Below are positions 1-64,000 of a DNA stretch of 64,000 nucleotides, in pieces. Where the stretch lies: positions 13,206,001 to 13,270,000 of the forward strand of contig NC_135830.1 in assembly GCF_964213995.1 (NCBI RefSeq), given 5' to 3'. The stretch's first letter is position 1, and each line of letters opens with the position of its first letter. The translations under genes were made by a program, and so were the position numbers. Source of the stretch: Mustelus asterias. Lineage: Eukaryota. A model generated the notes under the pieces. That model was given only the letters and a program-made list of their open reading frames with translations. It ran no database searches and had not been told where the DNA came from.

Positions 1-484
1 CTTTGGAGAGAGTACAGAGGAGGTTTACCAGGATGTTACCTGGTATGGAGGGGCTTAGTTATGAGGAGAGATTGGCTAAACTGGGGTTGTTCTCCCTGGA
101 AAGACGGAGGATGAGGGGAGACTTAATAGAGGTGTATAAAATTATGAAAGGCATAGATAGGGTGAACGGTGGGAAGCTTTTCCCCAGGTCGGTGTTGACG
201 TTCACGAGGGGTCATAGGTTCAAGGTGAAGGGAGGGAGGTTTAACGCAGATATCAGACGGACATATTTTACACAGAGGGTGGTGGGGGCCTGGAATGCGC
301 TGCCAGGCAAGGTGGTGGAGGCGGACACACTGGGAACGTTTAAGACTTATCTAGACAGCCATATGAACGGAGTGGGAATGGAGGGATACAAAAGAATGGT
401 CTAGTTTGGACCAGGGAGCGGCGCGGGCTTGGAGGGTCGAAGGGCCTGTTCCTGTGCTGTATTGTTCTTTGTTCTTTGTTCTTT
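1..484 (+). mobile_element. CR1 LINE 3' end (RT C-terminus, 3'UTR, (TTCTTTG)n tail)
   Basis: ORF 3-404 has ERVQRRFTRMLPG...LERRRMRGDLIEVYKIM, typical of the CR1 ORF2 C-terminus; microsatellite tail at ~463-484. Confidence 0.95.
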
Positions 485-1081
485 ATAACTGATCAAAAGG
501 AATCGAGTCACCGGGGAATACAGATCACAATTATGAGATTGACCATAGCGAACTACATTTAACCAAAGTGAACTACATTTAAATAGACGAGATTGAAGAA
601 TTATCTGCTATTGACACTTGTGTCTTTTTTATTATGGGCGTGAAATATTCAGGCGCATAAATTCCAGCCATTTAAATGAAAGTCCAGTAGATCCGCACTA
701 AATCTCGATTTCCTCATCTATCTGAGTGTTTTTTTTCCCTATTTCTTTGTTTTGAAGAACGATTAAAGAAAAAGATTCTTCTGGGAAATGTGCGCCATTT
801 CCGATAGTTCACTTGTGTTAGTCCCCTAGAGCACATACTACAATTCGAACAGTTCCAGATGGTGAATAGCTGCGTTCATCTGCACCCACAAACTCATTAA
901 ATTCTGTTGTTGATTGAACGTGATGCGAATATGTGCACAGTGTCGCAATCGAAATGTTTCTTTCCTGTCATTTCGTCACAAAGCTATCAACATTCTTATT
1001 TTACAGAAAGCATTTGAGGCCGAGGTCAGAGCAAAGATCATATGGCTGCAATATCAAGATTCGGATAACGTTCAGCAACGA

Positions 1082-1854
1082 AAGTCTAATACAGATAGGA
1101 AATATACAGTAAATGGCAGCACCCTTAAGAGTATTGATAGACAAAGGGATCTGGGTGTACAAGTACACAGGTCACTGAAAGTGGCAATGCAGGTGGAGAA
1201 GGTAGTCAAGAAGGCATACGGCATGGTTGCCTTCATCGGCCGGGGCATTGAGTTTAAAAATTGGCAAGTCATGTTGCAGCTTTATAGAACCTTATTTGGG
1301 CCGCACTTGGAATATCGTGTTGAATTCTGGTTACCACACAACCAGAAGGATGTGGAGCTTTGGAGAGGGTACATAAAAGATTTGCCAGGATGTTGCGTGG
1401 TATGGAGAGGATTAGCTACGAAGTGAGATTGCAGAAACTTGGTTTGTTCTCACGAGAGCGACGGAGGTTGAGGGGCGCCCTGATAGAAGTCTACAAGATT
1501 ATGAGAGGCATGGACAGAGTGGATAGTCAGAAGCTTTTTCCTCGGGTGGAAGAGTCAATTACTGGGGGACATAGGTTTACAATGCGAGGGGCAAGGTTTA
1601 AAGGAGATGTACAAGGCAGACTTTTTAAACAGGGATTAGTGGGTGCCTGGGACTTGTTGCCAGGGGAGGTAGTACAAGCGAATACGGTAGTGACTTTTAA
1701 GGGGCGCCTTGACAAGTACATGAATAGGAATGGGAATAGAGGGATATGGTCCCCGGAAAGGTCGGGGGTTTTGGTTAATTCGGGCAGCATGGTCGGTACA
1801 GACATGGAGGGCCGAAGGGCCTGTTCCTGTGCTGTAATGTTCTTTGTTCTTTGT
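1082..1854 (+). mobile_element. 5'-truncated CR1 LINE with frameshifts
   Basis: ORFs 914-1426 and 1360-1890 contain QRDLGVQVHRSLK, PHLEY and ERRRLRG; TTCTTTG tail. Confidence 0.95.
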
Positions 1855-1903
1855 ACTGAAATCATACAGATTTTCCTCAATCTAAATTAGGAAGCTCAAT
1901 AAA

Positions 1904-1938
1904 TGTTTCTGCCAGGTTTTGAACCTGGAACCTTTCGC
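1904..1938 (-). pseudogene. tRNA-Val fragment (3' half)
   Basis: tgtttctgccaggttttgaacctggaacctttcgc resembles the reverse complement of the tRNA-Val T-arm and acceptor end. Confidence 0.6.
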
Positions 1939-2211
1939 CTCTCTGCAATGTTCAACTGCGCTGTATTGCTGCAGTTTCAAATGATTAGACTGAGAGCCCA
2001 TGTCACTTGTTTCAGGAAGATAACCGTTACTTTCAATGTGATTGCTCAATTTATCTTGAACTTCAAAATTTGAAAGCGATCGCCTGGCAAATATCTAAGG
2101 GATCAATGATTTCTGCTCATTCACTAATGCATCATATTCATCTTCCTTCGAATAATCTCAACCACTTGTGCTCATTAATAAAAGCAAATTACTGCGGATG
2201 ATGGATTCTGA

Positions 2212-2313
2212 AAGCAGAGGAGAAAATGCTGGAAAATCTCACATGGTCTGGCAGCATATGTAAGGAGAGAAAGGAGCTGACGTTTCGAGTCCAGATGACA
2301 CTTTGTCAAAGCT
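2212..2313 (-). mobile_element. Penelope-like element terminal-repeat relic (degenerate hammerhead-like core)
   Basis: Minus strand reads TTGACAAAGTGTCATCTGGACTCGAAACGTCAGCTC...ATGCTGCCAGACC; absent from the paralogous units. Confidence 0.55.
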
Positions 2314-3133
2314 CATTGTACAATTGTACTCAGTATTTGTTTCAATATTTAGTATCAATGCATGATTTAACACATATGTCTGAATATCTCTGAACTTGAA
2401 TATCACTGAATTGCAAACGTAACTGGCCAACGAAAAGAGTCGAGTCACCGGGTAATACAGATCCCATGGTGTTTGTTTGAGATTGGCCATCATCAGCTTT
2501 TAAACAAAGTCAACTATAATTAAATGGAAGAGATTGAAGAATTATCTGTTAGGTATACTTGAGTCTTTTTTATTATAAGTGTGAAACACTCAGGCGCATA
2601 AATTCCAGCCATCTATAGGAAAGATTAGTTGATCCGCACTGAGTCTCCATTTCCTCATCTGTCTGAGTGTTTTTTTTCCGATTTCCATGTGATAAAGCAA
2701 GATTTTTTTAAAAAGATTCTTCTGGGAAATTTGCACCATTTCCCCTAGTTCCCCTAGACTTCTATCAGGTCGCCCCTCAACCTCCGTCGTTCTAGTTCAC
2801 TTAGAGTATTACTTGTGTCTGTCTTTTTGAGCACACACTCCCATTAGACATGTTTCAGATGGTGATTCGCTATTTTAGTTTGCACCTATGAACCCATTAA
2901 ATTCTGTTGTCCACTGAACAAGATGATACTATGTGCAGGTTGTCAAAGTAGAGACGTTTCTTTCCTGCCATTGCGTCAAAAAAAATCAGCATTTCTTATT
3001 CGCAGAAAGCATTTGAGGTTGAGGTCAGAGGAAAGATAATATTGCTGTAATAACGAGATTCGGATAATGTTCAGCAACGAACTGAAATCATACAGGATTT
3101 CCCTCATCTTACATGAGCAAGCTTAACGAATGC

Positions 3134-3203
3134 TGTTTCCCCGTTTCGGACCGGGGACTTTTCGTGTTTTAGGAGAACGGGATAACCACTCCACTGCAGC
3201 TAG
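3134..3203 (-). pseudogene. tRNA-Val pseudogene
   Basis: Reverse complement contains GTGGTTATCCCGTTCTCCT and GTCCCCGGTCCGAAAC; many mismatches to vertebrate tRNA-Val. Confidence 0.75.
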
Positions 3204-3469
3204 CATTGGGGCCTCAATGGCCCTGACTGCAATGTTTAACTCCACTTTGTTGCTGCAGGTTTGAATGGTATGATTGAGGGCCCATGTCACTTAATACAAG
3301 AGCACAGCCCTTACTTTCAACCTGATATCTCAACTTATCTTGTTCTTCAAAATTAAAAATAGTTCGTCCGGCAAATATCTAAGGAAGCACTGATTTCTGC
3401 TCAATTATTAATGCGTTATTCTTAGCTTCCTGCGAATAATTTCAACCAATTGTACTCAGTATCTGTTTC

Positions 3470-3635
3470 ATAGAATCATAGATTCAGTGCAGAAACGGCC
3501 AATCGGCCCAACGAATCAGCAGCGACGCCAGAGTATCATAACCAGGCCATTTCCCCTGCTGTCCCCACAACGCTACTCTTTTCCCATGGCTAATCAATCT
3601 AACCGAGGGGCAATTTAGCATGCCCAATCCACCTT
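3470..3635 (-). mobile_element. HE1-type SINE 3' fragment
   Basis: catagaatcatag tail and ggggcaatttagcatg segment shared with other SINE copies. Confidence 0.65.
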
Positions 3636-4726
3636 GGATCATCATTCAATTTTTAATATCAATACAGTTATTTAATATATACGTCCAAATTCTGAATTTA
3701 ATATCTCTGGAACAATATCTCTGGAATATGCAATTGGTCTGACTGCATTGTTCAACTCCGCTCTATTGCTGCAGGTTCGAATGGTTAGGCTGAGAGTCCA
3801 TGCACCTCAGTGCAAGAAGACAACCGTTACTTTCAACGTGATGTCTCAACTTGTCTCGAATTTCAAAATTTAAAAGCATTCATCGGACAAATGTCTAAGG
3901 GAACAATGATTTCTGCTCAATCGTGAATGCGTCATTCTCATATACCATCGATTAACTTCAACCAGTTATATCCAGTATTTGTTCGGTAATCAACATTTAC
4001 TATCAATCCAGTTATTTAACACATTGCGAATTGAATATGTCTGAAATATACAACATTGAATTGCAAACATTACTGACCAACAAAATAAATCGAGTCACGT
4101 GTAATACACATCGAATGGTGCTTTTTTAAGTAAGTTTGACCATGATCAGCTTTTAAACCAAATCAAATATATTTAAAGGGAAGAGATTCAAGAATGATCT
4201 GTCAGTTATACTTGATCCCTCTTTCTTCTGTGTGAGAAACATTCTGGCGCCTAAATCTCGTTCATCTATAGGAGATCCAGAAGGTCCGCTTTGTTTCTTG
4301 ATTTCCTCTTCTGTCTGAGAGGTTTTCCCTATTTCGTTAGTATGAAGAAAAATTTTAAAAAGATGCTTCGGGGAAATGTTCTCCATTTTCTCTACTTCAG
4401 TTACAGTATCACTTGTATCTGTATTTTTGAGCGCCCAATACTATTAGACATGTTTCAGTTGATGATGAAGTATGTTAGTCTGCATCTATAAACCTATTAA
4501 ATTCTGGCGTGGACTGAAAATATTGCTAATATGTGCACGGTTTTAAAATAGGAACATTTCCTCTCATTGCGTCATGAAAATACAAGGTTTCTGATTTTGC
4601 TGAAAGCTTTTGAGGCAGAGGTGAGCGCAAATATAACATGGCTGTAACATCGAGTTTCGGATAATGTTCAGCTACAATCTGAAATTATACAGACTTCCCT
4701 CAACCTTAATGAACAAATTTCATTAA

Positions 4727-4799
4727 TGCTTCTGCTCGATTTCGAACGTGGGCCCTTGCGTGCGTGAAGCAAATGCAACCAGCACGACACCACAGAAAC
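4727..4799 (-). pseudogene. tRNA-Val(CAC) pseudogene
   Basis: Reverse complement GTTTCTGTGGTGT...CTTCACGCACG...GTTCGAAATCGAGCAGAAGCA, 73 nt, stems degraded. Confidence 0.7.
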
Positions 4800-5488
4800 T
4801 GTTGGCTGCTCCGTAGCCCAATGGGGCTGAGTTGATATGTTGCAATATTCGTTGGGAATGCTGGAGACACATTAATCTAAGAATGATTGAAAATGGTTAA
4901 CAATGTCACAGATCGATGAGAGGCTCATCAATCCATCAGATCTTTGCGAATTATTTTATGAGGAGCTAACTAATTAAGATGTCGTTGCGGGATTGATGGG
5001 CCGATGGGCCTGTTCCTGTCCTGAACTGTTCTTTGTTCCAATTTCAATTTCCTCCTCTCATTCCATGAAGTTGATGTTTCTCCCTTTTAAGTCATTGAAA
5101 AATCCCAATTTGAAGAAGGAGTTTCTGCGGAATCCATGGACAATTTGCTATAACAACCTTTCCCTTACCCAATGGCAGCAAGTATTGGATTTAGCTTCCT
5201 GATATAGTTTTCAACGTAAACATATATTTATTTTTGCAATTGATTTTATATCGATTTTACAAAACGAATTTAAATCTGATGAAGCATCTCCTCATTATTT
5301 CTGAATTATACCTAATATAACTACATTTACTCCACAACCTTCCACAGAGTGTGGAATATAACAGACGAGAATAAATCACCTACACCTGAAGCAGTCTTCT
5401 TGTGCTGTCCTCCTGTGTCCTGAACATCCAATCCGAAAACCTCGAGAATGGATGGAGAATCTGTCTTATTCACACGGACTTCACATAG

Positions 5489-5670
5489 GCCAACACAGTG
5501 GCACAGTGGTTAGCACTGCTGTTTCACAACGCTAGGGACCCGGGTTCAATTGAAATTCCTCCTTAGTGTACACGAATAGGCGGCGGAATGTGGCGACGAG
5601 AGGATTTTCACAGTAACTTGAATTATTAATTGCAGTATTAATGTAAGCCTGGTTGTGACACGAGTAAATA
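5489..5670 (+). mobile_element. tRNA-derived SINE, internally deleted, 'B' tail
   Basis: Head cacagtggcacagtggttagcactgct; tail ttttcacagtaac...gtaagcc...gtgac. Confidence 0.8.
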
Positions 5671-6009
5671 TGTTTTGCACACGGACACATCCAGAATATG
5701 TTTGGCGTAAAAATAAATATATCCATTATTGCTTATTCTGCAAAAGGGTCCACGTCGATTTGTCAATCAATGATCACCATTGATGAGAAATAGATTTCTG
5801 GCTGCTCCTGTTGTTAAAATGTTGTGTTCCATCGCAATGAGTATCTAACACGATATTGCCGCACTTACACCACACCAGGGAATTCCAGTTCAGGAAGTTT
5901 ACTCTGGAGCTAGCACGCTTTTTACGTTGCCAATGAGTTCATGTCTCTTTTGTGTGTCAATGGCTGTGCCAATCTGCTTGGTTATCTTTCTTAGTGATTG
6001 TCCGTGTGT

Positions 6010-6715
6010 CTCGTGGAACAAGCTGCCAGAGGTATTAGTAGAAGCCGTTACAAGTTTATCTTTTAAAAAGCATTTAGATAGTATATGGGTACGTTGGGTA
6101 TAGAGGGATATGGGCCAAATGCGGGCAATTGAGATTAGCTGAGGGGTTTAAACAAAAACGGGCGGCATGGACAAGTTGGGCCGAAGGGCCTGTTTCCATG
6201 CTGTAAACCTCCAGAGATTTTAGAGAGAGTGCAGAGGAGGTTTACCAGGATGTTGCCTGGTATGGAAGGGCTTAGTTATGAGGAGAGATTGGGTAAACTG
6301 GGGTTGTTCTCACTGGAAAGACGGAGGATGAGGGGTGACCTAAGAGAGGTGTATAAAATTATGAAAGGCATAGATAGAGTGAACGGTGAGAAGCTTTTTC
6401 CCAGGTCGGTGGTGACGTTCACGAGGGGTCATAGGTTCAAGATGAGGGGTGGGGGGGGGGGGGAGGTTTAATACGGATATCAGAAGGAGGTATTTTACAC
6501 AGAGGGTGGTGGGGGCCTGGAATGCGCTGCCGGGCAAGATGGTGGAGGTGGTGGGAACGTTTAAGACTTATCTAGATAGCCACATGAACGGAGTGGGAAT
6601 GGAGGGATACAAAAGAATGGTCTAGTTGGGACCAGGGAGCGGCGCGGGCTTGGAGGGCCGAAGGGCCTGTTCCTGTGCTGTATTGTTCTTTGTTCTTTGA
6701 CTCTATGACTCTATG
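6010..6715 (+). mobile_element. Two nested CR1 3' ends (younger copy ~6220-6698 inside an older tail)
   Basis: ORF 6229-6471 nearly identical to ORF 3-404; the older tail GACTCTAT resumes at ~6699. Confidence 0.9.
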
Positions 6716-6969
6716 TTTGAGTCGATCGGTTTGGGAATCTATCACTTAGTTTACTGGTCTCTGTGTTGATTCTGTGCAGTATCCGAGACTTCCAGTGAAC
6801 ACGGAGGTGGAGGTATTCATGCATTATCATGGTTAGCAACGCAAACTAATAGGTGTCAGAAATCTGCAGAATAATTCAGGATTTATAACGAGGGACGTTA
6901 GAATTGATGTCACTCTCTGGGCATATATCTATATGGTTATATATCCTTATTCGTGTTGGTCTTTCCACG

Positions 6970-7203
6970 TGACCGTGTGTGTATCTGTTCTCCGCATGTC
7001 TGCTGGGTTTCCTCGGGTGCTGTGGTTTCCTCCAACAGACCAAAGATGTGCGGATTAGGTGGATTGGCCATGATAAATTGACCCCTAGTGTCAGGGAGAT
7101 TATGTGTGCGGTTACGGGAATAGGGCCTCGGTGGAATTGTGGTCGGTACAGAGTCGCTGGGCCGAATGGCCTCCTTCTGTACTGTAGGGGTTCTATGATT
7201 CAA
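6970..7203 (+). mobile_element. HE1-type SINE (5' truncated)
   Basis: ttaggtggattggccatg...gggccgaatggcctccttctgtactgtagggg ttctatga. Confidence 0.85.
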
Positions 7204-7267
7204 TGTTCTCTATAAGTGTCAGTCTTTTCAGGTTGCCGCGTGTGTCCCTGTTTCCAATATGCGGCTG

Positions 7268-7523
7268 AGTGTTTATTTTTTTGTTGTGTACAGTTGTAGT
7301 GTTGTGTTAATGTTTGTAGATTTGTAGATTATGATTTGTAAATGGAGGTGTATTTTGAGGGCAATGCCCTGGAAAACTGTAATTGACGATGAACCCTTCC
7401 GAAATGGAAGGTAGTAACTGATAAATGGATGGCGTTAGCCATTGGTAATGTATTTTTTCACATTTGTTCTTTGTGCATTTGTAACTGTTTTGCATTAACG
7501 TATTTGTAATAAACAAAAAGAAA
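7268..7523 (+). mobile_element. Polyadenylated retroposed fragment with 14-bp target-site duplication
   Basis: CCAATATGCGGCTG at 7254-7267 and 7524-7537 flanks an insert ending AATAAA plus an A-rich tail. Confidence 0.75.
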
Positions 7524-7543
7524 CCAATATGCGGCTGTGCTGT

Positions 7544-7558
7544 CCACGGGAGGGCGCT
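7544..7558 (+). promoter_or_regulatory. Candidate CTCF-binding site upstream of the TCR V leader
   Basis: CCACGGGAGGGCGCT versus consensus CCACYAGRGGGCGCT, ~190 bp 5' of the leader ATG. Confidence 0.5.
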
Positions 7559-7747
7559 CTCTGATCACTGATGAAAGATCACAATCCCTTTCTAAAGGAA
7601 GCGTCTGTTTGAAGATGTAAAGATGGGCGGAGAGATGGAGTCACTTTGGACCTCATAACATCCCCCTGACTGTTTCAACATCTCCAATTGCAGATCAGAT
7701 TCAGACAGTGATCAGTCTCTCTGTTTCTGCTGTTCAGACTCGAACCA

Positions 7748-8218
7748 TGGGGGTGAAACTCTGTCTCACTCTGGTTATTGTCCTGATTACAGGTGTGTCA
7801 TTTTGAACTTCTGCGTGAAATCTGCCAGTCACCACATTCATTCCCCATTTCCATCTGGAGGGGATTATTCCATTGTTGTTACTCCTTCTAACCCACTGCG
7901 TGTCTGTTACCTATTTTCAGACATGAGTAACGGTGACTCAGTGTCCCAGTCAGGACCAGGTGTTGAAGCAGCAGAGGGTGAAGATTCAGCAATACCCTGC
8001 AGTTACTCGGTACCGAGTACAGCTATACAACATTACTGTTCTGGTATCGCCAGTATACACACCGAGCTCCTCATTGACTGCTCAGAGCCGCGAATGTACG
8101 GGTCTCAAGGTTTTTTACATTGCAGCGGGAATCTCAACCTGAAACAAAGCACTTTTCACTTGCCCATGAAAGATTTGAAGGTGACAGACAACACCGAGAA
8201 TTACTGTGCACTGAGAGC
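7748..8218 (+). pseudogene. TCR alpha/delta-type V gene segment pseudogene (leader exon 7748-~7792, V exon 7921-8218)
   Basis: Leader MGVKLCLTLVIVLIT followed by a GT donor, acceptor TTTTCAG, then DSVSQ...C...YCALR; the FWYRQY motif is in a different frame and followed by TGA. Confidence 0.9.
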
Positions 8219-8257
8219 CACAGTGAATGAGGCTCCCGCGGGCCTCATACAAAATCT
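8219..8257 (+). other. Recombination signal sequence, 23-bp spacer
   Basis: CACAGTG (8219-8225), 23 nt, ACAAAATCT (8249-8257). Confidence 0.95.
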
Positions 8258-8789
8258 GGCACAGGTCGATAATCAATGATTCATTGTCAGGACAACACAT
8301 GGGGTTAAAAATCAGCGAAAATTTACTCATAGTTAACCTGACAATACAGTCCCGTCTAATTGTTTTCCCTCACTGAGGTTACTGATTGTCACTGTTGGGA
8401 AGTTTGACATGTTTTTACTCATATTACTATCACATCAAGTCCAATCGCTCCCCGATCCTTTCACACAAACCCACAGATCTCCCTGGTGAACCATGTCATC
8501 AGACAGACCACACCTTTCAAAAGTGATCAAGTTTCAAAGGCAGACTCAGAGTTGTCACATGTTGAAGTTGCTGGTTAAAATTATTGACTGTAACATGTGT
8601 ACTTTATAAACAAAAACCCCCAGTTGCAAACAGTCGAGGTAACAATATTGGACGGATATTTTGCTGGAATTTAAAGCCCACAAATGCTGATGCGGTAAGT
8701 TATTTAATCAATTTCGGCTTTCACTCGAGGTGTCAGAACTGCTTTGTAGAAAGTTAAACAATTTTTATTTTGCTAGCTACTAACGTGCA

Positions 8790-8879
8790 GGCTCGTTGGT
8801 CTAGGGGTATGATTCTCGCTTAGGGTACCTCGCCCCATTAGCATGCGAGAGGTCCCGGGTTCAAATCCCGGACGAGCCC
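8790..8879 (+). tRNA. tRNA-Pro(AGG) with 18-nt intron (8826-8843)
   Basis: Exons match the canonical vertebrate Pro-AGG sequence; insert TACCTCGCCCCATTAGCA lies between nt 37 and 38; TTTT terminator at 8882. Confidence 0.92.
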
Positions 8880-9017
8880 CGTTTTGACCGAAATATTGTG
8901 TTCGAAAGGAGATATTTTGATTTATTTCAGGTGCAAACGGCGGGATGGCTTTCTGCTGACTGGCTCCGAAAAAGAGTAATAAAGGCACAGAATTTTACAG
9001 CACGGATAGAGCCCACT

Positions 9018-9070
9018 GGGACACCCACATGGCAGGCGGGGACACCCACATGGCAGGCGCGGACACCCAT
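9018..9070. repeat. 21-bp tandem repeat, ~2.5 copies
   Basis: GGGACACCCACATGGCAGGCG repeated. Confidence 0.85.
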
Positions 9071-9209
9071 CATGTCTGCGCCTGCCACGTGACAGCTGGA
9101 CGGGAAGCGTTAGTTCTGATTCTCGCTCCACAGGTACTTCCAGAAATACTGACATAACCCAGTATTTTCAGTTTTTATTTCAGATTTTGAAAGTCCGCAG
9201 TGTGCTGCA

Positions 9210-9845
9210 TTATATTAGACTTTGGGCTGACAAGTGGCAAGTAACATTCGCGCCACACAAATGCCAGACAATGTCCATCACAAATAAGAGAAAATCTAAC
9301 CACCACCTCTTGACAGTCAATAGTTTTTCCATCACTGAATCCCCTACTGTTAACATCCATACGGTTACCATTGACCAGATACTCAATTGGACTCGCCACA
9401 TAAACACAATGGCTACAAGAGCAGGTCAGAGGCCAGGAATACTGCGGCGAAAAACTCACCTCCTGACTCCCCAGAGTCTGTCCACCATCTACAAGGCACA
9501 AGTCAGGAGCGTGATGGAATATTCCCACCTCGCCTGGATGGGTGCAGCTCCAACAACACACAAGAAGATTGACATTATCCAGGACAAAGCAGCCCGCTTG
9601 ACTGGCACCACATCCACAAGCATTCAATCCCACCACAGCCGATGCTCAGTAGCAGCGATGTGCATCTAAAAGACACACAGTAGCAATTCACCAAAGATCC
9701 TTAGACAGCACCTTCGAAATCCATGACCACTTCCATCCAGAAGGAAAAGGGTAGTAGACACATGGGAACATCACCACCTGCAAGTTCTCCTCCAAGTCAC
9801 TCACCATCCTGACTTGGAATTATATTGCCATTCCTTCGCATGGCC
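9210..9845 (+). mobile_element. CR1/L2-group LINE fragment (distinct, older family)
   Basis: ORF 9187-9669 WADKWQVTFAPHKCQ...IYKAQVRSVMEY, an RT C-terminus. Confidence 0.85.
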
Positions 9846-9929
9846 TCATTCTGTGGTGTACTCATTTTCTGATTTAGTGCGTACCTCACCCTGAGGCCGT
9901 GATCCGCAAAGTATTTTCTCATTTCTCAT

Positions 9930-10688
9930 TTCTGTCATCTCTCCCTCAATGTCAATAAAACGGAGATTGTCATTGACTTCAGAAAGCGTAGAGGAGAACA
10001 TGCCCCTGTCTCCATCAAAGGGAACGAAGTGGAATGGGTCGAGAGCTTCAGGTTTTTAGGTCTCCAGAGCACCAACAACCTGTCCTGGCCTCCCATGCCG
10101 ACACTATAGTGAAGAAAGCCCATCAACGCCTCTACTTTCTTAGAAGACTTAGGAAATTTGGCATGTCAGCAACGACTGTCAGCAAGGTTTGCAGGTGCAC
10201 CATAGAAAACATTATTTCTAGTTGTATCACAGCTTGATATGGCTCCTGCTCTGCCCAAGACCGCAATAAACTACAAAGGGTCGTGAATGTAGCCCAATCC
10301 ATCACTCAAACCAGCCTCCCATCCAGTGATTCTGTCTACGCTTCCTGCTGCCTCGGCAAAGCAGCCAGCATAGTTAAGGACCCCACGCACCCCGGACATT
10401 CTCTCTTCCATCTTCCTCCTTCGAGAGAAAGATACAGAAGTCTGAGGTCACGTGCTAGCCGACTGAAGAACAGCTTCTTCCCTGCAGCCATCATACTTTT
10501 GAATGGACATTACCTTGCATTAAGTTGATCTTTCTCTAGACCCTGACAGTGACTGTAATACCACATTCTGCACTGTCCCCTTTCCTTCTCTATGAACAGT
10601 ACACGTTGTCTGTATAGCGCGCAAGAAAAAATGCTTTTCACTGTATACTAATACATGTGACAATAATAAGTAAAACCAAGTCAAATCG
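9930..10688 (+). mobile_element. Rex1/Babar-clade LINE 3' fragment
   Basis: KKAHQRLYFLRRLRKF, DPTHPGHSLF, RLKNSFFP motifs; stop and frameshift. Confidence 0.85.
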
Positions 10689-10950
10689 TTTCATTTCTCC
10701 TGACTTCCAGACTATTCCTGTTGTTAAATTTCCTCCCTCCTGAGTTTCAGTCGTTTCAAATTCCCACATTTTTCACCTTTTCCTGTTGTAATGAAAGGCC
10801 ATGGACGGAAAAGATGAGCGTTGTTTCCCTGTCCACAAATTCTGCCTGAATTCCTAAGTTTCTGCAGCATCTTCCGCCTTCGCTGCAGTTATCTGATCGG
10901 TTTTGACTGACCAAGAGAGCATCTTTTCTTTCAATCAGTGGCTGCTTATA

Positions 10951-11031
10951 GGCTCCTTGGTGTAGGGGTATGAATCGCATTTTGGTATGCCTTAACCACC
11001 GAGATCCCGAGTTGAAATCCGAGACTAGCCC
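10951..11031 (+). pseudogene. tRNA-Pro pseudogene, 9 nt longer than normal in the anticodon region
   Basis: GGCTCCTTGGTGTAGGGGTATGA...GATCCCGAGTTGAAATCCGAGACTAGCCC. Confidence 0.75.
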
Positions 11032-11380
11032 TACTGTTTCTTCTTATCCCTGTTACATCAAAACATCGAAACCAGGAGTAGGTCATTGGAACATCATCTC
11101 CCATTCATTGTTGTCATGCCTGATAATCAAATTCAATACCCTGATCCACCATTTAGCCCCAAGAGCTATATTAAACTTCTCTTGAAATCATAGTGTTTGG
11201 CCTCAACTACTTTCTGTGGGAGTGAACTCTGCAAATTCACCACTCTCTGGCTGAAGGAAGTCTCATCATCTCAGCCGTTATCCTCAAACTATTATCCCGA
11301 GTTCTGGACTCCCCACTAACGAGAACATTCTTTCTGAATCTACCCTGTTTCATCCGGTCAGAATGTTATAAGGTTCCATT

Positions 11381-11698
11381 AGAATCATAGAATCCCTGCA
11401 GTACAGAACGAGGCCAATTCGGCCCATCAAGTCTGTACGGACAACAATCCCATCCAGGCCCCACTCCTGTAACTCCATGCATTCACCCTGCTACTCCCCC
11501 TGACACGAGGGCCAATTTAACACGGCCAATCAACATTAGCCGCACATCTTTGAACAATGGGAGGAAAGCGGAACACCCGGAGGAAACCCATGCAGATACG
11601 GGGAGAATGTGCAAACTCCACACACACAGTGACCCGATGCCAGATTTGACCTCGGACTCTGGCGTTTTGACGCAGCAGTGCTAACCAATGTGCCACCC
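11381..11698 (-). mobile_element. HE1-type SINE, near full length
   Basis: tRNA-like head (gcagcagtgctaacca), V-domain-like core, catagaatc tail. Confidence 0.9.
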
Positions 11699-11784
11699 AA
11701 AACATATCTGCCCAGAAATAGCCAGGATAAGTTGGCAAGAAATGCATTTGCCAATGTTGGACACCTAAGTGTTAAAATAAGCCG

Positions 11785-11858
11785 CATCCCAGAAGGGACG
11801 CGAACACACGCTCACTTGGTTTAGGAAGCCAGTGCCTTACGCATTAGGTCACTAGAGC
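11785..11858 (-). pseudogene. tRNA-Arg(CCT) pseudogene
   Basis: Reverse complement GCTCTAGTGACCTAATG..TAAGGCACTGGCTTCCTAAACCA...GTTCGCGTCCC. Confidence 0.75.
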
Positions 11859-12244
11859 TATAGGTGAACTACTGCTGCAGCTTGAAGAAGCTGTATATCT
11901 CCATCCACATAGACAGTGACTAACCCCAGAATCGAAACCAGGTCCCTGGTATTGTGAGCCAGCAGAACTAACCACTGTGCCGCTCTCTCCCACGAAGATT
12001 TTATCAGATTTCATGAGCTGCAGATTTTGTTTCTTTCTTTGCATTGCTGACTTTGGGATTGGTTCACATGGGGTTTCGTTTGAGAATCTGAGCACAAACT
12101 GTGAGAAATATATCAACACAACACAATCGCTCGAAAATAAAGATATGATCAACAGGGTTGGCTATGTAACTTGACGTTCATTTTATCTCCATTCACCTCG
12201 TCAGCTGGCCCCATGATTATGGGTTCAGTGAGCTGCCTTGATGT

Positions 12245-12460
12245 TTCTTTTTGTTCGTGTGGGTGTCGCTGGCAAGATCAGCATGCGCTGCCCATCAGTA
12301 TTTACCCTTGAGAAAGTAGTGGTGAGCTGCATTCTTGAAACGTTGCATCCATTTGTACAGGTACACTTACAGTGCTGTTAGGGAGGGAATTCCACGAATT
12401 TGTCCCAATGACAGTGAAGGAACGGCGATATATTTCCAAATCAGAATACTGAGGGACTTG
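12245..12460 (-). mobile_element. 3' UTR of the LINE family seen at 9.2-9.8 kb
   Basis: gaaggaacggcgatatatttccaa is the reverse complement of the 9815-9840 segment. Confidence 0.7.
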
Positions 12461-12649
12461 AGGGTGGTGTTGGCTGTGTGGCTTTGGAGGGGGGGGAGGG
12501 CGTGGGGGGGGGGGTGGGGGGGCGGTCGGAGGGGGGGTGGGGGGTGGGGCGGGGTGGTGGTGGCGGGAGCTGCCGGGTGGAAGCGGTCATGGGTTTGGAA
12601 GATGCTGTCTAAAGTGCCTTTGGTGGATTTCTGCATCATGCAGACAAGT

Positions 12650-14383
12650 GGAGAGAGACTAAATGATTTTCTTTTGCATCCGTATTTACGGAAGAAACGG
12701 GCATGGAGTCTACGGAAATAGGGCAAACAGGTAGGGAGGTCATGGAACCTTTCCAGATTAAAGGGGAAGAGGTGCTCGCTGTCTTGAGGCAAATCAGAGT
12801 GGATAAATCCCCAGGACCAGACAGGGCATTCCCACGGACCTTGAGGGAAGCTAATGTTGAACTTGCAGGGGTCCTGGCAGACATATTTAAAATGTCAGTA
12901 TTCACGGGGGAGGTGCCGGATGATTGGAGGGTGGCTCATGTTGTTCCGTTGTTTAGAAAAGGTTCCAAAAGGAATCCTGGAAATTATAGGCCAGGAAGTT
13001 TGACATCGGTGGTGGGCAGGTTATTGGAAGGTGTGATAAGGGATAGGATCTACAAATATTTGGATAGACAGGGACTTATTAGGGAGAGTCAACATGGCTT
13101 TGTGCGTGGTAGGTCATGTTTGACCAATCTATTAGAGTTTTTCGAGGAGGTTACCAGGAAAGTGGATGAAGGGAAGGCGGTGGATGTTGTCTACCTGGAT
13201 TTCAGCAAGGCCTTTGACAAGGTCCCGCATCGGAGGTTCGTTAGGAATGTTCAGTCGCTAGGTATACATGGGGAGGTAGTAAATTGGATTAGACACTGGC
13301 TCAATTGAAGAAGCCAGAGAGTGGTTGTGGAGGACTGCTTCTCTGAGTGGAGGCCTGTGACTAGTGGTGTGCCGCGGGGATCGGTGTTGGGTCCATTGTT
13401 GTTTGTCATCTATATGAATGATCTGGATGATAATGTGGTAAATTGGATCAGCAAATTTGCTGATGATACAAAGATTGGAGGTGTAGTGGACAGTGAGGAA
13501 GGTTTTCAAAGCCTGCAGAGGGATTTGGACCAACTAGAAAAATGGGCTGAAAAATGGCAAATGGAATTTAACGCAGACAAGTGTGAGATATTGCACATTG
13601 GAAGACAAGCCAAAGTAGAACGTACAGGGTAAATGGTGGGACTCTGAAGAGTGCAGTTGAACAGAGGGATCTGGGAATACAGGTACAGAATTCCCTAAAA
13701 GTGACGTCACAGGTGGGTAGGGTCGTAAAGAGTGCCTTTGGTACATTGGCCTTTTTAAATCGGAGTATCGAGTATAAAAGTTGGAGTGTTATGGTAAGGT
13801 TATATAAGGCATTGGTGAGGCCGAATTTGGAGTATTGTGTACAGTTTTGGTCACCTAGTTACAGGAAGGATGTAAATAAGGTTGAAAGAGTGCAGAGAAG
13901 GTTCACAAGGATGTTGCCGGGACTTGAGAAGCTGAGTTATAGAGAGAGATTGAATAGGTTGGGACTTTATTCCCTGGAGCGTAGAAGATTGAGGGGAGAT
14001 TTGATAGAGGTGTATAAGATTTTGGTGGGTATAGATAGAGTGAATGCAAGCAGGCTTTTTCCGCTGAGGCTGGGGAGAAAACAACCAGAGGGCATGGGTA
14101 AGGGTGAAAGGAGAAAAGTTTAAAGGGAATATTAGGGTGGGCTTCTTCGCGCAGAGAGTGGTGGGAGTGTGGAATGAGCTGCCGGATAAAGTGGTAAATG
14201 CGGGGTCACTTTTAACATTTAAGAAAAACTTGGACGGGTTCATGGATGAGAGGGTGTGGAGGGATATGGTCCAAGTGCAGGTCAGTGGGACTAGGCAAAA
14301 AATGGTTCGGCACAGACAAGAAGGGCCAAAAGGCCTGTTTCTGAACTGTAAGTTTCTGTGGTTTTCTATGGTTTTCTATGGTT
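12650..14383 (+). mobile_element. 5'-truncated CR1 LINE, disrupted RT
   Basis: ORFs with DKSPGPD, NYRP, QHGF, YLDFSKAFD, GVPRGSVLGP, FADD; (TTCTATGGT)n tail. Confidence 0.96.
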
Positions 14384-14441
14384 CAGACTCACTCTGGTCA
14401 CAATGTTTGCCTAACGCTCTGCTATTTTGTGAGGCTCTGAC

Positions 14442-14480
14442 AGTTTTTGTACAGGTTCAGCCCAGTTCTGTTTCTCTGTG
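14442..14480 (-). other. Recombination signal sequence, 23-bp spacer
   Basis: CACAGAG (14480-14474), 23 nt, ACAAAAACT (14450-14442). Confidence 0.93.
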
Positions 14481-14784
14481 GGTCTCAATGCGCAATAACA
14501 CACGCCAGAGTCTGCCAGCTCCGTTTTAGACACTTTCAGCGGGACGGTGCGGGTTGTGCAATTGAGCTCCGCTAAAAAACGGTCCTCTGGGAATCTCTCT
14601 GTGTTCTCGCTAACTCTATGTCTCGTCAGCAGGAACTCCATGGTCCCGCTGGGATACTGACGGTACCAGAATAAGTAAGGGGTGTTGCTTGTAGCTGTAT
14701 AATCACAGAGCAACTGAACATCATCTCCTTCAGTGACGGTGACTGCAGCCGCTGTTTGTGAAACAGAATCTCCTCCACGGTGTC
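14481..14784 (-). CDS. TCR alpha/delta-type V exon, reading frame intact
   Basis: After acceptor TTCCAG: HRGGDSVSQTAAAVTVTEGDDVQLLCDYTATSNTPYLFWYRQYPSGTMEFLL...RF...LKVSKTELADSGVCYCALR; both Ig cysteines and the conserved Trp are present. Confidence 0.9.
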
Positions 14785-14891
14785 CTGGAAGAACGCAAAG
14801 AAATATTGAACTAAATGCGGCTTCGCATTAAACATCACATACCCCCCTTCCCCCCAACACCTCCCTCTCCCCCCCCCCCCCGGCCACTCCC

Positions 14892-14954
14892 CAGAATCTG
14901 CTGTCATCTTGAACAATAATCTCAGAGATAAATCACACAGCAGAACAGAAGCAT
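14892..14954 (-). pseudogene. Probable damaged leader exon of the minus-strand V
   Basis: ATG-MLLFCCVIYL-TGA; the candidate donor reads GGGAGT instead of GTGAGT. Confidence 0.5.
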
Positions 14955-15283
14955 ATATTTTTCACAGTTCAGTGGCTGGAAAGGGAAGGTGCTTGTGGCG
15001 ATTAAATAACATTTACACTATAAACACCGTACGTTCTAACGAGATCAGTTCAATGTCTTCAGTTCATGTAACTGGAAACTGCTCACGGACTGTCTGTTTG
15101 AAGTTTGATGTTTGCCAAAGTTATTCGCTGATATCAGAGGAGCTTGAATCCCAGCCCAAACTATTCTCCCTCGTTCCCTCGGGGAAATGTGACTAATCCC
15201 AACAGTGTTCAGCGTTGAGGCCAGCGAAAACGGGATAACGTTTCCATGTTGAGATCAATAAATTCCCTGATCATCTACCCCTA

Positions 15284-15371
15284 CCCATAGAACCATACAA
15301 CCATAGAAAATTACAGCTCAGAAACAGGCCTTTTGGCCCTTCTTGTCTGTGCCGAACCATTTTATGCCTAT
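15284..15371 (-). mobile_element. CR1 3' tail only, same subfamily as 12650-14383
   Basis: Reverse complement of 14292-14383 (ggttcggcacagacaagaagggccaaaaggcctgtttctg). Confidence 0.9.
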
Positions 15372-16375
15372 ATTGAGCGAACCGCTCAACCTATGTTGAG
15401 GCTCTATGTCTTCTTGGAGGAGATCTCCAAAACATCCAATTATCCCCGTAGCTCCGTGAAATCTCTATTTAACTAACGTTGCTCTCAAGAGTACAGTCCG
15501 GTCTCTACAACCTCACCACAAAACTGAATTTCCTCATCTCTGGACATGATGCAAGGCGGATGATTGAGCAGAGATTTTGGAAAATATTGTCAGTTGGCAG
15601 TTGGGGAAAATGGAGAAGGAAGCAAACAAGAAAACACTGTCTCCAGCTTTGCGAATATTTAGAAACTCTTTGGGAACCGGAACCAGAGGAGATTGAAGGG
15701 TGAACTGTCTGACAGTTGTGGGAGAGTTGGTTCCCGGTGACATGGATGTGTCTGCAATGGATGGGCTCTGACTGTTAGACTTAACTAACCCATTAGAAAT
15801 CCATTCAATTATTCCATTCTCTCAAACTCATTAATTATTCTCTCTTTCTCCGTTACACGGTGAGTGAGACAGGGAAAAGCAGCAATCTTCCAGCCCCCAC
15901 TCTCCAAACATCCCCTGCCAGCAAAAAGGACTGACGACTTAGCTGTGTCTGTTTTCTATGAAATGGTGAAGAGTAAATATTAAATATTTCGATTGATACC
16001 CAATTGAGTTCACATTTCACAATAAACTTCAATTCGGAAACTTCAGAGCAGTGAGTTTTGACAACATTTCTGCCCCGTTTAGCGCCTGGGACCTGCGCAA
16101 ATATGAATAGAATGTGATTATCCCTTCAATACACAAAGTCCGCTCAGGATAAAAGCGACTTGATGGTCAAACTGTACAGTCTGAGTTAACTTTATAACCT
16201 GATTTGTGGAAGTACAATTCGGCTAAAAACCATTTTTCATGCGGCAGAGAAATTCATCTAACATTAGAATCAGTAAATGACATTTGTGCCATTTCTTTTC
16301 TCTTTTACCATGTCTGGGTGGCCGGGGGTGGGGGGGGGAGGTGGCGGTAGGGGGGGTGTGGGGGAGGTAGGGTGG

Positions 16376-16645
16376 TTGCACTGTGGCACAGTAGTTAACA
16401 CTGCCATCTCACAGTGCTAAAGATCGATTCCCGGTTTGGGTCTCTGTCTATTTGACGTTTGCACTTTCTCCCCGTGTTTGCATGAGTTTCCTTTGGATCC
16501 TCCGGTTTCTTCTCACAGCCGGAAAGACGCGCTGGTTCGGTGCATTGACCCGAACAGCCGTCGGAGTTTGGCGACCAGAGAATTTGACAGTGTCTTCGTT
16601 ACAGTGTTAATGTAAGCCTTACATGTGACTAATAAATAAACTTTA
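16376..16645 (+). mobile_element. tRNA-SINE with 'B' tail
   Basis: gtggcacagtagttaacactg head; gtgttaatgtaagccttacatgtgactaataaataaac tail. Confidence 0.85.
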
Positions 16646-17204
16646 TTTTAACTGAGCATTTTGCAGAATAACGTTTCACACTTGGGAAGTGCAACTGCAG
16701 TTAGGCTGAGAGATAATGTTTTCTTTCAATATTTAACAACAAAAGAAAATGAGGTAACTTTTCCTCACACTGAGAGATGAGTTAGTTCGTTTCCTATTTC
16801 ACACAGGAAACCTTTCATATGTTAAGTGAATGTATAAAACACCACACTTCAGAAACTCTGAAGTACAATCAAATTGCACGGTTCGACACCCCAGTCTGTT
16901 GCAGAGTTGGAGAGCATCGTTTCTGTCTGTAATAATTATCACATTCATCTAAACACACGAAAGATTCCCGATTCGAAAACGGGAGGAAACATTTTTAGAT
17001 ACGTTTCACCTCGGAGTGAGGAAAATAGAAATAATTCACGTTTATTGCTGAATATTAGCTGAATACAGTAACTTACACGATGTTACATTTCGCCTTCCCC
17101 TCCACATTTCTGTACACACTCAAACCCGACAGAATATCTTTAACTGGCTCCCGTTTCCAGCTCTGTCAGTTCAGAAAGCTTCTCTCAAACTTGCACATTC
17201 GGGC

Positions 17205-17435
17205 TTTTCTTTCGGTCATTTGTGAAACACTGGCGTCGCTGGCCAGCATTTAATGCCCATCCCGAGTTGAGTTGCAAGCATATTGCTGTGGCTCTGGAGT
17301 CACAAGTAGGCCAGATAATAACAGCAGATTTCCTTCCTAAAATACATGAGTGAAGCATATGGCTTCCTCCAACAGTCGGAAATTGTTTCATGGTCATCAA
17401 TGCGAGGTTTTATTTATTGAATTCAAATTCCACTA
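17205..17435 (-). mobile_element. Second SINE family fragment sharing its tail with the 12.3-kb LINE
   Basis: gtcgctggc...tgcccatc tail shared with 12265-12297. Confidence 0.6.
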
Positions 17436-17499
17436 CCGACCGTAACCGTCCCCAAAATGGTAGCTGGTCAAGCGATAGTAGCACCAACACCATCTCACG

Positions 17500-17594
17500 T
17501 GCTCTAGGTGAGGCTCGAACTCACAACCTCGGCATGGCCCACGGGCTGTACTGCTGTATAAGTACCGCGCGCTAACCGATTGCGCCACTGGAGC
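17500..17594 (-). tRNA. tRNA-Ile(TAT) with 21-nt intron (17536-17556)
   Basis: GCTCCAGTGGCGCAATCGGTTAGCGCGCGGTACTTATA-intron-ATGCCGAGGTTGTGAGTTCGAGCCTCACCTAGAGCA; one C5:A68 acceptor mismatch. Confidence 0.9.
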
Positions 17595-18537
17595 ACGGCT
17601 TTGGGCTGATTTTTGTCAGATTATTAAAGACTTTTACAGCGTCACCTCCGTTAACAACAGTCATTCGAGGCAACATCGACGGGGAACAAACGCATCAATG
17701 ATTCTCTCTTCACCAGCTCCACAGTAAGTGAGACAGGGACAAGCAGCAGCATTTTACCCCGCATTCTCCAATCATCCATCCGCTGCCAGCAGAAAAGCGG
17801 CGACTGCCGCTTCAATTAGTGGGTTACCGCCCATCCCTGGGACACAAGATTCAACCCCGTTCAAAACTCGCAATACACCTAACACAAGTTCAGCAAAACG
17901 TTTACGGATTATATCCCGCGCACTGAACCTTCGAGTATCATTTAAACAGTATCTGAGTGAGTCACAAACAATATTCAAACCAACTTTCCAAAACGTTTCA
18001 GTAGTAGATTCCTCCATTTGATTGAAAAGCTGAGCGCTGTGAATCTGGAAATGAACACCATGGGGTTTATGTTACCCAGTGACTATGAGTCCGTCAGGTT
18101 TCCAATTCCATTTGAGTTGTATATTGAAGCGAATCTCATTTCAAAATGAGGAGAAAACAAGGAAAATATTAACTCTTGGAACAAATCCTGAGGAAAATGG
18201 GTCACAATATTTGGATACAGGTACAGCTGTGAATGGTGTTATTGATGATTGAGTGGAAACTATTGGATCCTTGGGCTTCTGGTGGTCAGTTCCCTTCCCT
18301 CCCTTTGAATTGCTCCCTGTGATAAGAGACATGGATTCATTTTACCTACACGTTCATAGGAAAATGAGAATAACCAACACACTACAGAAATGCTGCGGGA
18401 TCAACGTAACCAAAGATACTTGGATAGAATTCGAAACGGTGCGGTCATGCTGCAGTTCTGGAACAGGTTTTGCAGAAAGAGAATTGTGGTTATTGACACC
18501 CTAGCTTAGAATATCGTCAGCAGCAGCTGCTGCCTTA

Positions 18538-18611
18538 GTCTCTGTGGCGCAATCGGTCAGCGCGTTCGGCTATTAACTGGAAGGTTGGTGATTCGAGACC
18601 ACCCAGGGACG
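18538..18611 (+). pseudogene. tRNA-Asn-derived gene with ATT anticodon (probable pseudogene)
   Basis: GTCTCTGTGGCGCAATCGG...CTATTAA...ACCCAGGGACG; substitutions in the anticodon stem and T-stem. Confidence 0.85.
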
Positions 18612-19406
18612 GTGATTTTACTGTTTTCTCACCATCTGCATTCATAGGCAAACAGTTGCGTGTTGGCAATGGGTCCGTGGTCGTCAATAAAAAATAGCTC
18701 TCAAGTGTTGCCAGTTGTACTGTTATCTGTTGTCACCAACATTATTTAATGACTATTGACTTCTGACATATTACATATAATATTATATACATGCTTCCAT
18801 TGTACCATTAAGCTTAACAATTAGAATGGAAACATGAATTTGTGGCTGAGCATTTGTTCCAATTCCATATCCCTGCTACCATTCATTCCTGAATAGATCA
18901 TAAACCTATCCAACCCGAACTGAAATGTGTTCAATGATGGAGCATCTACAACCCTCTGGCATAGAGAATTCCCCAAATTCACTATCCTTTAAGTGAAGAA
19001 ATGTCTGCTCATCGCAGTCCTAAATCATCAGCGCCTTATCCTGAGATTGTACCCCCGTGCTTTAGATTCCCGGACCAGGGAAAATAATGTCTCAGCATCC
19101 ACCCTATCAAACTCATAGAATGATAGAATCCCTGCAGTTTTTCAATGCAATCTATTCCTTCTCGTTAAAGCTGTTGAGATTTTCCAGATTTTTCTGTTCT
19201 TGATTTAGATTCCAGCATCCTCAGATTTTGCTTTTATTTTGTCTAAAATGGGGAGATCCAAACTGAACACACTATTACAGATGTGGTCTCAACACAACCC
19301 TGAATAACTGTCGCAAGACTTCAAACACTTCAAATCTTAACTCCGTGCTCAAGGCTCGAAGGAGAGTGTGACAGTCGATAATTGGCACTGTGTACGTTCC
19401 TGCAAT

Positions 19407-21548
19407 CATAGAACATAGAACATAGAACATTACAGCGCAGAACAGGCCCTTCGGCCCACGATGTTGCACCGACCAGTTAAAAAAAAAACTGTGACCCTCC
19501 AACCTAAACCAATTTCTTTTCGTCCATGAACCTATCTACGGATCTCTTAAACGCCCCCAAACTAGGCGCATTTACAACTGATGCTGGCAGGGCATTCCAA
19601 TCCCTCACCACCCTCTGGGTAAAGAACCTACCCCTGACATCGGTTCTATAACTACCCCCCCTCAATTTAAAGCCATGCCCCCTCGTGCTGGATTTCTCCA
19701 TCAGAGGAAAAAGGCTATCACTATCCACCCTATCTAAACCTCTAATCATCTTATATGTTTCAATAAGATCCCCTCTTAGCCGCCGCCTTTCCAGCGAAAA
19801 CAATCCCAAATCCCTCAGCCTCTCCTCATAGGATCTCCCCTCCATACCAGGCAACATCCTGGTAAACCTCCTCTGCACCCTCTCCAAAGCCTCCACATCC
19901 TTCCTGTAATGTGGGGACCAGAACTGCACACAGTACTCCAAGTGCGGCCGCACCAGAGTTGTGTACAGTTGCAACATAACGCTACGACTCCTAAATTCAA
20001 TCCCCCTACCAATAAACGCCAAGACACCATATGCCTTCTTAACAACCTTATCTACTTGATTCCCAACTTTCAGGGATCTATGCACACATACACCTAGATC
20101 CCTCTGCTCCTCCACACTATTCAAAGTCCTCCCGTTAGCCCTATACTCAACACATCTGTTATTCCTACCAAAGTGAATTACCTCACACTTCTCCGCATTA
20201 AACTCCATCCGCCACCTCTCGGCCCAACTTTGCAACCTGTCTAAGTCTTCCTGCAAACTACGACACCCTTCCTCACTGTCTACCACACCACCGACTTTGG
20301 TGTCATCAGCAAATTTGCTAATCCACCCAACTATACCCTCATCCAGATCATTAATAAATATTACAAACAGCAGTGGCCCCAAAACAGATCCCTGAGGTAC
20401 ACCACTTGTAACCGCACTCCATGATGAATATTTACTATCAACCACCACCCTCTGTTTCCTATCCGCTAGCCAATTCCTGATCCAATTTCCTAGATCACCC
20501 CCAATCCCATACATCTGCATTTTCTGCAGAAGCCTACCATGGTGAACCTTATCAAACGCCTTACTAAAATCCATATATACCACGTCCACTGCCTTGCCCC
20601 CATCCACCTCCTTGGTCACTTTCTCAAAAAACTCAATAAGGTTAGTAAGGCACGACCTACCTGCCACAAAACCATGCTGACTATCACCTATCAATTCATT
20701 ACTCTCCAAATAACTATAAATCCTATCCCTTATAATTTTTTCCAACATCTTGCCTACAACAGAAGTGAGACTCACCGGTCTATAATTCCCGGGGAAGTCT
20801 CTGTTCCCCTTCTTAAACAATGGGACAACATTCGCTAACCTCCAATCTTCTGGTACTATACCAGAGGCCAACGACGACCTGAATATCAGAGCCAGAGGCT
20901 CTGCAATCACTTCTCTTGCCTCCCAGAGAATCCTTGGATAAATCCCATCCGGACCAGGGGATTTATCTATTTTCAGACCCTCCAGAATATCCTGCACATC
21001 CTCCTTATCAACTGTAATACTGTCTATTCTACTCCCCTGCAACCCAGTGTCCTCCTCAGCTATATTCATGTCCCCTTGCGTGAACACCGAAGAGAAATAT
21101 TGGTTCAATGCTTCACCAATCTCCTCCGGTTCCACACATAACTTCCCTCTGCCATCTATAACTGGCCCTAAACTTGCCCTAACCAACCTTCTGTTCTTGA
21201 CATACCTATAGAACGCCTTAGGATTCTCTTTAACCCTATCCGCCAAAGTCTTCTCATGTCCCCTTTTAGCCCTTCTAAGCTCGCTCTTCAACTCCCTCTT
21301 AGCCAATCTAAAGCTTTCTAGTGCACTACCCGAGTGCTCACGTCTCATCCGAACATAAGCCTCCTTTTTCTTTTTAACCAACAAAGAAACTTTTTTGGTG
21401 CACCACGGTTCCCTAGCCCTACCAATTCCTTCTTGCCTGACAGGGACATACCTATCACAGACTCGCAGTAGCTGCTCCTTGAAAAAACTCCACATGTCGG
21501 ACGTTCCCAGTCCCTGTAATCTCCTAGTCCAACCTATGTTTCCTAATT
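19407..21548 (-). mobile_element. Young 5'-truncated CR1 LINE with an uninterrupted 663-aa ORF2 fragment (RT domain, no endonuclease)
   Basis: ORF 19504-21495 has all RT motifs; (TTCTATG)n tail. Confidence 0.97.
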
Positions 21549-22120
21549 CTCAGGAACTGGATCAGGAAGATGAGATATCTGTGTCTCTTTATACTGTTAT
21601 CTCTAAACTCCATCTCCTCTCAATGCCGTGTGTCATACATTCGCTTTCCTTGCTTTCCAGGTGAAGATCGGGTTCACCAACTCTCTGTGTCTGTATCAAG
21701 CAGCTCATTGACCCTGGGAAATGAACAACCAGAGGGAACTTGATGAGAGGCAGCGACAGAAAAAGGAAGAGAAGCGACAGGATAATGTTTCATAAATGAG
21801 TTCTGCCAGTTGCTCTCCGTGGTGAATGTCTGCCGTGTGTTACCTTGTAAGTTTCACAGAAGCCACAGTGATGAGTTTGGTGAGATTTGGAAATTGAAAG
21901 TGCCACATGACCAGCTTGCGGTACTATTTCACCTCACGGTCGATTTCATGTTGCAGCTAACAGGATTCGCTGTTTTAATTGGCTGAACAGTCCCTTGGGT
22001 TCGATCTAAACATGACAATTTAAAGGAGAAACTTGTTTTTTGTGAATAAAGAGTCTGAAATAAAAATAAAAGGCAGAAGGCTCATGGATAAATCAATCTT
22101 TTAAAGAACTTAGGCCAGCT

Positions 22121-22192
22121 TCCCTGGTGGTCTAGTGGTTAGCATTCGGCGCTCTCACCGCCGCGGCCCGGGTTCGATTCCCGGTCAGGGAA
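22121..22192 (+). tRNA. tRNA-Glu(CTC)
   Basis: Matches canonical vertebrate Glu-CTC apart from one D-stem change (GGAT>GCAT). Confidence 0.9.
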
Positions 22193-22797
22193 TATAGATA
22201 TATTGCTGCGTCAACATCCTGCGTTACTTCCAGGTTTGTACCAGTTCTGTGGAAATCAGCAGCAGGTCGGTTTCCTCTTTTGTGTCTGAATTGGAAATGT
22301 CACATGTCAAGAACAAAAAAAAGAGAGTAATAGGATACAAAGCGCTCACGATATAGATGGTGATGTCGGCTAAGATCTGGCTGTTGATGGAGTAGATTTT
22401 ATTGTTTCTACTGACATAAATACCTCGCAGGTCTGGGTCCAAATCTCGGACTCAGTGACAAGAAGACCTTTAATTGTAACTCTCCGACCTCCAGTGAAGT
22501 GGAGGCAGTTTTCACTCAGAAAGCAGTAACTGTGAGATTAACAGCGCGGGATGGAGAAAGACTCAGTTTGAGCGGTGACGCTGCCGGAGGAATGGAGAGC
22601 TGGAGTTCACCCAGAAAAGCAGCAAAGTTGCTTCTTCTGTACAAACCTCCTTCTGTACAAACAGTGGCCCCCAACTTGGGGCTGGAAGCCACCGTCCATT
22701 AACGCTGATAAGTTAATGATGATCAGCAGAATATCCACAAAATGGTTTATCACAGGTTGGTACTAACACTGCAGTAAAATTAAATGCAGTAGAATAG

Positions 22798-22945
22798 GAC
22801 GGCATGGTTTCACAGTGGTTAGCAATGATGCCTCACAGCGCCAGTGGCTCAGGTTAAATTCTCGGGTCACTCTGTGTGGAGATTGCACGTTCTCCCCGTG
22901 TCTGCGTGGGATTCCTCCGTGTGCTCCGGTTTGCTTTCCAAACAT
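22798..22945 (+). mobile_element. tRNA-SINE 5' portion
   Basis: cacagtggttagcaatgatgcctcacagcgcc...gcacgttctccccgtgtctgcgtggg. Confidence 0.85.
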
Positions 22946-23149
22946 GTGTGAGAGACGGCCCGAGTGGGGTGGAGGGAGAGGGGGCAACAAAATGGAAAGT
23001 GAGATTTTAAATAAACAATGCAAAACATGGAAATTTAAAAAAATAAATATATATATATAAAGATATAAAGTAATAAAAATAAATAAGTAAGATCAAACGA
23101 AATAAAACAAAATAAATGGAAATGGGGAGAAGATGGAGGAAAGGAGATG

Positions 23150-23240
23150 CTCTGAAGTTGTTGAATTCAGTGTTGAGTCTGGAACGCAGTAAGTGCCGAA
23201 TCGGGAGGTCGGGCGATGTTCCTCCAGTTTGCATTGGAAT
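23150..23240 (-). mobile_element. Penelope-like element endonuclease C-terminal relic
   Basis: Minus-strand translation QCKLEEH...(frameshift)...LNTEFNNFR. Confidence 0.6.
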
Positions 23241-23851
23241 TCCTCCTGATACTATTGTTTATTGCCCCTTCCGTCACGGTACTGATGATCAGGAGTAGAC
23301 TGATGGTCATTTGCGGCGTTGGATTTGACCTGATATTTGTAAACCGGGCAATCTTGGACAAATTGAAGCATTGGCGGTTAGATGGCAGTGTTGTAGCGTA
23401 GGAACAACTTAGCTCGGATTGCGGTAAGTTCTGAATCTGAATTCTTCAGCACCATTGCCAGAATATATTTTTATGACCATAGCATTGGCTGTTTTCAATG
23501 CTTTCAACTTTCTTTTTCTTTAATTCAAATCAAATGGAATTGGCATTTTTTCCGTTCAGTGTCTTCCCCACTCCGTCTCTATCTTTCTCTTTGTAGATCT
23601 GCGTCGGTTATTCCTTCGCTCAGTCTCTCTATCCTATTCCCCTCTTTTGTTCTTTTTTATTCATTCTATTCTCTCTATGTCTGGGTGGAACCAAACTTCA
23701 TTGAATTGATTCCTGAGATGAGGTGGTTGTTGAGCTGGGGACCCATCTTGATTTTAAGTGGCGGAGGAGACTCAACGGGACATGTGATCCAATCCCGCCT
23801 CATTGGTTCTGTTCACTGCCAATAACAGCTCTGGTAGCAATCACTTCTGAT

Positions 23852-23935
23852 GGTGTCACTGATGAGAATTCTAGGACACTAAATTGAGGATAGTGCAATT
23901 TGTGGAGGAGTGAGTTCAAATTCCCCCACCGTCAG
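23852..23935 (+). pseudogene. Highly degraded tRNA-Leu-like pseudogene
   Basis: GGAGGAGTGAGTTCAAATTCCCCCACCGTCA resembles the Leu variable arm and T-arm. Confidence 0.4.
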
Positions 23936-24141
23936 ATATTCACTGAATTTGCTTTAAACGTTAAGAATAACGTTGGTCAAACATGTGATCGCCAAAATGT
24001 TTCGCAGTGGAATGTATCATTATTCATTTTGATTGGAGGAACCAGAAGAGGCAATGTAAAATGAGAAACTTACGGGATTGTGGAAGCAGTTTTGTTGCTT
24101 CTCCAGTAAATCTGATCTGCTTCAGCTACACGGACTGCTGT

Positions 24142-24214
24142 GTTTCTGTCGTGTAGTGGTTATCACGTTCATCTCACACGCGAAACGTTCCTGGTTCAAG
24201 ATCGCGTAGAAGCA
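24142..24214 (+). pseudogene. tRNA-Val(CAC) pseudogene
   Basis: GTTTCTGTCGTGTAGTGGTTATCACGTTCATCTCACACGCGAAA... Confidence 0.85.
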
Positions 24215-25732
24215 TTTCCAAATGCTTTTTATTGCTCACTGATTCATATTTCAGAATTGTTCTCGTTTCTCACAAAGCTTTAATTGAACGGTTGAGTTAT
24301 TGCAGCATTTAAGTCGGGAATTGCTCTGTAATGAGAACAAAACGGAAGGTATGTGACAGAGAGCAAGACAGCATGGATTAACTGACACAAGGAATGATGG
24401 ACAAGTGCAACATTGAGCTGGTGATGGTGGAGTCCGGGTGATCTATTGATGCCGAATCAGTGTTTTCACCGCCAGGGCCCGGGGTTTATAACAATCGATA
24501 ACTAAGTAGAACATTTTGAATTTGCTCCGTTTGTGGGGATAATTGGATCTGAACACAAGGAAAAAGGTGCATTTTACTGGAATCATAAAGTGATATCGTG
24601 ATTGAGTGAATGTGTCTCAGGCGAAATTGGCCAGAAATGAAGCAATGAGTAAAGCGATCTTGATCAACTGATTGCAAATCTCTTAAATCAGCTTCACTGG
24701 AAGTTTCGTGGTCATGATTCAGTACGGTGGTTCGAGTTTGATTTCCACCCAAGGAATGAATAACTTTCTATAATTCTTCATTCAATGCAAACACACCTCA
24801 TAGCATCTGTGAAGGGCGAAGCAAGATTAATCTTCCAGCTGGATGTACTTGCACTAGAGTTGGAAAAGTCAGAGATGTAACATCAGCAATAAGCTCTGAC
24901 GAAGAATCACACGGCAAACACACGGCAGACAGTGATCACTGAAAGTAACTGACACATTTCAAATTCTGCCGCTTTCCATTAACATCTTTGAACTTCGTAT
25001 TGTCCATCTCAGACATTTCCTATGAATCAAATATTACCCACAAAATCTTCGCTCTGATGCTCGTTCCACTGATTACAGTAGAGTAACTGTTAAAATGGGC
25101 ATGCGGTTGGCTTCATAGCTCATAGCGCCAGTCATCGTGGCTGGCTGGTTAACGTGATGGAGTTCAAATCCATTGGGATTCCTGATTATTCCTGGTTTTA
25201 ACTCTATGTCCACACAGCGAATTGAATCAAATCCACCCAAACACTCCGTTGCACATTTCCGTTCATTCACAAAAGCATCACGGAACCTGCAGTCAGAAAT
25301 GGAACAGAGACGGAGCCAGGTTGTGTTTTCAGTGTGTTGTCTCTCCTTCGGCCTCTGTCACGCTGGGTGCGTGTATGTGTCTGGGTTTCTCTGTGTGCGT
25401 CAATGTGCTTTAGCTCCCCCTTGGAAATGAACAGCTTTTTACCGTCACAAAATTATCAACATTAGTTCAAAAGTTTAGTCATGAAATGTTTAAGAGAAAA
25501 GGTCAGAGTGAAAGATGTAAGAGGAGTTTGTAATGTTTGGAAGGAGGTGCAGCAAATAAATAGAAGACGGGAATGATGTTACTGCTGACTGAGAGGAATG
25601 CATTGTAACGGTGGAGATTTTATTGATCGGTTAATTGTAAACTTTGGATTCAGAACAAGCTGAGGCACCAGATGGAAACAGCGTTTGGCTTCACGTATGT
25701 TAAGAAAGGGTGCAAGCATCGCTACAGCAGGA

Positions 25733-25802
25733 GGACGGTTAGCTTAGTCGCAGCATATCAGATGTAATTTCAGAATCGTTGGTTGCAGCCCCACGTTAGA
25801 CT
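25733..25802 (+). pseudogene. Degraded tRNA-Lys-like pseudogene
   Basis: CGGTTAGCTTAGTCG...GCCCCACGTTAGA resembles the Lys-CTT ends. Confidence 0.45.
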
Positions 25803-26485
25803 CCATCGTGTTTAAACTTTGCTGCTTTCCTGGGTGAACTCCAGCTCTCCGTCCCTCCGGCAGCGTCACCAATCAAACTGAATCTTTTTCCATCCCGCTT
25901 TGTTGACCTCAGTGTCTGAATGAAAACTGCAATCAATAAAGGTGAAAGAGTTTAATGTTGATTCGGTGAGAAGTTTTCTTCTGACCCTGGGAATTTTTAT
26001 CCAGAAATGTGTGATATTTTTGTCAGTGTAAGCGGTTAAATCTGGCCCATTAGCACCCAGACGTTAGTTGTATCACGATCTCTATCGGCAGAACCTTACA
26101 ACCTATCACTGTCCTTCACTCTCTGTGTTTGTTCTTGACCAGTTGCACATGTGACATTTCCAACTCGCAAGCAAAACTACAAATCTCACTTCACTGATTC
26201 TGACAGAGCTGCTTTCGATCAGGAAGTACTTCAAGGTTTTTTCTCATTGCAAAAAAATCTTAGTACATCGAAGCCAGTCTGCGACCCTGAAAACGCGGAC
26301 CCCTCACCACTAGTTGACCAGGATCGCACCTGCCCGATTCTCCCAGATACTGATTTTAGCAATGTGCACAGTGCCAATTATCCACAGTCACACTCTCCTT
26401 CCTGTCTGTTAAGGTTAGAAATTGTTCACATTTTCACACTGGCTTCCAATGTGACGAAAACAGAGTTGTATACAGCTGACGCTGT

Positions 26486-26709
26486 TCTCTGGAATTCTCT
26501 GCCCACTGAGGTGGTGGAGGCTACCTCGCTGAATATGTTTAAAGCGCGGATGGATGGATTCCTGAGCGGTAAGGGAATTAAGGGTTATGGGGATCAGGCG
26601 GGTAAGTGGTACTGATCCACGTCAGATCAGCCATGATCTTATTGAATGGCAGGGCAGGCTCGAGGGGCTAGATGGCCTACTCCTGCTCCTATTTCTTATG
26701 TTCTTATGT
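26486..26709 (+). mobile_element. CR1 3' tail
   Basis: LWNSLPTEVVEA..FK..D motif, cttatgttcttatg tail; absent from the paralogous block at ~39160. Confidence 0.85.
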
Positions 26710-26949
26710 TTACTACAAGTTTATAACAGGTCGATGCTGACATTGCTCTTTGAATGTGGTGAGCTGCAGTGAAATTCAGTGCAGTTGAAGGAAGCGTACT
26801 CATTATTTTAGGAGGAAACAGCAAGGGCAATGTAAATATGAATTGCTGTGAGTAATTGACGGAATTGGGGAATGGGAATGGTTTTTCTCACTGCTGTTCA
26901 AACTGGCACAGGTATTGCATGATTATTTGCGGGCTACCATTGCGTGTTG

Positions 26950-27021
26950 GGTTCCGTGGTGTAATGGTGAGCACTCTGGGCTCTGAATCCAGCGATCCGA
27001 GTTCAAATCTCGGCGGAACCT
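26950..27021 (+). tRNA. tRNA-Gln(CTG)
   Basis: GGTTCCGTGGTGTAATGGTGAGCACTCTGGGCTCTGAATCCAGCGATCCGAGTTCAAATCTCGGCGGAACCT; all stems pair. Confidence 0.9.
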
Positions 27022-27278
27022 TGCTTTAATTAGTCAATGCTGAGGGTTGATTTGCCGAAGGGCGTTTCGTTCAATTTTTTCACAAAGTACGAATCGAGAG
27101 GGCAATTTGTCAGCCAGTTCAACTGCTATTACAATGCGCATTGCTGAGCCTCTGGCGCCAGATGCCTGGCGCATCAATGTCTTTTCATATTTTCTCTTCT
27201 CTTTAACTCCTCTCTTGAAAGAAAGGAGCAGCTGGTCCCGGAGCAACAGCCATTCGAATGGAGTCCAGCAATTATTGA

Positions 27279-27282
<4 letters not shown>

Positions 27283-27317
<35 letters not shown>

Positions 27318-27345
27318 GTCTGTGTGCGCGCGTGTGAGAGAGAGC
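27283..27345. repeat. (GT)n microsatellite
   Basis: Direct reading. Confidence 0.9.
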
Positions 27346-27407
27346 GAGTGTAGGTACGTGTGTGTGTTTTGGGAGAAAAGTCTAGTGTCTTCGGTTACAG
27401 TGCTGTC

Positions 27408-27452
27408 GATTCCATGGTGTAACGGATCGCACTCTGGCCTCTCGCATCCGAA
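27408..27452 (+). pseudogene. tRNA-Gln 5' fragment
   Basis: GATTCCATGGTGTAACGG..GCACTCTGG. Confidence 0.6.
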
Positions 27453-27746
27453 CTCTTTAAATTGGGACAGATGAGTGAGTGAATGACACGACACATGAAG
27501 ATGGACCCCGCCCCCCCCACCCCCTGTCTACAGTGGCTTCCCTGCCTCTCAGCGCATTGTATTCCTGAGCAATCATCCTCTGGGACTGATGCAATGACGC
27601 CAGGAGAGGCATTCGCTGCACCGTCTGCAATTTGATTGCCGTGGAATTTGCTGAGATTTCGTCAGTGTTTAGATTTCCACTTTCTGACTATTTAAAATAA
27701 AATGCCCTCCTGCAAACCCATCATAGGCTTTAGCAAAAAAAAAGCA

Positions 27747-27818
27747 AGGCTCCGCCACGATGCAAACTCGGGCTGTTGGATTCAGATTCCAGAGAGCTCA
27801 CTGGTACACCACATATCC
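27747..27818 (-). pseudogene. tRNA-Gln(CTG) pseudogene, inverted
   Basis: Reverse complement GTGGTGTA..GTGAGCTCTCTGGAATCTGAATCCAACAGCCCGAGTT..GGCGGAGCCT. Confidence 0.7.
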
Positions 27819-28058
27819 CAGAACGCGCCCACCGCTGGCAAATGGGCACTCGAAGAATTTGATCTCTTTCATTCGGTGTGACAGCAACAGCAAGTGTGAT
27901 TTCAACGTATCGTTATGCGCCACCGTTGATAGCAGAAAATCTCAGAAGACAGAGTGCCCCAAATCTACAGCAAATCATTTCAAGGCAAGAGCTTTAGGGA
28001 GATATCTCAAGAAATAGTCAGGTTTCGCAGGTCATTTGCAGTTCCTTGACGTGTTCTG

Positions 28059-28130
28059 TGTTCCGTGGTGTAATGGTGAGCTCTCTGTCCCTTGAATCCA
28101 GCGATCTGAGTGCAAATCTCGGCGGAACCT
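28059..28130 (+). pseudogene. tRNA-Gln(TTG) pseudogene
   Basis: Paralog of 26950-27021 with broken anticodon stem and T-loop. Confidence 0.85.
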
Positions 28131-28434
28131 TCCTTTCCTTCGCCAATGCTGATAATTGATTTTCTCAAGGACATTTCGTTTACATTTTTCACCAAGTACG
28201 AATCGAGAGGACAATTTGTCAATGCACATTGCTGAGAGTCTGGCGCCAGATGCTTGCAGCATCAGTGTTTTTCTTTTTTCATCTTTCGCCACTCTTTGAC
28301 GCTCTGTCGAATCAAAGGAGCAGTTGGTGTCAAACAACAACAACCCTTCGACAGGAGCCTGGCAATAATTGAGCAAGAGTGTGTATGTGTGAGATCGGGG
28401 TGAAAGACCTCCTGCTTTCAGCTGGCGCCCAGTT

Positions 28435-28506
28435 GGTTCCATGGTTTAACGATGAGCACTCTGGACTTTGAATCCAACAATCCGAGTTCTAATCTCTGTG
28501 GAACCA
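28435..28506 (+). pseudogene. tRNA-Gln(TTG) pseudogene
   Basis: GGTTCCATGG...CTGGACTTTGAATCCAA...GTGGAACC with A- and B-box mutations. Confidence 0.85.
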
Positions 28507-28566
28507 CTATTCTCAACACCCCAACTCTTGCTGAACTGCGGACAGGTAACTCAGTGAATGATATCG

Positions 28567-28880
28567 GACAACTGTGCGTTTTGTGGTTAGCACTTCTGCC
28601 TCGCAGTACCAGGGCCCGGCATTCAGTTTTGGCTTCGGGTGACTGTGTGCAGTTTGCACGTTCTCCCCGTGTCTGCGTGTGTGGAAGAAAACCGAGCACC
28701 CGGCGCACAATCCAAAGATGTGCGTTTAGATTGATTGGTCATGTTACGTTGCCCGTAGAATCAGGGGACTAACAGGGTAAATATATGGGATTACGGGGAT
28801 CGAGCCTGGGTGGAAATACTGCTGGTGCAGGCTAGTTGGGCCGAATGGCTTCCTTCTGCACTTTAAAGGTTCTATGATTC
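28567..28880 (+). mobile_element. HE1-type SINE
   Basis: gtggttagcac head, gggccgaatggcttccttctgcac tail. Confidence 0.85.
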
Positions 28881-30041
28881 ACCCTCCGAGCTCTTTATAT
28901 TCTTGAGCAATCGTCCTCTGGGGCTGAAGCCGTTTTGCGAGGACAGTGGCTCCCAAACTTTTTTCACTGGGCCGCACTTTCGGAATAAAAATCTGCTCGC
29001 GCCACACCAAAATTTTTATTGATAAGAAATGCATTCAAAAACAAAAAAAAAGGCCTTTCCTCCTAGCAGTGCTTGATTCATAACATAGAACACAACTACT
29101 TTCTAATATGATCAAGCAACATCCAGAAAGTATAAAACAATGCAGCGACATAAAAACATGATTCATTCCCAAAATATACTTATAGACGAGCCTCTTACAT
29201 ATGGAACCTTAAGTAAGTATACAAACTCAATGAGAGCTGTGAGCATGTTTTTGTCAGCTAATCTCATTTATATTAGATGTAATTTGAGACAAACAAACTC
29301 TCATCTCCTCATCAACACAAAGAAGCCTTTCTCTTTTCTGGTCTTTGATATTTGTCAGAACTAAAAATCCCTGTTCACAACAATATGTCGTTGAGAACTG
29401 TAGAAGAATCGCTAATATTCTTGAAGAGATGTGTGGATACTGTTTCTGGTTGTATATCCAAAAAGAGTCCAGTGGCATACTCCCGTGTTTCATTTTCAAG
29501 GTGCTATCACTCGAAATGCAGGCCATTTCCTCCTCCTCATCCAATGTCAGACCTGAACAGCTGGAATTCGCAAAGCGGTCTCTAACACAGTCGATTTTTT
29601 CTGTCGACAACGATGGGAAGTAATGATCAATCTTTTCTACCAGTGTTGCAAGATTTTCCTGTCTGAGGCCGTACGATTCATTGCTCGTTTTAAAACTTGT
29701 TACCAGTGGGAAAATTTCGAGGTTATGTCGCATTGATCTTCTGAGCCAGAGCTGAAGCTTTTTTTTGAATGCAGTTAGTTTGTCTCTAGTTGTGAGGATA
29801 TTGTCATCGCGGCCTTGCATACTGGCATTGAGCACATTCAACCGGGAAAAGATATTGGCCAAATATGCCAGCTTTGCACACCAGTCATTGTCATCCAGTT
29901 GGTGGTACAATGGGGTCCCTTCTTGTTCCAAACATTCTCTTAATTTGTTCTTCAGCTCCAACACCCGATTTAAAACTTTTCCGCGGGACAGCCAGCAAAC
30001 CTCTGAGTGCAGAATTAGGCATTGATGTTTTGATTCTATGT

Positions 30042-31425
30042 TAAGAAAGGGAATAGAAATGACCCTGGTAATTATTGCCCGGTTAGTCTTACTTCGGTGG
30101 TTGGTAAGTTGATGGAAAAGGTCCTTCGGGATGGGATTTACGACCATTTAGAAAGATGCGGAATGATCCGGGATAGTCAGCACGGATTCGTGAAGGGCAA
30201 GTCGTGCCTCACAAATTTGATTGAATTTTTTGAGGAGGTAACGAAGTGTGTTGATGAAGGTCGGGCAGTTGATGTCATATACATGGATTTTAGTAAGGCG
30301 TTTGATAAGGTCCCCCATGGTCGGCTTATGATGAAAGTAAGGAGGTGTGGGATAGAGGGAAAGTTGGTCGATTGGATAGGTAATTGGCTATCTGAGCGAA
30401 GACAGAGGGTGGTGGTGGATGGAAAATTTTCGGACTGGAGGCAGGTTGCTAGTGGAGTGCCACAGGGATCAGTGCTTGGTCCTCTGCTCTTTGTGATTTT
30501 TACTAATGACTTAGAGGAGGGGGCTGAAGGGTGGATCAGTAAATTTGCGGATGACACCAAGATTGGTGGAGGAGTGGATGAGGTGGAGGGCTGTTGTAGA
30601 CTGCAAAGAGGCATAGATAGGATGCATAGCTGGGCTGAAAAATGGCAGATGGAGTTTAACCCTGAAATATGTGAGGTGATTCATTTTGGTAGGACAAATT
30701 TAAATGTGGATTACAGGGTCAAAAGTAGGGTTCTGAAGACTGGAGGAACATAGAGATCTTGGGGTCCATATCCACAGATGTCTGAAGGTTGCCACTCAAG
30801 TGGAGAGAGCTGTGAAGAAGGCCTATAGTGTGTTAGCTTTTATGAACAGGGGGTTGGAGTTTAAGAGCCGTGGGTTATGTTGCAACTGTACAGGACCTTG
30901 GTGAGACCACATTTGGAATATTGTGTGCAGTTCTGGACAACTCACTATAAGAAGGATGTGGAAGCGCTGGAAAGAGTGCGAAGGAGATTTACCAGGATGC
31001 TGCCTGGTTTGGAGGGTAGGTCTGATGAGGAAAGGTTGAGGGGGCCAGGGCTGTTCTCTCTGGAGCGGAGGAGGTTGAGGGGAGACTTAATAGAGGTTTA
31101 TAAAATGATGAAGGGGATAGATAGAGTGAACGTTCAAAGACTATTTCCTCGGGTGGATGGAGCTATTACAAGTGGGCATACCTATAGGGATCATGGTGGG
31201 AGATGTCGGAAGGATGTCCGAGGTAGGTTCTTTACGCAGAGAGTGGTTGGGGTGTGGAATGGACACGTGTGGAGTCAGACACTTTAGGAACATTTAAGCG
31301 GTTATTGGATAGGCACATGGAGCACACCAGAATGATCGGGAGTGGGATAGCTTGATCTTGGTTTCAGATAAAGATCGGCACAACATCATGGGCCAAAGGG
31401 CCTGTTCTGTGCTGAACTGTTCTAT
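30042..31425 (+). mobile_element. CR1 LINE inserted in the transposase gene
   Basis: ORFs 30097-30753 and 30877-31287 carry RT motifs. Confidence 0.95.
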
Positions 31426-31740
31426 GGGCGGCACGGTAGCACAGTGGTTAGCACTGCTGCTTCACAACTTCAGGGTCCCGGGATCGATTCCCAGCTCGGG
31501 TCACTGTCTGTGTGGAGTTTGCACATTCTCTTCGCGTCTGCATGGGTTTCCTCCCACAGTCCAAAGATGGTTCGGTTGATTGGCCAGGTTAAAAAAAAAA
31601 GAAGAAATTGCCCCTTAGAATCCTGAGATGCATAGGTGAGAGGGGTTAGCGGGTAAATATGTGGAGGTCGGGCCTGGGTGGGATTGTGGTCGGTGCAGAC
31701 TCGATGGGCCGAATGGCCTCCTTCTGCACTGTAGGGATTA
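31426..31740 (+). mobile_element. Full-length HE1-type SINE inserted in the CR1 tail
   Basis: gggcggcacggtagcacagtggttagc...ctgcactgtagggatt. Confidence 0.92.
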
Positions 31741-32984
31741 TATGTTCTATGTCTTTACAGAGTTGAGCAAATAACTGCACCTTTAGTTGTTTTGCTTTGA
31801 TGAAGTTCACACTGCGCACAGTCCGATCTAGAACCAACTTCAAATCAGTTACAAGGGTCTTGGTGATTAATGCCTCTCTGTGTAAAAAACAGTGAGTTGA
31901 TATTACATCTGGATTTTTCTGCTTGATGAGTGCCGCCAAGCCTCTCACATTCCCTATCACACATGGCGCTCCATCCGTACCAATTCCAACACAAGAATCC
32001 CATGAACTCTCAACTTTTTCCAAATACTCAGACAAGGTTTGGAAAATATCTTGTCCTCTGGTATGTTTTTCAAGTTCCTTGCAAAATAGAAACTGTGTGA
32101 TTATTTCGTCATTGTGAATGAATCTGATATAGGCAAGCAACTGTGCTTTTCCACTAATGTCGGTCGATTCATCAACTTGAATGGCAAATTTAGAATTCTT
32201 CATCCTTTCGGATACACGCTTCTCATTATTAGCTGACATATCAACTATTCTTGTGTGAATTGTATTATCAGACGAAGGAATTTCCATAACTTCTCGCTCA
32301 GCATCATCACCAAACAAAGTTTTCACAATCAAGCTGCAGGCAGGCTGAATCAATTTTTCAGCTATTGTATGTGGTTTTGTCTGTTGAGCAATCAATTCAG
32401 TCACTTGGTAAGATACAATCTGCATCTTATCTGAGACTGCCATTCGTTTTTTGAAATATGATGGTTGGCATTTCTGCTGTTCCAAAAGCCTTTCAAAATA
32501 TTGAACATCCTTGTTTGCCAGATTTCCATGTTTTGACAACAGATGTCTTTTCATCGTGCTTGGGACCATATTGGAATTGGAAATCTTCTCACCACAGATC
32601 AAACACATAGGCCGAGGTATGTTTTAATCACCAGTCCATTTGAAACCGAGACTCAGATAGCTATCCATATATTGTCGACAAACTTTCTTTTTTGGAGGTT
32701 TGCTTGGGCCTGCTACTGGTGTAGAATTAAACGATTCTTCTTCAGCACTCTGTTCGAACGGCGATTCTGGATCACAACGTGTACTCGGATCGTACTCAGC
32801 ATCACTTGGTGCTCTTGCTCTCACTTTGGACAAATATCTATCCATGTTTAAAAGTTTCTTTGATTGTCCAGCAGGCCTCAACGCCGGATCAGATCCTATG
32901 GGTCCCGGGTTTGCAGCTGCGGGGATTTTATCTGAGTTCTGGCCCAGTGCCGTGGCCGCCATGTGTAGGTTAGGAGATTAGAGG

Positions 32985-35900
32985 GGACAGTAATTCAGGG
33001 TGTGGGGATAGGGCCTGGTGCAAGCTGCTCTGTTGATTAGTGGGGCAAGTATGTCAGGGAACAGGGATAGGGCCTGGGTACAGGTGCTCTGTTGACTAGT
33101 GGGGTCAGTACGTCAGGGGACAGGGATAGTGCCTGGGGAAAGGTGCTCTGATTAGTGGGGTCAGTACGTCAGGGGACAGGGATAGTGCCTGGGGAAAGGT
33201 GCTCTGATTAGTGGGGTCAGTATGTCAGGGTACAGGGCAAGGGCCTGGGAAAAGGTGCTCTGTTGATTAGAGGGGTCAGGGTGCAGGGATAGGGCCTGGG
33301 TAAAGCTGCTCTGTTGATTAGTGGGGTCAGTATGTCAGGGCACACGTATAGGGCCTGGGGAAAGGTGCTCAGTTGATTAGTGGGGTCAGTATGTCAGGGG
33401 ACTGGGATAGTGTCTGGGTAGATGTCCTCTGTTGATTAGTGGGGTCAGTATGTAAGGGGACAGGGATAGGATTGGGGAAAGGTGCTCTGTCGATTTTTGG
33501 GGTCAGTATGTCAGGGCACAGGGACAGGGCCTGGAGAAAGGTGCTCTGTTGATCAGTGGGGTCAGTGTGTCATGGATAGGTCGTGGGAAAAGGTGCTCTG
33601 TTGATTAGTGGGATCAGTATGTCAGGGTCCAGGGCTCAGGCATGGGAAAAGGTGCTCTGTTGATAATGGGGCCAATATGTCAGGGGGCAGTGATCGGGCC
33701 TGGGTAAAGGTGCTCTGTTGATTAGTGGGGTTCATTTGTTAGGGTACAGGGAGAGGGCCTGGCTAAAGGTGCTCTGTTAATTAGTGGGGTCAGTATGTCT
33801 TGGTCACCGGGATAGGCCCTGTGGAAAGTTGCTCTGTTGATTCGTGGGGTCAGGGTTCCGGGGTAGGGCCTGCGTAAAGATGCTCTGTTGATTAGCAGGG
33901 TCAGTATGTTAGGGGACAGGGATAGGGCCTGGGTAAAGGTGCTCTGTTGATTCTTGGGGTCAGTATGTCGGGGTACAGGAATAGGGCCTAGGTAAATGTG
34001 CTCAGCTGATTAGTGGGGTCAGGGTGCAGGGATAGGGCCTGGGTAAAGGTGCTCGGTCCATTCGCAGGGTCAGTATGTCACGGCACAGGGATATGGCTGG
34101 GGAAAGGTGCTCTGTTGATTTTTGGGGTCAGTATATCAGGGTACAGGTATAGGGCCTGGGTAAAGGTGCTCTGTTGTTAGTGGGGTCAGTATGTCAGGAC
34201 ACAGGCATTGGGTCTGGGTAAAGATGCTCTGTTGATTAGCAGGGTCAGTATGTCAGGGGACAGGGATAGGACCTGGGTAAAGGTGATCTGTTGATTAGTG
34301 TAGTCAGTATGTCAGGGTACAGGAATTGGGCCTGGGTAAACGAGATCTGCTGATTTGTGTGGTCAGTATGTCGGGGTACAGGAATAGGGCCTAGGTAAAC
34401 ATGCTCTGCTGATTAGTGGGGTCAGGGCACAGGGATAGGGCCTGGGTCAAGGTGCTGTGTTGATCAGTGGGGTCAGTATGTCAGGGGGTAGGAATAGGGC
34501 CTGGGTAAAGGTCCTCTGTTGTCAGTGGGGTCAGTGTGTCAGGGTACAGGGATAGGGTCTGGTAAAGGAGCTCTGTTGATTAGTGGGGTCAGTATGGCAG
34601 GGAAAGGGCCTCGGGAATGGTGCTCTGTTGATTAGCAGGGTCAGTATGTCAGGGTGCAGGGATAGGGCCTGGATATTTGTGCTCCGTTGATTAGTGGGAT
34701 CAGCATGTTAGGGTACAGGGATACGGCGTGGGTGAAGGTGCTCTGTTGATTTGTGGTGTCAGTTTGTCAGGGTACAGGGATAGGTCCTGGGGAAAGGTGC
34801 TCTGTTGAATACTGTGTTTAGTATGTCAGGGTTCAGGGATAGGGCCTGGGGAAAGGTGCTCCGTTTGTTACTGGGATCAGTATGTCAGGGTACAGGGATA
34901 GGGCCTCGGTAAAAGTGCTCTTTTGATTAGTTGGGTCAGTATGTCAGGGTACTGGAGTAGTGCCTGGGAAAAGATGCTCTGATTAGTGGGGTCAGTATGC
35001 CAGGGTACAAGAATAGGGCCTGGTTAAAGGTGCTCTGTTGATTAGTGGGGTGAGTATGTCAGGGTACAGGGATCGGGCCTGGGGAATGTTGCTCTGATTA
35101 GTGGGGTCAGTGTGTCAGGGTACAGGGATAGGGCCTGGGCAAAGGTGCTCTGTTGATTTGTGGGTTCAGTATGTCACGGTACAGGGATCGGGCCCGAGTA
35201 AAGGAGCTCTGATTTGTGGGGTCAGTATATCAGGGTATAGGGATTAGGTGTGGGTAAAGGTGCTCTGTTTATTAGTGGGGTCAGTCTGTCAGGGTAGAGG
35301 GAAAAGGCCTGGATAAAGGTGCTCTGTTGATTAATGGGGTCAGCATGTCAGGGCACAGGAATAGGGCCTGGGGAAAGGTCCACAGTTTATTAGTGGGATC
35401 AGTATGTTAGGGGAGAGGGGTAGAGCCTGAGGAAATGTGCTCTGTTGACTACTGTGTTTAGTATGTCAGGGTTCAGGGATAGGGCCTGGGGAAAGGTGCT
35501 CTTGTTGGTCAGTGGGGTCAGTATGTCAGGGTACAGGACTAGGGCCTGGGAAAAGATGCTCTGATTAATGGTGTCAGTATGTCAGGGTACAGTGATAGGG
35601 CCTGGGTAAAGGTAGTCTGTTCATTTGCATGGTCAGTATGTCAGGGTATAGGGATGCGGTCTGGGTAAAGGTGCTCTGTTTATTCGTGGGGTCAGTCTGT
35701 CAGGGTAGAAGGATAGGGCCTACGTAAAGTTACTCTGCTGATGGGTGGTGTCAGTATGTCAGGGGACCGGGATAGGGCTTGGGTAAAGGTGCTCAGTTTA
35801 TTAGTGGGAACAGTATGTCAGGGGAGAGGGGTAGGGCCTGAGGAAAGGTGCTCTGTTGAATACTGTGTTTAGTATGTCAGGGTACAGGGATTGGGCATGG

Positions 35901-36722
35901 GTAAAGATTCTCTGTTGATTAGTGGGGTCAGTATGTCACGGGACAAGGATAAGGCCTGGGGAAAGTTGCTTTGTTGATTTGTGGGGTCAGTATGTCAGGG
36001 TACAGGGATAGGGCCTGGGTAAAGGTGCTCTGGTTATTAGTGGGGTCAGTACGTCAGGGTACAGGGATAGAACCTGGGAAAAAGGTGCTCGGTTGATTTG
36101 GGGGGTCAGTATGTCAGTGTACAGGGATTGGGCGTGGGTAAAGATGCTCTGACTTTGGGGTCAATTTGTCAGGATCTAGGGACAGGGCGTTGGTAAAGGT
36201 GTTCTGTTGATTAGTGGGGTCAGTATGTCAGGCTAAAGGGATAGGGCCTGGGGAAAGGTGCTCAGTTGATTCGTGGGGTCAGTATGCCAGCGTACAGTGA
36301 TAGGGCCTGGGTAAAGGTGCTCTGTTTATTAGTGGGGTCAGTCTGTCAGGGTGGAGGGATAGGGCCTGCGTAAATGTACTCTGCAGATGGGTGGTGTCGG
36401 TACATCAGGGTACAGGGATAGGACCTCGGAAAAGGTGCTCTGTTCATTAGTGAGGTCAGTATGTCAGGGGACAGGGATCGGGCCTGGGGAAAGGTACTCT
36501 GTTGGCCAGTGGGGTCATTATGTCAGGGTACAGGAATAGGGCTGGGAAAAGATGCTCTGATTAGTGGGGTCAGTATGTCAGGGTGCAGGGATAGGGCCTG
36601 GGTAAAGGTGCTCTCTAGATTCGTGGGGTCAGCATGTCAGGGTACAGGGATGGGGCCTGGGTTAATGTGCTCTGTTGATTAGTGGGGTCTGGAGTCAGTA
36701 TGTCAGGGGATTAGTGGGATCT
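32985..36722. repeat. ~59-bp minisatellite, roughly 60-65 copies
   Basis: Consensus GGGGTCAGTATGTCAGGGTACAGGGATAGGGCCTGGGTAAAGGTGCTCTGTTGATTAGT. Confidence 0.97.
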
Positions 36723-37173
36723 GGAGCGAAAGTGAACTGAAATGATGCAACAGAAACAGAGAGGGTGACCAGCGAAATAAAAATCCCTGATATCTATTGT
36801 GGAAGTCGCATTGTCAGGATTCTACGCCACGGAGTGAATAACGTCTTTTCTAATTCTTCATTAAATCAAAATACGCCTCACAGTGTCTGTTCAGGGAGAA
36901 ACAATGTTGATCTTTCAGCTGGTTGAACTTGTATCAGACTGGAAAAGTCAGAGATGAAACATCAGCAATGAAACCTGAAGAAGAATCACACAGCAGACAC
37001 ACGGCAGACATTTATCACAAAAGGAGCTGACACATGTCAAATTCTGCCCCTTTCTAGTCCTTCTTCTCCATTCAGACATTTCCACATCCGTCAGATATCA
37101 CTCACCTGAAAATCCAGCCTGTTCCTCGTTCCGCTCATGATGATACAGTAACTCCGTGCTGAACCCAGCAGTT

Positions 37174-37212
37174 GGCTCCATAGCTCAGTGGGTAGAGGAG
37201 ATTGGGTGTAAT
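37174..37212 (+). pseudogene. tRNA-Thr(TGT)-like 5' fragment (paralog at ~25109)
   Basis: GGCTCCATAGCTCAGTGGGTAGAG. Confidence 0.5.
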
Positions 37213-37309
37213 GTTGGAAAGTGACAAGATGTTCTCTTGTTCGTAAACGAGGAAAGAGCAAAGCATGTTTGAAAATGTGAGCTGATTTATCAGTAATGAT
37301 GTTCAAAAT

Positions 37310-37790
37310 GACTTGGGTGCTTTTATAAAAGGAACGCGGGACATTAGCGTGCAGGTGCAGCCAATAATTAGAAAGGCAAATGGAAGTTTGGTCTTTCATG
37401 CAAACAGATTGGAATACAAGAATAAGAAAAAAACTTGCTCCAGTTTTATGGGGTTTCACTGGGACCACATGTGGCACAGTGTGTGCAATTTTGATATCCA
37501 CATTTAAAAAAGAATATCATTGCACTGGAAACGGTGCACGAAAGGTTCACCAGGTTCGTCTCTGGGATGAGAGAGTTCTCCTGGGATGAGAGAGTTCTCT
37601 TGGGATGAGAGAGTTCTCCTGGGATGAGAGAGTTCTCCTGGGATGAGAGGCTGTGTAAATTGCGCTGAAATTACCTGAAGCTAAAAGAAAGTGAGAGGAT
37701 ATCTCATTGAATCCTGCTGAATACCGAGACATTGTTTGCACTGGTCGGGAAACCTAAAACACGGGGGCCCAGTCTCAAGATGAGCTCCCC
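37310..37790 (+). mobile_element. Old CR1 fragment containing a 19-bp tandem repeat (37562-37648)
   Basis: VQVQPIIRKANGSLVF-like translation; CTGGGATGAGAGAGTTCTC x~4.5. Confidence 0.75.
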
Positions 37791-38040
37791 TCGGCGAATT
37801 GACACAAGAGCACTTACAGACATGACTCTTATTAGATTCTAATTCTTAACTTTCATAACATATTTGAAATAAATATATTGATGCATGTATTATGTATGGA
37901 ATTAATATGTATTACAGAAATAATGTTGGTGACACCGGTTAACAGTAGAGACCACAACACTTGAGAAATATTTTTCGTTTTGCCCAAGGTCCCAGGCACT
38001 CTGTGACAATGAGTGCTGATGGAGAAAAAGTAGAAAACTC

Positions 38041-38115
38041 TGCCAGGGGATTGGTGTCGAACCACCAACCTATCTGTTAATAGTCGAATGCGCTGACCAA
38101 TTGCGCTTAACAGAC
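38041..38115 (-). pseudogene. tRNA-Asn pseudogene (ATT)
   Basis: Reverse complement GCGCAATTGGTCAGCGCATTCGACTATTAACAGATAGGTTGGTGGTTCGA. Confidence 0.8.
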
Positions 38116-38519
38116 TGACATAAACTGAGCCGACACTATATTAGAGTGTCAGCGAGTGCTGGATATAATCTAAAGTAATTTTATTTTGTATAAAACCAAA
38201 TCCAGAACTTTAGCATTACCACACCATTTACAATTCTATTCACTCAATTTGACTATTTCATCCACACAGTGTTGCTGTGAGTTAGTGGTTTCCCCGTTCT
38301 CCTAATATGGGAAGGGACCGTTTGAAATGGCAGACAGGGAGAAACTGTTTCCACTGAATGGGAACAGTAGCCAGAGGACTGGCACTGAAGATTCTCAAAG
38401 GCAGACTTGCATTTATATAGCACCATTCCCGATTATTGCACGCCAAAGGCGCTCATCAGCCAATGATACGCAGTTATAATTGAAAATGAAAACTTGCCAA
38501 CCAAACATTGAAGATGACA

Positions 38520-38565
38520 CTGATTTATCTGCAGTCAAATGCTCAACCACTGAGTTGTACCCCTC
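38520..38565 (-). pseudogene. tRNA-Cys(GCA) 5' half
   Basis: Reverse complement GGGGTACAACTCAGTGGTTGAGCATTTGACTGCAGAT. Confidence 0.75.
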
Positions 38566-39662
38566 AGTTATCAGTTAAGGCTCCGGATCCAGCATTATAC
38601 TGTTTTCTGAGTGAAGTGCAAGAGTCTAGTGTTTAATTCAGCGAGACATTTCCTTTTAATTTGACCAAAATTTAGATCCAGATCTTGGAGATATCTGTGT
38701 CAGTGGAAATAATAAAATCTATCCTATTGCCACCCAGATTTCATCTTGTGTCGCAATCTTTACGATCAGCTCTTTGCAGCCTATTGCTCAACTTCACTAT
38801 CTGTGTTTGTTCTTGGCCTGTTGCCCATGCGACATTTCCAATACGGACACAAATCTCGAAAACTCATTCCACTGATTCTGACAGCGCTGTTTTCGATCAG
38901 GTCTGTTAAACGGATTCTCAAAAAGATTACATTTTAGTATATCGAAGCCGTGACCCTGAAAACTCAGAATTCTAACCACTTGACCATCAGAGTCTCATCT
39001 TCCTGATTCTTCCAGATACTCATTACAGGAATGAGCACAGTGTCAATTACCCACAGTGACACCTCATTTCAGTCCTATGCACGCTATGAAGCTTTAAAAT
39101 TATTTATATTTCCACATGAGCTTCCAGCGTGACGAACGCAGAGCTGTGATCAGCTGATGTTGTTCAACAAATTTACAGCATTAAGGTTTATAATAGGTTG
39201 ATGCTAACACTGTTCTTTGAATGTAGTGAGTTACAGTGACATTTAATGCAGGAGAAGGTAGCTTACTCATTTTGACAGGAGAAACCAGCCGGGCAATGCA
39301 AATGTGAATTGCTGTGGGCAATGGGGGGGATTGTCGAATGGGTCTGGTTATTCTCCCTGCTGTTTAAACTGGCACAAGTACCAGTACCGTTGGAGGAAAT
39401 AATTTCAGCTTCTCTTAATTCCAGCGCTGCAGGAGAGCAAAAAACGATCATTACCTGACAGGGAATCGATCCCTCGTCAACCTGCGATAAATATTTCACC
39501 TCAGTGTCGATTTCATGTTGCAGCTGAGACCAATCAGTGCTCTCCTTAGCTGAAGGAGGGTTGGTGTTCCAGCTCAACATGGCATTTTGTCCGACAAACA
39601 TGTCTTGGGTACTTTAAACATGTTGACGTTGATAAATGAGGTTGGAATCCTTGCAAGTATCT

Positions 39663-39733
39663 TCCTTGGTAGTCCAGTGGTTCGGTTTCAGCGCTTTTAC
39701 CGCCGCAGCCCGGGTTCTTTTCCAATCAGCGAA
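39663..39733 (+). pseudogene. tRNA-Glu pseudogene
   Basis: TCCTTGGTAGTCCAGTGGTT..CAGCGCTTTTACCGCCGCAGCCCGGGTTC. Confidence 0.8.
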
Positions 39734-40675
39734 TAAAAATTGATTTCTCTGGCACGGGGTATGAATTAAGAGGAGCTGAAATAACTTCCTGATAGGACAC
39801 GGGAGATTTTCAAAAACACGGAGAAAATATCCGTCCCTGAGCACAACCAGGTCAATTTCCCGCATCAATTTATATTGACATTGCCTCTGATAGTCCCTCC
39901 TGTCAAATTGGACAACCATACATTCTATTGCGTTAAGTCTGAACCCAAAAAAAATGTTCGATCGAAAGTATTTCATGAAGTTTAAATTAAATCAAAAGTT
40001 TTAATAAACGGACCCACGTCCTCCAAAAAGCTGCCAGCTTGCATGCAGTGCCTTAGGCAGTGACCAACCTTACTGACATAATCATTTGTTGACAGATCTG
40101 GATTGCCAGTCAACAGAATCAATGGAGTAGGATTGCATCACATGCCCCATTGAGCCTCCTCTACCACTGAATAAGTTCAAGGTGGGTCTATAGACTAAGT
40201 ACCGATTTCCAACCCGACCCAATAGCCCTTCATTCCTTTAAGTCTCACGATCTCTCCATCTCATCCGTCAGATATCTCCATCGACTGAGAATCCACAGAC
40301 ATGGTTTATGGAGTTACACGGATTCACAAGCCTTTGAGTGAAGAAATGTCTCCTCACCTCAGTCCTAAATGGCTGACATTATCCGGAGAATGCGAACCGA
40401 GTTCCGGGCGCTTCATCCAGGAAACAAACAGCCTCCAATATGTAGATAAAAACACATTACTCTGAGTGCTGAAATCTGAACCAAAAAAGGAAACTGCTGG
40501 ATAAAGGCTGCAGGTCTGACAGCAGCGGTGGAGCGAGAAGGGAACTACCGTTTCGCGTCTGGATGTATCTAACAATGAAACTTATCATAACAAACTGGTC
40601 TATTGTGTTTGTGAGCTGAAGTGAGGCAGTGTGTAAACTCATGATATTCAGCTCATTGCAGCAGCTAATGTCAGC

Positions 40676-40747
40676 TACCTTGGTGGTCGAGTGGTTATGA
40701 TTAAGTGTTTTCGCCGTTGCGACCCGTCATCGATTTTCGGGCAGTTT
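40676..40747 (+). pseudogene. tRNA-Glu pseudogene
   Basis: CCTTGGTGGTCGAGTGGTTATGATT..TTTCGCCG..GACCCG..TCGATT. Confidence 0.6.
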
Positions 40748-42319
40748 TATCATACTGGTTTGCATACTATCACAATGAGCTTTGTCAGCGCCTGTGGCGT
40801 GAGAGACAAAGTTAATCTTCCAACAAAATGATCTTTAACCAGAGCTCGAAAATCGGAGATTAAACAGGTGGAAAACAAACCCTTGACTATGATCACGAGT
40901 GATTCCAGAATAAATGTGCTTTTTGTCATGTTCTAACTCGGTGTCAGTACTACTCAGGACAATAGTTACCGCACGTTTTTAAGAGGAAGCGTGGGCGATC
41001 GCTTATCTCGCCCATGTCAATGATTCCTGCTGTTACTGAATACTCTCAGGTTAGGGCGGTCTCTATAAATATAAAGACTCTGTGTTCAAGCCGTAAACCA
41101 TGTCCCCTCCCCGTGTTATCTTTAGATCATTTAGTTCTCCAAACAGCTTCACATTGGTTTACAATCTATGAGGATTGACATCTATGATGTTTCTGCCTGA
41201 GAACTAGCAGTCAGTTTTGTGCCCTTGAGTACTGTCTCGCAGCGAGCAGTGTGCAGGACTTGTTTGCTCAACTACGTCTTTTAGCACTTTTACTGTAGAT
41301 GGCTATTAGTGTGGCGACTAACCCCCTTTACGCTGCATCACCGTAACCTTTTCTCTTCTTTTCTCGTCAAGCACGGACACAATGTGAATAAAGACTGCAA
41401 AGATTAAGAAAAAATAAACTCTATGCCATAATAGGTTTGTGTTTTCAATATTCATAGAATCAGAGTGAAATTTGGTCAATTGTTTCGGGCAACTTAAATT
41501 TTTTTTTAGCATGTTCCAGTATGTAAGATTAATGTCTGGCAGAGTAATTCCGGAGTGGAAAAAAGTTTACACACTCCCATTCTAAACGGGGTTAGTGTCT
41601 GATAACTGCACCAGATGTACAAATTACAGTTTGAAATAACCCCAATTTCAATCTCCATGTGGTATCCCGCTTGCTGAATGAGGAACAAAGTTCCTGTAAA
41701 GTATTTGCTAATAAAACAGGCGAATGCACCAGCCGAACTCCTGTTGCAAGCTTAAAATGCTGGTAATATTGTTCAGTAGTCACACTTCAGCAACCGGTTC
41801 CCAAGCGCAGGCATTGAGTTACTGAGACTCACGACGTCAAACGCATGCAGTCGCTGTGGGTCTCCAGCAGAAGGAGACATTGTATCAATTCAATAGTACG
41901 ATAGTGAACCAGATCTGAGGAGATTTTTAGGGGAAATGAAAGCACCGACATCCATATCTATGAAAATGGGATTCAAAGGAAAATATTGTCCGACAGTTGT
42001 GAATTCATCACTTTCATTGACAGTTAGATTCCTACCGATGGAATTGAATGTTTGCAAGTAATCATTTCATTACATTCTATTCTCATTGCTTTTATGAATT
42101 CATTGCTTTTATCACCAAGACTTTGGTAAATATTATTAATCATAGCTGGACAGATATCAATCTGTCCCTCAGTTTTCCACACTTCAGCCATTTTTGTTCG
42201 AGGTCCCATCACACATCCAGTCCAATTCTGCCTCGATTCTGGTCGGCGTATATTAAAGATGTGTTTGCTTATTTGAAATTTCCACTCGAGGACATTTATT
42301 GCCCGAACTCATTCTGACA

Positions 42320-43045
42320 CATAGAACAAAGGAAGGAACAAAGAAAATTACAGCACAGGAACAGGCCCTCCAAGCTGCCCAACTTAACTAAAGCGCCTCA
42401 CTCTTCCGGGGACAATATCGCTCTATTCCCATTCCATTCATGTATTTGTCAAGAGGCCCCTTAAAAGCCACTGCCGTATCCGCTTCTACTACCTCCCCCA
42501 GCAGTGAGTTCCAGGCACCCACCATACTCTGTGTGAAAAATCTGCCTCGTACATCTCCTTTAAATCTTGCCCCTCGCCCCTTAAACCTGTGCCACCGAGT
42601 AATTGACTCTTCCACCCTGGGAAAAAGCTTCTGACTATCCACTCTGTCCATGCCTCTCGTAATCTTATAGACTTCTAACAGCTCGCCACTCATCCTTCAT
42701 CGCTCCAATGAGAAAAAATCAAATTTCTCCCACTTCTCTTCATAGCTAATGCCCTCCATACCAGGCAACATCCTGGTAAATCTTTTCTGTACCCTCGCCA
42801 AAGCCTCCACATCCTTCTGGTAGTGTGGTGACCGGAATTGAACACTACATTCCAAGTGCGGCCTAACTAAGGTTATATAAAGCTGCAACATGTCTTGCCA
42901 ATTTCTCAACTCAATGTCCCGGCCAATGAAGGCAAGCATGCCGTATGCCTTCTTGACTACCTTCTCCACTTTCAGTGACCTGAGCACTTGTACACCCAGA
43001 TCTGTTTGCCTATCAATACTCTTCCGGGTTCTGCCAATTACTGTA
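42320..43045 (-). mobile_element. CR1 LINE 3' fragment
   Basis: ORFs 42388-42693 and 42697-42987; same subfamily as 1082-1854. Confidence 0.95.
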
Positions 43046-43309
43046 TCATGCTGGAAATTCCATGGGAGTTTTGGAATGATTTACTAACCACGTCTTTGCA
43101 TTGTTAGCAAATTGTACCAAATGCTTTGCCGAATGCTCGAATTGTCTAAAGGAAGAGAACAATATTACTATTCTGAAAACCCTGCCTTCAAATCGTATTT
43201 GCTGAATTATAATTGGACATAAACGTTCCATTGGAAAACCTTATCAGCATAATATTAGAGGCATAAATAATCAACTTACATTTTCCAAGTGTAAAGTCAT
43301 CAGGAGTCT

Positions 43310-44660
43310 GTGTTGGGATGGGGCGGCGGTGGAGGGTTCGGGTTGGGTGGATGGTAAAGAGTGGGATGTTGGAGTGGATGGTGGAGGTTTGTTGTTGATT
43401 AGAATGATGGGAGTTTGGGGAAGGAGTTGTCTGAATGGAGATGGAGTGGATGGTGGGAGGGGCGGTGTTGAGTGGGATGGTGGGGGTTTGTGGGAGGAGT
43501 TGGAAATTATGGTGAATGTTGGGGAATTGGGGCGGATAGTGGAGGTATGATTTGGGTTGAACGGTGGGTGATTCCGGGAGATGAGAAGGTGGATAGTGAA
43601 GGGTGGGAAGACGGAATGCATGGTGGGACTTGCGGGGTTGTCTTGGATGGTGGGAGTTTCGTGGAGGAGTTGGAGTGGATCGTGATGGATGGAGAGTTCG
43701 ATTGAATGATGGGAGTTGTGGGGTTGAGTTGGATGGTGGGGGTTTGCGGGAGGAGTTGGGATGGATGGTGAAGTGTGGGGATGTGGAGTAAATGTTGGGA
43801 GGTGTGGGGTCCGGTTGGATGTTGGGAGTTTGGGGGATGAGTTGGGGTGGATGGTGAATTGTGGGGAATTGGAGTGGATGGTGTGCGGTTGGTTTGGGTG
43901 GTACTAGTTTGGTGACGGGTTCTGGGAGATGGTTGAAGGTGTGGGGTTAGGTTGGATGATAGGGGGTTGGTGGAGGAGTTGGGGTGGATGGTGTATGGTG
44001 AGGATTTGGAGTGCATGGTGGAAGGTGTGGGGTTGTGTTTGATGGTGGGAGTTTGGTGTAAGTGTTGGTGTGGATGGTGAAGAGTGTGGAGTTGGAGTGG
44101 ATGGCATGAGGTGTGCGTTGGGTTGGATTGTGGCTTTTGAGTGGAGGGGTTGAGGTGGATAGTGAAGGGTAGAGAGGTGGACTGGGTAGTGTGGAGGGTG
44201 TGGAGTGGAGTGCAAGGTTGGATTTGTGCGATTGGGTTGGATGATGGCTGTTGAGTGGTGGAGTTAGGGCTGATAGAGAAGGGTGGGGAGTTGGAGTGGA
44301 TGGTGGGAGGCCGTGGGATTGCATTGGATGTTGGGAGTTTGGGGGATGAGTTGGGGTGGGTGGTGAAGGGTGGGGAGTTGGGGTCGATGGAGGAGGGCGT
44401 GGATTTGGCATGAATGGTGGATGGTGTCTGGATGGGTTGGCTGGTAGGAGTTTTTGGCAGGAGTTGGGGTGGATGGTGAAGGGTGGGGAGTTCGAGTGGA
44501 TGGTAGGAGGTGTGAGGTTGGGTTTGATGGTCGGAGTTTAGGGGATGAGTTGGGGTGCATGGTGAATAGCGAAGATTTTGTGTGGATGTTTGGGGGGTGT
44601 GGTATTGTTTGGATGGTAGTTGTTTGGGGGAGGAGTTGGGCTGGATGATGAAGCGTTGAT
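43310..44660. repeat. Strand-biased G/T-rich degenerate tandem repeat
   Basis: Recurrent GGAGTTGGRGTGGATGGTG; very few C on the plus strand. Confidence 0.9.
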
Positions 44661-44959
44661 GGGACTGAGGTCAAAACAGAGTTCTCTTTCTTTTGGAGCA
44701 TGGGGGTGGGTTGGAGCTGAAGTAAAATGCTGCATCCTGTGTCCCCCTCCCAAACGAAGAGGAGAATCGATTCGAGAAATCAATGCGTCCAGTCCGTGCT
44801 GAATGCGAGGATCAACCTGACTGAAATCTAGATTAAAATGTTTGGACTTCTTTTTCAAATTTTAAATCCGTCTCCATCACTTATTCTGGTTGATGAATGG
44901 AAATGTGACCTCACTGTGAGATGGTTTTATTCAGGTAAGCGAGCTATAATGACTGACTA

Positions 44960-45867
44960 TCAGATCACTGTTTTAATGAACTGCACAATTCCAGTAAATG
45001 GTAGTTTCACCACATTCTTCAGATCCTCTCTGAATTGTGCCTGGGTCACAGCATAAATGCATGTGTTGGTGCAGCAACTCAGGAGTTGCAGCATAAATCC
45101 CAGTTCCTGCACAAATTCGGGCAAAATTGTACTAATTACTCTGATACGCTCCAATCGGCTACAAAACGAATAGATGAGGAACACTGACCATAACAAGATG
45201 AAATTTCCCGATATTGCAAACAGTAAGATAATGGATTTCCTTCTCTTTTCTATCTCTGGGTCACTTTCACTTCCCCCACTCTTGTGGCTCCGAAGTCTCC
45301 TGCGGACTTTGCTGGACACTAAAATGTGTTTAACGGTTATAACATTGAGCAGCAGAATCAACAAGAAAGGAACAAATGGATTTAAAATATAGTGTACAAT
45401 TTCAACTGCTGCCCACACTCCTGATTCTGTAACAGCATAATGTACATAACAAAACCAAGGATTATTTCCGAAAGAATATTTATCGCCACACATGAAGTAC
45501 CAGAAAGTATTCTTTACAGTGAACACCACACTCACTGTTCCGAGAACCACAGCTGCCGTTTTCTCGGTGCAGTGTTTTATTTTCAGTTTCTGACAAGTAA
45601 TGGCGACGAAACGATCAAAGGTGAAAGCGACAGTGAACCAGACAGAACAATCAGTGACTGCGTAAAGCAGGACAGCATGGATATTACACACTCTCATGTG
45701 AGCCATGAACCGAAATTGATGAAAAAAACGGATAGTAATTTGTCTCAATATGAGATCAATGATAACGACCAGTAGATCTGCCGCTGACATCGAAATTAGG
45801 TAACGTGTGACACATTTGGAAAGCCCACACCTTCCTCGTGATAGGATAAGAATCGTCAGTAAGTTCA
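44960..45867 (-). CDS. GPR139-like class A GPCR, coding exon 2
   Basis: VNLLTILILSR, ADLLV, SVWFTVAFTFDRFVAI, ECL2 Cys, NTCIY; acceptor CCTTACAG; TGA at 44960. Confidence 0.93.
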
Positions 45868-46494
45868 CTGTAAGGAAGAGAGGCACAATTAATTCATATT
45901 TCAGACTGAGATCAGGGGCAGCGATCTTTCAGGGTCCTGTGGAACATTTGCAGCTTTCTTTTATAGTCCAACCTCAGAATAGAATGACTTCACCTGTAAC
46001 CTTTCTTTCACCTGGAGAAAGAGGTTAAAGGAATAAAACACCGCATTAATGTAGCAAGAAATACAATTATCCAACAGATGTAATCTATTTGCTGCCTTGT
46101 GCAGGATTTCCCTTTGGGAGACATAATATTTTTGGCTGAAATGCAACACAAACGTGTTTCTGGTGCTAGACACTGCTGTGTCTGTGCTAAAATCTGTCCA
46201 TTTGTACATCTTGGATAAGTTGCTTTGGACTTGCTTGTGAATCGCGAAGCTGGTCTTTTTTTAGCTGATGTTAAGCTACTTTGTCACTTCGACGGGAAGT
46301 GTCAAAGTGACAGTCGGGAATGGAGGATGCGGGGAGTACCTGGCTGCTTGATGTCTGGAGAAGAGCGGGTGGCTCTTTGGGGCAGGTGCGGAGGGCGGGG
46401 GTCGGAGGTTGCTGGAGCAGCTAACGGTGCTTTCAAAGTGGGCGGATTTCATGCCGGAGCTGCAATCGAGCTGACTATTCTTGCGAGTTTATCC

Positions 46495-46565
46495 ATGTGT
46501 GTGTGTGTGTATTTGTGTGTGTGTGTGTGCGCGCGCGCGCGTGCGTCCGTGTGTGCCTGTGTGTA
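46495..46565. repeat. (GT)n(GC)n microsatellite
   Basis: Direct reading. Confidence 0.9.
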
Positions 46566-46567
46566 TG

Positions 46568-48595
46568 TCATAGAGTAATAGAGTCAAAGTGGTTTGCAGC
46601 ACGGCCATTGGGCCGAATTTGTCCACGCTGCCCTGTTTTTACCATTAACCTGGTACCAACTATCCCTCGACACCACTCTGACCCATGTAGCTTTCTAAAT
46701 GGTTTTTCAAAGACAACGTTGTACCCGCCTCTACTACTACCTCTGGCAGTTTATTCCAGGCACTCACCGCCCTCTCTGAGAAAAATCGATCCTCTGGACC
46801 CTTTTGTTTCTCTCCCCGCTCATCTTAATCTTATGCCCTCTTCTTTCAGACTCCCCTACATTTGGGAACATATGTTCACTATCGACACCATCTATGCCCC
46901 TCATTATTTTAGAGACTTCTGTTAGATCACCCCTGGGCGGCACAATGGCACGGTGATTGGCATTGCTGCCTCATAGCGCCATGGACCTGGGTTTGATTCC
47001 CAGCTTGTGTCACTGCCTGTGTGGAGTTTGCACATTCTCCCCGTGCCTGTGTGTGTTTCCTCTGGGTGCTCAGGTTTCCTCACACAGTTCAAAGATGTGC
47101 AGGTTAGGTTGATTGGACATAGTAAATTGCCACGTAGCGTCAGGGGGGCGAGCATGGTAAATGCTGAGTGTCACGGGAATAGGGGCTGGGTAAGATTGTG
47201 TTCGGTACAGACTCGATGGGCAAAATGGCCTCCTCCTGCACTGTAGGGATTCTATGATATAAGCCTCCTCTGATCCAGGGAAGAAATGTCGCAGCCTATC
47301 CAGCCTCTGGTAATAACTCAAACCATCAAGTCCCGGTAGCAACAGACTATATTTTCTTTGCATTCTTTCCAGCTTAATAATTTTTTTTCGTATAATAGGG
47401 TGACTCCAATTGGACATCATATTACATTTGTGGCGTTGCCAATATTTCGTGCAACTTCAATGAGACGTCCCAACTTCTGCATTCAATTTTCTGACCAACG
47501 AAACCAAGAATGCCGAATGCCTTATTCATCACTCTGTCCACCTGTGACTCCACTTTCAAGGAGATATATAGCATGAGATATATTTGTTCTATGACTCTCT
47601 CAACGCCCTACAATTTACTGAATATATGCTGCACAGGTTCGATCTACGAAAATGCATCACCTCACATTTATCTAAATTTAACTCAATCTGCCATTCATCA
47701 TCCCATTGGTCCAACTGTTCAAGAGCACGTGGCAATCATAAATAACTTAAATTGTCAACTGTACTACCAATTTTGCTGTCTGCTGCAAACGTACTAAATT
47801 CTCATCCAATTCATTAATATAAATGACATACGCCAGTGGACCCAGCATAGATCCGTGAGGCACAGCGTTGGTCACAGGCGTCCAGTTTGAAAAACAATCT
47901 TGTACAACCACCCTCTGCCTTCTGTCTTCAAGTTAGTTTTGTATCCAATTGGCTACCTCACCCTGCATCCATTGAGATGAAACTTTATGCACCAACCTAT
48001 CATGCGGTACCCTGCCAATTGCCTTGTTAAAATCCAAATAGACATCATCGACTGCACTGCCCTCCTTCTCGATAATATGTGCACTCCTCAAGACATCGAT
48101 ATTTATTTCCCCAAGTTCCCTAACAGCCATGCCTTTCTCAGTAGCAAATACTGATGAGAAATATTCATTTAGGATCTCAGCCATCTCTTGTGGCTCCACA
48201 CATAGATGACCTTGTTGATTCTTAAGGGGCCCTATTTTCTCCCCAGTCACTCTTTTGCACTTTGTGTGTTTGTAGAAGCTCTATGCATTTCCTTGACGTT
48301 ATCTGCCAAAGCAATTTCGTGTCCCATTTTTGTTCTCCTGATTTATCGCTTAACTTTACCCCAACACCCTCTATACAATTCAAGGGATCCAGTTGATCCC
48401 AGTTGCCTATGCTTTTTGCTTCTTGACCAGGGCCTCAACATCCCAAGTCATCCAGGGTTCCCTATTTCTACCAGCCTTGCTCTTCACCCTGAAAGGAATG
48501 TGCTTACCCTGAACCTTTGTTAACACACTGTTTAAAGACTTCCACTTACCAGACGTCAATTTGCTTGCCAATAGACTCCCCCAATTTAGAGATTG
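46568..48595 (-). mobile_element. Old, fragmented CR1 LINE in the GPCR intron
   Basis: Minus-strand ORF pieces IGPLKNQQGHLCVEP, VYLDFNKA, LERMQRK. Confidence 0.85.
46935..47258 (+). mobile_element. HE1-type SINE nested in CR1
   Basis: gggcggcac head, gtagggattctatga tail. Confidence 0.9.
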
Positions 48596-48859
48596 ATAGT
48601 GCATTTGTGGGAGACATTGTGCGTGAACGCGAGAGTATGTGCCAGATTGTTTTTAAGAATTGTGCGTGTGCGAGGGATTGTTTGTGAGAGAGAGTGATTG
48701 CGTGGGAGAGATATATACGTATCATGTTAGAGGAATAGAGTGGGGTTGTGTATGAGAGAGAGTTGTTGTGTGTATTTTGGTGGTGGGAAGTGATTTCACT
48801 TCCAGCATCAGATTTCATACAGCCTCACTGCCACGCACCAATACGCCCACATTTCAGTG

Positions 48860-49040
48860 TTTCCTCCCACAATCCGAAAGACATGTTGATTAGGTGCATT
48901 GGCCATGCTAAATTCTCCCTCAGTGTACACAAACAGGCGCCGGAATGTGGTGACTCGGGGACTTTCACAGTAACTTCATTGTAATGTTAACATCAGTCTA
49001 CTTGTGACACTAATAAATAAACTTAAAACTTAAATAAACT
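48860..49040 (+). mobile_element. SINE 3' part with 'B' tail
   Basis: tttcacagtaacttcattg...cttgtgacactaataaataaacttaaa. Confidence 0.85.
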
Positions 49041-50674
49041 ATTCCTCCTGAGACCTGAGCCATCATAGCGAACATTGTACAGCTAACCCATTTCCCTTCG
49101 GATGATGCTTCGACGAATTTGAACGAATTGGGAACAGGAAAAGTTGTTGACCCTGGCAATTGGCCAGTGTGAGAGCTGTCGACCTGCACAGCAGATCAAG
49201 TCACTCCTTAAGGCTACCTGCTAAGTTGCTGTGAAATAAAAGTGATGAAACCTCATACATAAAGTCAACCATCAACATGTATTAAGGATAAATGGAAAGT
49301 TGAATCCGTGGGACATTGAGAGAAGCCGATATTACATCTCAAATATTATACAGCCGTTAGAAGCTAATGCAAAGATAGAACTTTTGCATTAAAGAACGAC
49401 ACAGAAATGGCGTTACCAACGATCATTAAATAAAACAGTATGATATTTCACAGACTTATAATACCGATTCAAAACTGTCTCCATTGAAACAGCACTCGCA
49501 GATAGTTCCATAATAAATTCACCCTGAGAGGACATGGCGGAAATGATATTTTGATTCATTGTTTAGCACTGGGATGTTACATTTGATAAGAACATTACTT
49601 TGATTCTCAGAGTTTACAGACATCACTTTTTGGAACATCATAATCATAACGGGACATCTAAATGCATTATCCAATCAGCAGTAGGATATCTATTGAACCC
49701 CTGATGCCCTGTGAACTCATGGGTACATCAGACCGATTATATCGTATAACACAATGGATTGTTTACAGGCCTAGTAACAGTTCAAATTTTGATCACTACT
49801 TCTAATCCACAGCTAATGTGGAATCACAATACATCACAACAGCCATAAATGCGGGATCAGAATAATACAATCGATCAGATTCCATATTCGCTTTTCATTG
49901 TCCTGACATGTTACATTGTTCACTTAAGCTCTTCCAGTCCCTTTATTGCTCCATAGTCGGTAGGCAATACAAGCCGAAACCATCGCCTGGTGAGTTGCTG
50001 CATTAACACAGTCCTCCCGTTAGTCACTTATGCCTTCGACCTGAGTAATCACATTCCTCTCTGCTCCCAAATAAGTGTGGAATTAACAGATAGTCAAACC
50101 ATATATTGTTAAAAATATATTTCTGAGCTATTTAAAGTATTGCTGGCATGGCAGAGAAACAACAGATAATTGGAAATATAAATTCAACTCGTTCTTTCTC
50201 AACTGGACATTTAAAATAATATGAATCGGGTAATCAAGGTGAGTCAGAAAATTGCCAGGCGATTTTCACATGCAGTGTGAATGGTGAGAAGCGAATAGGC
50301 CTGAAGCTTAACCCAGACTTCAATAATTCACAAATCAAATTATGAATTTAGCAACTCGTTTTTGAGAGGTAGCAACACAATGAAGGCCCGCATTGATGTT
50401 GTTGTCATGGGAACAGCCTAGAAGAAGGATAACCCAGACTCAAAACGTTTCCTCTATTCTTTCTCAACAGATGCTGGCAGACCAGACCAGTTAAATTGGT
50501 CCATCATTTCTTGCTTTCCTCCAGACTTCAATATCTTTAATCCCGGAAAAGCAACTGAAATAATCATCCCGAACAATGGTGACGATATCAAGAAAACTGA
50601 CTGCATGCATGAAGATGGATCCAAATATTAATTGGACTGCCACTTTTGCATAAACCGTTGAAACAGCGCTAAAT

Positions 50675-51143
50675 AAGAAGTGCAGAGGAGATTTACGAGA
50701 ATGCTGACTGGTTTGGAGGGTAGGTCTTATGAGGAAAGGTTGAGGGAGCTAGGGCTGTTCTCTCTGGAGCGGAGGAGGCTGAGGGGAGACTTAATAGAGG
50801 TTTATAAAATAATGAAGGGGATAGATAGAGTGAACGTTCAAAGACTATTTCCTCGGGTGGATGGAGCTATTACAAGGGGGCATAACTATAGGGTTCGTGG
50901 TGGGAGATACAGGAAGGATATCAGAGGTAGGTTCTTTACGCAGAGAGTGGTTGGGGTGTGGAATGGACTGCCTGCAGTGATAGTGGAGTCAGACACTTTA
51001 GGAACATTTAAGCGGTTATTGGATAGGCACATGGAGCACACCAGGATGATAGGGAGTGGGATAGCTTGATCTTGGTTTCAGATAAAGCTCGGCACAACAT
51101 CGTGGGCCGAAGGGCCTGTTCTGTGCTGTACTGTACTGTTCTA
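50675..51143 (+). mobile_element. CR1 LINE 3' end
   Basis: ORF 50680-51069; same subfamily as 30042-31425. Confidence 0.95.
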
Positions 51144-51469
51144 TAAATTCACCCTGAGAGGACATAACTTGAATGATATTTTGATTCATTGTTTCGCACT
51201 GGGATGGTACATTTGATAAGAACATTACTTTGATTCTCAGAGTTTACAGACATCACTTGTTGGAACGTCATCATCATACCGGGACATCTAAATGCATTAT
51301 CCAATCAGCTGTAGAATATCTATTGAATGCCTGATGCCCTGTGAACTCATGGGTACATCAGACCGGTTATCTCATATTATCCCTGCTCGAAATCAAGTTA
51401 TAAAAAGAACAAGGAACAAAATGTCTCTTCGTTTGTAGGATATGATTTGTCCTCACCTCATTGAGTCTT

Positions 51470-51730
51470 TAGATGTATGGACTGCTCAACACTCGCAGAA
51501 GTAGTGTGCTGTTCCAGTCCATCTTTACTATGACTGATAGAGCACAACACGAATTGGCCAAATGGTTTTGCGAGGAGCTCCAAACAGATCTGAGCAAGTT
51601 TACCACAAACACACTGAAGGATCCATCAACATTTCCAACATCTCACAGCACCTGCATATCGATAGCAATTCTGTGTTCATGCATCGATCAATATGGTCAG
51701 CTTGTTCACAAATGTACCACTCAAGGGAGT
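51470..51730 (+). mobile_element. Penelope-like RT fragment
   Basis: YGL...AQHELAKW...LKD and VSLFTNVPL motifs. Confidence 0.7.
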
Positions 51731-52578
51731 CAAAAACTTTTGCTGACATGGTGGTCTAATGAATCTTCATTAATTGAAATTAAGAATGTAGCAAATCGTT
51801 TGTGTGAGGTAGGGACACAATTGAGGCCTGAATAGATGGTGTTGCCAAGGATCATTCCAGGCTCAGCTCCTGCAAAAATCTTTATCAGTTTAAATCTCCA
51901 CCCATCAGAGTCTACTTGCCAACCAATCAACTCTATCTTCTCAAATAACCTGAAATATTGTTCTCGTGTAAGAGTTGGTCATTTCTTTAAAGGTCTCTTC
52001 CAATGCGTAAGTCTAAAAAAAAGGTAAAACGTTTCCTTTTCAGCAATAATCGGGAAATGAAATAATAATTTCACTGGAACAGTGTTTTAGTTCCAGTTCT
52101 ATCCTGCTACATAGATTCCATAATGAGGAAGCAGAGCAGGAAAATGTGAAGTGCATTGGAAATTGCTGCATATATCTGAGTTTAATTGCGGTATATCTGC
52201 CAGCGCTACTTTTCACGGATCAGCAACATTAACAACATACAGCAAGGTTCAAAAGCCTCTTACTATACATTTTCCTGGTTCCTACTGTGATTCAGTCTGG
52301 AAAGCAATCTGCGTCTTCCCATGAAAGGGAACTGAAGGTTGAATATATTTTCAATGATTATCTCCACATTTATTCAAATCTAAAGCAAAATAACTGCAGC
52401 CATGTATGTTGGCTGTTTCAAACTATTTGTGGAGCTGCGACCATTGAGCCTGCTAGAGATCAAATATTATATGAACTGCTCCCAGGGCATTAGCAGATAC
52501 AGGCTATTAAGGTTACACAGAATGCTGTCCATAACTGCATTTCATGGACCGGGTGATAAATGCAGTGAAATAACTCAC

Positions 52579-52675
52579 CAGTGACACCAACGGCAGCGAG
52601 GAGTGGATAGTAAATTTTTTGGATATCGTAAAGTACCCATTGAATACGAAGATCAAGTGGAATAATCCATAACAT
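52579..52675 (-). CDS. GPR139-like GPCR, coding exon 1
   Basis: accATG MLWIIPLDLRIQWVLYDIQKIYYPLLAAVGVT-G|GTGAGT; the phase-1 join to exon 2 (G+TG=Val) gives 334 aa. Confidence 0.9.
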
Positions 52676-52764
52676 GGTGAGAGTGCCTTTGAGATTCAAT
52701 GATCACTCTTTCTACTGGTAACTGCGCTCACTGAAATATTACAACACACGATGAAATCATTCCC

Positions 52765-52772
52765 TATTTATA
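52765..52772 (-). promoter_or_regulatory. TATA box of the GPR139-like gene
   Basis: TATAAATA ~90 nt upstream of the ATG on the minus strand. Confidence 0.55.
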
Positions 52773-53461
52773 GAGTGAGGAATGTCCCCAGCGAAACAAT
52801 TAAACTAAGTGCTGACTGAAATTAATCACAATCGCTAATACACGAGATAATTCAGCATTTCTTGCGAAATACATGTTTATTGAAAATGCTTTGCACTCAT
52901 GTTGGACGATTGCGCCAATGCCATATGAATCTGAACAATCTTTTGAAATGAAGAATATTGAATCGCACAGTTACTGATCTGAAGTGAAATAAAATCAGAA
53001 CTATTATCCTTGTTGATAAATGTCAGTCTACAATTTCAAAATTTCATTCCGTATATAAGTGTGAATTTACTAGAGATTGTGGAAATAATGTTGATCTATC
53101 AGTTGATACATGAGACATGCCAGAGGCAGGATGATTGCAAATATTACACTGCTGCTATTCAGCAAACTCGAGACATAAACTCTCGAAATCAAGGCACTGA
53201 ACCTCACATTCATCCTTGTTTTCAGGAGACTTCTTCGAAAGTAAACTAGGTCACCTCTCCAACCTGCTTTGCAAACACATCTCAATATTCTTTGTATTAT
53301 TGGTGATCAATGGGAAAGTGCCATGGATACCAGACTCAGCATCAAATCTTCTAAACCATACATTTCTCCTTTCAGTGAGTGTGGAAGCAATTCTATCGAT
53401 CCAGAGATATTTTCGACAGCAGATTTAAGTGGGTATCATTTGACTCTCCACTGTCGATCCG

Positions 53462-53755
53462 TTTATTATTTAACGTTTATTGATTCGTCACAAGTCGGCT
53501 TACATTAACACCGCAACGAAGTTACTGTGAAAATCCCAGAGACACCACATTGTGACGCCTGTTCGGGAACAGTGTGGGAGAGTTTAGCATGGCCAATGCA
53601 CCTAACCAGCACGTCTTTCGGACTGTGGGAGGAAACCAGAGCATCCAGACGAAAACAACCCTGACATGGGGTGAACCTGCAGACTCTGCACAGACAGTGA
53701 CCCAAGCCAGGAATCGAAACCGGGTCCCTGGCTCAATGAGGCATCAATGCTAAAT
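53462..53755 (-). mobile_element. SINE with 'B' tail
   Basis: gtcacaagtcggcttacattaacac tail; cagacagtgacccaagcc head region. Confidence 0.88.
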
Positions 53756-53869
53756 ATCAGTCAAGCCTGCTTGTCTTCCGAGTAAACAAACGTCAGCAAC
53801 TTGTTTAACCGTTATCGCAATCCTAATACATTCTTAACGCTACGTCAGTTTTGCTGGACAGTGATGAAA

Positions 53870-54870
53870 CCTGGGTTAATGCCAGGAATGGATGGGTCGT
53901 GTTACAACAAGATATTGCATAGTTTAGGCTTACATTCACCAGAGTTTAAAAGAGGAAGAGGCAACTTGATTGAAACTTTTAAGATTCTGAGAGTTCTTAA
54001 TAGTGATGTGCAGCCAATGTTTCCGTTTGTAGGAGCATATAGAACTAAAGATTGCAGTTACATAATGAGTACTCGTTCATGTAAGACAGAAATGAGAATT
54101 TATTATTTTTCTCAGAAATTCGTGAGTCTTTGCAACTCTTCCTCAGAAGGCATTGGAAGCAGAGTCTTAGTTTTTTTTTAATGCTGAGCTCCATAGTTCA
54201 TTGATTAAAAAGTACTGAAAGGTTATGTAAGGCAGGGAGGGATGTGGCATCCAATATATTATCAAATCAGCTGCGGCCTTATTGAATGGTGGAGCAGGCT
54301 CGAAGAGCCGAGTAGCCTATCATTTCTCCTAATACGCTATGTCCCTCGGTTCAAAATTCCACAATAACATAATGTCATTTTATCAATTCAATCAATCTAT
54401 CTCGTATAAATAAAAACGAATCAATGCTTACAAGTGACATCAGTCAATGAAGCATTGTAAAATGTGAGGAGAATCAACACAGAGCTTCAGAACTGCAAAG
54501 ACTAGTGGCTGGAATGGGCGGACAGTTGGAACAATGATTGAATAATTATTTTGTTCAGTGACAGTTCTCCAGATCCCTGTGACCCACAGTGGGGACAACC
54601 TCAGGCTCAAGGGACAATCCTTTAAAACAAAGATGAGGAGGAATTTTCGCAGCCAGAGAGTGGTGAATCTGTGGAACTCTTTGCCGCAGAAGGCTGTGGA
54701 GGCCAGGTGATTGAGTGTCTTTAAGACAGAGATAGATAGATTTTTGATTCATAAGGGGATCAGGGGTTATGGGGAAAAGGCAGGAGAATGGGGATGAGAA
54801 AAAAATCAGTCATGATTCAATGGTGGAGCAGATCGATGGGCCGAGTGGCCTAATTCTCTCCGATATCTAT
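53870..54870 (+). mobile_element. Two older CR1 3' fragments (~53870-54340, ~54590-54870)
   Basis: RGNLIETFKIL and SQRVVNLWNSLP-like translations. Confidence 0.75.
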
Positions 54871-56864
54871 GGACTAGCCACCTCCCCCAGATAGGTGGAA
54901 ATTTATGATTATGAACATTGAATTCTTTAGATAATTCCTGTCATATAATCCCTCTATATGTTTTTGATCTGTTCAGTTCTTCCAAGCCGGGCGGAGATTG
55001 AAGAATAACACTGCTCCATAAGTGTTAACACAATTATTGAAAACTTCCTGAGCCATCTGAGATTTATTGATCATATGATCACTGTTTGAAGTCTTAATCA
55101 ATTTGTTAAGAAAATATTTATATTGCACTTTCAATGTTCTCATCCAAACATTATATCTACAGTATGCAGTGCGTTGGTTGTGAAGGTTCAGCTGTCAAAA
55201 AATAATCCAAATTGTGGATAATATTCTTTGTGGACGGACATTACGACATTGACCAACACGTCCACACCTTCATCAAGGCCTCTCTCTCCCTTTCTGGCCT
55301 CTGGTTCTATTCTATCTCTGCAGTGACCAATTCTCCGTCCCGATATCACGACACGTTCTCCACCCCATGCATTTACTTCATTCATCCTTCTGTCCGCAAA
55401 AGCCATTTCACTCATTCTGCATTCACAGTTTCATCCCACGCTTAACTGTGGATGAGCCTTCTGAAAGCATCGGTGAATTCGGCAGCGTTTGTAATATTTT
55501 GTTTCGGGTGACCTTGATGATGTTCATCCTAAGGAAGGAAATGCTGAATTGTGACTGTTCAGATTGGACCGGACATCATTGAGATACCACAGCATTTTTC
55601 ATTCAGGGACAGCGGCTGGTGATCTGCAGAACTCGGTTTCCGTCACGAACTGAAGGAAATACTGGAATAATTGTGGCTCAAGCTGCTAAATGCAAGTTTG
55701 GGCTTTGATGGATTGGGCAGGGTGAAGTGTGACAGTCAGTTACACTCGGAGGAAAGGTCTAATTAGGGCTCATTGTGGGTCAGTCCTATATAGAGGGTGG
55801 TTAGGTGGGTTACTGCAACTAGGTTTCGGACAGAGAACTTTGGAATGGGGCCCTGTGGTTAACCATGGGATAAAGAAGTGTTAGATGCGGTATTGCAATT
55901 TTGCCTGGGGAAGGGACATTTGGTTTGGGTCAGTATTTATTGGCCTGGGACAGGACTGTTGAAATTGGAATGCTTACTTTATCTCCGGACAGGGGCTACT
56001 AAGGTGATTCAGTGTGGTGCGTTCAGGGCGAGGGACCGATGATGTGAGCAAGTCTAATTGAGTCAAGGGCCGAGGCAATTCAAGGGGCTGTGTGTTATCA
56101 TCTAGTTCGGGGAGCGACGAGGTGGCAAAATGTGGGTCTATAATTGACAGAAATATGTGAGGTTGGATAGTAGGTTTCGGTGTCAGGATGGGATTGGTGA
56201 GATGGGACAGTGTGGTTCTGTCTAGAAAAATGTGTCGTATTGTGAGACAGGCTGGTTAAATCGGGGACAGCGACATATCAGGTGAAACATTATGGATCAG
56301 ATTGGGAAAGGGACTGATGAGACGGGACAATGTTTATAAAACCAGGCCAGCTTCCCATGGGGTATTTCACATTGTGAAATGGAACAGACAGTTGGAGTAA
56401 TGTGATTGATTCTAGAGCATTAACCAATGAATTGGGACAGTTTGGCATTGACTGGTGAAGGTTTACAGTGTGGTGTATTTTGGGGCAGGGTAAGTGGAGT
56501 TCCGCTGGTGAAACTTGGACTAGTGCAAGGCCTGGTGATGAGTTACCGTGTGATTCAGTGTGAGACAGGGAAGGACACTGTCAATGAATATCACCGTGTA
56601 ATCTGCGAAGTGTGACATTATTGTTCAGTCCGGGATAGGGGCTGATAAATTGGGGCAGTGACGTTCAATCTGGGAATAGGAGAGATTTGCAGTGGGTGGA
56701 TATTTGACGGAGGGTAGAGCTTTACAGGGGAGAGTTTTGCAGTCGGTCAGTTTTCATGCCCAAATGCTTTCTCCTGAGACGGTACATTGAAACCCTGTCT
56801 TCACAATAAGAATGTATTGACTGCAAATCATGACATCTGAACTTTTAAAACAGGAGTTTTAACA

Positions 56865-58834
56865 GGTGAATAAGAAAAGAGAGGCGTACAGAAGGTTCAG
56901 AGAGCTAGGAGGTGTTAAGGATTTAGAGGAGTATACGGGATGTAGGAAGGAGCTTAAGAAGCAAATTAGGAGAGCGAGAAGGGGTCATGAGAAGACGTTG
57001 GCGGGTAAGATTAAGGAGAATCCCAAGGCTTTCTACAAATATGTCAAGAGTAAAAAGATGAGATGTGAAGGCATAGGACCCTTAAAAGGTGAAGGGGGAA
57101 ATGTTTGTGCGGAACCGTTAGAAATGGCGGAGGTGCTTAATGAATACTTTACCTCGGTATTCACGGTGGAAAGGGATCTGGGTGGTTGTACTGCTGGTTT
57201 GCGGTGGACAGAAAGGATCGAGCATGTGGACATAAAGAAAGAGGATGTGTTGGAACTATTGAATGGCATCAAGGTTGGTAAGTCGCCGGGACCGGATGGG
57301 ATGTACCCCAGGTTACTGTGGGAGGCGAGGGAGGAGATTGCGGAGCCTTTGGCGATGATCTTCGCATCGTCGATGGAGACGGGAGAGGTTCCGGAGGATT
57401 GGAGAATTGCAGATGTGGTCCCTATATTCAAGAAAGGGAACAGGGACAGCCCGGGAAATTACCGACCGGTGAGTCTAACCTCAGTGGTTGGTACGTTGAT
57501 GGAGAGGATCCTGAGAGACAGGATTTATGATCATCTAGAGAAGTTTAGTATGATCAAAAGTAGTCAGCACGGCTTTGTCAAGGGCAGATCGTGCCTTACG
57601 AGCCTGGTTGAGTTCTTTGAAAATGTGACCAAACACATTGACGAAGGAAGAGCGGTGGATGTGGTCTATATGGACTTCAGCAAGGCGTTCGATAAGGTCC
57701 CCCATGCAAGACTTCTTGAGAAAGTGAGAGGGCATGGGATCCAAGGGGCTGTTGCCTTGTGGATCCAGAACTGGCTTGCCTGCAGAAGGCAGAGAGTGGC
57801 TGTGGAGGGGTCTTTCTCTGCATGGAGGTCAGTGACCAGTGGAGTGCCCCAGGGATCTGTTCTGGGACCCTTGCTGTTTGTCATTTTCATAAATGACCTG
57901 GATGAGGAAGTGGAGGGATGGGTTGGTAAGTTTGCTGACGACACCAAGGTAGGTGGTGTTGTGGATAGTTTGGAGGGATGTCAGAAGTTGCATCGAGACA
58001 TAGATAGAATGCAAGACTGGGCGGAGAAGTGGCAGATGGACTTCAACCCGGATAAGTGTGTAGTGATCCATTTTGGCAGATCCAATGGGATGAAGCAGCA
58101 GTATAATATGAAGGGTACCATTCTTAGCAGTGCAGAGGATCAGAAGGACCTTGGGGTCCGGGTCCATAGGACTCTTAAATCGGCCTCGCAGGTGGAGGAT
58201 GCGGTCAAGAAGGCGTATGGCGTACTAGCTTTCATTAATCGAGGGATTGAGTTTAGGAGTCGGGAGATAATGCTGCAGCTTTATAGGACCCTGGTTAGAC
58301 CCCACTTGGAGTACTGCGCGCAGTTCTGGTCACCTCATTACAGGAAAGATGTTGAAGCCATTGAAAGGGTGCAGAGGAGATTTACAAGGATGTTGCCTGG
58401 ATTGGGGGGCATGCCTTATGAGGATAGGTTGAGGGAGCTTGGTCTCTTCTCCCTGGAGAGACGAAGGATGAGAGGTGACCTGATAGAGGTTTACAAGATG
58501 TTGAGAGGTCTGGATAGGGTAGACTCTCAGAGGCTATTTCCAAGGGCTGAAATGGTTGCTACGAGAGGACACAGGTTTAAGGTGCTGGGGGGTAGGTACA
58601 GAGGAGATGTCAGGGGTAAGTTTTTCACTCAGAGGGTGGTGGGTGAGTGGAATCGGCTGACGTCGGTGGTGGTGGAGGCAAACTCGTTGGGGTCTTTTAA
58701 GAGACTTCTGGATGAGTACATGGGATTTAATGGGATTGAGGGCGATAGATAGGCCTCGAGGTAGGGATATGATCAGCGCAACTTGTGGGCCGAAGGGCCT
58801 GTTTGTGCTGTGGCTTTCTATGTTCTATGTTCTA
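56865..58834 (+). mobile_element. Young 5'-truncated CR1 with an uninterrupted 628-aa ORF2 fragment
   Basis: ORF 56866-58752 has complete RT motifs; (TTCTATG)n tail. Confidence 0.97.
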
Positions 58835-59683
58835 GGTGGGGAAACTACATGAATCCTGTTGCACTGGGGGACTGCGCTGTTGTGTATGTAAACAGGATGA
58901 CTGAGTGAAGCATTTTCCACTTTCAGCTGGTGAGCATTATTTTCACAGAGTTTGTTTTTGTCACTGAATTTCCTGCTGATCTCAATCCCTGTCGTGATGG
59001 GTTTCATATTCACAACATTCTCCAGGTAAATAAATGAAATACTGCAGATCTTGAATATCTGAAATAACAACAACAGAAAACACTGCAAATGCTCAGAAGA
59101 TCTGGTAATGCCTGTGGAGATCGAGAACAAAAAACAATTTCTGATGTTGATCCTCCTCCATTCATGAGTGAAAATATTTTTTTCTTCTTTATCCTGTCAC
59201 CCATCTGACAGGCCACAATCAGATCATGTCAGCCCCCATTCCCCAGAGAAAGCACATTCGGGCTATTGAATCGTTCCTTGATGGCATAGCCTGCCACACT
59301 ATAGTGGACGTGTTTTGATAATGTTTCTGCTCAGTTTTGAACCCTCTGTTGGTGCCCACGACGCGACAGATGTCCTGCGGCGCAAAGCGACCAATTCATT
59401 TTAAAGAACGAAAGGGGAAGGTCTGTGATTGAGTGCAAGGCATGATGAACTCACACAAGGAATGGCAAAGAAAGCAACTTTGAGCTGCCGATGGCAGATC
59501 CCGGGTGGTTTAGTGTTTCAGACTCAATGTTTTCAGGACCATGGCATGGGCTTGATGGCAGGTCACAAATAGGGAACTAAACAGAACATTTTTAATGAGA
59601 AATCTGTTTGTGTGTGACGGACCAGAAGAAAGGCAATAGCTAAAGTAATGATGGTAAGTTGATTGGCGAAGTCATTGTCTGCT

Positions 59684-59755
59684 TCCCTGTTGATCCATTG
59701 GTTAGGATTCGGAACTTTCATCACTGTGGCTTGGGTTCAAGCTCTGGCCAGAGAG
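59684..59755 (+). pseudogene. tRNA-Glu(TTC) pseudogene
   Basis: TCCCTGTTGATCCATTGGTTAGGATTCGGAACTTTCATC...GGGTTCAA. Confidence 0.75.
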
Positions 59756-60000
59756 TAACTATTTTGCGTTGCTGTGTGAACTGACAAATTTAAAGTGAAT
59801 TCCTCATTCAGTTAAACTCGATCTGACAGCATCCACGGAGTGGGAAACAGAGTGAATCTTCCAGCTGGATTATGCTTCATCAGAGCTGGAAAAGTCAGAG
59901 ATAAAATAGCTGGGAAATAAGTCCTTGTCTGTGTTTCGAAGATATTATGAGAGAGTCGATGGGCTAGAAGTTCTATTCCTAACCCGTTGCGTGTTCGAGT

Positions 60001-60083
60001 AGTAGCGTGGCTGAGAAGTCCAGTGCACTAGATTCAGGCTGTAGTTTCGAAAGCAAGCGTGTGTTCACATCCCACCACTGCTC
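60001..60083 (+). pseudogene. tRNA-Leu pseudogene
   Basis: GTAGCGTGGCTGAG...GATTCAGGCT...GCGTGTGTTCACATCCCACCACTGC. Confidence 0.7.
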
Positions 60084-61951
60084 CAAATTTCTTCTCCTTT
60101 GGCTGTTCAGTGATTGGCATCGTGGTAAGAACAAAAACCGATGGTGCGTGCTGATTTTAGGGTGAACTCGTCAGGCCGAATGTTCCTCTTTGTTGCTGTA
60201 ACTATTCTATGATTTCGTATGAGTGACACTAACTCATTAACTCGTTGATGTGCTGTCCAAGTGATTTTGGTAATGGATCTGATATCCATTGTTGTTTTCC
60301 GAGGAAGATTTGAACAGCACCCACTGGGATGCTCAGCTTCCATTTTGTTCGGTACTCCAGAATTCGTTCAATAAAATCAAAAACCTTCTAAATATTCAGG
60401 CCCATTTTTCCTGCTTCAAATCCGCATTCCTTCATTTCTGTTCATCAACGAGAATTTACCAAAACTCCAGCCGGAAATGGATGAAAACTGAATCCAATTT
60501 GGTGACATCCTTGATTTATGGGTGTTTGCGATTCCTCGGGCCTTTGTCACTCTCGGTGTCTGCGTGTGTCCCTCTTTGTCCATCAATATGATTCAGTTTC
60601 CCGAAAGGGTGAACACATTGTTACCATCTGCATTCACTTATTTGATGAATCTTCATGGTAAATGATACAGAAAATCACAAGATGTTTGAAAATTGGGAGA
60701 CAGATTATCACATTCTCTTTTACTTTCGAGTGGATATTGCTCATTGACTCTGTGCCCGTATGTTACACAGTGGAGGATTGTTGAAACTTTCACTGAGTAA
60801 CATTTAAGCAGACTGCGGATTCACTCAGCGTGATGCTGTGTTCCAGTTCTACATATGCAATCATACATTCAACTTATGTCAGTTACTGTTCACCCATTTT
60901 GTCTCATAGTTTGTAATTATCCACGTACTTGGTCCCAGGGATCAATCTAGTGAACATTCCGTGTACCATTTCCAATGAAATGATATCCTTCTTTAAATGT
61001 GGATATTAAAACTGCACAGAATGTTCTACATGTGTTCCCCGCAAAACCTTGTTCACCCTATGTGTTCACTGAGCTATGGAACCAATTGCCATTAAGAGCG
61101 CAGAGTGAGTGCCTCATTATCAGTGAAGTGAGGAACAGGCTGGATTTTCAGGTGGGTGATGTTTGATAGATGTGGTAATGTGAGATGGGGAGCAGAGTTA
61201 AAAGATGCAACTTGATAGCGGCAGAGTGTGTCCGTTACTTTAACTGAAGGATGAATGCCATGGTATCCTTCTTCAGAGCTCAACTCTGAAATTTCCAGCT
61301 CTGGTACAAGTTCATCCAGCTGAAAGATGAACCGTGTTACACCCTTCACAGACACTGTGAGGCCTGTTTTCATTTAATGAAGAAATCAACAAAAAGTTAT
61401 TCACTCCATGGCTGAGAATCAAATCTGCTACATGTCACTGAAGCCATACCACGATACCCCCAAGGAAGCTGATGTGAGATATTGGAAATTAGATGATCAT
61501 CACCACTGTACCTAATATTTCAAGTGAAATAACATTCATGAAAACACTGTTACACTGACATTTTAACATCTTATAAACAATTGCATCAAAATGCGTTATT
61601 TCCGCTTGTGTTCACATTATTTCACTTCCTGGGTCTGAGCAATTTCCATCTTCAAAATGTGCTGTTCAGTTAACCGTTTGTCATCAGTCCCGGGCCCTGG
61701 CGTTGAAACCATTGATTCTCAAGCACTGAACCACCCGGGCTCCATTATCACCTGCTCAATTTTGCCCTGTCTATCATTCCTTGTCTCAGTTATTCCATCC
61801 TTTCTTGTTATTTATCCTAGACGCCCCTTGTGTTCTTTTTTTTGCGGCGTGGTTCCGAACACTATAATCATAAAATGCTGGAAATACTCAGCAGATGAGT
61901 TAATGTTGAGTGACAAACGAGAATAATTCTGAAGTTAAAAGCATTCTGAAA

Positions 61952-62024
61952 AGTCCCTGCCCGGTTTCGACGCTGAAACCTTTAACGTATGAGGAGAATG
62001 TGATAACCGCCACACTCCAGGAAA
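61952..62024 (-). pseudogene. tRNA-Val-like pseudogene
   Basis: gcccggtttcga...gtgataaccgccacact is the reverse complement of the Val T- and D-arms. Confidence 0.65.
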
Positions 62025-62984
62025 ATGACGATATGCGAAATGGAAGCAGATCTGGCTTTCTGGAGGAGCAAATAAACTGGTTCTGCAAGTCCTTGCACTC
62101 CTCACATCAATTTACATTTGCATTGCTTCTGCTGGTACCTTCTGTCACAATGAATAATTATGCATTCCAATACATCAAACTTTTGTGATCACACGCTCGG
62201 GCAAAGGTATTTCATTACGTTTAAAGTCAGCAGGATAACTGACAAAGGTGGGATTCGATCCCATTCCTCCACAGATACCGTTTCCCTAAATTCAATAGTT
62301 TAAATTTCTCATGATCGCTAACAGTGCAAAAGGTGGCTGTCATCTCTGGCATTGCCAGTGAACAGAATAAATGGAGCAGCGTTTAGTCAAATGTCCAACT
62401 GAACATCCTCCACCACTTAGTAAAATGTTAGCAGATCCCCAGACTCAACATAAATTACCCACCCTATCTCGAAAGCCCTTAATTCCCTCAGATTCCAAAA
62501 TACACTCTATCTCAGCCTTCAATATCCTAATGATTGAGGATTCACAGATCGCTGGGCGAGAGAGTTTCAAAGATTCACACATCTTTGATCGAATAAGTAT
62601 CTCCTTGTCTCTATCCTAAATGGCTGACACGTGAGCAGGCGTTTTGTAAAGTCTCATTCAAAATTTGAAGAAGTGCAAATATCACATGATTGTGAGATAA
62701 CGTAATCCCTTAATATTTAACAACAAACGGGAATGAGACAACTTTTCCTCACACTGAGAGTTGACTGATTTTTAATAATAATGTCTTGCACTTTTCGAAA
62801 AGGTGAATGCAATAACCGTCACACTTCAGAAACAAATTACAGATGAAAGCGGCAGAAATTGATGTGTGCCGGTTACTTTCAGCGATAAATATCTGTTGTG
62901 GGTTACCCTGTAAATTTCACAGGATCAACAGAGGTGAGATTGGTGGGTCCTGAAATTTGGAAGTTACACATGAACAGTTTGTGG

Positions 62985-64000
62985 GGCTATTGTGGGGCTA
63001 CTGTCAGGGAAAGGCACTAATGAAAAGTGGAACTTTTTCAAGGAACAAATACTGGGTGTCCTTGATAGGTATGTCCCTGTCACGCATGGAGGAAATGGCC
63101 GAGTGAGGGAACCATGGTTCACGAAAGAGGTGGAATTGTTTGCGAAAAGGAAAGAGGGAAGCCTATGTAGGGATGAGGAAACAAGGTTCAGATGGCTCGA
63201 TTGAGGGTTACAAGTTAGCAAGGAACGAGCTGAAAAAGGGGCTTAGGAGAGCTTGGAGGGGACATGAGAAGTCCTTGGCGGGTCGGATCAAGGAAAACCC
63301 CAAGGCTTTTTACTCTTATGTGAGGAATAAAAGAATGACCAGGGTGAGGTTAGGGCCGGTCAAGGACAGTAGTGGGAACTTGTGTATGGAGTCAGTAGAG
63401 ATAGGCGAGGTGATGAATGAATACTTTTCTTCAGTGTTCACCAAGGAGAGGGGCCATGTTTTTGAGGAAGAGAAGGTGTTACAGGCTTATAGGCTGGAGG
63501 AAATAGATGTTCGGAGGGAGGATGTCCTGGCAGTTTTGAATAAACTGAAGGTCGATATGTCCCCTGGGCCTGATAAAATATATCCTAGGATTCTTTGGGA
63601 GGCAAGGCATGAGATTGCAGAGCCTTTGGCTTTGATCTTTGGGTCCTTACTGTCCACGGGGATGGTGCCAGAGGACTGGAGAGTGGTGAATGTTGTTCCT
63701 CTGTTTAAGAAAGGGAATAGAAATGACCCTGGTAATTATAGACCGGTTAGTCTTACTTCGGTGGTTGTTTAATTGATGGAAAAGGTCCTTAGGGATGAGA
63801 TTTACGACCATTTAGAACGATGCGGATTAATCCGGGATAGTCAGCACGGATTCGTGAAGGGCAAGTCGTGCCTCACAAACTTGATTGAATTTTTTGAGGA
63901 GATAACTAAGTGTGTTGATGAAGGTAGGGCAGTTGATGCCACATACATGGATTTTAGTAAGGCGTTTGATAAGGTCCCCCATGGTCGGCTTATGATGAAA
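62985..64000 (+). mobile_element. CR1 LINE running off the window end
   Basis: ORFs 62992-63204 and 63140-63772; NYRPVSLTS, QHGF, DFSKAFD. Confidence 0.95.

What the first reader, a model, noticed from the sequence alone, without database searches (positions are those of the whole stretch)
7748..52772. TCR V segments, a tRNA cluster and a GPR139-like receptor are interleaved: a possible shark counterpart of the OR/tRNA/TRAV neighbourhood
Seen: two 23-RSS V segments sit among about 25 tRNA genes and pseudogenes, 30 kb from an intact divergent class A GPCR, with no D, J or C segment in the window. Established: olfactory receptor genes flank and intermingle with the distal mammalian TRAV genes, and tRNA genes and ORs cluster in the extended MHC. 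Inference: a GPR139-like family may fill the position ORs hold in mammals, pointing to an old antigen-receptor/tRNA/GPCR gene neighbourhood. Pol III genes could act as insulators or accessibility elements for the V segments.
Basis: partly seen in the sequence, partly recalled or inferred. Interest (0 to 1): 0.72.

Follow-up and report, generated by a model that had tools for sequence, protein, structure and literature searches.

The report
Multiplied shark T-cell receptor delta loci
This stretch is a copied block of two broken T-cell receptor gene pieces, mostly decayed tRNA genes and one intact orphan receptor inside a shark's antibody and T-cell receptor region, and that region holds 19 assembled T-cell receptor delta units (likely nine or more real loci) where one is the rule.

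Summary
In detail: two 23-RSS TCR alpha/delta V segments, 22 tRNA-like elements and an intact two-exon GPR139-like gene; no D, J or C. The interpretation mostly fails. Both Vs are broken; only 4 tRNAs keep both promoter boxes, and they diverge from duplicates as fast as their flanks (3.6% each). The trio recurs because one 30-45 kb block was duplicated. Vs beside the TCR-delta units have no tRNAs, and the receptor is no olfactory receptor. The Vs are not orphons: they lie in the known shark antigen-receptor complex, 61 kb from a complete IgM cluster.

Following the linkage gave the surprise: G000 holds 19 TCR-delta constant exons, all open (18 distinct sequences), in D-J-C units, 3 of them on the window's contig. 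There are two TCR-alpha loci, neither preceded by delta. Six of 18 delta units carry a joined V-D; three share one in-frame join, so it is probably germline. This cluster-type TCR delta resembles marsupial TCR mu; four paper searches found no shark case. Earlier scan notes saw the scattered Vs, the receptor family and joined NAR-TCR cassettes on other DNA, not the multiplied delta.

The parts
7747..7792 (+). V1 leader exon, intact, GT donor
   Evidence: sequence
7921..8218 (+). V1, TCR alpha/delta V pseudogene: 1-, 7- and 4-nt deletions against the C436 paralogue put the conserved Trp out of frame; first Tyr of YYC changed
   Evidence: no Pfam hit
8219..8257 (+). 23-RSS of V1
8790..8880 (+). 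tRNA-Pro(AGG) with an 18-nt insert at the canonical intron site; A box, B box, T-run
10951..16992 (.). decayed tRNA copies (Pro 10951, Arg about 11782 by eye, Val 16067, 16793, 16919)
14442..14480 (-). 23-RSS of V2
14481..14784 (-). V2, open TCR alpha/delta V exon; the leader region seen in three paralogous stretches is missing here
17499..17594 (-). tRNA-Ile(TAT) with intron; A and B box
18538..18611 (+). tRNA-Asn copy with ATT anticodon, B box changed
22121..22192 (+). tRNA-Glu(CTC); A and B box
24141..28507 (.). tRNA-like run: decayed Val, Lys, Glu and four Gln copies around tRNA-Gln(CTG) 26950-27021 (A and B box, 64.6 bits)
38052..40744 (.). six decayed tRNA copies (Asn, Val, Cys, three Glu)
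44960..45867 (-). GPR139-like class A GPCR, coding exon 2
52579..52675 (-). GPR139-like GPCR, coding exon 1 (N-terminus and first half of TM1; phase-1 intron)
7524..50492 (.). extent of the block that is collinear with its duplicate at G000:C71:5.50-5.55 Mb (C143 covers 7776-44971)

Best explanation
The window is one copy of a duplicated V-tRNA-receptor block inside a shark antigen-receptor complex, and the same, likely segmental, duplication has multiplied the TCR-delta D-J-C unit itself into probably nine or more loci. Shown: the block recurs collinearly; its two Vs are broken; its tRNA copies diverge like their flanks; the assembly has 19 open delta constant exons and two alpha loci without a delta in front. 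Inferred: unequal crossing-over in LINE-rich DNA copies whatever lies in the region (Vs, IgM clusters, tRNA arrays, receptors, zinc fingers), so tRNAs and receptor ride as passengers. Inferred: each delta unit can rearrange with nearby Vs like an antibody minicluster, and germ-line RAG activity has pre-joined V to D in some units, leaving one somatic join to J.
For: Block: collinear at C71:5.50-5.55 Mb (24,058 window bases, 90.9%) and C143 (20,503 bases, 91.1%); partial at C71:17.79, 13.75 and 4.79 Mb (5 of 5 chosen sites). 14 of 22 receptor copies at 92% or more have a V hit within 45 kb. tRNA divergence from three duplicates: four best 26/714 (3.6%), decayed 101/3111 (3.2%), flanks 1200/33103 (3.6%). 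Complex: complete IgM cluster at C71:13.137-13.153 Mb; 25 of 150 listed V hits lie on C71, 4.7-19.4 Mb, both strands, as in Table S1 of PMC12227049. Delta: 19 constant exons at 82-100%, all open; 18 distinct at 99.9%, 12 at 99.5%, 8 groups at 99%; hinge 19 of 19, TM open in 15 of 15 fetched; D 23-RSS found in 18 of 19, J array in the units read; fits the trd motif, not the tra motif, of PMC10322711. Alpha: two constant exons, 74% identical. Run X4 holds both delta types and both alpha types, with delta contigs at depth 120+48 and 179 against alpha 17-20.
Against: 16 of 19 delta copies lie on unplaced contigs; some are probably alleles (C850 equals C71:12.27 Mb over 1.8 kb, but differs by one TM residue). 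Depth is not copy number by the tool's own warning; X4 may be the assembly's source; run X1 shows only about twofold (10.7-14.5 vs 6.25). Delta exons show little purifying selection (pN 0.026, pS 0.032). No expression was shown for any copy. Two joins (C401, C850) are unique and 99.9% like an unjoined unit downstream, so they could be somatic. The receptor shows mild constraint (pN/pS 0.53-0.70), so it is not simply dead freight. Density controls are small (10-20 tiles of 10 kb), and the tRNA library came partly from C71.
Confidence: 0.72

Rival explanations
1. One reading: an old antigen-receptor/tRNA/GPCR neighbourhood matching the mammalian OR/TRAV one, with Pol III genes insulating or opening the V segments.
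For: C71 tiles hold 13 tRNA-like elements per 100 kb against 0 on ten large-chromosome tiles. ORs do sit among distal TRAV genes in human, mouse and sheep (PMC4574546). Four tRNAs keep A and B boxes. Receptor-family hits also flank likely MHC proteasome genes on C8.
Against: No OR family match; two coding exons. Both Vs broken. No excess conservation of tRNAs. 0 tRNA-like elements in 312 kb around six delta units, which include V arrays; 2 in 150 kb of the alpha locus; 2 in 100 kb chosen near other receptor copies. Enrichment is patchy: 5 of 20 C71 tiles.
Confidence: 0.1
2. The many delta units are mostly assembly artefacts (unpurged haplotypes, or somatic rearrangements from lymphocyte DNA); the true state is one to three loci.
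For: 16 of 19 copies are on small unplaced contigs; several pairs are 99.5-100% identical; C401's join lies 872 bases from its contig start; X1 depth ratio is about two.
Against: A diploid gives two alleles per locus, yet there are 18 distinct sequences and 8 groups at 99%. Three different units lie megabases apart on C71 itself. One join is shared by three copies 98.2-98.4% alike. Both delta types occur in run X4.
Confidence: 0.15
3. The receptor subclade has lived in the antigen-receptor complex since early sharks (conserved linkage, perhaps immune expression), without any OR homology; recent duplication only amplified it. Compatible with the best explanation on the delta units.
For: The window's receptor groups with Heptranchias, Pristiophorus and Heterodontus genes (99/99 support, 32 rows). 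Copies at 73-76% identity lie 4-14 kb from V hits on six contigs (C90, C106, C119, C315, C386, C842). pN/pS is below 1.
Against: Positions of the orthologues in other sharks are unknown; the tree held only 24 of 120 listed relatives and no true GPR139; the family has 5,873 first-look candidates across many contigs, so residence here is unremarkable.
Confidence: 0.35

Closest known systems
Elasmobranch antigen-receptor complex (AgRC; PMC12227049, read: parts 1-2 of 8, passages, Table S1)
   Same: IgM miniclusters, TCR alpha/delta Vs and NAR-TCR cassettes interspersed over many megabases in both orientations.
   Different: The paper calls TCR alpha/delta a translocon and its table names at most one delta constant per species; here 19 delta and 2 alpha constant exons, delta not in front of the alpha J array. 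Its main text has 0 hits for tRNA, GPCR or GPR139.
Marsupial/monotreme TCR mu clusters (PMC7615758, passages)
   Same: A delta-derived locus repeated as clusters, each with its own constant gene; germline-joined V; two-V chains (NAR-TCR cassettes sit upstream of several units).
   Different: Here the constant gene is still delta, the units are dispersed among IgM clusters and V fields, and the join is V-D with several free Js rather than a complete V-J.
Shark Ig miniclusters with germline VD-J joins (PMC6795676, passages)
   Same: Repeated cassettes, some partly rearranged in the germline.
   Different: T-cell receptor, with four to five Js per unit and shared V fields.
Mammalian OR genes among distal TRAV genes (PMC4574546, passages)
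   Same: A class A GPCR multigene family interleaved with V segments.
   Different: Unrelated receptor family, two coding exons, spread through the V field rather than at its distal end.
Chondrichthyan 'probable GPR139' family (database label)
   Same: 2,186 relatives at E<=0.001; best 62-73% identical in Heptranchias, Heterodontus, Pristiophorus.
   Different: Only weakly like human GPR139 (E 2.8e-7, no better than muscarinic M4); ligand and tissue unknown.

Membership tests
Functional TCR alpha/delta V gene (V1) | Leader, open V-set exon with Cys-Trp-Cys, 23-RSS | tested here: not met
   Leader and RSS present; frameshifts remove the in-frame Trp
Functional TCR alpha/delta V gene (V2) | Open V-set exon and 23-RSS | tested here: met
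Functional TCR alpha/delta V gene (V2) | Leader exon upstream | tested here: not met
   Leader region of a paralogue matches C143 and C71:17.8 Mb but not the window; no ATG-to-donor leader in 3.2 kb upstream
AgRC (PMC12227049) | IgH clusters linked to TCR alpha/delta | tested here: met
   IgM at C71:13.14 Mb, alpha at 18.4 Mb, delta at 7.1, 11.0, 12.3 Mb
AgRC (PMC12227049) | PSMB5 and UrIg2 linkage | tested here: inconclusive
   A PSMB5-like gene (by exon pattern, recalled) lies on unplaced C185 with C1-set exons; UrIg2 not searched
TCR delta locus (19 units) | D with 12- and 23-RSS, 12-RSS Js, C1 exon with CLxxxFxP, hinge, TM with Arg and Lys | tested here: met
Canonical TRA/TRD locus | 5'-TRDC-(TRAJ)n-TRAC-3' order | tested here: not met
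   No delta constant in 64 kb upstream of the C71 alpha J array, none on C546
TCR delta locus (19 units) | Somatic rearrangement and expression of each unit | not testable with these tools
   No run on record as RNA was listed
Olfactory receptors | OR Pfam family; single coding exon (recalled) | tested here: not met
   7tm_1 only at E<=10; two exons
GPR139/GPR142 orthologue | Phylogenetic grouping with true GPR139/142 | not tested
   No true GPR139 in the tree; weak full-length match; TM1 intron agrees with GPR139 only by recall
Functional tRNA genes / Pol III insulators | A and B box, conservation, TFIIIC binding | tested here: inconclusive
   4 of 23 have both boxes; no excess conservation; binding not testable

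The most novel reading that the evidence does not exclude
This shark has turned TCR delta into a multi-cluster system like its antibody genes: nine or more working D-J-C units of two constant-region types (82-83% identical), uncoupled from two separate TCR alpha loci, some inheriting a ready-made V-D join. It would be a fish counterpart of marsupial TCR mu, and alpha rearrangement would no longer delete delta.
Probability: 0.45. Interest if true: 0.8.

Novelty: new variant of a known kind. Interest (0 to 1): 0.6.

Why it matters
[quoted passage not shown] Many delta cassettes outside the alpha locus would bear on how the translocon/cluster split arose, how one T cell settles on one delta chain, and how alpha-beta versus gamma-delta choice works when alpha joining cannot delete delta. 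The V/tRNA/receptor trio itself is a warning that co-occurrence inside a duplicating region is one event counted many times.

Tried and rejected
Lowering ARAGORN's threshold gave mostly noise. Protein search with V2 found nothing. Pfam PF09291 (TCR alpha constant) found nothing in G000; a strict RSS-plus-J pattern gave 0. I first read the multi-copy constant exon as alpha; the D segments and the second constant exon corrected this. The element near 52,650 is not an RNA gene but receptor exon 1. A first density count included SINE heads; three library entries were dropped and the count redone. TM exons were printed in wrong frames and correctly. No RNA holder listed for the delta exon. The 8 database gene models of the delta units (labelled Mustelus asterias, named 'alpha chain-like' or 'uncharacterized') probably rest on the same sequence and are not independent; one hit each in Heptranchias and Rhincodon comes from a weak search and does not show single copy there. 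Paper searches for the receptor family or the trio and for multiple shark delta loci listed nothing describing them; two key NAR-TCR papers are not held, the PDF supplement of PMC12227049 was not read, and the bioRxiv supplements on tRNA loci could not be seen.

Full report
Observation. The window is G000:C71:13,206,001-13,270,000 on a 20.4-Mb contig. It holds two V segments with 23-RSS; V2 matches V-set and TCR alpha chains. V1 has 1-, 7- and 4-nt deletions against a paralogue, which restore an open frame but lose the conserved Trp. V2 lacks the leader region found in paralogous stretches. There are 22 tRNA-like elements in the stated span and none in 5 shuffles; 4 of 23 examined keep both promoter boxes. 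The receptor is an intact two-exon, 334-aa class A GPCR of a family labelled 'probable GPR139' in several sharks and a ray, with 5,873 first-look candidates in G000, of which 124 were scored.

Where it lies. A complete IgM cluster (VH, two D, JH, four C exons) lies 53-69 kb left of the window. V hits run from 4.7 to 19.4 Mb of C71 on both strands (25 of 150 listed); 19 of 150 listed C1-set hits are on C71. This is the antigen-receptor complex of PMC12227049, which reports TCR-type Vs between IgH clusters and does not mention tRNA or GPCR genes in its main text. So the Vs are not orphons. Abundant, clustered and intron-bearing tRNA loci in sharks are reported (bioRxiv 10.1101/2025.06.08.657570, passages).

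Why the three gene types co-occur. The V1-V2-tRNA-receptor order recurs collinearly at C71:5.50-5.55 Mb and on C143 at about 91% identity, and in part at three more C71 sites; I chose these five sites because they carry close receptor copies. Of 22 receptor copies at 92% or more, 14 have a V hit within 45 kb (7 of 9 on C71, where 9% is expected at random). That is one arrangement copied. Against three duplicates the four best tRNAs differ at 3.6% of sites, the decayed ones at 3.2% and the flanks at 3.6%. tRNA-like density per 100 kb is 45 in the window, 66 to its right, 13 across 20 even C71 tiles (5 positive), 0 in 10 large-chromosome tiles, 2 in 10 tiles near other receptor copies, 1.3 in the alpha locus and 0 around six delta units. 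C71 is enriched but patchy, and Vs do not need tRNA neighbours. The receptor has no OR match. It is under mild constraint (pN/pS 0.53-0.70; 1 of 4 paralogues has a stop) and groups with genes of three other sharks, so an old linkage to the complex remains open. DAD1 with exon structure is on C7; proteasome hits on C8 probably mark the MHC (inferred), and PMC10751288 has no hits for tRNA, GPR or olfactory.

What the Vs could join. A J pattern gave 217 hits against 4 for the control; 100 were listed. Thirty-two form an array at C71:18.374-18.417 Mb followed by an alpha constant exon; a second alpha constant, 74% identical, is on C546. Small J arrays at C71:7.12, 11.02 and 12.25 Mb and on other contigs precede a different constant exon, found 19 times among 116 candidates at 82-100%. 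It is delta: a D with 12- and 23-RSS precedes the Js, it fits the trd motif of PMC10322711, and hinge and TM exons follow. All 19 exons are open; 1.8-kb segments give 18 distinct sequences, 12 groups at 99.5% and 8 at 99%, so a diploid needs about nine loci if all are germline. No delta constant lies in the 64 kb before the C71 alpha J array or on C546. The nearest delta unit is 0.94 Mb left of the window; V2 would reach it by inversion and V1 the alpha array by deletion, were they intact (inferred from orientation).

Joins. The D site was found in 18 of 19 units: 12 keep a 12-RSS, 6 are fused to a V. C436, C119 and C96 share one in-frame join of an open V to D, with flanks 98.2-98.4% alike, so the join predates their duplication (inferred). 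The join at C71:11.02 Mb uses a broken V2-type V, and its downstream DNA is at most 97.2% like any other unit. Joins on C401 and C850 may be allelic or somatic.

Outside check. Run X4 holds both delta types and both alpha types; its delta contigs have depth 120+48 and 179 against 17-20 for alpha. Run X1 shows about twofold. Run X5 (another organism) shows one delta contig across the exon; X6's contig starts and ends near the exon edges. Depth is not copy number and X4 may be the assembly's source. Delta exons show pN 0.026 and pS 0.032, so function of each copy is unproven.

Verdict. The reported neighbourhood is real but is best read as duplicated freight in a known complex; alone it would score about 0.3. 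The multiplied, partly pre-joined delta units uncoupled from alpha are a new variant of TCR organisation, closest to TCR mu (PMC7615758) and unlike the translocon stated for sharks. Four searches found no report, but key subscription papers were not held. Earlier scan notes agree on scattered Vs, the receptor family and joined NAR-TCR cassettes; none listed or 102 describes multiple delta constants.

Noticed in passing
window 8790-8880; L041; L116: tRNA-Pro(AGG) with a 17-18-nt insert at the canonical intron site in three copies, each about 0.5 kb beyond the RSS end of a V1-type segment; the inserts differ while their ends are kept.
   Followed up: partly
G000:C546:138-240 kb: Second TCR alpha locus: J array begins at about 138 kb and a constant exon 74% identical to the C71 one lies at 240 kb; both types occur in run X4.
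   Followed up: partly
L078-L079 (C71:12.223-12.230 Mb); L082: NAR-TCR cassettes (NAR-type V, J, supporting V delta) directly upstream of delta units; at 12.23 Mb the supporting V is followed by three tandem 23-RSS copies 61 bases apart.
   Followed up: partly
L091, L093, L094, L097: Ig VH-like V segments lie 0.5-5.3 kb upstream of the delta D in four units (C90, C110, C111, C138).
   Followed up: no
L049-L050 (C71:13.356-13.370 Mb): Tandem array of 14 tRNA-Val genes at 1.2-1.5 kb spacing, 90 kb right of the window.
   Followed up: no
L160:6053-8431; L168:6938-9316: A second, 46%-identical two-exon receptor sits between the Vs and the main receptor in two block copies.
   Followed up: partly
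G000:C8:39.5-44.4 Mb: Receptor-family members flank proteasome genes at 41.3-41.7 Mb that may be the MHC PSMB8/9; two tiles there held no tRNA-like element.
   Followed up: partly
L051:2004-2873: C2H2 zinc-finger gene about 32 kb upstream of the alpha J array, where the delta constant gene normally lies.
   Followed up: no
window 19504-21549, 56863-58752, 29254-32977, 32900-36700, 43200-44700: Long open LINE reverse-transcriptase frames, a split BED-finger (hAT-like, recalled) transposase, a 59-bp minisatellite and an 86-bp G-rich repeat beside the receptor's 3' end.
   Followed up: no

What the first reader, a model, noticed from the sequence alone, without database searches (positions are those of the whole stretch)
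44960..52675. Intact two-exon GPR139-like receptor, candidate member of an expanded amino-acid-sensing family
Seen: exon 1 (visible only as a short ORF 6.7 kb away) splices in phase 1 to exon 2, giving a 334-aa 7TM protein with DRF, TM3/ECL2 cysteines and NTCIY in place of NPxxY. The N-terminus is very short with no N-glycosylation sequon, and there is an upstream TATA. The ORF has stayed open in a heavily decayed region. Established: GPR139 and GPR142 respond to aromatic amino acids, and sharks have few classical OR genes. Inference: too divergent to be the GPR139 ortholog; it may belong to a chondrichthyan paralog expansion acting as an unrecognised chemosensory or immune receptor repertoire.
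Basis: partly seen in the sequence, partly recalled or inferred. Interest (0 to 1): 0.72.

Follow-up and report, generated by a model that had tools for sequence, protein, structure and literature searches.

The report
Shark mega-family receptor among immune genes
This is an intact cell-surface receptor gene from a shark family of well over a thousand copies that databases mislabel as GPR139; its variable outer face and smell-gene-like promoter suggest an overlooked chemical-sensing repertoire, but where it is expressed and what it detects are untested.

Summary
The two-exon, 334-aa class A GPCR is real; all 22 closest paralogs carry the same upstream exon 1. It is not the GPR139 or GPR142 ortholog: both lie elsewhere in this genome and a joint clade is rejected (p-AU 0.0008). 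It belongs to an elasmobranch expansion, sister to an amphibian/sturgeon orphan, with 1,863 exact matches to one TM3 motif here (haplotype duplicates not removed) and 28 of 40 sampled copies open. The extracellular face evolves at pN/pS about 1.0 against 0.26 elsewhere. The Trp/Phe site is only partly kept, so amino-acid sensing is unsupported. An O/E(EBF)-like site lies just upstream of the TATA box in 10 of 15 promoters (background 8%). This copy sits among TCR V segments and was duplicated with one. Best reading: olfactory-type repertoire (0.5); rival immune (0.2), as EBF also acts in B cells. No expression data. Ten literature searches found no description. The scan noted this family before on other DNA (18 findings).

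The parts
52797..52802 (-). homeodomain-type site TAATTG, 30 nt before the TATA box (weak evidence)
   Evidence: HD-type hexamer in 9 of 15 promoters, 22.5% of 417 background windows, 7 of 500 shuffles (p 0.014); motif recalled
52785..52794 (-). O/E (EBF)-like palindrome, one mismatch, 22 nt before the TATA box
   Evidence: at most 2 mismatches in 10 of 15 promoters (8 of them at -20 to -22), 7.7% of 417 background windows, 0 of 500 shuffles; consensus as tabulated in PMC3247239
52767..52772 (-). TATA box
52579..52675 (-). coding exon 1 (32 codons + 1 nt): short N-terminus and first half of TM1
45868..52578 (-). phase-1 GT-AG intron, 6,711 nt, at the position shared with this genome's GPR139, GPR142, L031 and L032
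44960..45867 (-). coding exon 2: rest of TM1 to the stop codon
44926..44931 (-). AATAAA polyadenylation signal
14442..14784 (-). open TCR alpha/delta-type V exon with heptamer-23-nonamer RSS, co-duplicated with the receptor

Best explanation
This is an intact member of a very large elasmobranch family of class A GPCRs, distinct from GPR139/GPR142, that likely serves as an unrecognised olfactory-type chemoreceptor repertoire. Shown: gene anatomy, family size, birth-and-death clusters, a conserved signalling side with a fast-changing extracellular face, and a conserved O/E-like site before the TATA box. Inferred: O/E (with homeodomain) factors switch on single copies in sensory neurons; each paralog binds different water-borne ligands through its remodelled pocket and signals through one shared G protein (from my own knowledge, PLC/TRPC2 signalling would fit shark microvillous neurons; trpc2 expression there is stated in PMC11979771 section 11). 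This copy's place among TCR V segments is inferred to be hitch-hiking in segmental duplications of the antigen-receptor region, not an immune role.
For: Size: 1,863 exact matches to an 8-codon TM3 motif and 1,161 to an 11-codon TM7 motif, reversed controls 0; only 45 of 95 listed TM7 hits also had the TM3 motif, so the union is about 2,500. 28 of 40 loci sampled evenly from the first 100 listed have an open exon 2. Breadth: 2,032 protein clusters at E<=1e-10, top 120 all sharks; skates and a stingray too. Loop entropy in 28 intact paralogs: ECL1-3 2.0, 2.0, 2.4 bits; ICL1-3 0.85, 1.1, 1.5; TM3 0.78. pN/pS extracellular vs rest: 1.04 vs 0.26 in 20 close copies (Fisher p 0.0004), 0.63 vs 0.23 in 7 (p 0.019); median dN/dS 0.88 vs 0.18 over 290 non-independent pairs. 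[quoted passage not shown] Most sampled clusters lie on C5, C8 and other large contigs, away from C71; Ig octamer in 0 of 15 promoters. Known catshark OR, ORA and TAAR families have 5-8 genes each (PMC6368271, abstract).
Against: No transcript, tissue or ligand data. O/E-1 is EBF1, which also drives B-cell genes (my knowledge), so the site does not separate nose from lymphocyte. The 15 promoters are homologous, so the shuffle test shows conservation of one element, not 15 independent events; TATA positions were picked by hand-written rules, one promoter without TATA was dropped, and 5 of 15 miss the threshold. The homeodomain signal is weak (p 0.014). Extracellular pN/pS is about 1, not above 1, which relaxed constraint also gives; a third clade (6 copies on C8) showed no contrast (0.35 vs 0.26, p 0.22). 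This copy lies among TCR V and C1-set exons. The 50 most specific genes of a catshark brain plus olfactory library held no GPCR (PMC11979771 section 11), a weak point since known V2Rs were also absent. Counts include possible haplotype duplicates (13 of the 22 closest copies are on small contigs, some identical).
Confidence: 0.5

Rival explanations
1. Immune sensor repertoire: EBF drives the genes in B-lineage or other leukocytes, and the variable outer face reads microbial or inflammatory ligands, as formyl-peptide receptors do; residence in the antigen-receptor complex reflects shared regulation.
For: The gene lies 30 kb from an open TCR V with a 23-RSS, and V plus receptor recur 30-41 kb apart in the same orientation at 5 places. 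C71 carries many V and C1-set exons, like the antigen-receptor complex of PMC12227049 (section 6). EBF sites fit B cells (my knowledge).
Against: Large clusters lie on C5, C8 and others, with the same promoter element; no octamer in 15 promoters; PMC12227049 main text and its 2 text supplements do not mention these receptors.
Confidence: 0.2
2. Non-olfactory chemosensing or peptide signalling: the family works in gut, skin, gill, taste or reproductive tissue, or detects endogenous peptides, like its neuropeptide-receptor relatives.
For: GPR139 is related to invertebrate MIP, proctolin and FMRFamide receptors (PMC12208981 section 8); the fold search ranks peptide receptors and GPR139 about equally; EBF factors act in many neurons and other tissues (my knowledge).
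Against: Over a thousand paralogs with variable pockets far exceeds any plausible set of endogenous ligands.
Confidence: 0.18
3. Mostly non-adaptive amplification: a few functional genes were multiplied by repeat-driven segmental duplication and gene conversion, most copies being redundant; assembly duplicates inflate the count.
For: Identical copies on different contigs; mosaic similarity between exon 1 and exon 2; 12 of 40 sampled copies broken; extracellular pN/pS near 1.
Against: dN/dS 0.18-0.26 outside the extracellular face even among the youngest copies; many old sub-lineages (median 49% identity) shared across shark orders and batoids; conserved promoter element.
Confidence: 0.1
4. It is a GPR139/142-type aromatic amino-acid sensor (ortholog or functional equivalent).
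For: Same intron position and phase; H5x43 and W6x48 kept, aromatic at 3x33; GPR139 ranks second in the fold search.
Against: True orthologs are elsewhere; 23% and 21% identity to them; joint clade rejected; N7x38 and R6x51 replaced by F.
Confidence: 0.04

Closest known systems
GPR139 and GPR142 (L-Trp/L-Phe-activated class A orphans; PDB 7VUG, 9M42)
   Same: Class A fold, short N-terminus, same phase-1 intron in TM1, H5x43 and W6x48, nearest mammalian branch in the tree.
   Different: Single-copy and conserved, present separately in this genome; 21-23% identity; N7x38 and R6x51 lost; the family here has thousands of loci.
Amphibian/sturgeon orphan annotated 'probable GPR139' (P0241, P0289, P0291, P0305) and the coelacanth/teleost orphan P0243/P0255; probably the 'GPR210' group of Rinne et al. 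2019 (PMC6504862, passages seen)
   Same: Sister lineages of the family (99/91 and 100/98 support); TM7 and helix-8 signature shared; 26-28% identity.
   Different: One cluster per species listed in amphibians and single loci L031, L032 here; they keep a basic residue at 6x51. The match to GPR210 rests on species range and tree position, not on accession numbers; 'shark' and 'cartilaginous' do not occur in that paper's main text.
Vertebrate OR, TAAR, V1R/ORA and V2R/OlfC repertoires
   Same: Clustered birth-and-death evolution, compact genes, variable ligand face, O/E site and TATA near the start as in mouse ORs.
   Different: No sequence membership (only 7tm_1 hit); independent origin from a neuropeptide-receptor-related lineage; sensory expression not shown.
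Elasmobranch antigen-receptor complex (Flajnik et al. 2025, PMC12227049; abstract, section 6, searched passages and 2 supplements)
   Same: Scattered TCR alpha/delta V exons among Ig clusters, as on C71.
   Different: The paper reports no GPCRs there; here a receptor subfamily is interspersed and co-duplicated with V segments.

Membership tests
Class A (rhodopsin-like) GPCR | Seven-helix bundle, Pfam 7tm_1 | tested here: met
   E 4.5e-20 over 72.7 bits, cut-off 30.5; model pLDDT 90.2; TM-scores about 0.7 to class A structures
Class A (rhodopsin-like) GPCR | D/ERY, TM3-ECL2 cysteines, NPxxY | tested here: met
   DRF, C93 and C172, NTCIY; D, R, both C, N and Y at least 90% conserved in 63 rows; the proline of NPxxY is absent
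GPR139 / GPR142 orthologs | Groups with the single-copy orthologs | tested here: not met
   Own-genome L038 and L037 form a separate 100/100 clade; family plus GPR139/142 rejected, p-AU 0.00076, 20 rows
GPR139 / GPR142 orthologs | Trp/Phe site F3x33, H5x43, W6x48, N7x38 | tested here: not met
   Y, H, W, F in this gene; N7x38 in 0 of 28 intact paralogs; residues from the abstract of PMC5430874
GPR139 / GPR142 orthologs | Phase-1 intron in TM1 | tested here: met
   Same acceptor position in L037, L038, L031, L032 and this gene; shared by the whole group, so not diagnostic; the human gene was not examined
GPR210 orphan group (Rinne 2019) | Clade with coelacanth, gar and teleost orphans next to GPR139/142 | tested here: inconclusive
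   Family joins P0243, P0255, L031, L032 at 100/98 and 96/97; identity of these with the paper's Ensembl entries not checked
OR / V1R / V2R / T2R families | Match to the family's own profile | tested here: not met
   Only PF00001 at E<=0.01
Chemoreceptor-type repertoire (works like) | Large clustered family with pseudogenes | tested here: met
   1,863 and 1,161 motif loci; 12 of 40 broken
Chemoreceptor-type repertoire (works like) | Variable ligand face, conserved signalling face | tested here: met
   2 of 3 clades significant; no excess over neutrality shown
Chemoreceptor-type repertoire (works like) | O/E and homeodomain sites near the start | tested here: inconclusive
   O/E-like 10 of 15 vs 7.7%; HD 9 of 15 vs 22.5%; homologous promoters; EBF not specific to the nose
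Chemoreceptor-type repertoire (works like) | Sparse, one-gene-per-neuron expression in sensory epithelium; response to external ligands | not testable with these tools
Immune receptor family | Linkage to antigen-receptor genes | tested here: inconclusive
   True for the C71 subfamilies; many clusters lie elsewhere
Immune receptor family | Ig-type octamer promoter | tested here: not met
   0 of 15

The most novel reading that the evidence does not exclude
Sharks and rays smell mainly with a further vertebrate chemoreceptor family, built independently from a GPR139-related orphan and holding over a thousand intact genes per genome, chosen singly through O/E-TATA promoters; it would rival the largest mammalian OR repertoires and overturn the view that sharks have few olfactory receptors.
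Probability: 0.4. Interest if true: 0.95.

Novelty: new variant of a known kind. Interest (0 to 1): 0.77.

Why it matters
Published repertoires give sharks 5-8 ORs, ORAs and TAARs each plus V2Rs (PMC6368271), and a whale-shark genome paper speaks of a relative paucity of GPCRs in cartilaginous fishes (PMC8455134, passage). A family with about 2,000 or more loci in one shark, hidden under the automatic label 'probable GPR139', contradicts that paucity whatever its function. If olfactory, it explains how sharks discriminate odours and gives a second natural experiment in receptor gene choice; if immune, it is a new leukocyte sensor family linked to the antigen-receptor complex. Existing 20-tissue nurse-shark RNA-seq that includes olfactory epithelium (described in PMC12227049) can decide between these at once.

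Tried and rejected
Expression: no RNA holder listed. Four runs of unknown kind were laid on exon 2 and the adjoining intron end; cover ran on into the intron, as for DNA, so they say nothing on splicing; summed depth peaked at TM3, in line with many copies, but is no copy number. Single-sequence AlphaFold of P0003 failed (pLDDT 43). The sequence search of solved structures with exon 2 ranked muscarinic and PAF receptors above GPR139 (E 1.5e-5) and the fold search does not discriminate among class A receptors; neither was used for placement. My first 'intact' rule (25 of 40) wrongly failed three full frames on a TM7 pattern; (28 of 40) uses frame length only. A capture-recapture figure of about 3,900 loci was set aside because the two motifs vary by clade and only C4-C8 were listed. 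Exon 1 was not found within 10 kb in 5 of 20 paralogs. Literature: ten searches found no description of the family; term look-ups in PMC11979771, PMC8455134, PMC10620051, PMC12227049 and PMC13113109 gave no GPR139 hit, and in bioRxiv 2025.06.08.657570 the only 'GPR' was GPR91. The library lacks most subscription journals; the supplement of PMC11979771 could not be read and that of the bioRxiv tandem-gene survey is closed, and both may list these genes. No TCR constant region was identified on C71, so 'antigen-receptor complex' rests on V and C1-set exons.
Full report
Observation. The gene is as described. On the minus strand, exon 1 (52675-52579) ends in phase 1 at a GT donor, a 6,711-nt intron follows, and exon 2 (45867-44960) completes a 334-aa frame with no N-glycosylation sequon; TATAAA lies 97 nt before the ATG and AATAAA 29 nt after the stop. 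Exon 2 matches Pfam 7tm_1 alone and folds as a class A bundle at pLDDT 90 from a 63-row alignment. No RNA shows the splice, but 22 of 22 paralogs at 92-100% protein identity have the exon-1/promoter block 6-9 kb upstream on the same strand, an annotated Heptranchias protein agrees with exon 1 at 22 of 33 residues, and a profile found a like exon with a phase-1 donor in 15 of 20 distant paralogs.

Not GPR139. A motif taken from the GPR139 structure alignment hit exactly two places in this genome, which translate as GPR139-like (L038) and GPR142-like (L037) genes (names given by likeness to the aligned human chain and by my knowledge). A coelacanth orphan found one further locus at 60% identity (L031) and a more distant one (L032). 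All four have the exon-2 acceptor at the same TM1 position and phase as the window gene, so they form one gene group. In a 60-row maximum-likelihood tree the 44 elasmobranch rows form a clade (96/91), sister to an amphibian plus sturgeon lineage (99/91); with L031, L032 and their coelacanth and silverside partners they stand apart (100/98) from GPR139+GPR142 (100/100). In a 20-row subset one catshark row fell outside the family fork, but holding the family with GPR139/142 was rejected (p-AU 0.00076). The root rests on five long invertebrate rows. Rinne et al. (PMC6504862, passages) named an orphan GPR210 with three subtypes beside GPR139/142 in gar, teleosts and coelacanth; these are probably the sister lineages, unverified by accession.

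Size of the family. The protein search of the genome scored 131 of 5,851 candidates, all at 60% identity or more, 16 with stops. An 8-codon TM3 motif has 1,863 exact matches and an 11-codon TM7 motif 1,161, with 0 for the reversed controls. Where both lists overlap, 45 of 95 TM7 hits also carried the TM3 motif, giving a union near 2,500. Of 40 loci taken evenly from the first 100 listed (C4, C5, C8 only), 28 have an open exon 2; median pairwise identity is 49%. Some counts are inflated by small contigs that may be second haplotypes: 13 of the 22 closest copies lie on them and five pairs are identical; dense clusters on 140-150 Mb contigs are not explained that way. Public proteins: 2,032 clusters at E<=1e-10, the top 120 all from four shark genera, 119 named 'probable GPR139'; sampled more distant hits come from other sharks, skates and a stingray. 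No chimaera was seen among the rows I named.

Selection and pocket. In 28 intact paralogs the extracellular loops carry 2.0-2.4 bits of entropy, ICL1 and ICL2 0.85-1.1, TM3 0.78 (its region labels run one residue off). Among the 20 open close copies pN/pS is 1.04 on the extracellular face and 0.26 elsewhere (p 0.0004); a second subfamily gives 0.63 and 0.23 (p 0.019), a third 0.35 and 0.26 (p 0.22); 290 non-independent pairs give medians 0.88 and 0.18. So the gene is under purifying selection, and its outer face changes about as fast as neutral DNA; positive selection is not shown. The GPR139 Trp/Phe site (F3x33, H5x43, W6x48, N7x38; PMC5430874, abstract) reads Y, H, W, F here; across the 28, only W6x48 is fixed, and N7x38 and R6x51 (the latter recalled) never occur. 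Amino-acid sensing of the GPR139 kind is therefore unsupported.

Promoter. An earlier AI note of this scan claimed smell-gene-like control sequences, so I tested it. In 15 promoters (14 distant paralogs plus this gene; one without a TATA dropped) a palindrome within 2 mismatches of the O/E consensus lies 5-45 nt before the TATA box in 10, in 8 of them at -20 to -22, against 7.7% of 417 background windows and 0 of 500 shuffles; homeodomain hexamers occur in 9 (22.5% background, p 0.014), the Ig octamer in none. [quoted passage not shown] Two cautions: the promoters share ancestry, and O/E-1 is EBF1, also a B-cell factor (my knowledge).

Neighbourhood. 30 kb downstream lies an open V exon most like TCR alpha chains with a 23-spacer RSS. 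Relatives of this V (150 scored of 1,643 candidates) and C1-set exons fall on C71 and on the same small contigs as the receptor subfamily, and V plus receptor recur 30-41 kb apart, same orientation, at five places. This fits the antigen-receptor complex with scattered TCR V exons (PMC12227049, section 6; the paper was a lead), whose text and readable supplements do not mention these receptors. As the promoter here has the same layout as those on C5 and C8, I read the linkage as hitch-hiking, but it keeps the immune rival alive.

Verdict. A real, intact gene (about 0.95) in a very large, apparently undescribed elasmobranch GPCR family that is not GPR139. It most likely works as an olfactory-type repertoire (0.5), with immune (0.2), other sensing (0.18), largely neutral amplification (0.1) and Trp/Phe sensing (0.04) as rivals. 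Ten searches of the held library found no account of it; closed journals and unread supplements may hold one. The scan has noted the family before on other DNA (18 findings in at least 6 genomes; also in this genome); those notes are not independent support. What this window adds is a subfamily embedded in, and co-duplicated with, the TCR V field.

Noticed in passing
window 14442-14784 (-): Open TCR alpha/delta-type V exon with AG acceptor and heptamer-23-nonamer RSS; no leader exon was identified by a simple scan of 900 nt upstream.
   Followed up: partly
window 7932-8216 (+): Second, diverged V-like exon (28% to the first, E 1.9e-5) in the opposite orientation; no RSS found by the scan.
   Followed up: no
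G000:C143 and C147 paralogs (L008, L002): Mosaic similarity: C143 is about 100% identical to the window in exon 1 plus promoter but 96.5% in exon 2, C147 is 96% and 99.0%; suggests ectopic recombination or gene conversion among copies.
   Followed up: partly
L031 (G000:C25:56717627-56718637) and L032 (G000:C5:28699655-28700542): Two further single-locus orphans of the GPR139/142 group in this shark, L031 60% identical to a coelacanth protein; probably GPR210-type genes not reported in sharks.
   Followed up: partly
P0241, P0286-P0305: A conserved amphibian and sturgeon orphan, one cluster per listed species, is the sister of the shark family and a good proxy for the ancestral function; no amniote appeared among the 25 hits.
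   Followed up: partly
L086, L088; P0009, P0017: One sub-lineage has a long N-terminus made of tandem 14-residue repeats that each hold an N-x-T sequon, unlike the very short N-terminus here.
   Followed up: no
P0182 (Chiloscyllium) cluster: An annotated model joins a coiled-coil/TRIM-like region to a family receptor; cluster members include a RING-type protein; may be a gene-model fusion.
   Followed up: no
promoters L081-L098: A second shared upstream motif: TGTTT(A/G)(C/T) in 7 of 15 (11% background) and T(T/G)TTCA in 8 of 15 (14%); factor unknown, forkhead-like by recall.
   Followed up: no
window 19504-21549, 56863-58752, 12667-14123, 29254-32977: Long LINE reverse-transcriptase frames and hAT-type transposase remnants (recognised by eye from the ORF list).
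   Followed up: no
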